Positions 1 to 64,000 of a stretch of 64,000 nt of DNA are shown here, one piece after another. The DNA is from Bispira polyomma (taxonomy: Eukaryota), in NCBI GenBank assembly GCA_965649765.1, contig OZ287757.1, forward strand, positions 36,208,001 through 36,272,000, given 5' to 3'. The notes beneath the pieces were generated by a model that worked only from the letters and a program-made list of their open reading frames with translations, was not told the DNA's origin and made no database searches. How positions within the stretch are numbered: the first letter of the stretch is position 1; each line of letters starts with the position of its first letter. Both the position numbers and the translations under genes were made by a program.

Positions 1-454
1 GTTACCTACATATATTTTATCTGTTGAAATTTTATAGCTAACTTAAATATTTTGGCTGTTTTTTAGTTAAAATATTAGTACACAAGTTAGAAATTGTCAC
101 TATAATTGAATTATTGTTCACTATTTTTGCTATTCTTAGTTTAAAACGTCAATTATGTAAGTTAATATTTTCACTGAGAAAATAATTTATATCAATCCAA
201 ACTCACTTTAGTTAAAAATAAACTAGCTCAAAATAAAAAATTATTTCTTGATTCAAAATTTTCACTTATGTACAGTATAGTTTATATTTTAAAGGAATAT
301 ATATATATAAAAAGAAATATAGATATAAAATAAAAACAATTCATAAACTCTCTTTAATTTGTTTCAGGACTTTTGATTATATTTAATCACAGAAGGGCGA
401 GGAGGATAGTAATTATATCTACACAATAATAACAACATTACAACCCTACAAACC

Positions 455-997
455 ATGGCCTATGTAGCGAGTGAGTATCACGGTGGTAAGAACCATCCCG
501 AGCAGGTGACTGACGAGTACCTGACCTGTGCCATCTGTAGAGTGCCTGGATTCCGTCAGCCTAAGATCTTGCAGTGTGGCCACGTATTCTGTCTGAAGTG
601 CCTGGAGAGTTACTGGGGCACGGCAAACAACGGGCTCGTCCCGAGCTACGGGAACACCCGCCCGCCCTACAGTGGCCAGCACGGTCGCCGCCCCCACGAG
701 AACCCGTGTGGCGAGTGTGGCATGGACCGGGTAGGGACAGTTCCCACGGATACAGGCTGCCCGCTCTGCGGCCAATCTGCGCCTGTGCTCTCTAGCGGCC
801 TGCACGCTCTGCCGAACTACATCTTCGGTACAACCCAGGCGGACCGGCTGCTGCGCCGGGCCAACAAGTTCCCCATGCCGGCCATTGACGACAGGAGGCT
901 CTACAATATATCTGATTACAACCACTATGGCCATACCAGGACCGCCGCACTCACTCTGACACAGCCGCAGTGGCATGGCTGGAGTATTGCCAAGTAG
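455..997 (+). CDS. Stand-alone TRIM-type C3HC4 RING finger protein (180 aa), single coding exon
   Basis: LTCAIC...PKILQCGHVFCLKCL...CPLC...GLHALPN matches the TRIM-family RING-HC spacing. The ORF is GC-rich within AT-rich flanks. An upstream acceptor tttgtttcag (ends 367) implies a 5'UTR intron. No B-box or coiled coil follows before the TAG. Confidence 0.85.
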   Translation: MAYVASEYHGGKNHPEQVTDEYLTCAICRVPGFRQPKILQCGHVFCLKCLESYWGTANNGLVPSYGNTRPPYSGQHGRRPHENPCGECGMDRVGTVPTDTGCPLCGQSAPVLSSGLHALPNYIFGTTQADRLLRRANKFPMPAIDDRRLYNISDYNHYGHTRTAALTLTQPQWHGWSIAK

Positions 998-2418
998 ACC
1001 GATACAAGGGGGAGGGGGAGAGAGTATGGATGATGCGTGGTTTTATATAAGGATTGGAGAATATAAATTGTGGAGGAAATGGGAACTTTTGGGGTATTAT
1101 AAGGACTTTTTGGGACGTTTAGACACATTAGGACTTTAGGGCATCTGGACATAATAATATAATTGCCCAAAAAAGAACAGTAGGTGGAAATGGCTTTAAT
1201 ATTAGAGAAAAAATTTCAACAATGATGGGAGCTTTTTGAGAAATGGGGATATTGTAACTTTGGATCATGAGAGAATATTGCTGAAATAAACAACTGGACT
1301 ACAATGGGTGGGGCATTGGTTTGAGAATGTCAAGATAATGATAAAGGATGATAGAAATGTTATGGCAGCAAGTAATGGAAAATACTATTTGTTTTTCTTT
1401 TGACCATTGAGTAGTACATGTTACATGTATGGGAATTTCATGCCTACGGTTTAAGCTGTGTATATAGTTGATTTTGTTAGTTATGCAGTCATTTTGTATC
1501 AGTAAACAAGAAAATTGTGATCATTTTACTGCATTAATATGGCTGTACACTGTCCAATATATTTTTTTCATTATTGTGGGAATATACTAAATAAATGTGT
1601 GGTTTCAGCTTTAGAAAACCCAGAAAAATCAGGTGGTATAATTGAAAAATATCTAAAAATAGTACAATTAAAATTCATAGAATATAATAAGAAAACTTCT
1701 TGACAAAGAATCTATGGTCGTCACTGGATGGGGAATATTTTGAAAATGAAGCAGTCTGAAGTTGTTTTTAGTATTCACAACCCATGCAGTCAATTTGCCA
1801 TGGTATCAATATGGCTTTTGTGTAACCAACCTTATGTGTGTGTTTAACTTGCCATAGATTGTTTTTGTCTTATAAGCTTTGTGAAATGTATTATAAATGC
1901 ACAGTTAATATTGAAAACACAGTGACTCTTGTTGAATGTTTTGTTTTTTTCCGTTGTGCTGTTTAATTCACTGGTATACATATTTCCTTTAAAGAACACT
2001 ATTTTGTTTTACATTTTTGTTCTTAAAATCCTGTGAATAAAAAGGGCTGCAAAAGCAATACATATATTGTTTTTTTTCTAAAGGTATATCTCAAATTGTT
2101 TACCCAAACAGGTAATAAAGACTCTTCAGTTTCTTGGTATTCATATTTTTTGAATATGCTGAAAGAGCAAGAATATTGTTTGGGTTAATGAGTAGAAGAG
2201 GAATCATATAGTATAAAACAATAGCCAATTATAAATTTGAATCATGAACTTGGAAGAGTGCAAACATGTCCATCAAATCAACATATTCCAATAATACAAG
2301 TATCAATGTAGACCATGGTGTTAATGATAGTTAAGTGGTGTTAATTTGCAGCAGTATGGTCTAACCTTGGAGCTATAACCTTCACATTAAAAGATTTATA
2401 TGGCCAAGGTTACCATAT

Positions 2419-2628
2419 TGGCCTAGTGGTTTAAAGAGCCTGCTTCACAATCACTGGCCTCACCCATGTGGGTTTGAATCCTGTGTGTTCTTTCATGTGG
2501 GAAAAGTTTGTCAGATATTTGTCGTAGGTCGGTGGTTTACAGCGTTCCAGCACTGGTTTGTTCCTCCATTGAATCTGATCATTGTGTTATGACCTTAGTT
2601 CTTAAAAGTGACGGCAAAACCCAACTAA
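2419..2628 (+). mobile_element. tRNA-derived SINE (Meta/MESC-like central domain)
   Basis: A box TGGCCTAGTGG, B box GGTTTGAATCC, central AAGTTTGTCAG..GGTCGGTGGTTT..GGTTTGTTCCTCCA and tail AAAGTGACGGCAAAAC; homologous to the copies at 3553 and 33455. Confidence 0.75.
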
Positions 2629-2775
2629 ATTAAAAATCTTATAAGGCCTGACTATATCTCAGTAATGACTTGTGATCATTGCAATAAATTTGATGTAACC
2701 CAACTAAATTAAAAATCTTATAAGGCCTGACTATATCTCAGTAATGACTTGTGATCATTGCAATAAATTTGATGT
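2618..2775. repeat. Perfect 79-bp tandem duplication
   Basis: aacccaactaaatt...aaatttgatgt at 2618-2696 is repeated identically at 2697-2775. Confidence 0.95.
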
Positions 2776-2797
2776 TTGAACTTAAGTTAGGACCTAA

Positions 2798-3426
2798 TGC
2801 TGTGGTTACACTGAGTATGTTCTTGTTACGTTACGTTGTTTTTTACGTAAACGGAAAAAAATAAAGTGAAAAACCGTGGTAAAATCGGGAAAATCTATGT
2901 ATGGGCCGCTCTGTACACATTCAGTACGCATCTGTACACGTTTGTACACGCATTTATTACGGTTTAATAGCCGTTTTAATTATGTTTTACTCGTTAGCCA
3001 CATTTTAATAATACGTTAGCCTCGTTAGCCACGTTTTTCGAAATATGTTAGCCACGCTTCTAAAACCATTTCAGTCTAGTTCTCCTCATTTATAATGTTT
3101 TTAACCCGTTTCGGTCTCATTCTCCTCATCCCTAATATTATTTGTAGGTATAGTTCGTTTTACTCCAGTCCTTTATGTCAAATACGCGTTGAATACATGT
3201 CATAAGTTTGCTGCGAACATACCACCCATTTCCAGAAAATTTTCAGCAAATAGCTAAAAACGTGAAAAATTTTGAGCAGTCCGAAAATTAGGACATTTTT
3301 TTAAAAACGGGATATTAAGGGACCATCTCATCCCCGCATGCTTACGTTTTCTTACGCACACTAAGTTTTGCTTACGTTTACTTATATTTTACCTTTTTCG
3401 TGCGTAAGCTCAGTGTGACCACGGCA
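2798..3426. mobile_element. Non-autonomous PIF/Harbinger-type MITE
   Basis: TIRs TGCTGTGGTTACACTGAG / CTCAGTGTGACCACGGCA, flanked by TAA (2795-97) and TTA (3427-29), i.e. a TWA target. Confidence 0.8.
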
Positions 3427-3552
3427 TTACAGTACGAATATTGACTCTTGCTTGTGCAACCTCTTAGTATGGCCAGTTTAACCTTGAACTTATAACCTTC
3501 ACATTACTAACATTTCCAGGCCATATAAAGGAGTAAGTTTTTAGGAACTGTA

Positions 3553-3775
3553 GGGGCGGCGGTGGCCTAGTGGTTAGAAGCGTTAGCGTTCACAATCACT
3601 TGTCTCTTACAAATGTGGAATTGAATCCGTTTTGTTCCTTCATGTTGGACAGATTGTCATGGTATTTGTTGTAGGTCTGTGGTTTACAGTTCTTCAGCCC
3701 TGGTTTCTTCGATCAATAAATCTGGCCCGTTGTGATATGATCTAAACTATTGAAAGCGACGGAAAATGCAACTTT
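3553..3775 (+). mobile_element. tRNA-derived SINE (same family as 2419)
   Basis: GGGGCGGCGGTGGCCTAGTGG head, degenerate B box, GGTCTGTGGTTT..GGTTTCTTCGATCAATAAA..GATATGATCTAAACTATTGAAAGCGACG tail. Confidence 0.75.
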
Positions 3776-3909
3776 AAAATTAATATTGAGGAAATGTATT
3801 GTGCACCTGTGACAGTTGCTCTAAATTCTCAAGCTCATCCTATACTCTAACTTAAGACACATTTTTATGGCTAGAGTGGTGTTGAAATGTTGTCCAAAAA
3901 TTCATGATA

Positions 3910-4464
3910 CAGGGGGGGGGGGGGGGGGGGGACAGCAATTCGTGGTGGACAGCATTTCCCCATTAATATGGTTATTACACCTAATCACTGTATAATATTC
4001 ATTTTAAAGGAATTATTTTCGCATTATAATATTCATATAACATACACATGCCTACACCACAAATATATAGAATACTGTCAGCCTATATAAATTTTAAATG
4101 AATTTAAAGTACCAATACAGCCAAATAAACAGTGGTACTTCACAAAATTTTCATAATATAATTATTATTGTTAATAAAAGTTATGGGTAATATTTTAATG
4201 TAAATATTTACTATTGTTTGAAAATGGCGAAATGTTGTCCACTTCTAATCTATATTAGCCCAGTGACTTTAGTTTCTAACTTGTGGTTAAAATTCATCAG
4301 AAGTACCTTAATGTATCTGGATATGAGTCAGATTTATATGCAATGGAACGACCTTCACAAATTACCAGTGAATTGCCTCAACATTATTTCCTTTTGCTCA
4401 TATTTGTTAAATTTCTGTTAATTTTGAGCGAATCGCTGTCCCCCCCCCCCACCCCCCTCCCCTG
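3910..4464. mobile_element. Tc1/mariner-type MITE with poly-G/poly-C terminal inverted repeats
   Basis: TA|CAG(G)nACAGCAATTCG ... CGAATCGCTGT(C)n..CCTG|TA: inverted termini with a TA duplication on both sides. Confidence 0.75.
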
Positions 4465-5093
4465 TAATTACAAATACAGGTGCTTTCTGTCTATTCTGCT
4501 TTGAAGCTGTGGCTGTGATTCCTAATTTGACATTTAAGTTCAAAATCTAATTTAGATAAATCACTCCATTTTTCACAGTTCGATCTGAAATGTTGTCAAT
4601 GTCATTGATGTAATTAACAACACAGATATGAAACTACAGTAATTTATTTGAGTCTTACAATTTAGTGCTGTTGTAGCATTCACTGTGTTTATTCGATAAC
4701 TGCCTTACTTTGCTAACTGCTTACTGACTGCATATCTACCATATGTCTTTATATCTGCTACAGCAATTTAGAAGGAGTTCTTTTTGTGAATACAGATCTA
4801 TTATGCTCACATATGGTACAGTCATTTATATGGGGACATTATGGTTTAAGATGCAATGCTATCCTGTAAATACTCTACACGAGTGCTTTGTTGGACCATT
4901 TAACTAAAGCAAAAAACAATGAGTACATTATGTTTTATATTGCGTATGGTGTATATTAGTATTGCATGCGGTAACGTCAAATGAACCTTCGAAAAAAATA
5001 GCATTAATCCTTTAAATAACTGAAAACCGTCATTGATCCAATGATTTAAAGTCCAAAACGTACTCAATGTTGTACTTGTGGTACAAATATTAT

Positions 5094-5111
5094 ACTTTCA
5101 GTTTCGCTTTT
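5094..5111 (-). promoter_or_regulatory. IRF-E/ISRE-type element upstream of MIEAP-like gene A
   Basis: The minus strand reads AAAAGC-GAAACT-GAAAGT: three phased GAAA-type hexamers matching the GAAASYGAAASY consensus, ~940 bp upstream of ATG 6051. A second weaker site, GAAAAGGAAACTG, lies at 5418-5430. Confidence 0.55.
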
Positions 5112-6050
5112 GGCATAATATTGTGGATTATTTGAATGCAAACCTATTCCTGTATCCCTCACAAGTGAACACAATAATGAAAGTAAACAAGACACTAAAA
5201 TAATATTCTGTTGTAGTGTATACCATATTTAAAAAAGTGCTGTTTATATCTTGTGGTACTGGTATAGTAGTGAACAATATATGTGCTGCACTTATAACTC
5301 ATCTGTCATGTCCATCGTTATTGTGTACAAACAGTTCATTCAAGTACAAGTGTGCATATATAAAGTGAAGGGGCTATTATAACCAGTAACCAGTATAATA
5401 ACCAGGACGTTTGTCACGAAAAGGAAACTGATCATTCGGGAACTATTATTACACATGTGAATTTGTGAAACCTCTGGATAATATTTATATCATTTGGTGG
5501 TTGTTTTTAAAATCCACAGCAGTGGATATAATTGAATTTATTGAATACTTTTAAGTAATATTTGTCTATTGAATAACAGCTTTAGGAAATACATAGAAAT
5601 GTTAAAAAAGTTTCAGTTGGGAAATTGATGTGTTATATGGGGCACAGGATTGGAAAGCAACACTGCGACAACACAAACTTTTATGTGTACAAGAAAAAAA
5701 GTAAATTTCTCATATCAGGATATTAATTAAATCATAGGTGGAAATATTATACCTGTTGAAACTTTAATTTAAACTAAAGTTAACAGAAATTAATTGTTAC
5801 TATAAACTATTTTTTTTTATTATTTATCAGTAAAAGTTCTAAATTGTCAGTAGTAATTGATTTTTAGCATCCCAACTCATTAAATAAATTAGCATAAATT
5901 AATTTTAAATGAAAATTTGCAGTTCTATACAGTATATATGAGTTTCAAAATAAAGTTATATTAGTCTTGTGACAAAGTGCTTGACAATGTGTTGAGGAAT
6001 TCTGTGTCCAATTCATCTGACAATTTATAAAATAGAAATATTATAATAGT

Positions 6051-9000
6051 ATGGAAGACCATACATTACAAACATTTTGTCAGTTGCAATGCATGGCATG
6101 TCAAACACATGCACAACATTGTCAAACAGAGAGGGATTCTGAACAGAGGGAATTTTACAATGGACAGAACGATCAGTATTTGAAAATGTTCACCCAGGAC
6201 TATTTCTCCAAAACTTACCTGAAAAAAGTATGGAAGTTATACAACGATCTCTTCAAGACTGGGGACCTGTGTGAGTGTATAAAGGGGGAAAACCATTCCC
6301 GTGTAGATACACAACAGATATTGCAGCTGGAATTGGAACCAGGAAGTAAGACCAGAAATGACAAATGGCATCAGTATTGTGAGCTCTTGGAACATGGTAG
6401 AGATGTGGGTGTGATAAAGGGAGAATTGAATGATGTTAATAATAAAGAAAAAGAAAAGCATTTTGAAGTGCAGTATCATCATGCCAAAGGACGGCTGAAG
6501 TTCGTGATGCGTTCTGTACACCTTCTACGACGGTGTATCCAGCAGTTAGGTTTACGGTTAAAGGAGTATGAGACACAAGGGGAACTAGCGGAAAAGGTTT
6601 TGTATCAGCTGGATAAAATACTACAAAGCAATGACACTGATGGTAGTTCTTTCTGTGAATGTGGTATACCTCAGGTGAAGACAGTGTGGGACTTAAAAGT
6701 GGAGAACAGAAGATTAAAGGAGAAACTAAAGAAACAAGATAGTGACTTACAAACTGAAAAAGAGAGATATCAGAAACAGAAAGATACACTGATCCAAGAA
6801 AATAATGATGAACACAAGGCGGAAATTGATAAACTGTGTGTTGTAAATAAATTGAAAAACAAAGTCGAAAGATATAAAAAGGAAAATAAAAAATTAAGAG
6901 CGGAATCTAGTGAAAATCTCAGGAACGTGGAGGAATTGACTAAAGAATTGGACGATTTGATGGAGGAAAAGAACAGAAAAGAGTTAGAGATGCAAGCCAT
7001 GTGGAGGAATCATAGGCAAGAGTTGGAAGTAAAAGTGAAAACAATAGAAGAACTAACACAAAGGTAAGTGTACTTAATTTTCTAATTTAAAATATTTCAA
7101 ATTGTTATTTTTTTCAATCGACGAATGTGCTAGCCTTGTGATACTTCACTAATCATTGTTTGAATATCGGGAAAAATATAAAAATTTTAACATATCTGCT
7201 AACTTGTACAAGATCGAGCCATGTCGCCCACCTATTGTTTTGCCATTTAGGAATGTATGCTGTATGTATTTCTGAAACTTCTACCAAGCATTCAAACAGA
7301 CCATGGACTAAACAAAGTTAGAATTTCGGGAAATAAATATGAAATCTCAATATTTTTCATGACTTTGAATTTTAGTCTTTAGATGGACACTTGACAAAGC
7401 ATTCAAATGCATTATAGAATAAACAAAATTTAAATATCCAGAATGTTGTGTGATATTTAAAAACTGGCTGTGTCTCTAAGCTTAGATTCTGACAGGATCC
7501 TGATAGAAGAATGTGGCAATGCTGCATTGATTGACGGTGAAAAAGAACTAATTATTATCAGGTCCATACCAAGAGTAATGGTATATCCCATTGTAGAGTG
7601 TCTCATTGTGTGTATTTGTTTCCATGTTATAAACGCATGACAACATGATTACAATCAATGATTGTCAATTTATTGCACATGCCTATTAACCCCCGCTTGG
7701 GTAACAGATAACACTGATGCCCTATCAATAAACTAATTTTTACTCGGGATGGTGTGATTACTTTAGGTATCACCGAGGGCATTTTTTGTTGGGGAAACAT
7801 ATTGTTAGTTAACTGATAATTTTAAACTAATATTTAAAAAAAAAACATAAATAATTCACAATGTTAGTTAATCTGAGATCTAGGAACACTGTGTGGTAAT
7901 GTTACAATCCCCTCTTTCCCCAACTAAACCTTTGCCAGACTGTCCGCAAATATAGAAGTGGTGAAGCTTCTACTTCCATAAAAGTACTGTCCAGCATTGT
8001 TATCTGGTGATTTGACCTCCATGGGTCAATTCATTCTGGTATTGTTTGTAGTATGCATGAGATCTAAGAACACTGTATTGTATTTTTACCTATCCCCTTA
8101 ACATCGACTTTTTCTAGACTGTCTGCTGAGATGAGCCAGAAGGTGTCAGCCAATGAGAGTCACCTAGAGAACATCTCCATCAGGGAGCGACCAATGAACA
8201 TCGCGTCAGAGTACGAGCAGTTGTGTTCTAAGCAGTGGCTGCAGGCCAAGTCAGAACTGGATGATAATACACACATAGAAGAGAACAGGAAGATCCAGTT
8301 ACTACTGGACATATTGATAGTATGAGTTGTTTTCCTTCAGCAACTTTAAGAGTAAAAAAGACTTTCTGTTTCCTCTGTAAAACATAGCAAGAGGGCTGGA
8401 TCTAGATCTTTCTCAATCACTGCCCCTGTGTTATATGGAATAATTTCCCAGTTGAGCTGAGGTCACCAGAAACTGTTCAAGTTTAAGAAAAAACTCAATA
8501 CATATTTATTTATAACTTGTTTATCCCTAATAGTTCCCACCCAGCACACCCCAACACTCTTCCTTATTACCTTGACTATGCTTTTCGGACTTCTTGATTA
8601 CTTAAATGATTCTGTTGTTGTGCATTAGGAAATGCCTCGCATCAATATAACACATTAAAATGCATTTTACAAAAATATACAATCGAAATTCTTATGATGC
8701 TATATATGGTTTCACAATGGTATCATGTAAATTAACCCTTTCGATCCTAAGAGAATACTATCGCAGGAAACTGAAAGAATTTTTTGGGTAAAAGGTCACA
8801 GCTTACTGGTATCACTGAAACACAGACCACAGACTACATCCAGCATTCAATAACAGCCTCACGTATAATTCTTTTAAACGCGGAATTGTGCTGTACTAAC
8901 AATTTCCTATTTGAATGATCTGAAGGAAAATAAACTAATATTTTTAAGGATGTCAACTGCTTGCCGATAAACATAGGTTCTGGGAGTAACAAATCCCATC

Positions 9001-10851
9001 GACTGCTGACAGCATGGGGTCAAAATGGTTTAAGGTTTACTCCATTGTGGTACACTCAAACCTGCTTGAGAGACCACCTCTATAGAGACTCTACATATGT
9101 GTTAAAAGATTACACTTTATTTTTCCAAGACTAATGTTAAATAAATATTCAACCTCTATATAAAGACCATGTGTCAATAAAGACTATTTTTAAGGGTTTT
9201 CTTGGTTGGTCTTTATATAAAAGTTTCACCTTACTTACCTTATTCACCTTTTCACTTATATGGTAAATAGCGCCTGTCCTATCTCAATGGTGGATTGCTT
9301 ATTATGGGTAAGGTTATTACCACTGTACAGTAGAACCATGGCACAGGCTACAGCTGTGAACATATCATGTTGTAAAAACTCATTTTTTCTCCACTAAATT
9401 TGAATTTTCATGTTATTTGAAACTGATGTACCTCTTCTATTATACAGTGGACCAGCATTATGTTAAAATATATTGAGATAATAGAGGTTCTACAGCATAT
9501 TTATCCTTTCGATCCCTCTGCTGTCGACAAGCAGTTGACACCCACCAATTCCTCGCAGTAGGAAATGGTTCTTCAGACTCCCCTGTTAAATTTTTTTACA
9601 GGAGGTCCATATTTAATGCAGGAAAATTTTTTTGTGGGGTGTGGTTTAATGGCTATCTAGAACCTTGTGCAGAAAAATTTCCATCAGTTTCTGGCAGTTA
9701 CTTTCTCCCAATCGCGAAAAGGCTTATAATCACTGTCTGCACGTCTGTCTCGAGTATTTGTCATCAGCAGTTCTACAGTCATCTTTCTCACAAACATCCT
9801 GCTACATCACTGAAGCCCCCTCTCTTTAAAACCTTAAATACACAAATTAATTCTGACAAACCTATTGTTTTTCTACACAGACAGCAGAGTCGGAGGCCAC
9901 TAGATGTCACAGGATATTTGTGGACAAGTTGTCAGATATTTTGACCTCCCCACTGTGTGACAGGGTGCTGGTGTATGACTCTAGTACAATGGAGGCAGAG
10001 AGCAACAAGAAAGAAAAGAAGGATGAGTCTATGGGAGGGGGTAATACCATCCCCATTGAGATAACCAATCAGACAGGGGACTTCTTGAGGATGAGGTCCA
10101 GTACGGAAAATGTACAGGTTCTAGTACATGTAAGTTAGATTTGTACATATTCTACTTGTTAATGTAATGTGAGGTACACACGTAATGTTTAAAATGTCAT
10201 TTTGTGGTTTATCAGTTATTATAGTAACATGCATGTTTGTATTGTGTTTAGTTCTAATTTATGCTGCCTATATCTCACTTTATCTGGTTTTCAAAGCAGT
10301 AAGTCATCGTAAGAGTCTCTTGCCTCTATTAAGATTAAAGAAGTAAAAATGAGTAGCAAGATAGTAGGGCTGTTGAGAGACAATAGCTTTCTAATGGGTG
10401 AAAATGAATTTTAAACAAAATATAGTAAAATGTGGGAAGCCAATATTATTTGTTTGAGGTAAGGAGATACATCAGTAAGGAGGACCAGATGACAATTGAC
10501 CCTAGATAGTTCTTAATATACAGTATATCTGTCAATATTTTTCAGGCAATTCAGCAGACCTTAAACCACCAGTACACAGAGTTCAGTGAGCTTCTCCAGA
10601 TGGAGGGATTGCTTACTTATATCCAGGACAGTGCAATACTTGCTTGGAAGATGGTTCTCCAGAGGCCTCCGATGGGCTTCAAACAGCCAGGGATCAATAA
10701 ATCCTGGGCAGGGGAAAATCAGCAGGATGTCTTCTGGAACAGCTCCGATCCCACTGACCAGAGATCAAGAGTGAAGTTCTATGTCTACCCGGCTTTGTAT
10801 CACAGCAGTGCCTTGATGACCAAAGGCAGGGTCTCTCTGGAGTTAGCTTAG
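6051..10851 (+). CDS. MIEAP (mitochondria-eating protein)-C-terminal-domain-like coiled-coil protein, paralogue A (589 aa)
   Basis: Exons 6051-7063, 8118-8319, 9881-10129 and 10546-10851 are all GT-AG and phase-compatible (total 1770 nt, open to TAG). Motifs ENISIRERPMNIASEYEQLCSKQW, AWKMVLQRPPM and YVYPALY..KGRV are typical of the invertebrate MIEAP-like family. The end of exon 1 encodes a long E/K-rich coiled coil. Confidence 0.85.
8735..9029. mobile_element. Possible piggyBac-like MITE relic in intron 2 of gene A
   Basis: TTAA|CCCTTTCGATCC ... GGGGTCAAAATGGT|TTAA degenerate inverted ends; a related fragment lies at ~9500-9545. Confidence 0.35.
9051..9232. mobile_element. Degenerate Tigger/pogo-like MITE
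   Basis: TACACTCAAACCTG..GAGACCACCTCTATA..AAAGACCA..GGTCTTTATATAAAAGTTTCACC internal repeat pattern. Confidence 0.45.
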
Positions 10852-11964
10852 ATGTCTAGGTCACACATTCAGAGTTCAGTTCCATGAACGGCTCTGTTAT
10901 TAAATCTGTGATAATCTTAGGTTAGGAGCTGGACTACCGATAGAGAAACAAGGACCATTACCTTCACCTTATCCATAGATGTGTTGAACTGTCTTTAAAT
11001 TCTCCAGAAATTGCTCTAGGATTTGCTCGCTTTTTGATAATCAAAGTAAAACATGATTGTTTGTGAAGAAAACAATGTGTCAAACTTAAATGCAAAAAGA
11101 AAATGTATACTTGGTGGTAACATGTATATGTAGTTATCCCATGAGAAAACTTGTGTATTCAAGTGTGTGTATACTTAGCCGTAACTTGTAAATATGCAAC
11201 AAAGATGTGTCAGAAACGTGACAAACTGTAACCACCCTTACGAAATAATGTAGTTTTTCAACAGATGGTCACGGTTGACAGACATGATTTATCTGCTTAT
11301 ATACCTGTATATCCTATATCCAAGGCGAAGCAAGAGTTTTTCTGCACCTCCAAAAGTCGTAAAATTACTGTATATTCTTGGTTTGGAATCAGTTATTCTG
11401 ATTCTAACATGACAAACTGAAATATTACCTTAATCTAGTTATACTTAAAAAACTATATTGCTTAAGTACTCCTGTGGGGAACTAATTAACTAGATGTAAG
11501 AGAGTTTATTGAGGACAATGATCTAGGCCATTTAGACGTTGAGGTCCTAGATTTTGACCATACTTTAGAACAGATCAGCAACACAGGCTTGTTCATTATA
11601 AATATGTATGTGTTCACTTGTTCAGAGGTGTTCACTAACGGATGTTTTACTGTGGTGCTAAATTGGCAAATCTATCTAGTCACACAGCCATATAGCATTG
11701 TTGGTTGACAGTGGTAGATAATGGCATATTATCGTAACTTAACTTGGGCTTGTGATCCCCTAGTAACCATCAGGGCTGGCCTTTTGAAGTCATATATACC
11801 TCTGTTTCACACAAAAGCATAAAGAACTAGGTTCAAACTGTCAAAAACATTGTACAAAATTCCTTGTGTTTTTGACGGATGATATCCTAATGGTAGTATA
11901 TATAGAAAACATCTCGAGTGACAAGTATTACAAGAAATCACCGGTGTTAGAAAATATAAACCAG

Positions 11965-12071
11965 GGCCCGTATTCATGAAAGGACTTAGCCAGGTCTTAG
12001 GCTTAAATCTAGTAAAAGAGTATACTGATTTAAGCCTAGGACCTGGCTAAGTGCCTTCGTGAATACGGTCC
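11965..12071. mobile_element. Hairpin MITE, Harbinger-like (CWG target)
   Basis: ~45-bp inverted arms GGCCCGTATTCATGAAAGGACTTAGCCAGGTC.. / ..GACCTGGCTAAGTGCCTTCGTGAATACGGTCC with CAG on both sides; near-identical copy at 33007-33113. Confidence 0.85.
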
Positions 12072-12074
12072 CAG

Positions 12075-12182
12075 GGGCGATGTTCAAAAAGAGGTTAAGT
12101 CTAGGCATTGTCCTAAATATAACAGATTAGTATACTAGACCTAAGACAAAGTCTGGGCTTAATCTTTTAGTGAATAACACCC
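12075..12182. mobile_element. Second, older hairpin MITE of the related family, abutting the first
   Basis: GGGCGATGTTCA...TGAATAACACCC flanked by CAG 12072-74 (shared with the previous element) and CAG 12183-85; similar central AGTATACT. Confidence 0.65.
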
Positions 12183-13518
12183 CAGTTCTGCAAGCTGCCA
12201 AAATGGGATTTCCTGCATATTATTATTTTTTCCTTTTCTGGTAGACATATTATTGTCAAACAAAATATATTGGGATTTACTTTATATCAGGAATAGGGGA
12301 ACTTTCAAGTATTATTCAAGATCTGTTAAAACATCTACGTTTATTATCTAGATTATTTTGCAGTGACCAATAAATGTTTTCATTATTAGTAGATATATAC
12401 ATCCGTATATTATATTTTTAAATTGAACTTTGTAAACAGTTGTCAGTATACACTTTTTTTTCTGTCATTATGTTTACATATGTTTTGTAGTATATGTCAT
12501 TATTAAATAGTAAATTTTCAATAGGTAAATAAATCATTCAGTCCAAGAATATTTTTCTTATATACCGACCACAGGAACTTCTGTCCCTGAATGTTACTTC
12601 ATTGTTCAATGTTTATTGTATTTGTAACCACATTTTCTAATACACAAATATTAATATTACAAAGATATCTAAAATTTTAAATGAACAAATTAAAAAAAAT
12701 CCTGCTCCTTCTTGGGTGACTAGTCAGTACTGACATACTAAACATCTACCTTGGCAATACACAGATATTTGGGCCAAATAATTTGGTCAATAAGGACATA
12801 ACAATTTTTTGCAATACCATGCCATTGTAAAGATTGAAATAAAGTTGCAACTTGGCTGGGATTTGATAATTTTCTCTCTCGCTCACGAGGCGGATGTTTA
12901 TCTGGTGGACTAAAGGGAAATCCTGCAAGGTCAAGTTATTAATGCGCACATATGTACACTAGGATATTACACTATCCTACTCAACAAAATCCTACATGCT
13001 TGATTTCTGCTTTACCGCCGTTGTTAAGAGATGTGTATATATATATATTATACATACTGCTATAACTGAATTAGCAAGTCTAATTAAACACTCTAAGAAG
13101 GCATTTAAACCAGTTTCAAATTATTACATGCCCCATGAAGAAGCCCTTTACTGTGTTGTCTTTCTAAAAAATCATCGGCGCACAGTTTGAGTGACACCCC
13201 TCTGCTTGACTAGGTCAATTGCTTTCAACCAATCCATAAAGGTCTTGCATATTATTTCCAACATGGCGGCTGTACCTGATAATCACTTGATAATATAAAT
13301 ATAACAACCCTTAGTCGGCTTGATTACTTCCAACTGTTAGAATAGTTTTAGCTGCTGAATAAGAATTGCACTGGAGGTTTTGGTGCTGGGAGTTTACAAA
13401 CATTTGAAAACATCTGTGCACACAAGATAACAATATGAAAAGTTAACTGCTGGAAGAGGTTCCAAATTGGTCCAAAACCCAAGCTGGTTAATAATGCAGT
13501 TTGACACAGAGTAATGCC

Positions 13519-13800
13519 CTGATCCCACCAGCCGTCACGCTGGCAGTCATTAAAAAAAAAAAAAATTATGTAGGGTTTGCATGGTGTTTGCAGTGGTTAT
13601 TGTTGTAGACGTGCAAGTACATAATCTGACGTGGGAGATGTGATACAAGAAATTTCAAATGTTGAACCATTTATAATTTGGACAAGCAAACAATGTAAGA
13701 ATGTTGAGGGTAATTATTTGCATATTTGACTGTTGTGAGTATTCTAACATAATGATAAGTAACTACATGTAATGTAGCATACAAATACGTGGATAATTCC
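13519..13800 (+). mobile_element. Truncated copy of the GTCCCACCGG-terminus MITE family
   Basis: CTG|ATCCCACCAGCCGTCACGCTGGCAGTCATTA.. aligns with the left end of the element at 20768. Confidence 0.55.
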
Positions 13801-13869
13801 GGGCACACAAGTCTGTAAACGTGACTAGCATAGGTTAACAACAGTTAATATATCTTAACATAGATTTTA

Positions 13870-15058
13870 TGTAAACCTTAATCACACCTACAGGTGCTAA
13901 TGTCCCACAACGTAGCTTATGGCCTGTTCACACTTACACGTGCTAACATCCCACGACATAGTAAAGCACAATAAACTGAAAATGTGGTAGTTCCATGTCA
14001 AAGTGACGTCATTTTCATAAAGGTGCAGTCGATTGTGATGTTTTATTACGTGTTGTGACGATGTTTGTACTTATACACGCAGAGCGGGGCAAAAAATTGA
14101 ACACTATACTGGTAGGACATCACTACCTACTAGTACGTAGAGCTACTATACTTCTACTTACTGGTGCGTTATGCTGCGTTCAGCTACTTAGAGAAACGTT
14201 TCATGACAGATATTTGACAGTGGAGAAAAATATCACTACTTACTGCTACATTATGCTACTTATACAGACGAGCGAAGATGTCTTCGAAAAACAGAAACCT
14301 CTGCCACGATTATCTCCAACAGTTTGAAACAATTGTCCCACAGGACCAAAAGGAGACGTTTTCGGTAAGATATCATCCATTAAGCAATGTCATGGAACAA
14401 ATGCACCAGGAATCCTCACTTTGTCATTACTTTCTACTATGTTTTAAAACAGTTCAAAATGTCATACACACCTAGCTCCAGCACGTGTAGGTGTGACCAG
14501 GATTAAAGCAATATAAACTGAAAACATGGTAGATTTGTGTCAAAGTGACACCAGTTTCATAAAGGTGCAGTCGATTGTGACATTTTGTGACATTTTGTGA
14601 AAATGTTGGTACTTTTACACATGGAGCGGGGGCAAAAATCAAACACTTTACTGGTAGGATATCAATACTCACTACTAGGTAGAGCTACTGTCCTACTACT
14701 TACTGCTGCGTTCTGCTTCAAATTGAAACTTTTCTTGATGAATACAGATGAGTGAAGACAAACTCACTACTTACTTTTACGTTATGCTATGTTTTGCTAC
14801 CTTATGCTACTTATAAAGACAAGTGGAGACGTCCTCGAGAAACACCACAATTATTTGAAACAGTTTGAAATAATTGTGAGGGTGGACCAAACGGAGAAGT
14901 TTTCGGAACGATATGATCAAATAAGCAATGTCACGGAACGACGCACCAGGGATCCTCACTTTTGCATTACCTTTTACTACATTTATACTAAGTTTCAAAA
15001 CAGTTCAAACCATCACACATATGTAGCTCTAGCATGTCTACGTGTGACTAGGCTTTAA
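13870..15058. mobile_element. Tandem degenerate Harbinger-like non-autonomous elements (~540-bp unit x2)
   Basis: ataaactgaaaa..gtcaaagtgac..ttcataaaggtgcagtcgattgtga recurs at ~13971 and ~14512. Termini GGCCTGTTCACACTTACACGTGCT / AGCACGTGTAGGTGTGACCAGGA are inverted. Confidence 0.65.
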
Positions 15059-17214
15059 CGTACATTGGTATGTTCTTACAGTATGTCGAGTGAATATTTA
15101 TGTACTGGTTTCCCCCACCAATAAGCCTGGCCATCGCTATATAATCCAAGGCCAAAAAACCCCAAATAAATTCAAATTTCTAGGAGCTTGATATGCCCCA
15201 CAGTTTAGCCCTCAAAGAATGGATTTTATCTTTAGTATATTTATTGTTACATACTAAGCATAGTCTTCTTCCACATATAATATCCTAAGTACAAGTATTT
15301 AAACCTTTTGGTAAATGCCATATTCCAGTTTCTATTCTAAATGTAATAATACACCTATACACAATTAAGCAAAGAATGATTCATTAACGCTAACAATATA
15401 TAATAATAACATCTATCATTGTTTTGGGTTTATAATTAAAAGACATACTCAGAATTTATTTTTTTTGCTCATACCTTGTAAACAGTTAAATCTAGAGCTT
15501 TTATAGTTCCACAAAAGATCTTATTTTGTTAGTTTATCCGTACTTATTTTAAAAGTCTGTTTTAGAATATACATAATAATTACTTGGTAGCCAAAGTATT
15601 TCAACCATAAAAGCGGGTAGTGCACTGAATGTGTGTATCCCTTAAAAATCTATCATTGCCTTAATTTGGATAATATCACATTGACCAAGTTTTGTGAACT
15701 CCAAACTGAAAACATTCATCTAAGCCTACGCTTCAATAAGGTTACCCATATTTACTTTTTGTAAGCTACATATCATTTTGGCCATGTACTGTCTCCATTT
15801 TTCTTAAACAATCTGGCTGACCTCCTGATTTTTTCACTCTGTGACTGATACATTCTGATAGTGTAACAGACGTCTGCTGACATCTGATCGAATCTGATGC
15901 AAATTTGTTGAAAAGAAGCAGTTCCTAACATTTACAGTGACTGCAATATTCGACATTGGCCAAGAAATATCGGCTGAAAGGAAGCCTAGGCTAAGAACAC
16001 TCTGATTTGTATGTTGAATATAGAGGACTATGTTTTATGTCTTACATCCCAGGATTGTCTTTAGTCAACCCCCCAAAAGCACTAGCATCAGAATCTTTAT
16101 ACACAGTGTTTATACATTGTTTACATGTTTATATTTACTTATATTTACTAGTATAATAAAGTAATAACTCATGACAAGCCAAAAAATACAATAATTTTTA
16201 ACATGATTGGAGGCGTAGTTATACCTTTTGCATAGCTTATATAAGTGTTATTTCACTTTTGCATGTGATTTTAAATCAAATATCTTCGAGACCCTTGCAT
16301 GATTAACATAATTCGTTGGAACCAGGGCATAAAGTATGGATCTAGATATATATATATATATAGTATGTATAGGTATTTATGAGTGACACAACCCTAAATA
16401 AGGATTACTCACCTGAATGACATGGTTATATCTTATACAAGTGAACAAAGTGAGTTCAATTGGCATTTAACCAATGAAATATTTAAAGTTTTAAGTATTG
16501 ACGAATATTATGATGATTAGAAGGGTAACATATCCATTAAAGCTATTTTCTCCTGGGAAGTAGACTTGAGTGTGATATATGGAGATATAGAGTCTTCCAA
16601 CATAACCACACCTCCTAAAGTAATATTCAGCACCATTCCATAGTACACTTAGAATATCTCCACAGTGTTTAAACACAGCCACAGAAAGACTACTCACCAC
16701 TAATTTCACCCCCTCTCCATTCCCCCAGACAAAGTTTGGACCAGAGTCAGTTTTAAACCACGCCCACAACCGTCCATTGTCATAGCCTAATTATAGAGTA
16801 TTAATCTGTCTAACTTACATATTTTTATCTGTGTAAGCTTTTAATAAATTAAGCTACCCAAAGTCTGTTAATACTCACATTACCTTGATAACAGTAATAG
16901 AGTGACACTCCTACATTGTATGGCTAAGCCACCGTCTCACTGTTTGCAGTGGGACCACTTGATCCAATCACTCAAAGGTCATTAATTCTAGCCCAACGTC
17001 ACTACTGTGACAGGCTACTATATTAATTGAGATATCTAGCTGTGTAGAGAGGGAGAGAGACAAGCAAACAAGTCAGATGGGAGTAACACCCAGGGTTTTT
17101 ATTACACCTGGAACAATTGTGCTACAAACATGAGATATGATGAATTAATAAAGTCAAAGTGTTTTATATTCAACTGTGAAAATGTATTCTCCCTGTATTA
17201 GGAAATACAGTGAA

Positions 17215-17249
<35 letters not shown>

Positions 17250-19000
17250 ACGGTGATATAGGACATACCAATTCTGAAGAGCTGTAAGTACTGATGCAAC
17301 ATTGTTACGGAGGCAAAGTTCAATATCAAGAATATAAATCTATACAATTTTCTGAATATTCAACCAATGGTATAATTATTTGAGATGCCATCTTATATTT
17401 GCTAGTAGTCATAGAGGCAGTGTGTGTTGTATTTAAATAGAACATATAAGGCTTGATGGATGACACAGCCTGTGAACAATTAATTGGTTAAAAATTATGC
17501 ACTACCCAGAAACATAAAGTGACTATCAGATGGTTGTAAATCTCTTCTGTGTCAGTTTAACCATGATGAATATTGTGAAACTGTATGGATAGTAACCTGC
17601 TATGTTTCCATAAATAAATGAGAAGATGCCCAGCAACCATGTTTGTCAGTAATGGCTTGTCAACCGGTCCACAAGAAGACCTGCAGCACCTGCTGCCCCT
17701 CACCAATGCCAAGCGAGTGAAATTATCAATAAACTGGTTACACATCCCTATCAAGCCATTAAGTGTCGACAGACAGGCAGGGTGGAGAACTCAACACCGC
17801 TCCAGGCATCAATGGGGATCTAAACTCACCTACTTTACTATTTATGTATTGCTGGTACATATCACAAGCCACAACTTCTTTCACCAGTGAACCACGGCAC
17901 TACTTTAAGCCCCCGGCCTACAGGACTGTAACGAAAAAAGAGATTTATTCATTTATGGAATAACTTTTAAACACTGCTTGAAATAATATCTAAAATCATT
18001 ACTTTCAGGTAATAAAAAAGTATAATATATATATATTTACATATATAATTTACAAATTGTATAACTGATAACTAAATTGATGGCAATGCTTATAATATTT
18101 CAATACTACAACTTTGTGTTAGTTATGTTATACAACTAATTTAAAATGTACAGCCACAAAGTGGGTAAGAATACTTAAGTTCATTGTACATTTTGTGAAG
18201 TTTCATGACGTTTTTTTGACAAATCTGAAACAGATCAAAATATATCAGAAACAGCTACCTTATTACTACCTACTACTAGGTAGTGCTACGTACTGTTACC
18301 TAATGTTACTGAATTCTACTTAATGTTACTTAAGGCTGACCAATGGTACTTAATTATGCTACAATTATGAAATGATTGCAATTTCTGAAATGTATCTGGG
18401 ACTAGAACGAATGCAGACTTATCGCCACAACATTGGAAGGAATTGTCGTTTTGTGGGATGTTTCAAATACTTTCAAAAATATAGTACTATTTGCTAAACG
18501 GTGAGGTGTAACTGGGTTAACATGTTTAAAAGAAATACAATTTAAATGAAGTTGACAAATGATTGCATGATCTATGACATCCTGAAACTATGATTTGACT
18601 TTGGACTCCGTTTCTCTAAGATGATGGTACATGCACAACATTCAGTGATAGTGCAGATATAAAGCAGAAATTCTAACACACTGAGATTGTGCCGCCGATT
18701 CTGGTTCAGGAGAAAAGTCTTCAATTTGTTTATTTTAATTAATATAATAATATAAACTAGTGTAGTATCAACTAAAACAGATGAACCCAAAGAATAATTC
18801 CAAAACAAGAACTCAACCGAAACATTTTTCTTGACAAACTAATTAATTAATGTGTGTATCAGTTTCAGACAAATTTCCTCGTTTTACAAGTATAACCCAC
18901 GCCTACGTCCAGGCTAAAATAACAACGAGAGAATTGACGTCCTCACTGGACAAATAATACTGATAACTCGACGACAGTACTGGGTCACATGTATAAATCT

Positions 19001-19019
19001 AAAATCGAAAGTGAAAGTG
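19001..19019 (+). promoter_or_regulatory. IRF-E/ISRE-type element upstream of MIEAP-like gene B
   Basis: AAAATC-GAAAGT-GAAAGTG, three phased hexamers ~460 bp upstream of ATG 19477; CRE-like TGACGTC at 18935-18941. Confidence 0.6.
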
Positions 19020-19476
19020 ATCAGATGGCTATCAATAGAAATTCAATACACAGTGCGAGAAGTCGCTTGTCACTAGACCAGTGGGTGTACGTAATAGTAT
19101 AATAACAAACACATACAGTGTATCAACAGACCTTAACATTAAAGTTTCTTTTTTTGTTCGGTGGAAATATATATATGTTGTATGTGTACAATGAACCTCT
19201 CTCTCTATATATAGTGACAGTATATTGAAAATAAAGCTGCAGTTATATAATTAATTAGTCAGTGTACTGTGTCGGTGAACACTTTCTCCAGGGATTAGTT
19301 TCAGTTGGGATAGTGGGCATACAAAATACCAAATGAAAATTTTTGATATTTTATGCTAAAAACCTAACAAATAGTGAACATTAATTTCAGTGAGCTTCTC
19401 GAAAAAAAGAGAGAGAATAATAATATCACATGACCAAAGTGGTGATATATAGGGCCTGACAACATCAGAGTTTACT

Positions 19477-22400
19477 ATGGGCAATTGCTGCTCTTGGTTG
19501 CTGGGCAACGATAATGACTCAGAAAACGTAGGCTTCGTGGCGAGTGCAGAAAGCCATGGAGTCTATCAACCTACCAGAGGCCAAACTGTGCCGCCAAGCC
19601 AAGAGTCCAAGCAGAAGATTCAGGAGCAGGGGAAATTGATAGCAAGCTTACAAGAGGACAAGAAATCGTTGGATGAAATGGTACAGCATTTCAAATTAGG
19701 GAAAGACCAGGCTGTGAGTGAATGTAAGCAGAAGGATGACAAAATTCGGAAGCAGGGCGGTGTGATAGAGAGATTAAAGGATGACAACAAATCCTTGAAT
19801 AATCAGGTAGACAAGATCAAATCGGAGAAGAAATTTGCTGAAAATGCATTTAAGAAGAAGTTATCTGAAATAACAGACAGGTGGGTACAATTTGTGAATT
19901 GTTGTGTGTATGGTTGTGTGCTTGGGTGTGTTTGTCTCGTGAAAGGTTGTGTGTATGGTGTGCTAGTGTGTGTTTGTCTAGTGAAAGACTCTATGTATGC
20001 GGAATCAAAAACCAGAACATTTACAAGTTTACTATCAATCACAGAAAATGTTCAGGGGATCAAGCTTGATGTGCAGCCTTCTAGTCTGACTTCTATGGGT
20101 CTTGGCTGTTAATAAACTTTTCTGCATTACATCTGTGTGACTTAATTCAAATGAAGTAATGTTGAAGTCCTTTTATATGTCGGTAACATGTACTTGTGAC
20201 CATTTATTTTAATAGAGCTTTAAGTGCTCAACTTAAACAATCAGTCAGATTAAAACCTCACCCAAGCCAGAGATATGTGCTCTTTAAATTTGAGGTTGAG
20301 TTGAGCTTGAAATCTTTCAAGAATATGGTCCTTGGATCAAACTATATTATAAACTTCATAATTGAGTATTTACTCAATCTACAGCTATTTCATACAGTAA
20401 GTGTGGGGCATTGACATCTCCAGTGGCATTATTTTGACTTTGATGATAGAGTTATGGCCTGTGCCTTAAAAATCATGTGCGCATCACATATCTTTTAATC
20501 TATGGTTGATACAAATATTTTACCTTTGGCAAAAGTCACTTGCCCCAAAAGTCATAAAGTTAGTCTGGTCCCCGGTTCGAATCCCTGTTGGGGGAGTTGG
20601 TCTGGTTGTGGCAAGGTGCCTGGTTTGGATCCTAATAATGCTGCTATGTTTATTGGTGGGCTAACAAGCATTGGGTAAGATGTGAATATGCCACTGCCTA
20701 CTAATTACCACCCAGGCTATGTTGTAGGACCATCCCTTCTCGGAAAGAACGGGCACCTTATGTCCTGGTCCCACCGGCCGTCACGTTTGCTGTCCTTAGA
20801 AAATTAATTTGCGTAGTTTTTGCGTGGTATTTGCAGGAGCTAAACTTGTGTTTTTGCATGAGCATTGTGACAGTTCGCGTAGTGTAACAGCTATATATGT
20901 CACAATGGATGAATGTCACTATGATGCAAAACTTGCAAATTGACGGAAGAACATGTACATAAACGTGTATTGACTTACTTCTGCGACAGATTAAGTAGAA
21001 TTACTTAGATATAATGTACTAAATGACGAGGTTTAACATAAATTAACGTACTTTAACGTAAAAAATTACGTCCTCTTACGTGTATTGGCCTACATATACA
21101 TGCTATATGAGGGATAAAATATGTACTTTGACGTGCACTTAAGCATCCCCTGTGAGACCTAACAGGTTTTAACGTACAAATACGTAAATTACTGACTCCT
21201 TTCACGTGAGAAAACGCAATATTTGGGCTTTGCATCAACTTTGCAGCAACTATTTACACGGCCCTTGCGTGAAATACATAAACTAACATACATCCGGTGG
21301 GACCAGGCCATTAGAGGATGATATAGAAATACAGTGCTACATAAATGCTTCAAAAAATTGTCCACTTGTATTTTATTTAAAATTGAAGACTGTCGAAAGA
21401 AATGGAAGCTAAAGTGGCCGCCAATGAGTCAGACTTGGAGAATGTCTCTATAAAGAACCGGCCGATGAATGTGGCGGAGCAATACCAGCTCTTGATGAGT
21501 AACCAATGGTTTGATGCCAAGACAACCCTAGATGAATGTAGCCCCAATACCTCTGAATGGGAGAAAGTCTACCTGCTCAACCGGATTATAGTGGTAAGAT
21601 CATCTGTAATATCAATAAACATTAGTGTGTTTGTTGAAAGGGTTGCTGCATCTTCATGTCAGAACTAATATTATAATTTTTTTTTGTTTTACAAGCAAAT
21701 ATATGAGTATTTCATTTTCAGATATAAAATAATTTATTACAAAAAATGAATCAATTAAACATTATGGAATAAAGTTCCCATAATCACAATATTAGGGGAA
21801 AAGGTTTTTTTATTTATTTTAGCAATAGGTTATTGTTCCATATAGGCTGTTTTGAACTTCTTTTGGAAGGCACATATATTTATACTTTTGTAATTTGTTG
21901 CACAATGGAAAATGTATTTCTTAACTCTCAAAATTAATAAATTGATTGGTTCATCAAATTTATCAGAAGATGTATACCCGAAAATTATTTGTTTCTCATC
22001 ACTGAATTGTAATAGCCAGTCGTAGTCTAACCTTGTGTATATTGAGTTCCAAAGATTTACTGCAAAAGCAAAACAGGTGCTCAATTGTTTCTGTGTGGCT
22101 ATTACATAACCTACACATACTAGAGTCCTCATAATTGTGAAGTAATGTCTAACACCAATAATTCTATTCAGGATTTTGTATTGCATCCAGGTAAGCGAAA
22201 CTTCATATGAAAATTTGAAAAACACCTATATTATTTATATATAATATTTTTCTAAATCGTCATTTAGGTCTTCATGAAAAATTTCATTCCACTTTTTTTA
22301 AACTTGGCTACAAAAGGAGCTTTGTTGAGCATGTTATATATATGACCAGCACTTTTTTGTTTTTTTTTCCAGTGAAGTTTTTACCTGATAAGGAATTGCA

Positions 22401-25400
22401 GGTACAACTAATTGATGCTAAGTTTGGTTCTATAATAATAATATTTTTTTTATATTTTTGAGTTTGTACATACTTTTTAGTTACGCCATACACATAAAGT
22501 GACCATTTTTATTTAGTAAATCACCTACATATCTAATGCCATGATCAAACCAAGTTGAATAAAATATGCAATGCCTACTGATCATGTTGTTGTGCCAAAG
22601 TGAACTGTATAAAATGTCATTAAGAGACTCCACTACACATGTGTCTGTCACACTTTGCCACAACTTAAACACATCACACCAGAAAGGATTTTTTGTCTTG
22701 TTACAAATTTGTTTACACCATGAAGAACCAAAATACCGCTAATTCATAACAAAAGTTTAGTTTATAATTAAGTTTAGCCCAAGGTGCATCTGAATCTGTT
22801 ATTAATCTTCTGATCCAAGTCATAATGACTTTATGAAGCCTACCATTTAAATGCCCGTTCACAACCAATTTTTGGTTTACTTTCTCAGTTTTCCATCCCA
22901 CCAAAAATTATAATTTAAATAATTTAAAGATTTAATAATGGTAGGAGAGGGATTTGGGATATAAATATGTGATTCAATTTTGAAATGATAAGTATTTTAA
23001 TAAGAATAGACAATATAAAAGAACATATAATGAATAAATATGGAGATTGAGGGTTCCTTAGGCAGCCACATTTACTTTGGAAAGGTTCAGATAGGACACC
23101 ACATTGGATTACTGAGGCCTTGATGTTAATGTTAAAACCTTTGATCCTATGCATAAATCCTTGACAAAAGCCTAAATAATTCTAAAAAAAACATTATAAA
23201 GAAAAGTCCATGAAACTGAGTCAAGCGCTTTTTCAAAGTCGATAAGCATTAGCAGACCTTCTTTTTCATACGTTTCAGTATAGTGCATAATGTCTTATAC
23301 TAAATGGGTAGAATTTTGTTAATTGTATGATCTAAAACAGGTTTCAATCGGTTTGCTATAGAAAGTGATGCTATTTTATATATGACACATAGTAACAAGA
23401 TCGCACACCAATTCTTTAAGCAAGACCGGTGTTTGTTGCCTTTCAGAAGACATGAAATAATGCAATGCCTTAGAGTAAGTGGCATTTCCCCTCTTAGATA
23501 GCTGAGATTAATTGCTTTGTAAATGAAGTACTTCAATTTGCCCCAAAAATATTCAGCTGGAAATGCATCAATTCCTGGTGTTTTACCATTTTTATACTTT
23601 TATAGCTTGTCCCAGCTCCTGTAGTGTAAGCTGACCTTATAAAGATTGTCCTTGTTCATCGTTTAATCTATTATTGTTGATATTCTTAAGCAATGCTTTT
23701 TAATTAACATCCTTTGGTTCATCAGAATGATTGTTGAACAAAGTTTCATAAAATACTTTTGTTTCTTTCAAAATGTTCATTGATGACCCTTCCGTCTTCC
23801 TTTTTAATGCATCTAATAGTTTTTTTCTAAAAATGATGATCTAATGAACAAAAATATTTGCTTGGTTTCTTTGCATTTTGTAACCATTGCATACAAAGTC
23901 TCACAATTTGACCCTTTAGCCTTTCCTGTCTCAATGCTTCTTACTCATCTTTTTTTGTCGTCAAGTAAATTTATTACAGCAGAAATATTGCAACATTTTT
24001 TTATCATTTATTTCTTCTTGCAGTTGCTTTTCTTTAAAGCTTTTACATTTTTTTAAGTAACTAGCAAATTTGATAGTATCTCTGTATATCCTCATCAATG
24101 TTTCTAAGAATAAATTGTAGGCAAAACAATCCCTCACAGATCCTAGAATCCAGTTCCAATATGTACTTTCTATAATATAGTAGAGTAAGAAACCTGCAAT
24201 TGGCCACTTTTTCCATGATTTGGACACATTTTGTTGCATAATTAAGTCACAACTGCATGTATTTTGGTTATATTTGACACAGTACTGCCAAAACACCATT
24301 GAATATATATATTATACTTATTAGTTGCTGTAGGAACAGGTTAAATAAAGTGGTTAAAGTGGTCATTTTATAAAAATACAGAGGAACCTGAAATTGGCCA
24401 CTTTGAAACATTCTATTGTAATTTGTCACTTATGTACTTTATGAATCACTATTGACACTACCAAAGTCAATTGCAGTTATAGCTCAGTTGGTAGCACTCC
24501 TGTGGGAACATTTTTGTCAATTACAGGCAGTAATCCAAAGGTTGCTGGTTCTATTCTAGAAGGGGGCAAGATTTTTTTTTTAATATTTTTCTTTAATTAC
24601 AGGCAGTAATCCAAAGTATGACAGTTCTATACTTGAAGAGAGCAAGTTTTTTTTATAAAGATAGGGTTTAGGTATGTGTATCATACACAAACAATTATGG
24701 AACAAACACTCTGACATTTATAACTTTATGTACATTTCTGTGAGCTGTATTGATTTTTTTAATGTGTTTATTAGCTAGCCACAGTATATTTCTTTAATTT
24801 TTTGTACTATCTGAGAGGTAGGTTAAATCTAAAAGATGTATAATAATTCAACCACAATTTTATTTCATAAAATCTTTAATATTATAAATATGAAATGAAC
24901 AAATAATATCTCACAATAAATACATTTTAACATATCAAAAGTAAGAGAAATTAAAATTATTTAATTGTGTAAGAATAGAATAATTACATCTTATGCTTTA
25001 GTGTAAATCTATTATGGTGTGTAATTCGAAAAGATTTGGTTTTTTAAATATTAAATGATTTAGTGTATTACAAATATGAGAAATAACACACAAATATGGG
25101 AGTTTGCCACTTGAGTTAAATTGTTTAGTATTCCTCGCATCAGTTTGTGAGATAAATCTTTACTATGTTGTAAAAAGATATTATCCTATCACTCTGCTTC
25201 AAGACAAATCTAGTTTTGTGCACTAGCATTTGCCAGATACACAAGTAAAAATAAAGAAATGTAATCAAAGATTAGTTGAAAGGTTAGAAAAAAAAATAAG
25301 GCTGGGATTTTTTTTTGATTTTGTAAGTTATACATAGTTACATTGTTTTATTTAAATTTTAAAACAAGGTGTGAAATTTTTACATGATAAAGTGTTGTGA

Positions 25401-28400
25401 AAGTGTGTCTTTTTGTCAACAATCAATAACTGCATAGCTAATTTTAATTGTTATTGTTATTTATAGTTATACATATTACAATGTACATAACCACATCATT
25501 CACATAGTATAAGTGAGTGTATGTGCACTCTTTATCAAAATCAATAAGTAGGTCACACATGTGCCATGTACAGCTCAATGCACTGAAGTAAACAAAGTTC
25601 TCTCCATTTTAATATTTGCTATTTCAACATTAGAATTACAAAATAAGTATATTTGTCCCAACATTTACATAGGAAATTAAAAAAGGTTTTAACTTGTGGA
25701 AAAGAAATGCGATAAACTGCATCATTATGACAATTACAAATATTGTATATATGTTGTAAAACATAGCAAAATTTATGTGCTTTACTACGTCTAGGTGAAA
25801 CATGTGCCATTATGTAATCTTATCTTTAGTTGTAATTAAAACTGTTTATTTATTTCTGTTGAAGATACAGTAGTGTCAGGTCATACGATATAAATGTTTT
25901 ATTTAAAAAAAATATTCTGTGATTGTTTTGTCCAAAGCATAATCATCCACAAGTAGTATAAATACTTTACCAAATCTTTTAACTACTGTACTACATGGTC
26001 AAAAAAATTTGATAACCTAAACTTATTAGATCCAATGTGTTACCTCCCTCAGAAAGTACCTCAAAAGTCACCTATTTGCATTAGCCTTCCCTAATAAACC
26101 CCTCTCTCATGTATGGCCACATCTCCGTGAATTACTGAGCCTTTTATATTCTCCAATTATAGGATTTTTGCCTTCCATTTTACTTTTTGGTTTTCAACTC
26201 ACTGCCTTTCTTTTATTAAAGAATGTTTTGTGTCTGCAAAAACTTGGATTTAGATTTGATTAAATATACACATACTGAAAAACATTGGGTCACACAACCC
26301 ATTTTTGAGCCCAGCCCCTGCTTCTCACCAAAATATTGTATTATCGGAACATGTTGGAAGAGCAGGATTTTTGTTCAAATACTAGAAGGTTTAAAATAAA
26401 AAAGAGGCATTTGTTAAATGTTAATGTTTTACTTCTATAGCGATACAATCTTTGACCAGGCAGCCTCTATACAGGTGTACATCCTTGTCAATATTCCAAA
26501 AAAAAAAATAGAAAATGAATGGGAGGAAATGTTAGTGATCAGAGTTCAGCCGTAACCAGCAGGCAAAATGTTAAGGACAATAGCAAAATATACATTTAGG
26601 AGAGGAAAAATGTGTTCATAAAATTGAGTTTTCAGATGATAGAAGTTTGGATGCTAGAAGTTCTATTGTACTAGTTATATTTTCACATTTTCTCATTATT
26701 TGTCCTTGAACAGGTCTGTGAACAAGAGCCACTGGAGCTCTTCAAGCTGTTTCAGAGTCAACTTAAGCAGATCCTTTACTGTCCACAAGTGCTTCTGGGA
26801 ACTTCAGAACACAGTTTGGATCCAAAGGATGTTGCAATATTTGTAGAGGTATATTATTAGGTTTTTACCATTTTAAATACTAGATAAAGGTAGATAAATT
26901 TAAATAGTGCATCAGGGGATATTTGAGCTACTTTAGCTAATGAGTTGGGATGGTGACAATTTATTGCCAGTAATATGTGAATTATTTTAAAGCCTTAGGG
27001 TTAAAGTTTAGCTAGAGTGCTAATTGTTGCTGATATGATAAAGCAAAAACCAAACTAGCACCCAGGTAGCAGGAGTTTGCTGACATATGTATATCTACTG
27101 ATACATAACACCTTAGTGGCCCAAAGGGCTTGTATACAGCTGACTGTCAGATTATTAATCAACCAATTGGAGTATATAGAAATGTAATTTGTGTCTTATC
27201 ATCTGAAATCACATGCTTGAATTTTTTTGCATAAAAATTTGCGCGTATCCTATGAAATAGTTGTAATTTACACAACTTAAGTGAATCAGTGCACTTCTTT
27301 TTATTTATAATCAGTTGTTGGTTAAAATATACCTGAAATTTTTGTACCTGGCAAGAAAACTTTGGGCTTTAATCAGACAATAGCCAATAGTGGAGTATTA
27401 ATTCCGGTGAATTTGTGAAATTTTCTTCTAGCTTAAATGTACACTCAAACAGTATGCAATGCTCCCAGTAGATTGAACTGGTGATAAGCACCAAAAGTTA
27501 AAGTAACAGTATGTATAGGGGTGTTTTAGTACAAAAGAATAGGGAAGACATGAAAGTGGGCGACTTAAGTTTTACTGTTTTTGGAAACTATAAATTTGGA
27601 TAGTAGAAGTTCTACTCTGGTCAAGTGAATTAATACCAGGGAGGTATTTTCATTCAACTTTCTGTGAGAAAAAAATGCAGAGCAATACTTATAAATCTGT
27701 TACTCATGTAGATATATATTTAACAGTTTAAATGTCCATCAAATTTATTTTAAACACCAAGCCAACTTTGTATAGCTATTTTATATACTTTAAGTCGATA
27801 ATTGTTTTGTTTCATAAGGATGAAGAAAGGTATATCCTACCTAAACAACTGTCCAACAGCGCTGGAGATTTGCTGCGGAAAGAAGCTGACAATGTCAACC
27901 TGGAAAAACTTCTGCAGGTGAATGTTAAGTGATACACTGGTGTGTAAATTGTTATGTGTATAGCCACATTTAAGTATGGAATACTAGTTAATGTTAACCA
28001 AGTTTATACTTAATATTACTAATATTTAATAGAGGAAATATTAAATAGTAAAATTGGCAATATATGAGTATGACAGACATCTGCTTTCTAATCCCTCTTT
28101 TAATAGGGCTTAAACATCCTTCATTCAGATTGAGCACCCTAAAATTGTGCCCAAAAATTAGCCATTTAATAGCTTTTATCACAAAACGCCTGTTGCAGTG
28201 GTTTATATGTCCTTTTGACAAAAAATTGGTGTCTCTGTTATACTGTTCAGATCTCTGTAGACATGCCACCACATAAACAGTACATATAGCACAATCCCTA
28301 AGTAAAGCAAGAAAACAGTTAACAGGTTCACGTTAAACAAGAAAATCACTGATCTCAAAGCACGTCACTTCTTGTGTGAGCATTCCGTTTTGAGAAAATG

Positions 28401-29694
28401 TGGTCTATATATTACATTGTGTAGACTAGCAGATGAACACTTTCCCTTGTCCTGACTAAACCTGGGGAATTATTTGTCACAGGAAGTTTTAACAGATTTG
28501 TGTTAAGTACCTTGCCCGACTGTTCAATCTCCAGTCCAGCAGCTTACATAGACTAAAAATTACTGGGTCATACAAACTTTGACCAAATAAAATCAATATA
28601 ACAGAGTTGTATAAACAATGACCCACTTAATCAGGTATAATTTAGTGAGTTAACAAAACTAACAATTCTGATAAAATCGAATGTTGATTTTTGATTTTAT
28701 GTTCTAGATGGTTATTAGTTAAATGCAGATGAAACATTACGATCCCAACCAGGCTCATGTGTGTCGTGTATGTCAGTGAGTTTAGTGGAAAACCTGCTTA
28801 AGTATTTATTTTTTCAATGAGATAAGTTGAAACCTTGCTAAAGGGCTTTGTTTTAGATGCCACTTTTAACATAGTTTTTTTTACTTTTACGTTTGTTTTT
28901 CAGAGAGTATACACAACATTGCAAAAAGAGTTTGAAAATATGCAGGAATGCAAAGCAATGTGGACTGCGGTCTATCAATCAGAAGCTTTAAAGCACTACA
29001 TTACATCTCTTGTGAAAATTGTATGGAAAATGGTGATCCAGCGCCCACCGATGAAATTCAAGCACTGTACTACATGGAAAGGCGAAGATGTACATGACAG
29101 GTATGTATCGTAAAAGCCAGGCAGATCGAATTGCTTAGTTTAAAATGCAAATGCTTACAGTCCAATTTGAAAAAATAGTCTGTGGGTGACATGCTTGGAA
29201 AAGATTGGAAATTTAAAATCATTGTTGTGTGTAATTTCAAAGTCAAACCATGTTTGATGCAAGTGAACTTTTTTATTATCGAATTGAACACCTTCTGATC
29301 ACCAGAACAACTGCCCCATCTGAAAGTGTTAGAATGCAATTCTTAGAATTTTCTTCGGCTCAGCCAATTGCATTAATTCAAAAAATATTTTTAGCTAAAT
29401 AAATTAGTTGAAATACAAGTCTAATATAAGAATATTTGTGGATACCAGCCCAGAGCAACTTCCCCATCCGAGAGGCAACTGGGGGTCATCTGATGACCAA
29501 ACCAACTTCCTATAACCAAGAGGACACAGTAGACCAGTAGTTATAGGTTATGTTGGTATATGTGTACTTCTAGGTACTGGTCCAGCAGTGAGTCCCCTGA
29601 TGCAGAAATATTTCAGGTTTACCCAATCCTTTACCATGGAGACCAGCTGATGGCCAAAGGGAAGGTGTATGGGATGCTGAAGGAGAAAACATAA
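19477..29694 (+). CDS. MIEAP-C-terminal-domain-like coiled-coil protein, paralogue B (386 aa), predicted N-myristoylated/palmitoylated
   Basis: Exons 19477-19880, 21389-21593, 26714-26848, 27819-27917, 28904-29100 and 29574-29694 are GT-AG and phase-compatible (1161 nt to TAA). MGNCCS start; ENVSIKNRPMNVAEQYQLLMSNQW, VWKMVIQRPPM and VYPILY..KGKV align with paralogue A. Confidence 0.85.
20565..21330 (+). mobile_element. tRNA-derived (CORE-like) SINE split by a MITE
   Basis: B box GGTTCGAATCCC (20574-85) and CORE-like CATTGGGTAAG..CCACTGCC..CCACCCAGG; the sequence resumes as GCCATTAGAGGATG after the MITE at 21307. Confidence 0.5.
20768..21303. mobile_element. MITE with GTCCCACCGG termini and CWG target (Harbinger-like)
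   Basis: CTG|GTCCCACCGG ... CCGGTGGGAC|CAG. Confidence 0.7.
21675..24150 (-). mobile_element. Decayed L1/Tx1-clade LINE ORF2 in intron 2 of gene B
   Basis: Minus-strand fragments IISCLLKGNK..LKNW..ILLLCVIYKIAS..IANRLKPVL, LIDFEKALDSVSW, GVLSEPFQSKCGC..SPYLFII and WMQYKILNRII, with many frameshifts; a T-run near 21675 may be the poly(A) remnant. Confidence 0.9.
24478..24570 (+). pseudogene. tRNA-Tyr-like degenerate sequence (tRNA pseudogene or SINE head)
   Basis: ATAGCTCAGTTGGTAG..ATCCAAAGGTTGCTGGTTCTATTC resembles the D-arm and 3' half of tRNA-Tyr. The anticodon arm is disrupted. A partial duplicate lies at 24596-24645. Confidence 0.5.
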
Positions 29695-29904
29695 AATATA
29701 AATAAATAAGATGGACAGTAGATGCTAAAGCTAAAAAGGAACATACATACTTCAAAAATAATTGTTTTTTTTTTAACATTGCCTATGATTTTTTTATAAT
29801 GGTTGAATAGTTACTTCAATAACTATAGTAAAAAGAGTGTTCACTATATAAAATGTATTGTTCTACGATAGAGATTTACTTTTGGTACTGTTTTGTTATG
29901 TACA

Positions 29905-31470
29905 TATGTACAGTAGTTTATTAGTTTATAATCTCATGTATATTATGTCAACCAGCTGGAGTAAAATTATAAGTCTAAAATTCAGTATCCTCGCAGATCC
30001 CAAAAGATGGGGATGTATGTAGTCACATTAAGGCTATTTCTTCTATATAAAACAAGATGGTCGCTATGGGGGACTTCTTCCAAAATACTCAAAGTACTTG
30101 TACTTCAACCACGCAATTGATATGCAGGTTGCACTAATGACTTTCAAGTTAAAATACCTTAATATTAAATTACTTCAAGGGATAGTCACAGGAGTGTTTA
30201 CTGTATAAATGTAGTGTATTTTTCTGCCATGAAGATTTTGTTTTACATTTTGTACCGTTTTGTTTTGGTACATACATGTACTTACTAATAATAATGAACG
30301 TTAAGTTTACAATGTAAAGTATGGTGAAACACATATTAGAGAAGACCACCCCGCCCCTCCATATAAAAAAGTCACCTCTAGAGAAAGACCACCTTTTTTG
30401 TCTCAAAACTTGAACTGTATAGTAGTTTATAATCTTGTATATATTATGTCACCCCGTTGGAGTAAAATTTTAATTCTAACATAACACGGCTAACATAACA
30501 TGTGACCGCGATTCTAATTGCTCAACGCTACATTAAAAATAACCGTTTATACACAAACGGAAGTAGATTAATTTCATCTGCTGTATATGTGATGCCTAAT
30601 AGATATAGTTCCTTCAATAACGTCATTTTGTCATGTTAGAATAGGGTTCGCCTTCGTGTTACTATGCCTCCAATCGTGGTTAAAATTAGTGTACAGCATG
30701 CTTTGTCATGTATTATCCCTTAAGTCTAAAATTCAATATCCCCGCTGGCCAAATGACAGAGATTGGGGATTAAGGCTGTTTCTTCCATAGGAAATCCTGC
30801 TCAGGTAGAGGTTTATATTTATTCCAGTCTCTTGTGATTGACTTAAATCTCCATTCGTGAACACCTCTGAATAGTGAAACACTTTTCCGGCTCCATTTTT
30901 TTCCCACCAGTAAACTGTATATGTGTAGTACACCAGAACAGTGAACAGCTCCATATAGTAAACATTTTAGCTGGCTATTGTGAGTGTTCACCAAATGGAG
31001 GGCTTTTTACTGTATTGTTACAAAGCTGGCAACATATTGCAGTAAATCAACATGCATTTGGTTTATTATATGCTTTTTTAAATGTTATACTTTGAAATAT
31101 ATGTGCCAACTTCAATTATATATTTCTAAATATTCATCATATATATGGTTAGTGTCTGTGTGTTTTGCCAGATGGGTAATATATGGGGATTAGTGATGTA
31201 AAATTGGACTGTGTTCGTTTTTCCATTTGTAACATTGTTTTACATACAATGATCATCTGTTATAAAGGGCGTCATAGTGCTCATACGATGTATGATATAA
31301 GCTTTTCACCAAATCTTTAAAAAACAAGATGGCCGCTATGGGGGATTCCTTCCAAAATACTCAAAGTACTTGAACCAATAACCATGCAATTGATATGCAG
31401 GTTGCATTAGTGAAGAGTGAAAAATTTTATATGACTTTCAGGTTAAAATGCCTGAATATTGATTACTTAT
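29905..31470. repeat. Local duplication downstream of gene B, second copy split by two insertions
   Basis: 29905-30180 recurs as 30420-30471 + 30721-30790 + 31323-31470 (e.g. aacaagatggycgctatggggga..ccaaaatactcaaagtacttg at 30051 and 31323). Confidence 0.75.
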
Positions 31471-32302
31471 TACTTCACACAATTTTCAGGATTTTTATAA
31501 AATGGCAAATATAAATGAATCAAGAGATTTTGCGTCTACTAGGTGTACTTTAAAAATGTACTTTAAAAAACATTCTTCAACCTCCTCAACATACCACAGA
31601 TAAAGTAATTAAACACCTATCCAAGGTGTGTGATTATTACCATCCCTGACGTTCTTGGTTTCTATGAATATGTAGTACACTGCGGTATGTGCACAACACA
31701 AGGTTTTGTAATTGTATTGTAACTCAAGACTTTGTATTATTACATATTCCAGGAAAAATATTTATTGTATTATTCTTATTTGCTAACATTTATGACGGTT
31801 AATGCTTAGTAAATCTTTTATATCACATTCGTTTCTGGAAATGGATTTCTATTGCAAGTAGTTTGTTACTCCATTGTGTAAGATTAAACTTTAGTGATGT
31901 TGATTTTTCCACATCAGGAAATATCACTGGTTATGAGTCTCTATGGATCAATCTGGAATTGAATGCATTCTAAGAATATCAGTCAAAAACTGGTCCACAA
32001 GACTTTGCCTGTATCAAGTAAAATACATTAAGCAAGGTGTATGGTATGAGAGGGTAGTTTTTGTATTATAATAATTTTATAGAAAATGTGATAATGTGTT
32101 TATCAATATAATCTAGTTTGGGCGTGTCTGTATTTTGCTACAATAAGAGTTGGGTAATTTATAAAGTACTAGTTGGAAGAATAAATAAGGCTAGAATAAA
32201 ATTATATAATTCACTTCATGTTCTTTTGTTTTGTCACTTATTATCCCTTTCCTTGAATATATGGAAACTCGAGTTGTGGGAAAATCTTTTATTTTTTTGG
32301 CA

Positions 32303-32783
32303 TATGATATATACATGTAGGCTCTAGTTTTAGGGATATCATATATACATGTAGACTCTAGTTTTAGGGATATCATATATACATGTAGACTCTAGTTTTA
32401 GGGATATCATATATACATGTAGACTCTAGTTTTGGGAATATCATACATACATGTAAACTCTAGTTTTGGGGATATCACATGTAGATGTTAACTCTAGTTT
32501 TAGGGATATCATACATACATGTAAACTCTACTTTTGGGGATATCACATATAGATGTTAACTCTAGTTTTAGGGAAATCATATATTCATGTAAACTCTACT
32601 TTTGGGGATATCATATATACATATTAACTCTAGTTTTAGCGATATCAAAAATACATGTAAACACCAGTGTTGGGGACATCATACATACATGTAAACACAG
32701 TTTTGGGGGATATCATATATACATTTAAACACAGTTTTGGGGGATATCATGTATACATGTAAACACCATTTTTAGGGATATCG
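32303..32783. repeat. 34-bp minisatellite (~14 copies), consensus AGGGATATCATATATACATGTAAACTCTAGTTTT
   Basis: Direct periodicity of 34 nt (agggatatc at 32332, 32366, 32400...). Confidence 0.95.
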
Positions 32784-33006
32784 TATGTGGGTGGCCTCTA
32801 CTTATAGTGTATATATGAATGCTAGAGTTTTAATCTAGATATTAAACTAATCTCCCGAATAGTGTGTGGTGAACTACATTGATAAATTATGATATAAATG
32901 AATACCTATACAGTTGATGAGTTATGAAGCACATGTACATGAGGACAGGTAAAAGGCGATCTACCCGATCAACCAACCACTTAAATATCAATACAAGCAA
33001 TGTCTG

Positions 33007-33113
33007 GGCCCGTATTCATGAAAGGACTTAGCCAGGTCTTAGGCTTAAATCTAGCACAAAAGTATACTGATTTAAGCCTAAGACCTGGCTAAGTCCCTTC
33101 GTGAATACGGCCC
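33007..33113. mobile_element. Hairpin MITE (same family as 11965)
   Basis: CTG|GGCCCGTATTCATGAAAGG...CCTTCGTGAATACGGCCC|CAG. Confidence 0.85.
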
Positions 33114-33454
33114 CAGGTTAAAACAAGGTACATGTGGCATTATTATATAGATAAACACTAAGTGGCACTACATTATGTAAACTTAATGGAGTAAGAGGGC
33201 CTTCAGCTATAAAACCCATCTAACTAATACACATTTTTGATGAAAATTGAAATTAAATAAAGAATGCTTCTTTAAGTATTTACGTTATTAAATGGTAGAA
33301 AAAAACATCACCACTACATTATTTTCTATTGCTACATTATTAAAAAATAATTCAGTGACACTTCAATGGCAATGCATATGGCTTTGGTTTTATAGCCAAA
33401 GATCAACCTGGACATTTATACATTGACATAAAAGGACATACTAATTAGGCGATC

Positions 33455-33654
33455 ACAATCACTGGTCTCTCACCTCAGGGTGGCGTTCGAATTCTGTCAA
33501 TGCCTATGTGGGAAAGGTGGTAGTTCCTTACTGTGGGCCGCTGGTTTCAGTGCAAAACCTTGACCGATGCAGTGTTTCCTCCAGCGTTTCCAACTACCCG
33601 TCCCAATATAACCTAAACAGGTACTAGAGTGTCGTTAAATATCCAAATTCAACT
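33455..33654 (+). mobile_element. tRNA-derived SINE, 5' truncated (Meta-like)
   Basis: CACAATCACTGG..GTTCGAATTC..GTGGGAAAGG..GCTGGTTTC..TTTCCTCCA..ATATAACCTAAA..GTGTCGTTAAA. Confidence 0.6.
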
Positions 33655-34424
33655 CTTTCACAACCTTGGCCGTCTGTGTTGTACATTCAGTGTGAGGTTC
33701 TTGACAACCCACCCTCTGCCTCCCAATGTATTTATTTTTGTAGTTCAAGAATATGGTACCAGAACGTGGTTCGTGGTAACAGCATGCACACAGTCATCAA
33801 CAGTGGCCCCTATGGCTTAGCTAGTTATAATGTAAACTAGTGGTTCAGATCCCTGAGCTTTGTGTTTAAGTAAGGGGCTATATTGCTTAGCCAAGTAAGG
33901 CCTTAGAGTGAGATAGGAGGATCTTATGTAAGTTGACCCGTCACTATGGTTACACCACTAGATAAGGTTTAAGGTTAAGCTTCTGGACACTCATGCTTTT
34001 AGCTGAAATGAACATTTACGTCAAGAAGTGTTTTATTGATAACTGGACAATCGTATTTTTATCATGAAACAGACATTTACGTTGTGAAGTTTTTTAATGA
34101 TTTTATATCTACACCTTTACATATAACTATTTCAGTGTTTTAATTACATGCTACATGCAATTGCACCACATTACTTACCTGCGTGTAAGTCATGTACATA
34201 ATGTCCTTTTTATCATGTCTTTTTACATACGTTATAAGTGGTGTTTTTTGCTTTTAGTTATACTTTATCTCTTTGAGCCTGCTTCTAGTCAATTGTTATT
34301 GTCAGTAACTTACAAAGCACTGTTATGGCTGGTTATCAAGTAAACGCTACAGTAGCTACCTAGTTTAAAAAATCTGTACATGCTAATTGTAAATGCTAAT
34401 TAGTTAACTTTTAAATGCTTTGGA

Positions 34425-34710
34425 TTTAAGGTCACCTTAATTTAAACCTCCCTTTGGTGGGGTAGTTGTAAATGTCAACCTTAAATTATGTATCTAAGGT
34501 GACCTTAACAAATTTTTTTTATCAAGTTTAACTTTTCTTACTTAAGATGACCTTAAGTCATCATTTGTAATTGTCAACCTTAAATTATGTATTTAAGGTG
34601 ACCTTAACCTAAATTTATCTAAGTTTAACTTCTCACTTTAAGTGACCTTAAGTCACTATTAAGTTGTAGTAACTTAAAAATTGTTATAGGGTGACCCTAA
34701 GTCACTATGT
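34425..34710. repeat. Cluster of TTAAGGTGACCTTAA palindromic motifs with an ~100-bp tandem unit
   Basis: aaggtcaccttaa/aaggtgaccttaa repeated about 6 times; gtcaaccttaaattatgtat duplicated at ~34474 and ~34573. Confidence 0.6.
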
Positions 34711-35483
34711 ACATAGTAGTAATTTAACACTTAATCTAAAAAATAAATTTACCACATTCTGTGTATACTTACCTTGTCTTCCTGACCTCTGACCCTTTTG
34801 GCCTGTTACCGAGGAAATCATACAGTATTGTCCTCTTCACATTTTACAACCTTGGAAGACTGTGTTTTACATTTGGTGTGAGGTTCTTGCAAACTGATAC
34901 GGTATTGTCCTCTTCACAGTTTACAACCTTGAAAGACTGTGTTTTACATTTAGTGTGAGGTTCTTGGATACCGTACTTTACAATTTGTAGATTGTTTACA
35001 GTTTTAGACATTGTGGTATATACAAAAATTTAATTTCATCACCTGACGATAATGTTCCTATACCATAGCACGATTACCAATTTTAGTTTATGTTAAAGTT
35101 AAATTGACTAGTACATTGTATAATATGTCATCGAGAAGAATAGTCTTACTTTACTGTAGTTGCTATTGATCAAACATACTTTCTTGTGGGGCTTTTCTGT
35201 CATTGACAATGCTTTGATTTACTGATGGTGAAACTCGGTCTACCATATTTGTAGATCAAGTTTTGTGTTCATAGGAGCGTTTCAACCATAGCATTCTGTG
35301 CATATGGTTTAGGAGTTTTTATGTGTAAGATTTTCTATGTGTAAGATATAAGATATTTATGTGGCAGAAATATTAGTAGTAAGTAAGTGTTATTTTGTGT
35401 AAGGGTAAAAAAGGTACTTAAAATAGGATACTGATACAGATTACTGCAATATCTCATACAACAGGTAAAAACTGTATCACTTA

Positions 35484-35628
35484 NNNNNNNNNNNNNNNNN
35501 NNNNNNNNNNNNNNNNNNNNNNNNNNNNNNNNNNNNNNNNNNNNNNNNNNNNNNNNNNNNNNNNNNNNNNNNNNNNNNNNNNNNNNNNNNNNNNNNNNNN
35601 NNNNNNNNNNNNNNNNNNNNNNNNNNNN
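35484..35628. other. Assembly gap (145 N)
   Basis: Run of n. Confidence 1.
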
Positions 35629-36720
35629 TTAACATAGTAATAAAGTAATGAGTCAGGGGACAGACATTGCTTGATAGATGTTAGTAGACTAATAGTATTA
35701 GTTGTAGTTGTGGTTGTGTAACATGCTAACTATTGATGTTAACTAATCTTTTTAACAAATAAAGCTCCAAACATGTTATATCCCATGTTTTCACTTATGA
35801 CTTATCCCCGTTGGACTGTTCTTGGAGTGGTGTATATAATAGCCCTCCTGTTCAGTCCTAGAGAGGATAACACTAAATTAATAAAGCTTGTCCTTAATTC
35901 CTAGTTTGTTGGCTTGTTCTCAAACTTGGTGGTTTACAGACTTGGGGGTTTTAATATTAAACAACCTTGTATACTGCTGACAGTCATGTGCTTGGGGTTT
36001 AGAAAATCAACCTAATGACTAATGGTCAAAGTTGTCTGGGTCGAAGTATTTCTCCCGCCAAAATTGTGGTCTATTTAATGCCACCCTCATGGCTTGAGTC
36101 TTCAGTTGTGAAGTAGAAGCTAACCACGTGGGACGATTTGCCCCGCCCACCATCCCTTATTAATTAACTCTTACTAATCTCTGGCTAAATTATAATGGTA
36201 CCTTCACTTTTATCTTTTAAATATCCTAATGTCTGTAATTTCTAGTTCACGGTAACACCCTAAGGGGTTAAATTCAATAGAGACGTAAGCAGATATAGTA
36301 ACAAACAGGTTGTTAATGAAATTATACAGTATTATAAAGTGACAAGTGTCATTAACAGCCAACAGGAAGCAAGTCTGATGCTTCTTAATACAGTGTAATT
36401 ATATGCCTGTCGCATATGTTTTAACTTGATGCTGATGCATCTTATTTTAAGTGGTCAATGTTATCATCCTTTATCTAATGCTTTACACAGCTATAAAGGA
36501 ACTGTAAATAGTAACTAGATGTTGGTAGTATTAACATAGTAATAAAGTAATGAGTCAGGGGACAGACATTGCTTGATAGATGTTAGTAGACTAATAGTAT
36601 TAGTTGTAGTTGTGGTTGTGTAACATGCTAACTATTGATGTTAACTGATCTTTTTAACAAATAAAGCTCCAAACATGTTATATCCCATGTTTTCACTTAT
36701 GACTTATCCCCGTTGGACTG
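35629..36720. repeat. 190-bp near-identical direct repeat (902-bp spacing) right of the gap
   Basis: ttaacatagtaataaagtaatgag...ccccgttggactg at 35629-35818 and 36531-36720. Confidence 0.9.
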
Positions 36721-37194
36721 ATACAGATTACTGCAATATCTCATACAACAGTTAAAAACTGTATCACTTATTGTATTGTATTTTTTTCGAATATATGTAT
36801 ACATTTATTTACTGAAGAGGATAATGGTATAGTGTACTAAATATAGGTTACTCCCCCGCACCCCCTATTGTGATTGATCATTTTTTCTACAAATGGTATT
36901 GGAAGAGAAGCTGGAGTACAAGTTATAGACATCTTGATTTACATATTCAATTTAAAAATCTATAGCTTACAATACTTCTGAAAAAAATCACTTATAGTTA
37001 CCTTATAATTATCTTCTTATAAACACTTATATACACACATTAAATATGGTTACAGCACATCATAATAATATGATTATATTATACAAAAATTAGGTAAACA
37101 CAGAAGAATAGAGCAAACATATAAACAGAATTACGTATATCAATTGTCCGTTTTGATCTTTATACTATATTATTGCTACAATATGTTTAAACAT

Positions 37195-38085
37195 TACACT
37201 CGCCTTATTTTTATCAAATTATAAAACCTGCTCTCACCTGCCTTTGTCTGGAGCTAAAATATGCAACTGCCTCTCAACATTTATGATTTTTATCTTATTT
37301 GCTGTGAGAGCATCAGAACTATGCTCACACCACAATTCATGAACATCTTGGATAAATGAATCACTCAATAACCTGAAGTGGGCCACCTTATTTTCCATCT
37401 GTACAACTCCTACACCTATTCAGACTTCACAGGAGAAGCAGTTTCTAGACTTCTCTGGTACTCATCCTTGTCGGTCACATCAATCTGAACCCAGGTTGTA
37501 ATAATATAAATACTGGCCTGCCTCAACGCCATATAGATTGGCGGCATCAATGCTAGATCGATCTGTATGTCCTCCATCGACCTGATAGAGTCAATGGACT
37601 TTGACATTGTCTCTCTGTTGGAAACCTGGCTCAGTGTTGAAGATACTACCTCTTTCATATCGGAAATATCACTGACTGTTATAAACTATTCCATCAACCA
37701 AGACTCCATAGACGTTGTGGTAGTGCTGGAATCTTTGTAAAGCATTCCTTTGCAGCTGACGCTGCGCTGCAGAGTTTCCCCCAACTGCTACTTTTGAGGC
37801 CGTCACTCCCAAACTTCTCACTCACTTTTGTTGCCTCAGTGTCGACCACCATCTTTTTTAAACCAGCAGAACTTTTTGGCTGACAATTGCTAGAGACCCT
37901 TAGGCTACTTCCACATGAATGCTTCATATTCGGTGATTTTAACATAAAATTTGACATAAATGAGGCCTGGACAACTGATTTTAGAAATCTTCTCAAAGAT
38001 TTTGGTTATATTCAGCACATGAAAACTGCTATCTACATCCAGAAACATATACTAGATCTAGTCAGTGTGAGTCAACCCTGTTAAA
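37195..38085 (+). mobile_element. CR1/L2-clade LINE 5' relic (APE endonuclease)
   Basis: GINARSI..DIVSLLETWL..RRCGSAGIFVK..FIFGDFNIKFD..HILDLV across frameshifts. Confidence 0.75.
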
Positions 38086-38156
38086 AACCACTGTTGTCTA
38101 TGAAGTTTAGGTTGATAAAATAGTATTTGGGGTAATTTCTGTAATTTAACGGTGAA

Positions 38157-38615
38157 CCAGCTTTCTGACAGGCAGACAATGTCAAGGTTCATTGACTCTA
38201 TCAGGTGGATGAAGATGGACCCTTGTTATGGATGGATCAAGCATTACTGCCACTAATATTCATCTTCATAGGACAACTATAGTTCCATTATTTGGACCAG
38301 GGTTCAAATTAATGTTACCGGCAAGGATGAGGAGCAGGGAAGTCCAGAAACTGCTATTCCTGTAAAATCTAAATGGGTGAAGGTGTTGTGCACACAGAGA
38401 ACAGGTAGTACAGTTAGGTTAATGGATTAATTTATCTATGGTTTTATAAAAGTTTGTAAATTATGCTGCTATGCGCATGCTGTGAGCATGGTTCTCATGC
38501 CCTGACAGTAAATATAATAAAAACAAGAATGTTGAGAGGCAATACTATATTTTAGGACCAGAGGAGGAGGTGGGAGCAGGTTTCATAATTTAATGAAAAT
38601 GCGGTAAGGTGAGCA
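38157..38615 (-). mobile_element. Inverted diverged copy of the 37195-37630 LINE segment
   Basis: gacaatgtcaaggttcattgactctatcagg (38175) is the reverse complement of cctgatagagtcaatggactttgacattgtc (37581); homology continues to tgggagcaggtttcataattt / aaattataaaacctgctctca. Confidence 0.75.
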
Positions 38616-39330
38616 CTACTCCACTAGCAATATCAAAATGGTTGAGCGATAATGGGAGAACATATAAAAAACTGTATCAAACGCCAAATAAAAAATTATA
38701 TTGTGTGTCAAAATTTAGGTAAAAGTGATGGTTTTAAGATTTTGAACATAGATTGCCAGAAGATAGCACCAGAAACGAGTATATTGTACGTTTCATAATG
38801 GAAACGACGATTGGGAAAAATGGTACTCCCGTAACTGATCCATGCTGCTATCTCTGCTCGGTGTTAACTTTGCTCTTAAAACTAACAGTGGGCTGTCTTA
38901 TATATTTTACACATAAATGTTATGTCTAACACAAAGTTTAGACTGAGACGTTTTGTGAATATGGACCTTGGTACACATGATAATATGTACATACCCTAGA
39001 CATAATTGGATAAGTTATTGATGTATTGTAAGTGTTTCATTTCTCACCACAAAAGGTGCAGTAAAAAATAAACATAATAGATTGACCATTTTTGCCTTTT
39101 AGAGATAATATATAACCACGTCACTTAGATATATCTATTGAGCGTGCACTTTATTACAGCTCACCAGAAAATAGATAATCACTTGTGTTTCTACATACAT
39201 CTATTGTTGAATTTATATTGATGATTAGCTCAGGAGAACATTCCAAAGTCATTCATTTCACACCACAAAGGTGCAGGAAAGAACAAATATAATAGATTGA
39301 CCATTTTTGCCTTATAGATAAAATACAACC

Positions 39331-40665
39331 ATGTCACTAAGAAGTCCATTTTCTCCTCTTCCTGTACCAGATGTTGCTATACACAGACAGTTTTTTGAAC
39401 ACTTCGCAGAACACAAGGACAATATTGCTCTGGTAATATGATATACCTATTGAGCATGCATTTTATTGTAGCTCAACACCAGAATATAATTCATCACTTG
39501 TGTTTCTGCATACATCTTTTGTTGGATTTATATTGATGATCTGAGGAAAACATTTATTGCTTTCAAGCAATTTAACCAAATGGTGTCTTTCTAGCAAAGA
39601 GACAATAATAATTCAGTAATTTAACTATTAACCATTTTAAGAAGGTGAAATTAAAGATATCTTCACTACCAACATTTTTGATTTGGTTTTTGCATTAATG
39701 GATAGGCCAAACATTGCCCCAGAATAGCAAGTGAAAACTTAGAATAGACATGAATTGTATAATTATATTTATATCACATAATCAATTATTCAATGTTTTG
39801 CATATCATAGGTGGATGATATTTCTGGTACAGAGTATACACACAATGATATTGTTCATTTATCAAAACACATTGCCAGTGCATTAGTTAAACTAGGAGTA
39901 CAAAAGGGATATGTGTTTGCAATATACAGTTTTGACTGTCCAGAACTGGTCATTATGATGTGGGCAGTGTTTGCAACTGGAGCAACAGTGAAGAGTGTCA
40001 ACCCAGCAGAAACAGCATGTGAGCTTGTCCTAATATTTTGCTTCAGTACCTTTGTAATACCGTGGCAATATTATGGGGTAACTGTATCAGAAGAGTGAAT
40101 AATATTCGTTTTTATAGATAATGTCAGTGTATGTTTAACTCATTTCATTCACAATAGTGTTATATTTATAAAGATGAACTGAATAATCAGCTACTAGATT
40201 CATCAGCCAAATTCATATACACATCCAATGAAGGGATAGCAACTATGACAGATGCTATCAAGGATATCATGCTAACTAAGGTGATTGTTAGTTTTTGTGG
40301 CTCTTATGATGCCTATTTTATTACGTATTTGCTTGGCAAGCCACCTTTGATTCTATGTCACATGTAGTCGTTTCTTAAATTATCTATTATTCAATATTAC
40401 CTTGGTAAACAGTTTTGTCTGGTACTAATTCTCTTTTTTTCTTTTCTTCAATGGAAAATATTATTAACATCTCCACACATCTACAATTATAAAATAACAA
40501 CATTTACCTTTTTAAATTTACAACGGTTCTTTTGATATTTTAAACTGGCTGTTTTGTACTTTTTGTATTGCATGTAATATTTGTCAGAATGTATTTGTCA
40601 GACCTCTAGAAACATATCAGTTTAAAGTTGACAAGATTAGTCCATATTTTGATAAAAAATGAGGC
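39331..40665 (+). pseudogene. Truncated 4CL/luciferase-like acyl-CoA synthetase duplicate (exons 1-3 only)
   Basis: Exons 39331-39432, 39811-40018 and 40174-40280 match exons 1-3 of the gene at 55085 in size and sequence. After intron 3, only an exon-4 acceptor stub (cagaatgta ~40584) remains, followed by intron-4 sequence (40625-40663 ~ 57031-57069). The P-loop exon is deleted and no later exons were found. Confidence 0.85.
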
Positions 40666-40764
40666 AACAACAATCTATAGAATATTTAACCTTTGACCTA
40701 GCAATTACTGAATATTTTATTATGTTCTTTTTCTGTGGACCCAATCATGTTGAAGGTTTCAAAA

Positions 40765-40795
<31 letters not shown>

Positions 40796-41849
40796 GACAA
40801 ACATTAGATTTTGGATGATATATAACATATATATATACATACTTTGGTTACGGCTGGAAAGAATATAAAATTTGCCACCATCTGAAATTCGCCACCAAGA
40901 AGATGTTGTATTTTTGGTAGAATTGAGGTTAATATTTGCTTAAATAAAGATTTTTTATGGCTGATTTACGATCCATCTTTCATTTATTTGGCTTAAATTT
41001 TAAGGGTGGTGAATTTTAGATACAGGAGCAAATTTTAAATCCCTTACTGTTTAAAAAAAATAGTCACCAAGAAAAAAAATATACAGACGCTATAATGAAT
41101 TGTGTGAGCACACTATACTATGTTTATTAAAGGTAACCTCGCTTGTCATTTTTAAGAGTAAAGATTGATTAGAACACCATGAAGGAATGTGTAAATGGAA
41201 GCTATATCTGTGACAATATCAATAAACCATATGGGTCAGATATTGACTGGGTGTTAGTTAGTGGTAGCTTCTAATGTGTGACAAACACTTTTTTTGGAAT
41301 AACAATTTTGTTACAGGAATTTTTTTTTTCATTTGGTAACTATTATGGTTGAACTTTGTGTACCGGCATGTGTGTGACAGTTATTTTTTTTGCAAACAAT
41401 ATCTGAAATAATAGTGCTTTTCAAGAGTGTTTTTATCACAATGGGTATTATTGTACTGGTAGTACTGAGGATGTGACCTCTGGTTTAACATATTTTTTTT
41501 TGTTTCGTTTGTAAAATAAGATTTACCCTTTGAGGCAGGTCGCTAGATAAATAATTTTTTGGTAGGTTATGGGTACACAGATCAACAGATAGACAGATGG
41601 CTTTTTTTTTTGTAACTTAAAGGTTGAAAGATAATAATTGTGTATTTTACTTAATAATTTTTTTTTTTTTAACTTACAGGTCGACAGATTTTTTATTATA
41701 GATGGGTCGACGGATAAACAATTGTTTTTTATGGTCTAGGTAGACAGGTCGACAGATTTTTTTTGTTTGTAACTTATAGGTTCACATATAGACGCATGTA
41801 TTCGAGATATGTGACCGCTTCAGCAGCCACTGCCGGATTGTTCCCTCTA

Positions 41850-42452
41850 GTTGGATTAGAACCGGGGCTCTTTGGATCTCAAGGTTAATAGTCGAGTACA
41901 CTAATATTTGAGCTAAAGGGGAAACCCTTAAATCCTTAGTGTTTAATGCGTCTATATACATGCATATAACGTACCTCTCCCCCATGAAGACCTTACTTCA
42001 AGTCTTTTACTACTACTACATTATAATTTTACTGACTCACTTGGCTGATGAGAGGGCTAATGTTTCCATTGATCTCCACCATGTAAACGTATAAAGATTC
42101 TTACCTCTGTGAGGATTAGAACCGGGGGTCTTTTGAGCTTATGATTAATAGTCCAGTATACTAATAGTTGAGCTTAAGGGAAAACCCCCGAAGCGTGAGT
42201 GTTTAATGTGCTGATATACACAGATATTACATGCCTCTCTGCCACAAAGACCTGACCTGTCTTATACTGCTACTACATCATGATTCTACTAACTCACTTG
42301 GCTTCTGAGAGGGAGGATCTTTCCACTGATCTACACTATGTAATGTGATCTTTGGATCTTTAGATTAATAGTCCAGTATGCTAACAGTTGAGCTAAAGGG
42401 GAAATCCGAAGTCTGAATGTTTAATGTGCACGGATATGCACAGATATTACAC
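41850..42452 (-). repeat. Tandem ~260-bp repeat containing a tRNA-like Pol III A/B-box cassette (3 degenerate units)
   Basis: ggattagaaccgggg at 41853 and 42113. The minus strand reads CCTTTAGCTCAA..TTAGTGTACTGGACTATTAATC..GATCCAAAG..CCGGTTCTAATCC. Confidence 0.7.
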
Positions 42453-42502
42453 TTTTGTTGGACTTTCCATTTTTGAGCCTCCACAACACCTGAAAATGAC
42501 TT

Positions 42503-43386
42503 AGAGCCCTTATAGAGCTCTACTCAGCTCAATTGCTCCACCAGATCAGGCGGAGTTGGGCAGAGCTCATTTTACCACCTGAAGGCAAAAATTGCATCAA
42601 AAGTGCACCCCAGACAACACTCTGCCAAAAATATGGAGTTCAGTATTGTTCATTGGTTAGGCTTGGATAATGAGACAAATAGTACAGATAGACGCAGATG
42701 TCAAGAACTGTACTATATTTGGTGCATACCAACCCTCTACCCTAACTGGAATTCATGTATTTGTGTGATGATGCCCTCTTACCTGGCACCCTTACCCTAG
42801 TGCCCCTTTACCCTTTATATTCTTATATTGGGCACTTCACACAATAGAGCTCAAAAGCTTAACTAAGTCATTATGACATCACAACGTCCACCTGACGTAA
42901 CACACCCATCTGACGTCACATTACAATCAGGGTATTATGACATTACTGTCACCAGGCAACTCACCTTACTTACCTGGTTTTTACTCTGACCACTCCATTC
43001 AAGCTGTATTTGAATATAGTGTCAGTGGTATTTGTGTAATCATCATAACTACCAAATTGCCATATATTTACCAAATGTGCATGAACGCATTCACAAATAC
43101 TCACACTGAACTAACTTGTGTTTATTTATATATTACATGTTAATTTTACCTACTACCACATATGGTTCTATTTCTTGGTCTATTGAAAACCATGGATAAA
43201 TGAAATCCTATTGAAGCACATCTTTTGGATTCTATATTTTATTCAGATAAAAATATTAATTATACTCCACACAGGTATAATTATAATCATTTATATTATA
43301 TTATAAACTATTATATATATCTGCCTTTATTAACTGTACACTATCTGTGGACCCTACCTGGTCAGCTTAATTAAGTGTAATCATGG
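42503..43386 (+). mobile_element. Penelope-like element 3' fragment (GIY-YIG C-terminus) flanked by an exact 32-bp direct repeat
   Basis: ORF 42603 QHSAKNMEFSIVHWL..RRRCQELYYIWCIPTLYP, then (+1 frameshift) TGIHVFV*, fits the R..E..WI..L.TL.P.G.N end of PLE endonucleases. ttttgagcctccacaacacctgaaaatgactt occurs at 42471-42502 and 43387-43418. Confidence 0.6.
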
Positions 43387-43419
43387 TTTTGAGCCTCCAC
43401 AACACCTGAAAATGACTTG

Positions 43420-44319
43420 TAAAATCTTTTATATGAATCTAGATTAAATCCATTGTTTGAATGCAGTCGACAAATACAAGATACTTTAAGTCCTTTAATA
43501 AAGCAGTTCAGATCTAACCTTTTGTAATCCTCCTTGCAAGAATCCTTGGGTCAGTTGTTTTCTTTTGATTTTATCCGGTTTACCATCCCAAATGAACTTA
43601 TAAAAATATGTGTTCAGTTGCCGTATCAATTCAATTTTAGGACTTGGAATAGCAATAAAGAGGTGATTAAATTTTGGTAAGATTATAGTTTTTAATACTG
43701 TGATTCTCCCTATTGGTGTTAAATACCGGCTCATCCAACTGTTCAAAAGTTTTTCTACTTTTATTAATACCAGTTTATAGTTGAGATCAACAACATTATC
43801 CAAGTCAACTGATAATAATAATCCTACTAAATTGAATTCGGTCAACCCCCAATTCAAATTTCTAGCTACATTCAATTTGTCTTTTGAATATCTTTTTTTA
43901 CCTATCCATATCAACTGTGTTTTGTCAGTGTTTACTTTTAAACCTGATATTGAGCCATATATTTCTAACGTGTTCAATGCTGCCAACAGAGAATCAGTTG
44001 TGCCATCTAACATAAGGGTCGTGTCATCAGCAAACTGTATTAACTTTAGTTCGTTTTGACCAATTGTTATTCCTTTAATACTTTTGTTTTGCTCAACCAT
44101 AAGAATTAGTATCTGTGCACAGAGAATAAATAAATATGATGCTATTGGGTCGCCTTGTCTGCAACCTTTTTCAATCGTTATAAAATCAGACAATATACCA
44201 CATTGTATCACAGTTGCCTTAATATTTTTATTGAAAGTTTAATCCAGTGTATCATACTATGACCAAAACCTAAGAATTTTAATACTGAATATAGGAACCT
44301 CCATGAAACAGAATCAAAA
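43420..44319 (-). mobile_element. L1/Tx1-clade LINE reverse transcriptase fragment
   Basis: FDSVSWRFL..., KGCRQGDPIASYLFIL, QFADDTT, GLKVNTDKT, LTPIGRITVLKT, FIWDGKPDKIKR, GGL. Confidence 0.95.
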
Positions 44320-44918
44320 TATCAGATATACATCTAAACTCTAGTGTTAGAGATATCATATATACATGTAAACGCTAGTGTTCGGGATATCATTTATACA
44401 TATGGGGCCGTATTCACTAACAGTCTTAAACTAAGCCAAAACTTAGGCTTAGCCCAGTCTTAAATCTAAGACTTTTGTCTTAGCTAAGCTTTGTCTTATA
44501 ATGGTATTCACAAAAGGTGACTTAGCTAAGACTATTTTAAGACAAAAGCCTTAAATTTAAATTGTTCTATTTACATGAATACAAAGTATTATTTACATTT
44601 TTACACACACTAATATACAATATAATTATTTAGGCCTATATGAACTTCCCAGATTTAAAAGAAATCATTAAATAAGAAATTGTTTTCTTTCACTGGACTT
44701 AGACTTAAGACTTGCTAAGTCCCCTTCAAAAGATATATGATTTAAAATATGTTAGGAATTATACTACTTTTTGTTTGACTCATCACAGGTTACAGTAAGG
44801 ATTGTTTGCTATTTGATATCATAATACTATTTTTAGGGATACGATATATACATAGCAACTCCAGTTTTAGAGATATCATACATACATGTAAACTCTAGTT
44901 TTAGGGATATCATACATA
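44320..44918. repeat. 34-bp minisatellite (left part), interrupted by a truncated GGGCCGTATTCA MITE at ~44405-44730
   Basis: gatatcatatatacatgtaaac units at 44320-44403 and 44813-44918; the MITE terminus matches the 11965/33007 family. Confidence 0.85.
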
Positions 44919-45325
44919 TGTAAGTCACTGCGGGGCTGTAGACAGCATGACCAGTCAGTCGCTAAAAGTCAGTAGTTTACTGTATCTGTGTCCACACACC
45001 TATGGGTATTGACTTAAAGCCAATCACAGCTTAGCTAAAGGAAGGTCCCTCTCTTAAATTGTTTACTAACCTGCTAGCCAATCAGAAACAGTATAGAGGA
45101 AGGTTTTCCCTCCTTTTTCTCATATGTGGCATTAAATAATTAGTGACCAAAGTGTCAAGAAGTGGAAAAATTTAAGCAGCCACATTGGCAGCAGCCATAT
45201 TGAAAAAAAAACGAACTTATATGAAGTTTTCTTTACAACTTTGACTTGTTTTAGTGTTTTTGGTGTGTTTTTATGTGTAAAGTAATAACTAATGGGAAGA
45301 TACGTCGTAACCACTAGGAAATGTA

Positions 45326-46440
45326 GTGATACCACAATGGAAAAGGGAAAAAACCAGGCAGAGTCAACATGAGTTGGCCGAGTGTTCAAAATGTAAAATA
45401 AAACATGAGAGACCGGTTGGTGTAAAGTGTTTGAAAAACTGTGTCTTGGATACAGTTATTACAGAGGAACCCATTAGCGACAGCGAAATGGCTGGTAGCA
45501 GTGAGATGACTAATCAAGGTGAGCACGGTGTCAATCCCTATGAAGAAATGTGCAGAAAACAGCAAGAAATGATGGACACCATACTGCAATCCGTGTCTAC
45601 AATACAGAAGGATGTCACAGAACTAAAGGCTAAGGGTAGTGATTCCATGATTCAGGCGGACGTTATGAGGACCTCGGGGGAGCTAGCCAGGATGACTGCC
45701 TACAAAGAAACGCGAGTTATAGTCAAGATCACGTTACAAAAATCACACCTGTAACTACTCCTCGATATCGCACACCCCCCACCACTACCTTAGTACAACC
45801 CACACAGGGGCAAACAACGCATCACCCAAGATCGACAAACTAGAAGCAGGACGACTGGCAGCAGGGTCCATCAGTACCCGTTAACCCCCATAACGTGCCT
45901 TCAACAGTGGGGAATCCATACTGGGGCACATACAAAACGCCGATTAACCCAGACAGGCCTTCATACCCAACCACTGAGCAACAGTGAACACAGGAATGGA
46001 ATCAGGACGCAGTTCGTGACATTCATCCAACAACAGACGTATTAAGACATTCTGCCCTCATACAAAACAAAGTGAACCACAGATTGGCACAATATGAGTT
46101 CATGGCTACCGACGACATACGGTAAGCTTTATTTTAAAAAAAGATCTGGACGTTTTAATACTTCAGAAAAATGTACTACTGACCCCCAGAACAGGTGGCC
46201 GAATGAGAGTTGTTTGGTCGGCCTTTCTAAAAAACGGTCGGCTTACGATGATCTAACTGTTTCACAATTTGCTTCAGGCCAAATTCAAAATATTTTGGAG
46301 GTTAAAAACGCAGCAACATCTAGAGTGATGTTAAGGCAGTTAGGGGACACTCTACGGGACGCGAGTAATATATCATGACAGGTGGCCAAGGCCACCTACG
46401 CGAGCAACATGCATGATTTGGAAGAGGGGCGTGCAGAGGC
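45326..46440 (+). pseudogene. gag-like ORF of the Ngaro element (frameshifted)
   Basis: N-terminal CSKCKIKHERPVGVKC zinc knuckle; GKLYFKKRSG..RWPNE..YDDLTVSQFASG..NIS*QVAKA..LEEG with a TGG>TGA stop at 46376-78. Confidence 0.75.
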
Positions 46441-46603
46441 AACTGTTTATGAACCAGTTAGCACCAACAGTAGTATCTATGGCAATGTGTTGGAAAATAC
46501 AGACAATGACAATGAGAATAGTTTATGTAATACATTTATTAATTTAGGAAAAGACGAACAAATTTGTACTTTTGAAACTATGAATATAGATAGGTGAAGT
46601 GAT

Positions 46604-49123
46604 ATGTCATATAGTGTTCAGGTCAGCACTGAAATTAGTAATGAGGCAGTGAAAGTTAATGGTAGTACAGAGACCACTGCTGAATACAAGTGGGTTACTG
46701 TAGATGTTTATAGAAGTTATAATGTGAACTATAATGCTAACCAACTGTTTTATATTACGTGTAGAAGTGATACTAACCTAAATGGTGTATATGAGTTGTG
46801 TTACAATAATGTATTTCAGACAACATTCATGAAAACTGATCATAACATAGAGGATGTATGGCCTCTATCATACTACACACAGACAGTTATAGGAGCACAT
46901 CATTTACCACAACCAAGCAAAAACATACGTACAGACAAGACATATGATTACACTGACAGGTTTAAGCACAACAAAACTTCACATGTAAGGACAAAAATAG
47001 GGCAAGCAAACTATTATATTGACATCATAGACAAACTGTGTAATATAGTTATACCTTCTAGTTACATGCAGATTAGTGAAACAGGTTACATGGCTAGAAC
47101 ACAGTATGAGGAACAATTACACAACAGTAATACAGCTCGTGCTCATTCTAATACGAAGAATACACATCACACTTGTACAACACACAAGAAACCATCACCT
47201 CATAACATAATGGACAAGGCACTTACCAGACAGATGGACTTGAACGTTAGGCAGGGACAGTTAGGAAACGACAGTAATACTCACAAGGAACTCATGTGTG
47301 AGAATGACGACTTATTCACACATTTCTTAGATGAAGACAAACTCAATAATGTTGACACTGAACAGGATAGGGAATGTAATCCAATAAGACAGTACGGGTT
47401 TATTCCTCACAGTAGCACAAAATTTCGGTTTATAGGTCCAAGTAGAGAACCAGTCGATATTAAGGATTATGCTACTCTAATAAGAATAGCTGACACAATT
47501 AAAGAGACGGGTCAGCCAAACTACCAGAATGCAAGAATCCCTATTATTTCTGGACTAAATATAGACCAGTGGAAACACTACTTAAGCGATTATCCAGATC
47601 AGCAACTGCTACAGTACTCGGAATATGGCTTTTCTATATCCTTTTATGAAAGGAATCGATTAAACACACAAAAAGTAAAGAATCACTACTCAGCTTTACA
47701 ATTTCCTGAATACATTGACCGGTACTTTACCAAAGAAGTAAATAAAGGTACTATTATTGGCCCTTTTAGTTCACTCGACAACAAAGAAGTACATTGCTCT
47801 TCTTTATTGACACGTCCAAAGGACGACGGACAGAGAAGATTAATTTTAAACCTGTCTCACCCAAATGGGGCGTCAGTAAGTGACTGTACCATTAAAAGTG
47901 AATATGACTATATCAGGTTTACTTTAACACTACCAGCCATTGATCAGATAGTCAACCAAATTAAACATATTTGTCCAACAGCAAAAATAGCAAAGGTCGA
48001 TGTGGCTCACGCCTTTAGAAATTTGTGAGTCGACCCTTTTGACTGCCTTAAACTCGGCTACAGTTGGAAACATAATTATTATGTGGATTTAACTCTGGCG
48101 TTCGGCCTCACACACGGAACCGCCGTTTTTATGAGAACATTTGATGCAGTGACGTACATAATGAAACGTCATAACTTTAAGGTCTTCAATTATATCGACG
48201 ATTTTGTCAACGTAGAATCTGAGAGTAAGGCAACCTTAGCTTTCGAATTTCTGAAGAAAATACTGAACGACCTTGGTCTCCCCATAAACAAAGACAAATC
48301 GGTACCGCCAAGTACACGTGTAACATGTATGGGAATTACCATTGATGTGTGTGAAAAAACTTTGAGCATAGACAAAGATAAATTACAATCAATACATGAA
48401 ACGTGTTGGGAATTTATTCCTCTGACTAAAATAAGAAAAAATAAATATCAATCCTTGCTGGGGAAATTGCTCTATATTCATAGATGCATTAAACCAGCAA
48501 GGATTTTTATGAACAGAATACTAAATATACTGAGAAACTCGACAAGTGACAAGACTATAACTTTAAACCAGGACTTTAAGAGAGACTTAAACTGGTTTCT
48601 TAGATTCCTTTTTGACTATAATGGCACTACAAAGTTTCAAAGTGATGACATAGTACAAACTACATCATTACAAGTAGATGCATTTTTAGAAGGCATCGGT
48701 GGAGTACCTGACAGTGATGTATTCACTGCCATCTTGCCCTTATGTATTAAGCAATCTTTATCCATAGTTCACTTTGAGATGCTGAGTTTACTGGTAGCAA
48801 TAAGACTATGGAAACACAAATTCAAGGATAAAACAGTTAGTATACAGTCAGACAATGCCGCAGTTGTCTCTGTTGTGCAGTCCTCCAAAACTAGGGACCT
48901 CTATTTAAGCATGTGTCTAAGAAACTTATGGCTCGTTTGTGCAAATTACAATATTAACCTTAACATAAGACACATAGAGGAAAAAAAGAATAATATAGCA
49001 GACGTCCTATCTAGATGGCATAAACTAGGTACTCATAGCTATGAAATGAAAAGAGAAATTTTAAGTAACTTTGTTATGAATGAAGTTAAGGTTGACTTAT
49101 TTTTAATGAATAATGATATATAA
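46604..49123 (+). pseudogene. RT/RNase H ORF of the Ngaro element with one in-frame stop (48026-28)
   Basis: IIGPF..RPKDDGQRRLILNLSHP..AKVDVAHAFRNL*VDP..LAFGLTHG..YIDD..QSLLGKL..QVDA..HFEML..SDN..NNIADVLSR; the frame is continuous across the TGA (probably from CGA). Confidence 0.92.
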
Positions 49124-49131
49124 TTACAGGT

Positions 49132-50106
49132 AACCCTCTAGCAGTCAGAACCCTCATTTCTGACACTATGACAAAAATTAAAGACAGCCAGCGTCCAAGA
49201 ACACAGAGACAATACGACAGACAATTCAGACTGTACATGGCCTTCATGGTTTACCATAACATAGACAACCACTTTTCGTTTACCTCTCTGCTTGCATTCA
49301 TGGAATATTTACATCAAGCTAATATTTCACACAAAGTTATTAACAATTACATTGCAGCTATTCGTCACTCATGTAAGCTGCTTCACATTCAGAGTCATCA
49401 GTTATATGACTATCGAATTACTATGTATCAGAAAGCTTTAGCAATTAACTCAAGGTTTACACCTAAACCTAAAGGCATTTTGGACATAAAACAATTGCAA
49501 GAAATATCAAAACTATGTGAAACTTTGGTTTTCCCAGAGTTGTACAGAACTGCAATATTATTTGCATTCTTTGGGTTCTCAAGGATCTCAAATCTAACCC
49601 CCTCAACTTCAAACACTTTTGATCCCTCTCGACACCTCACAAGGGCTGATGTACTCTTTGCTCCACCAGGCATACACTTGGTCCTTAAGTGGTCTAAGAC
49701 CAACCAATCAAGAGAAAATGTAAATATTATCCAGCTCCCGTGTTTGGAAAATGTCTGGCTTTGCCTAGTTACTTCTGCTAGAGCCCTGTTTCAAAAATAC
49801 CCTGTACCTTCATTATCCCCCTTACTAGCTCACCCAGGCTACAGGGGTAAATGCATCTCAGAATCAAAATTAAGAGAGGCATTAAGATCTCTATTAGTAA
49901 AACTGGGTATTCCTCATCAAGGCCATACTTTTCATTGCCTGCGAAGATCAGGTGCCTCATTGGCCGTTAATGCAAATATAAAGCTCCAAAATATCCAGAA
50001 ACACGGGTGCTGGAAATCCAATGCCATTTGGCACTACCTTGACTCGAATACTCATGCTGCTTTGATAATACCTCAAACATTTGCGGCTATTATCCCTCCT
50101 TCCTAA
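49132..50106 (+). CDS. Tyrosine recombinase of the Ngaro element
   Basis: FFGFSRISNL (R), KWSKTNQ (K), HTFHCLRRSGAS (H-x-x-R), HGCWKSNAIWHY (H/W, Y). The frame is open from 49132; first ATG at 49168. Confidence 0.93.
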   Translation, partial: NPLAVRTLISDTMTKIKDSQRPRTQRQYDRQFRLYMAFMVYHNIDNHFSFTSLLAFMEYLHQANISHKVINNYIAAIRHSCKLLHIQSHQLYDYRITMYQKALAINSRFTPKPKGILDIKQLQEISKLCETLVFPELYRTAILFAFFGFSRISNLTPSTSNTFDPSRHLTRADVLFAPPGIHLVLKWSKTNQSRENVNIIQLPCLENVWLCLVTSARALFQKYPVPSLSPLLAHPGYRGKCISESKLREALRSLLVKLGIPHQGHTFHCLRRSGASLAVNANIKLQNIQKHGCWKSNAIWHYLDSNTHAALIIPQTFAAIIPPS

Positions 50107-50821
50107 ACTTCTCTTTGGCTTTGGGGTTTATAAAAATTTATTTTATCCTAAATTTTTATGTACAGTTGAAGATTTAAATCATGTAAATAAACTCTCCAAA
50201 CTTTAAATCTAGTTATCCCTGGCTTTGCCTTACACGAGTCTGCTTTAACGTAAAAGCTACTGTGTAAGTCACTGCGGGGCCGTAGACAGCATGACCAGTC
50301 AGTCGCTAAAAGTCAGTAGTTTACTGTATCTGTGTCCACACACCTATGGGTATTGACTTAAAGCCAATCACAGCTTAGCTAAAGGAAGGTCCCTCTCTTA
50401 AATTGTTTACTAACCTGCTAGCCAATCAGAAACAGTATAGAGGAAGGGTTTCCCTCCTTTTTCTCATATGTGGCATTAAATTATTAGTGACCAAAGTGTC
50501 AAGAAGTGGAAAAATTTCCCACCCTCCACCCAATAAATTGGAGGATATGTATATTTTATTTATATTTAATGATGAATATTCATCAGTTTATACCTATACA
50601 AGTTATGATACAGTTTGATTGATTATACACGTTATAGTTTTATCAAGCATTTTATAATTTTTAGTTTATACTCATTTATATGGGGTTTATAAAAATTTAT
50701 TTTATCTTAAATTTTTATGTACAGTTGAAGATTTAAATCATGTAAATAAACTCTCCAAACTTTAAATCTAGTTATCCCTGGCTTTGCCTTACACGAGTCT
50801 GCTTCAACGTAAAAGCGACTG

Positions 50822-50980
50822 CATATAAACTCCAGTTTTAGGGATATCATACATACATGTAAACTCTAGCTTTAGGGATATGATATATACATATAAACTC
50901 TTGTTTTAGGGATATCATATATACATGTAAACATTAGTTTTAAACTCTAGTTTTGGGGATATGAAAAAAACATGTTAACT
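50822..50980. repeat. 34-bp minisatellite (right part, resumes after the Ngaro element)
   Basis: catataaactccagttttagggatatcatacatacatgtaaactc... Confidence 0.9.
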
Positions 50981-52254
50981 ATTATCCTACATATAAATAT
51001 ATTTTGTTACATTTGTAAGATATAAAAGCCACGTTATTCATACCGATTTGAATGAGAATTTGTATACAAAAGAAGAAAACAATATCCACACTGTGTATTA
51101 TAGCTTTTTGTAAAGGTCAGGAAGGGAGGCTGTAAAATATTGTACACTAATTGTAACATGTGCACAAAAAAAAAACAAAATTATGTGAGATTATTATGGT
51201 GTTTAGTCAAAATCCTGGCAAATATTCTGGCATTACTTCATTCATTTTACACCAAGCTTTATTTAATTCGTGAAGAAAACCCACAGTTCCCAAAGGTGAG
51301 GGTTAAAGTGGAGAAGTTATGGGGAAAGCTAAGTGAGAACCAGAATAAGGTTTGAGGTATTTTATTCTGTACAGGTTAGTATATATGTACAGGGTAAGTA
51401 AAAGTATATTAAAATGTTATAAAATGAGATTTTAATATGAGCCCACAATGGGATAACAAGTAAAGCCCACAAAAGCAGACATGAGAGTAATAAGAAACAT
51501 ATAAAGTAAATACTACAGATAATACGTTAAAAATAAAAAACTAAAAATTACAAATCACCACAATGGGACTGGCCCTGGCAAGTAGCAAAAATTTAATGAC
51601 CTATAAGGTCACAGAAGCAGAGGATAAAACCCCTAAATATGCAATCAGAGGTTAAGCCCCAATAACCCTGTAACGGTGTGGAAACCACAAATGCCAGAAA
51701 CAGCGGAAGTAACTCTGATCGCTAAAGGTAACTGCCAATTAAGGGGTCCTGTGGATCCCGTTTAAGAGGAATAGGGCGAAGGGCCTAAGGCACCAAATCG
51801 CCTAGCAGAGGACCAGGCGGACGCCCCTCTCATACAAGAGCAGGAGACGGCCCCCCGACCTCCACACGGCCCCAGGCCCGAAGTGATCCAGAAAAAGTAA
51901 CATAGCAACCAAGAACCCAGTACTTGGTGGAGGGGAGGGTGGTGGAAAATGTTTTCTGACTTGATGTTTACCCTTGTACACTTGGGGTGAAAATGGTGCC
52001 TGAGCAGGGGCCAAAAACACAAAATCATGAAGCCTGTGCAGCGTGATTGGTTCATAGCTAATGAGGGATGGACAGAATGGGGAACAAGAATAGTGCCCTT
52101 AAAAAAGGAAAGGAAGGGTGTTAGGAACTGAGACAGCAGGCCCCCTAAAGGGGTCGTGCTAGTAACACACAGTTTATATTCTTACCCTGAGCTTAAATGT
52201 GTATAGTATGTAGAACTAAGCCTTTACGTCTTTTAAATAGTGTATGCTGTCATT

Positions 52255-52840
52255 TACCGATGTGTTGTGTAATTCTCTGTCAACAGTTAGGTAAACGCAC
52301 CCCCCCCCCCCCCCCCCAATCAATGTTTTCTTTTTTCACTGTGTGCTTCGCCTGTGTAATTCTTTTTTTCAAACTGATACCGTGTTTTACAATTTGTACA
52401 TCATTTTATATTTTTGGACATATTTCCCTTTAAAATGTGTCATATACAAAATTGTAATTTCTTCACTTAACATTAATGTTCCTTTAACCTAGCACAATTG
52501 CCAAAAAGGGTTAAAATTAATCGTTAGTTAAATTTATTAGTACATTGTATAATATTTAATTGAGAAGAATTGTTACTTTACTGTAGTTGCTATTGATCAA
52601 CATACTTTCTTGTGTGTCTACCATTTATAGATTGAGTGTTATCTTGACACCAGTGTTAGGGCCATAGAATATTATACATATAGATTGGGAGATTCAAATG
52701 TAAATTGGCAGAAATATTATAAGTAAGTAAGTGTTTTTTTCTGAGTATAATGGTAAAAAGGCTATTTAAGGTTGGATATTGAAATAGATTACTGCAATAT
52801 CTCACACAACAGTATAATTTATTGTATTCTGTTAAATCTA
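52255..52840 (+). repeat. Segment shared by the upstream regions of the 4CL-like tandem units
   Basis: tagtacattgtataatat..gagaagaat..ctttactgtagttgctattgatcaacatactttcttgtg..agattactgcaatatctca also occurs at ~35045-35483 and ~62520-63130. Confidence 0.85.
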
Positions 52841-53499
52841 TATATACTACTATATTCCCGAAACATGCGGAAGTTGGTGGAATAGCTTATTACTAGGATT
52901 GAAGAGTTACAGTAGTGAATCAATAATACTGTTGGAAGGATTTTTAATGCCTTGTTCGGCCCCACACGGCTGACTGTAGAAGGTACATTTTTGGTTAGAA
53001 GGTTAATTAAACACCACCCAAAAATATGAATTGTCTGGGAAATAATACTAACAAGGATGGTTTAATTGTCATGGTAAGCCAAGAGACAACATTGAGCATG
53101 GCTAACCAGGCTAACATGATCTTGATGTACCCTTCTGCAAGTTATCGTGTATCCACTCCATGTGGTGCCCAGGGGTTCATTGCAGTGCTATCATGGTTAA
53201 CAATGGGGAAGTATGCAATGCCAACAGGGTTACCAGGGTGGTACTCTGGTGTTATCAGGGATTATCTGGATCCAGCTTGGTTTGTGGAGGCTCCAGGTGA
53301 TATAGGTCAGATATCCCGGACATTGGACATTGGTCATTTATTATCAGGGCTAAGCAAGTGATAGGTTAGGATAATATGCAAGAAATATCCTACAGGAATA
53401 TTTAAATGAGGCCTACTGGAGCAATTTGGATGATACACCAACTGATCCACCTACAATTTGACAAGAACAAAACCACATGGCCATGGCCAGACACAAGAA

Positions 53500-54100
53500 T
53501 GGACATAAGAAGTGCACAGAGAAGAAGATACTGGGCGGGGTCTTGACAACAGAGAAGACATGCCTGGGGACAGTGCCATCAGTTAATGCATGAGGGTTGA
53601 GTTTGAAAAGTTAAATAAGGAAGTCCATGGATGCTGGTTGTCATCTTGTTCTGTGCCTTCTGGCCACATGAGCCACTTACTATAGTCTTATGATATATTG
53701 CGTCAGGGTGGCCAACAACATCATCTCCCGGATAATCATCATAACAGAATACATGGATGAGATGATGCCATGTTCCAGGACACTACACCATCGGAGAGAC
53801 ATATACAACCAGTATGGTGCCTGGTGAAGCTTCCACCAAACCGATGGGAAATCATGTGGCTATACACTGTCTAAGTAATGGCTGCTTAATACTTATCTTG
53901 TAGGGCCTGGGGGATGCAGACTACAAACACATTTGAGTGAATGTGGTGCCAATGGCATCAGATGGCCATATATTCGACCACTCAGGTTTGAAGGAATCTA
54001 TTCGGCAAGGAACGGTTGGTTAGCCAGATGTAGCGACATATTGTGCCTAATGCACTATGTCAACAGTTAGACAGGGGCAGTGAACTGGCGAAACCATATT
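53500..54100 (+). mobile_element. Decayed PIF/Harbinger DDE transposase
   Basis: RRRYW..RR..GQCHQLMHE; RVANNIISRII..EYMDEMMPC..W*SFHQTDGK/HVAIHC; DADYKHI*VN..GANG..SDGHIF; YVNS..GAVNW. A possible convergent second ORF lies at ~54300-54800 (-). Confidence 0.75.
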
Positions 54101-55084
54101 AATATAAACTGTGTAACAATGGCTATATATAATAGGTATGTGTACTAGGCCCTCTTTTGTGGCCTACAAATCAAGCACAATGACTTTATTACATATATTT
54201 GTTTATTTACAACTGTATATACAAAATGACTTTATTACAAAACTAAATTGTGTGTAGAATTAAATTGTTAGCTGACAGAGGTGAGTGTGGAAGGTATGGA
54301 TTCACGAGTTCTTTAAGGGTCCCGATATACATGTCAGGTTGTGTGTGAGAGGCAGGAGGAGCGGGTATGAGATAGGTGGGGTTGGGTCTGGGGTAGCTGT
54401 TGCAAAGACTTCTAGAGGTACTTCCAGTCCAAGGATGAGAACTCCTGCATGTAGTACATCTATTAACCTTCTGCCATCTTGAGCAGCATACTGGTAAGCC
54501 ACAGTCCGCATGTCATCATGTCTGGAGCCTCTCTTACCCTGAGAAGCATTGCCTCAACGTTGCTTGGTCTGGAGTTCAGAGCTCTTATTTACCCCGTCAT
54601 CGATGAGATCCACAGGACAGTATTCCTTGACCGGTTTTCTTGAATGTGGACCTAGCAGCTTGACAGGAGGGGGCATGGCAAAAGTGCTGTGGATGGTGAC
54701 AATTTCAATCATCTTTGTCTGGGTCCTCCTGTTGCTCTTCTTGAAGTGTCTGACTGACCTGAATGATCAACTGGGCATATGTCAACCACGCCCTGACTTT
54801 GAATGGCAAATACAAAGAGAAAAACAGAAAAGAGATATAAATTGACATGATCATTTAATCGGTCATCCGACCCACTATGCATAGTAAATAATTACATCAA
54901 TAATGTAACCCGGTTATAATGATGTTCAGTAAGCTAGGTGTACATGAGGATATGCAAATGCCCCAGAAATAATTAAATGATTTATTTATGTATTTTTATT
55001 TAGTCATTTCACGCCACAAGTGCAGCAGAAAAGAATAAAAATAATAGATTTACTATTATATCCTTGTAGAGATAGAATACAACC

Positions 55085-58000
55085 ATGTCACTAAGAAGTC
55101 CATTTTCCCCTCTTCCTGTACCAGATGTTGCTGTACATAGACAGTTTTTTGAACACTTCAGAGAACACGGGGACAAGACTGCACTGGTAATGTGACATAT
55201 ATATTGATGTGAGCTGTATTATAACTTTTTACCTCTTTCTACAGAATTGTTGAATTTATTATGACCACTAGCTGTTATACTTAGCAGAACATTTTTTGTT
55301 TTTAAGGAATTAAAAAATAGTGTATTTAACTATTAACCATTTTAAGAAATGAACTGATGTCATAAGTTGAAGTTATAGAAATCTTTAGAACCAACAGGTT
55401 TGATTTTGGGTTCTGCATGACATAATTTTTAGGCATCAACATTTGCCAAAAATAGCAGATCTTCCAATCAGTCACAACATTGAACATAGTACATTATAAC
55501 CTCAGAATAAAACATAAATTGTAGAAATATGTTATAACACATAATCAATTGTTTAATATTTTGCATATTACAGGTTGATGATATTTCTGGTAGAAAGTAT
55601 ACATACAATGATATCATTCATTTGTCACAGAACATTGCCAGTGCATTGGTCAAACTAGGAGTACAAAAAGGAGATGTGTTTGCAATGTACAGTTTTAACA
55701 GTCCAGAACTGGTCATTATGATGTGGGCAGTGTTTGCTACTGGAGCAACTGTGACTTGTATCAACCCAGCACATACAGCATGTGAGCTTGTCACTATATT
55801 TTTCTTGAGTACTGTGTGAACTATACATTTTAAATACCTTTTTGGGTGAATGTATTACAAGAGTAAATAATATTCATGCATGAAACAATGTCAATTTATG
55901 TTTGACTCATTTCGTCCACAATCTTGTTATATTTATCAAGATGAACTGAATAATCAGCTACTATATTCATCAGCCAAATTCATATACACATCCAATGAAG
56001 GAATACCAACTGTGACAGAGGCTATCAAAGATATCATACTAACAAAGGTGACTTTTAGTTTCTTGATATACTGATGGCTATTTTATTAATTATTTACCTG
56101 ACAAGCTACATTTTGTTCTGTATCACATGTAATTGTTTGTTGAAAATGTCTAATATTCAATATTAGATTGGCAAACAGTTTTTGTCTTGTACTGATTCTC
56201 TTGTTTTGTTTTGTTTTTCGCATTGGAAAATATCAATAACATCTTCTCACATATACAATTATAAAGTAACAATATTTGCTTTTTTTAGTTTAGAATTATA
56301 CTTTTGATGTTTATATATATGGTATTGTAAAGGTTTAAAAACTGGCTGTTCCATCATTATGTATGTTTTCTATTCCATGCCAACAAGAAGGAACAACAGT
56401 TGAGAAATAACAGTTAATAGCAATGAGTGTGACACATGGTGGAGTTTTTTAACTGCTTCGTCTAATTGTCAGTCTAAAATTTGTACATAATAAATGGTAT
56501 AACGTTTCATGCCAATAAAAAAACCTTTGTTATGTTTGGCAGAATGTAGTCGTTTGTGTAGATGATGGTCAACATACATTTTTTGAAACCCTGACAAAGG
56601 ATGATGGCTCTCAGTGGAAATATCTAGAATCACTGGACTTCAACACTCATGAGGATATAGTAATATTACTCTACAGTAGTGGAACAACGGGCAAACCAAA
56701 AGGTGTTCCTCTGACACATCACAATGTCCTCCATAATTCCATACAAAAAAGGTAATCATTTTAACCCTAATACAATATTGTTTGAATATATTATGTTGTA
56801 TTATTCCAAGTAGTAATGGATTGAGTCTGATGGTATTCATTGTACATAAGAGATGTACATTGCTAGAATTACCATATATGCAATGAAACTTGTCTGATGA
56901 TCTCTTGTAACAAAGAGGTTGATTGTTAAGTTTCAGTTTCAACAAAATCATCACACATATGAGTTAACTATTTCATTAAAATTTGACAAATTAAAATTTA
57001 ATCAAGAAAACTCCTAATAAACACAGCTCAAAGTTGATTAGATTTGTCCATATTTTGATAAAAATGGGGTAAGAACTATTACTATACTAAAATCATAATC
57101 AACTTGTTTATTTCATATTACAATATCCATGTAGCATTCACACTTTTTATTTTATAACCATTTTAAATTTGCTGCCATGTACTGCTTTTAACAATTTAAC
57201 TTCACAAGCCATTTACAAATAAATTGTCATCAAAGAGAAACCTACCAACATTATCATTGCTTAGTAATATATATGAGTAAGATATGAGTGATTCAGGATT
57301 CTCATATTATTAGACACCCACAGGTGGCTGGACCGTCACAACATGTCAGCTGTATTGTAAACAGTCCTCTGTATCATGCCTATGCCTTTGCAATATTTCT
57401 CTGTGGACACATGGCCAATGGTGCCAAATTGATAATACAGAAACATTTTAATGAGAAACAACTTTTGAAAGCAGTGGAGATTCATAAAGTATGTTGGTCT
57501 AAGCAGTTTCTTTTCCTTGTACTTTGTTCCTTGCATTTTGCTTGACTTTACATTGTTTTAGTGGAATATAAAAACTCTGTGTAAATAAAATTAAATTTAT
57601 TTTGGAATCATAAATGTATTTGCTTACTTTTAAATATTTTTAGGTAAACATTTGATGTAACGATAAACTTTTCTTTATCTCAGAAGCTAAAACATTTAAA
57701 TTTTACATTTTAATATGGTTATTTTAATATTGTTACTGCAATATTCAAATATTCGGCAGGTCACACACCTGTATTTAGTCTCATCTGTAGTAGTACAATT
57801 GGCTAAGTCTTCACTTCCTGAGAAGTACAATCTATCCAGTCTAAAAGAGGCTCACAGTACCGGGGCTCCTCTCAGCAATGAGGCTGACAGTGCATTCCGC
57901 TCTAAAATGGGGCTTGACCAAATAAAGCAGGGTATTTTATGTTGTTTAACTCTAATATGTTGTGGCATATGTGTGGTGAATAAAGGGTCAACTACCAGTA

Positions 58001-60200
58001 CTATCACAATCTTTGGCAATATGTGAACACACATTTATTGCTTTATGTGCTGTATTCTCCTTCTCCTTCTCAGATAATAAGTACTTTGAAAGATGCAGTG
58101 TCATCAAGTTGGTGCTCTAAAATGCTTCAAAATACATAAATATTAATTTATTGCAACTTGCATCAATATATATCATATTTTAATGCATGTGTTCTTATAA
58201 GAGTACTATAGATCTGTTTCCCTGTGGTATATATCAAAATAGTATTTAGATTCTTTCAGTTTATGGAATGACCGAGGCTACCTTCATCACTTGCAATATT
58301 TACAAGAGGACTAAAGATCGAAGTGTTGGGGTTTTAATGCCGGGTCTGGAGGGTCAGGTAAATGTTCACTTTTTAGTACATGGGTTTTATTAATGGCTTT
58401 TCTCAAAATTAACATTCAATATTTATTTTTACAATACCAAATTTTCTTTAAACCTTTACCAATAAATCATTTCTTCATCTACCTGAATATATAAAATGAC
58501 AATATTTAATTTACTGTTGAAATTAGATTGTAGACATAAAAAGTGGTGAACCACTGGGACCTGGAGAGAGAGGAGAACTTTGTATAAAAGGGCCACAAAT
58601 TATGAAGCAATACCTAAATATACCTGATGTCACAGAGAAAACTTTTGACTCCAATGGCTGGTTTCATACAGGTGAATAGCTTCTCTTAATCTGAAGAAGT
58701 GATATTATAATCTGAATTCTATTGCATATAGTGATTGATCTGTATTTGTAAATTACCCATGAATAAACATCTATACTTGTTTCATTATTCTTCATTACGG
58801 TAATGTTTTGACAGGTGATGTTGCATATCATGATGAAGACAACTATGTCTATGTTGTTGACAGGATAAAAGACATGTTCAAAGTATATGACAATCAGGTA
58901 TGTTGTTACCTCATCAGTATATCTGCATCATATTGTGTTTTTGATATTCAAATTTTTTTAGTGAAATCTTGAAAGTAATCCTTAGTTAATATATTTTAGT
59001 AAATCATCATGTCAATTTCAATGTTAAATTACAATGTCTCTTGTGTCTTATCTGTCTAGCTTTCATTGCTAGGATAGTACTGCTTATATGTGTTGAAAGA
59101 ATGGAGATCAGCCATTTGTCATCCATAAGTTGTATATTTGCTTACTTTGGCATCTCCCTCAGAATTAGAGGGTGTTCAACCCACATTGAGATAGTATTTT
59201 GAAGCTCTTCAATTCCATAATTATACATGTCCAAAGAATTAACAACCACCCATTTCTCTTCTCTGTATATATATTCTCAATCAGGTGTCCCCCACAGAGT
59301 TAGAGGGTGTACTTTTTAATCACCCTGCAGTGTTGGATGTGGGTGTGGTTGGTATACCGGATGAGATTGCCATGAACAGACCGAAGGCTTTTGTGGTGAG
59401 AAAAGCTGATGTAAATATAACTGCAAAAGAACTTTTTGACCATGTGGCTGGTAAGTTCAGTATTGTTCTGTAACACAATTTTCTTATAGTAATTCTACAA
59501 AAGTTATTGTTACTACAACTCTAAGTTGGTGTAGCAAGAAGTTTGTTGCACTTCTTTCAATGTCGTGAATCCACAGTGAAGACAGTGATATGGCACTTTT
59601 AATATTTCAAGGATGTAAGGCTGTTTGGAGTTTTACAATGATGCATCAGTATTTTTGTTTATCTATTTTTCCACTTTTCCATATGATAGTAAGATTTTCA
59701 GACAAAGGAAGTTTTAAACAGTCAACAATTTCAACATTGTGATATCATTGGGAACACAGACTCCATCACGGAGCCAGAAACTGCAAATATTTACATGTAC
59801 ATGCCCATATGATTAACAGGATAATAATATAATTTTCATCCTTGGTTTAGGTTGTCAGTTAAAGATCAAAGACTAAATTGTATTGACATAAGAACACTCG
59901 ATAAATAATATTCAAATAAATAGTCCTAGTCCTTAATAGTCTTTAGTCACTTTGATTTATAGGTAATAGATAAATTGGATCACATGTTCATATTGATAAA
60001 CTTTTTTTCTGTCATAATTTACACTTTACTTCCCTCTTCTTTATATATTATGTATAGGTTTATCATCCAAGTACAAGTGGCTCACTGGCGGGGTGGAATT
60101 TGTCAATGAAATACCAAAGTTACCAAGTGGGAAGATAATTCGGAGGCAACTCCAAGAAATGGCCTTGAACACCATAGGAGATGCAGGGCTTAAAGCTTGA
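55085..60200 (+). CDS. 4-coumarate--CoA ligase-like / firefly-luciferase-like adenylate-forming enzyme (535 aa, 11 coding exons)
   Basis: Exons 55085-55186, 55574-55781, 55941-56047, 56543-56751, 57314-57488, 57760-57931, 58260-58357, 58527-58671, 58815-58897, 59285-59450 and 60058-60200 (1608 nt, all GT-AG and in phase). Motifs [35 protein letters not shown] and [11 protein letters not shown]. Confidence 0.93.
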
Positions 60201-61515
60201 TTTACTTTTTCAAATAAAATAAATTTTTTTAGATTAAGAAGAATAAAATTCCTATTTTAAACATTTTGCAATAACAAAATTTTATTGTACAACAATTTTC
60301 CTAAAGTTATTATTATTTTGATCAAACTTTTTAACCCTTATTTTTCATTCTCTAAAATGTTATACTTTGGCAAATAAAGTTTTCTCACTTGAGTAAAGTG
60401 GGGTAAAGTAGATTGAGTTTTAAATCATACCTTCTGTTTTATAATTGTAAAATATGCGCATTTGAATTGTGCAGATATAATGGATTCATAAATAAATATG
60501 TTTGCATAAAAAAATTTCAAATATTATGTGGGAATATAATTATGACAATTGTCAAAAATTACTTTAGCACCTGGTGTATCTCTCCATACAAATTAAATTT
60601 GATACATGTATAATAAAATTGTACTTTTGTATGTGACACCTGTTTCTTTCATTTCCACTCTATAATGCTGTATTAATAAATAAAAAAATGAATTGAGAAT
60701 TGTTGGAGTTTTTCTGTGAAACTTTAATGGATAGATTCTGGTAGATGGGGCAGATTCTAGGTGGAGGGATGGAGAGGGATATTTGTTGTCTATATTATAA
60801 CTTAGCAGTATAGTGTGTTAAGCAAACAGTACCAAGCCTCATACAGAACCTTGTGGGACAACTTCCAAGCTGAATAGACCTGAAACTGCAGGATCACTAT
60901 TAGTAGTTTCGAATCAAGTTTATAAGAGGGAACCTACTTCAACACAACATAATGTACTCCATTGTCATAATCTCAGGGGATGGGTGTATAAGGTACATTA
61001 TCTTAGTACATACAATACTACCAATTACAGGGGAGCCCAGTTAGTGGTCTCTTCACATTTCCTTCATGTTTTACTAAAAGTTATAACATAATATGTGATT
61101 TTTTTAGAATATGGTTTGCCTTGTGGACTGTAAAAATTTGAGACTCTGTCTATGAAAATCACTACTTTAATACTGAAATGGAATATGAAGCCACAGTGGG
61201 CCCTTTGACTAATTTATGTTATAAGAAACCATATTTTTTGTTTAATGTATGCTACAGACACTTCTTGCTGCTTCTTTTGAAGTATTAATTTTTCTACAAA
61301 ATTGCACAGTGATATTAATTGGTTTAATGTATTTTGGACAGATTTAATGGTACGGTGGAAATGCACATAGAAATATTGTTAATACAGACCATATTATTGT
61401 GGATGCTTCATTTCTTGATTTGGGTGCCATATCTGGTAAAATGTGTGTACCATTAGTATACCAAATCAATTACATATATGACTTAGTATAGTACATTTTG
61501 AAATAGAGTAATATC

Positions 61516-61910
61516 AGGGGTTTCCTGTAGCTCAACTGTTAGTACACTGGGCTATTAATCTCAAGATCCATGACAATCCCAGATCGAATCCCAGCAATAA
61601 AAAAGCCTCTTTATAAGTTTGCAGCATAGCCCAGTTATTTATGTTGTTTGCATGGTGGAGATCAGTGGAAAGATCCCTCCTATCATCAGCAAAGCAAGTT
61701 GCTAGAGTTAATCAGGTCTTCGTGAGGGAGAGGCATGTAATATCTATGTATATCAGAGCATTAAACACTCTGGGATTTGTCCTTTAGCTCAACTGTTAGT
61801 GTACTGGACTATTAATCTCAAGATCCATGACAACCCAGGATCTAATCCCAGCAGTAAGAAACCTCTTTATAAGTTTACAGCAGAGCCAAGTTATTTCTGT
61901 CGTTTACAAT
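61516..61910 (+). repeat. tRNA-like ~257-bp tandem repeat (same family as 41850, opposite strand)
   Basis: tagctcaactgttagt..ctattaatctcaagatccatgacaa..aatcccagc at 61528 and 61785. Confidence 0.7.
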
Positions 61911-63217
61911 AGAGACTGCTAATCCGGTTCTACAAATGTCATTGGTGTAAAGCAAATGAAAATTTAATTTTCTAAATTTGTTAATTTGACCTTTGAGGTC
62001 ATATTTTTGTCCTATTCTTTTATTTTAAACTGCTACTGTTACCATCTGTTGTATGTTTTAGGAAGCAAACACTTGGCATTGCAACTGCTTTACGTCCTAG
62101 AACTGCCTGATATAAGCATCTGATCAGTGCATACATTTTAGTTAGATTAATGTATCTATCATCTCATCAGAGGCTAACATAACTAGGAATCAGATTAGTA
62201 ATGAGTAGAAAGTACATGTGTTTGTGTATATGCATGTATACTCCGAGTGCCAGTAGTAGTGGCAATTTGTAAGAAAACATCTGATTAGTCAAATGCTTCC
62301 ACACCTCCACTAGCTTAACCAATTTACATAAAATATAAGATGATTTCTAATTCTTATTGCTATTTGTTGTTGTGTTAATATATGTGTCAATGCCCACAGG
62401 ACATTCTAAATAAATGTTTTTGTGTATATAACTTGTGTTTGTGTGTTTGCATATTCCAATCATCTGATGATACAGGCTGGTGTATATATTTAAATAGTGT
62501 GTGGTATCATTAACAAAGGCTTTGTGTAATTCTCTGTTAACAATTAGAGTAAACTTTATGGATTGTAAATAAAAACCAAAAATAAAAACACTTAGAGTCT
62601 AAAGCAATGTTAGCATATAATTTTTTCTTCATTCGCTGTATCCCATGTAATACTTTTTTTCAAACTGGAAACCGTATTTTACTATTTGTAGATAGTTTAC
62701 ATTATTGGACATATTTCCGTCCAAAGTGTGTAATATACAACATTTTTATTTCTACACTCAACATTACTGTTCCTACAACCTAGCACAATTGCTGAAAAGA
62801 GTTACAATTAATCCTTATTTAAATGTACTAGTACATTGTATAATATCTGACTGAGAAGAATTGTTACTTTACTGTAGTTGTTATTGATCAACATACTTTC
62901 TTGTGTGTCTACTATTGATCAAGTGTTGTGTTTACACCAGTGTTACAGAAACAGAATTCTATACATATAGCTTGGGAGGTTCAGAAGTACTAACGGCAAG
63001 CATGTATTATTTTGTCTATAATGGTAAAAGAGCCCACTCAAGATAGTGGATACTGATATAGATTACTGCAATATCTCATACAACAGGTAAAAACTGTATC
63101 ACTTATTGTATTGTATTCTATTAAATCTATATAATTAAATGTGTATATACTCAATTATCTACCTCTAGCGCATTTATCTACCTTTTAACAGGTTATTATT
63201 AGTGTTATATCGCCTCT

Positions 63218-64000
63218 ATTGAGAAGGTTGAATTTTCCGAGTGGGCCTCACCCACCGTTCCTGTTCTCAAACCTAGTGGAGATTTAAGGATTTGCGGCGA
63301 TTACTCTGTGTCTGTAAACAAGTATTCAGATTTGGAACAGTACCCTATTCCTACTATTGAAGAGCTTCTTCACAAGCTCACTGGTGGGAAGAAGTACACA
63401 GAGCTTGACCTTTCCCAAGCTTATCATCAATTGGAATTAACCCCAGAAAGCAGGAAATACACCACTATTAATACAATAAAGGGACTTTTTCAGTACAGCA
63501 GACTTACATATGGCATCAATAGTGCAGTGTCGATATTCCAGAGAACGATGGAAAATGTGTTACAGGATTTACCCGGTTGTTGTGTATATGTGGATGATAT
63601 TCTGATTACAGGAGAAAACGATGAAAAACACCGAGAAAATCTGGACCGAGTACTAGCCAAATTGCAAGATTGTGGACTAAAATTGAAGGAAGACAAATTT
63701 CATTACATGATGACAGAAATCACATATTTGGGATATACCATATCCAGCAAAGGGATTTCACCTACACCAGACAAGGTGAAATCCTTGAAAGAGGCTAAAC
63801 CCCCTTCAAATGTGGGTGAACTGCAATCTTTCATCGGAACTGCAAACTTTCTGCGAAGATTTGTTACAGATTTGCAAAAGTCATGTCCCCTTTGTACAGG
63901 CTGCTGAGTAGAAAATCTGTGTGGATGTGGGGAAGAACACAGTCAGAGGCTTTTGAAAAAATCAGAGGCCTTATGTGCTCAGAAACTGTTTTGAAACATT
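63218..64000 (+). mobile_element. Ty3/Gypsy (K02A2.6-like) pol RT fragment, 5' truncated, runs off the window
   Basis: SEWASPTVPVLKPSGDLRICGDY..YPIPTIEEL..LDLSQAYHQL..YGINSAVSIFQ..YVDDILITG..YLGY..LQSFIG. A frameshift near 63870 is followed by FAKVMSPLYRLL..W.W...AF. Confidence 0.95.

Follow-up and report, generated by a model that had tools for sequence, protein, structure and literature searches.

Two tandem MIEAP-domain genes of Bispira polyomma, each preceded by a triple IRF-type site: candidates for IRF-controlled immune induction

The MIEAP domain (PF16026) forms the C-terminal part of vertebrate Mieap/SPATA18, a protein described as p53-induced and mitochondrial. In bivalves, the MIEAP orthogroups (OG24) are expanded (53 genes per genome vs 0.6), as are the Hsp70 orthogroups (68 vs 4.4), and the MIEAP expansion is interpreted as damage control or stress adaptation (PMC8382680). 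A MIEAP homolog is also encoded by a Crassostrea gigas nidovirus (PMC11848433). Poly(I:C) induces oyster IRF2 and IRF8, which activate ISRE reporters (PMC5557890), and the ISRE is bound by oyster and scallop IRFs (PMC13524488). Knockdown of single IRFs by 40-60% in Nematostella left cGAMP-induced genes unchanged (PMC8713801). MIEAP-named rows were not found among those covered in the tables of PMC7064767 (one of which is pre-selected by GO terms), PMC8713801 and PMC13118829, oyster and Nematostella challenge studies among them, in which naming may miss the family; a search for the name in the PMC11521996 supplements gave three rows, belonging to the host proteome. In the literature searched, none of the MIEAP genes is listed as an interferon-stimulated gene (ISG), and neither IRF-type promoters nor an acylation-like N-terminus nor a GrpE-like fold was found for the family. 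To our knowledge, invertebrate IRFs have few described direct targets. GrpE and GrpEL1 are the nucleotide-exchange factors of DnaK and mitochondrial Hsp70.

Two MIEAP-domain genes, A and B, are found in tandem in the window, i.e. the whole stretch of 64,000 nucleotides that was analysed (Table 1). Both have open reading frames and GT-AG introns; they encode 589 and 386 amino acids and contain 3 and 5 coding introns, respectively. Along 264 aa the proteins share 37% identity (E 3e-47), and two introns are common to both genes in position and phase. The initial annotation had called the paralogues old and divergent, with unequal intron counts, which agrees with these values. PF16026 is matched by the last exon of gene A (37.7 bits, cut-off 27); a 66-aa exon of gene B alone reaches 26.3 bits, and protein B aligns to protein A across the whole domain. 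A coiled coil precedes the domain in both proteins (A, 154-346, three segments; B, 45-138, two segments; delimited with a crude heptad heuristic). Exon 1 of gene A has generic coiled coils as Atlas matches, and PADLOC and NCBIfam gave weak coiled-coil matches only. The N-termini of the two proteins are unrelated to each other; that of gene B (Gly2, Cys4, Cys5, Ser6) is presumably myristoylation/palmitoylation-like. The PF16026 match, the N-terminal coiled coil and the tandem paralogues are as in the bivalve family, which differs in being described as mitochondrial damage control. Between the triple site and the start codon are 12 ATGs in gene A and 7 in gene B, so that spliced 5′ exons have to be assumed; given these 12 ATGs and acceptor-like sites, gene A may have a further coding exon 5′ of exon 1. 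No Rfam match was found.

Table 1. Features of the two MIEAP-domain genes and of their 5′ regions. Positions are those of the window. Strand:., not stranded.
Feature	Positions	Strand	Description
CpG-rich patch holding site A, promoter-like	4851..5150	.	o/e 1.04, reached by 2.7% of 300-bp windows
Triple IRF-type site A	5094..5111	-	939 bp upstream of gene A ATG
Second element, gene A	5609..5622	-	14-mer, one IRF core AANYGAAASY, 428 bp before ATG
Gene A coding exon 1	6051..7063	+	Unique N-terminal part and coiled coil
Gene A exon 2	8118..8319	+	MIEAP domain start; PF16026 positions 1-43, E 0.016
Gene A exon 3	9881..10129	+	MIEAP domain, helical middle
Gene A exon 4	10546..10851	+	MIEAP domain end, predicted GrpE-like helix and beta head, stop codon
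CpG-rich patch holding site B, promoter-like	18801..19100	.	o/e 1.15, reached by 2.2% of windows
Triple IRF-type site B	19001..19019	+	457 bp upstream of gene B ATG
Second element, gene B	19297..19310	-	14-mer identical to 5609-5622, 166 bp before ATG
Gene B exon 1	19477..19880	+	N-terminus with Gly2, Cys4, Cys5, Ser6 and coiled coil
Gene B exon 2	21389..21593	+	MIEAP domain start; flanking introns as in gene A in position and phase
Gene B exon 3	26714..26848	+	
Gene B exon 4	27819..27917	+	
Gene B exon 5	28904..29100	+	PF16026 positions 105-147
Gene B exon 6	29574..29694	+	Predicted beta head end, stop codon

The structural model of the last exon of gene A (pLDDT 94) suggests that the MIEAP domain ends in a fold resembling the GrpE head, a likeness that is new here. 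GrpE chains took ranks 1-4 of 48,161 in VIA-align (Z 6.4, 5.9, 5.9 and 5.1, all below 8 and moderate; rmsd 4.3-6.3 over 79-90 residues), the next match having Z 2.8, and ranks 1-9 in Foldseek (E 0.29-3.6); GrpEL1 was among the matches. The single-exon model was used because GrpE (Z 5.6-6.2) was tied with unrelated helical bundles in the model of a whole homolog. As modelled, the domain follows GrpE and GrpEL1 (PF01025) in the order of its parts: a long helix, then a helical bundle, then a C-terminal beta head. Unlike in these proteins, the helical insertion is larger; the sequence identity is 6-15%, and PF01025 was not matched by the window exons (at E 0.1) or by full-length homologs (at E 0.01). 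The sequence search for a solved structure gave none (best E 1.2), and no clear viral fold match was obtained (best E 0.008, low TM).

Both genes are preceded by three phased GAAA-type hexamers. The initial annotation had placed these less than 1 kb upstream of each ATG and had added that double-GAAA sites occur elsewhere; the coordinates and distances check out, and the double sites (8767-8778 and 56929-56940) exist and are intronic. Further double sites with one mismatch are found in introns of genes A and B (8361-8372 and 22191-22202) and at 56051-56062. AAANNGAAANNGAAA has two matches in the 64,000 bases, at 5096-5110 (-) and 19002-19016 (+), both of which stand before the two MIEAP-domain paralogues. 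Its mean in shuffled sequence is 0.12 (1 of 100 shuffles reaches 2), and 0.2, 0.08 and 0.08 matches are expected under Markov orders 1, 3 and 5. GAAANNGAAA was observed 10 times in the window vs 3.55 expected. Sites A and B fit the IRF-E/ISRE consensus, and the tandem site of this type before genes A and B goes beyond chance, as judged with the consensus rather than with a weight matrix. As in the ISGs with ISRE/IRF-E promoters and in the oyster IRF targets, phased GAAANN repeats with a period of 6 and AANNGAAA cores are found close to the gene, here upstream of the start codon.

A second shared element, missed by the initial annotation, is present in both 5′ regions. Overall, the promoters are not alignable, as had been claimed, except for this identical 14-mer, which carries one more IRF-type core and is the best blastn match between them (E 0.043). 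Four of the seven independent clusters of AANYGAAASY are located in 2 of the 64 kb, i.e. the 5′ regions of genes A and B; if the core were as frequent there as elsewhere in the window, a further one in both regions would be expected with a probability of about 0.002. Window-wide, the single core is not enriched (9 vs 6.8 expected). It is absent from the 1 kb before either of two genes that we take to be 4-coumarate-ligase-like from their exon translations (ATG at 39331 and 55085), an acceptor just upstream of both ATGs placing their true promoters probably outside the sampled 1 kb.

The sites could be real and yet not respond to virus, a constitutive IRF or Blimp-1/PRDM1 using them to set expression in a tissue or cell type (gill or gut epithelium, haemocytes). 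AGTGAAAGTG, a Blimp-1-type sequence, has its single exact occurrence in the window within site B. Against Blimp-1, the GAAAC cores of site A and of both second elements would suit IRF better, and against a tissue role, phased sites in threes are usual in IRF targets that are inducible. The tissue role is favoured by the over-representation of the MIEAP Pfam domain in gill-enriched mussel genes (PMC5549309) and by the control of haemocyte proliferation by oyster IRF1 and IRF8 as well (PMC13524488). This explanation is judged unlikely, at roughly one chance in a handful.

According to a second explanation, the motifs arose by chance in AT-rich DNA and were chosen afterwards, and both genes, controlled in some other way, are typical of an expanded family. 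Any periodic triple is common to 31 of the 1953 pairs that real 1-kb tiles form (the gene A/B pair included; most of the others are AT microsatellites) and to 10 of 2000 Markov pairs. Corrected for the choice of the motif after the fact, the chance of the shared triple is therefore about 0.5-1.6%, above zero. A common 14-mer or longer is found in 62 of 2000 Markov pairs and in 4.6% of the 1953 real pairs, i.e. 3-5%. Coincidence is also favoured by the double sites in introns and by the very many windows that a scan covers. Against it, only the shared triple has a known reader among the periodic motifs, and three further features agree with one another: the second core, which is independent, the CpG peaks and the location in single-copy DNA. 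The CpG o/e of the whole window is 0.40, compared with the patches of Table 1. The DNA of site A belongs to an unbranched contig (4605-8423, depth about 15), as does that of site B (17709-20213, depth 13-14); this DNA is single-copy, and an origin of the sites from a transposon or a tandem repeat was rejected. Coincidence is considered improbable.

The listed DNA-like read contigs of three sequencing runs show zero differences across both promoters. Other candidate elements were set aside: CRE-like 7-mers near both sites (too frequent, 8 in the window), a TATA-like hexamer upstream of site B (108 in the window) and NF-kB-like sites at 41.9-42.4 kb (inside a repeated unit).

p53-type sites (at most 3 mismatches, no spacer) have 12 matches in the window, none of them within 2.9 kb before either ATG. 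No three-unit heat-shock element was found in the 64-kb window, and this type of element was rejected. A role as SPATA18-like mitochondrial quality-control or general stress genes is very improbable: PF16026 is present, the expansion has been read as damage control (PMC8382680), mitochondrial Hsp70 would be a fitting partner for a GrpE-like fold and a SPATA18-named protein changes in freshwater mussels under cadmium (PMC11036304), but both types of element are lacking near the genes, the N-termini of A and B are unrelated, and gene B begins with an acylation-like signal and no obvious presequence. Genes A and B share the C-terminal domain with vertebrate Mieap/SPATA18 and differ from it in having IRF-type sites and no nearby p53-type sites.

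The family extends to microbes. The HMMER search for homologs gave 78 matches, of which two long ones (P0003 and P0052), false by Pfam, were dropped; among ten matches looked up, P0003 alone was named. Of 63 Endozoicomonadaceae genomes, 6 carry MIEAP genes; the protein of Endozoicomonas atrinae shares 25-26% identity with A and B along about 255 aa (E 8e-17 and 4e-16). In the tree, which includes no SPATA18, one bacterial pair clusters with the subfamily of genes A and B (100/100), a join flagged as long-branch. The nearest ESM Atlas clusters of a homolog are mostly Mollusca. No related locus was found in the metagenome or viral contigs searched, nor any animal locus with flanking DNA. The nidovirus and Endozoicomonadaceae homologs have the domain in common with genes A and B; unlike these, they are intronless and often multi-domain or arrayed. 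Capture of the domain by such microbes fits a role in host-microbe conflict.

The initial annotation proposed immune effectors. The lack of p53-type and heat-shock elements near the genes and the microbial capture agree with an immune role; the term effector needs refining, because a domain ending in a GrpE-like fold makes a chaperone cofactor likelier than a directly antiviral protein. Each protein would combine a coiled coil with a helical bundle and a GrpE-type head. As a cofactor, it would serve an Hsp70-type ATPase, most plausibly one of the HSPA12 type, in the role of nucleotide-exchange factor or of adaptor. Such an Hsp70 partnership is tentatively put forward, at somewhat less than an even chance, and HSPA12 as the partner is a more doubtful proposal. 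In an oyster table, 51 of 57 HSPA12-named rows are up after poly(I:C) at at least one of three times; the rise is mostly less than twofold, in a pre-selected table in which 82% of all DEGs rise, and many of these rows are also up in the seawater control by day 10. The search for Hsp70 motifs in the window gave none, and no Hsp70 Pfam match was found among 90 ORFs of at least 200 aa in 14 bacterial MIEAP regions, which divergent HSPA12-like genes could escape. The gene B product would probably be held at a membrane through N-terminal acylation.

The preferred reading is that genes A and B are two old tandem paralogues of an invertebrate-expanded MIEAP-domain family, each promoter being read by an IRF factor through the triple site and the further single core, and that both genes would be switched on in an interferon-like (RLR/STING-IRF) response. 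It retains the IRF-inducible, ISG-like family of the initial annotation as a candidate: the sites cluster before both genes beyond chance, the DNA is single-copy and CpG-rich, and a second IRF core recurs. It applies to two genes of one genome, with a motif picked after being seen; the double sites in introns, the single core without window-wide enrichment, the fit of site B to Blimp-1 and the unchanged cGAMP-induced genes under IRF knockdown in Nematostella count against it. From the motifs, IRF binding at the sites is probable; immune induction is slightly favoured, and IRF-controlled immune induction of both genes is given an even chance. Much more speculatively, and with a low probability, MIEAP proteins may belong to an old two-part immune module, made of an HSPA12-type ATPase and a GrpE-fold MIEAP cofactor, whose halves would both be multiplied and IRF-controlled in molluscs and whose cofactor would have been captured by the nidovirus and the Endozoicomonadaceae to interfere with it.

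If the preferred reading is true, the two genes would represent a new class of invertebrate interferon-stimulated-like genes. The MIEAP domain would acquire a biochemical function, that of an Hsp70 cofactor, with a bearing on human SPATA18 too, and a possible reason would be given for the presence of this domain in a virus and in symbiotic bacteria of marine invertebrates.

Genes A and B, the two neighbouring MIEAP-domain (PF16026) paralogues, encode proteins that match at 37% over 264 aa, have two introns in common in position and phase and are sisters in a 16-row tree (support 87/94). Their coding exon counts differ, in line with the initial annotation, which had described divergent paralogues with unequal intron numbers. 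The PF16026 profile scores 37.7 bits for the last exon of gene A and 26.3 bits for a 66-aa exon of gene B. The N-termini of the two products are coiled coils unrelated to each other. The gene B product starts with Gly2, Cys4, Cys5 and Ser6, an acylation-like beginning that supports the ATG chosen; gene A may have a further exon upstream. ESM Atlas protein clusters closest to a MIEAP homolog are mostly from Mollusca. Among 30 feature matches of a MIEAP-domain query in this atlas, 7 are clusters sharing no Pfam family; the best of these, at score 0.93, consists largely of eukaryotic members, most often ciliates, and the domain may therefore extend well beyond animals.

Features of the window and of related bacterial loci (L, locus; G, Endozoicomonadaceae genome)
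Feature	Position	Strand	Remarks
RING-finger gene	455-997	+	single ORF, ~180 aa; GC- and CpG-rich DNA, 5 kb before gene A; promoter mostly beyond window edge
Triple sites A, B (AAANNGAAANNGAAA)	5096-5110; 19002-19016	-; +	
Shared 14-mer	5609-5622; 19297-19310		upstream of genes A and B
Gene A	6051-10851		four coding exons, 589 aa; open frame, GT-AG introns
Gene B	19477-29694		six coding exons, 386 aa; open frame, GT-AG introns
LINE-like fragments	22481-24311; 43495-44238	-	decayed; first within long second intron of gene B
Acyl-CoA/4-coumarate-ligase-like paralogues	39331-40020; 55085-59473	+	first exons only of first copy
Repeated unit	41800-42450		three copies, each with an NF-kB-like 10-mer, probably repeat-derived
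Retroelement, presumably DIRS-type	45311-50106	+	reverse transcriptase-like and tyrosine-recombinase-like frames, stop-broken
Double IRF-type site	56929-56940		perfect; intron of second ligase-like gene
Gypsy-like reverse transcriptase	63203-63907	+	end of window
Intronless bacterial MIEAP genes	L001:5001-6338; L022-L035		G001, G007, G008, G010, G052, G053
C-terminal J-domain proteins (HPD motif)	L022:5103-6494; L025:3553-5067		divergent, upstream of MIEAP genes
BIR-BIR-RING inhibitor-of-apoptosis gene	L023:14361-15749		G007; ~4 kb from MIEAP gene
The ligase-like and DIRS-type names are based on the translations.

Both triple motifs lie where they had been placed initially, their ends 939 bp (gene A) and 457 bp (gene B) upstream of the ATG. 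The IRF/ISRE, p53-type, heat-shock and Blimp-1 motifs used here were matched as consensus words. Nucleic-acid sensing would most likely activate or induce an IRF, which would bind the phased sites and switch on both genes. We give such immune induction through IRF an even chance; IRF binding and induction are what we infer from the observed anatomy of genes and sites. Control of the sites by IRF or Blimp-1 free of any immune induction is unlikely; site B additionally matches a Blimp-1-type word.

Chance as the origin of the triple sites is unlikely. The motif AAANNGAAANNGAAA occurs twice in 64 kb, against 0.12 expected from shuffles (two reached in 1/100) and 0.08-0.2 from Markov backgrounds; given two sites, the probability of one per 1-kb upstream region is 5e-4. 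Since the pattern was picked post hoc, two 1-kb pieces were compared for periodic triples of whatever tetramer (homopolymers excluded, period 5-8): one is shared in 31/1953 real tile pairs (A/B pair counted; mostly AT microsatellites) and in 10/2000 simulated pairs. GAAA at period 6 is the sole periodic triple in each of the two upstream kilobases. Both sites lie outside tandem repeats and inside unbranched single-copy contigs of DNA runs. Their CpG observed/expected ratios are 1.04 (A) and 1.15 (B) versus 0.40 for the window, peaks in the top 2-3% of windows. The caveat that double sites are not exclusive stands: GAAASYGAAASY with at most one mismatch gives 8 matches, 3 of them inside the two triples.

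The promoters had been called unalignable; this has to be amended by one identical 14-mer, the top blastn match between the 2-kb upstream regions (E 0.043), which holds an additional IRF core. Sharing of a 14-mer is weak by itself (3-5% of 1-kb pairs), and it counts here because this motif was thereby sought a second time. The core AANYGAAASY has 4 of its 7 independent clusters within the two 1-kb upstream regions, and an extra core before both genes has a chance of about 0.002; window-wide it is not enriched (9 observed vs 6.8 expected). The ligase-like genes have zero cores in the kilobase upstream of their ATGs (39331, 55085), an imperfect promoter control because their ATG exons begin at acceptors. 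SPATA18-like control of both genes is quite unlikely; no p53-type site was found near either start, nor a three-unit heat-shock element within the 64-kb window. As read from the sequence, the regulatory signature is real and well placed, for two genes of a known but unexplained family.

Under induction by IRF, the products would probably act, through a GrpE-type head, on an Hsp70-type ATPase, and their unrelated N-termini would set place or client. The model of homolog P0014 (33% to gene A; 76-row alignment) is confident across the MIEAP domain. Its top Foldseek match is GrpE (E 0.16), and in VIA-align GrpE is among tied matches and alone spans the long helix and beta head. For the last exon of gene A folded by itself (66 rows, pLDDT 94), the four listed GrpE entries take VIA-align ranks 1-4 among 48,161 chains (Z 6.4, 5.9, 5.9, 5.1; next-best chain 2.8), and Foldseek ranks 1-9 are all GrpE chains. 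The scores are moderate and PF01025 (GrpE) gave no profile match, so this end of gene A is predicted to be shaped like GrpE rather than to be a GrpE. No Hsp70 was found by motif in the 64-kb window or by Pfam around the bacterial MIEAP copies.

PF16026 exceeds its cut-off in 6/63 Endozoicomonadaceae genomes versus 0/14 controls. Some copies are in arrays (one of three genes), some proteins are multi-domain, and in Endozoicomonas atrinae the intronless gene adjoins a bacterial glutamate dehydrogenase. The window's subfamily takes in the E. atrinae protein and homolog P0059 (support 100/100, the join being flagged for a long branch) in a tree omitting bacterial copies L004, L010, L013, L015 and L017 and some repeated domains. 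In two genomes related J-domain proteins (29% over 398 aa) are encoded divergently upstream of a MIEAP gene; a J-protein next to a GrpE-like protein places two Hsp70 cofactor types side by side. No publication joining MIEAP with Endozoicomonas was found. An intranuclear parasite of mussels is reported to have inhibitors of apoptosis derived from its host (PMC11521996), and a 64-kb Crassostrea gigas nidovirus is stated to encode a MIEAP homolog (PMC11848433).

Bivalves have 53.1 genes per genome in the MIEAP orthogroup versus 0.6, and 68.1 versus 4.4 in that of Hsp70 (HSPA12 unnamed there), an expansion interpreted as stress control (PMC8382680). In an oyster supplement, each of the 57 entries under the name heat shock 70 kDa is a 12A/12B; after poly(I:C), 51 are up, 1 down and 5 unchanged, with mostly small fold changes and 82% of all DEGs in the table up anyway (PMC7064767). 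An HSPA12-MIEAP immune module is unlikely. Mollusc IRFs bind or activate ISRE (PMC5557890, PMC13524488), the motif letters not being printed in PMC5557890; in Nematostella, partial IRF knockdown had no effect (PMC8713801). The domain is enriched in gill (PMC5549309), a schistosome study lists one MIEAP-named gene among those that snail lines with a single phenotype have in common (PMC13619432), and a cadmium response is reported (PMC11036304). No MIEAP link to GrpE or ISRE was found in these three articles, PMC10336010 or PMC9980059. Searches on interferon, oyster, STING and antiviral/invertebrate contexts, with subscription papers and preprint supplements outside their scope, gave no published MIEAP-IRF link; MIEAP with GrpE gave an unrelated match only. 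Hints that the MIEAP family takes part in host-microbe conflict come from independent lines, and a biochemical role for it can be proposed.
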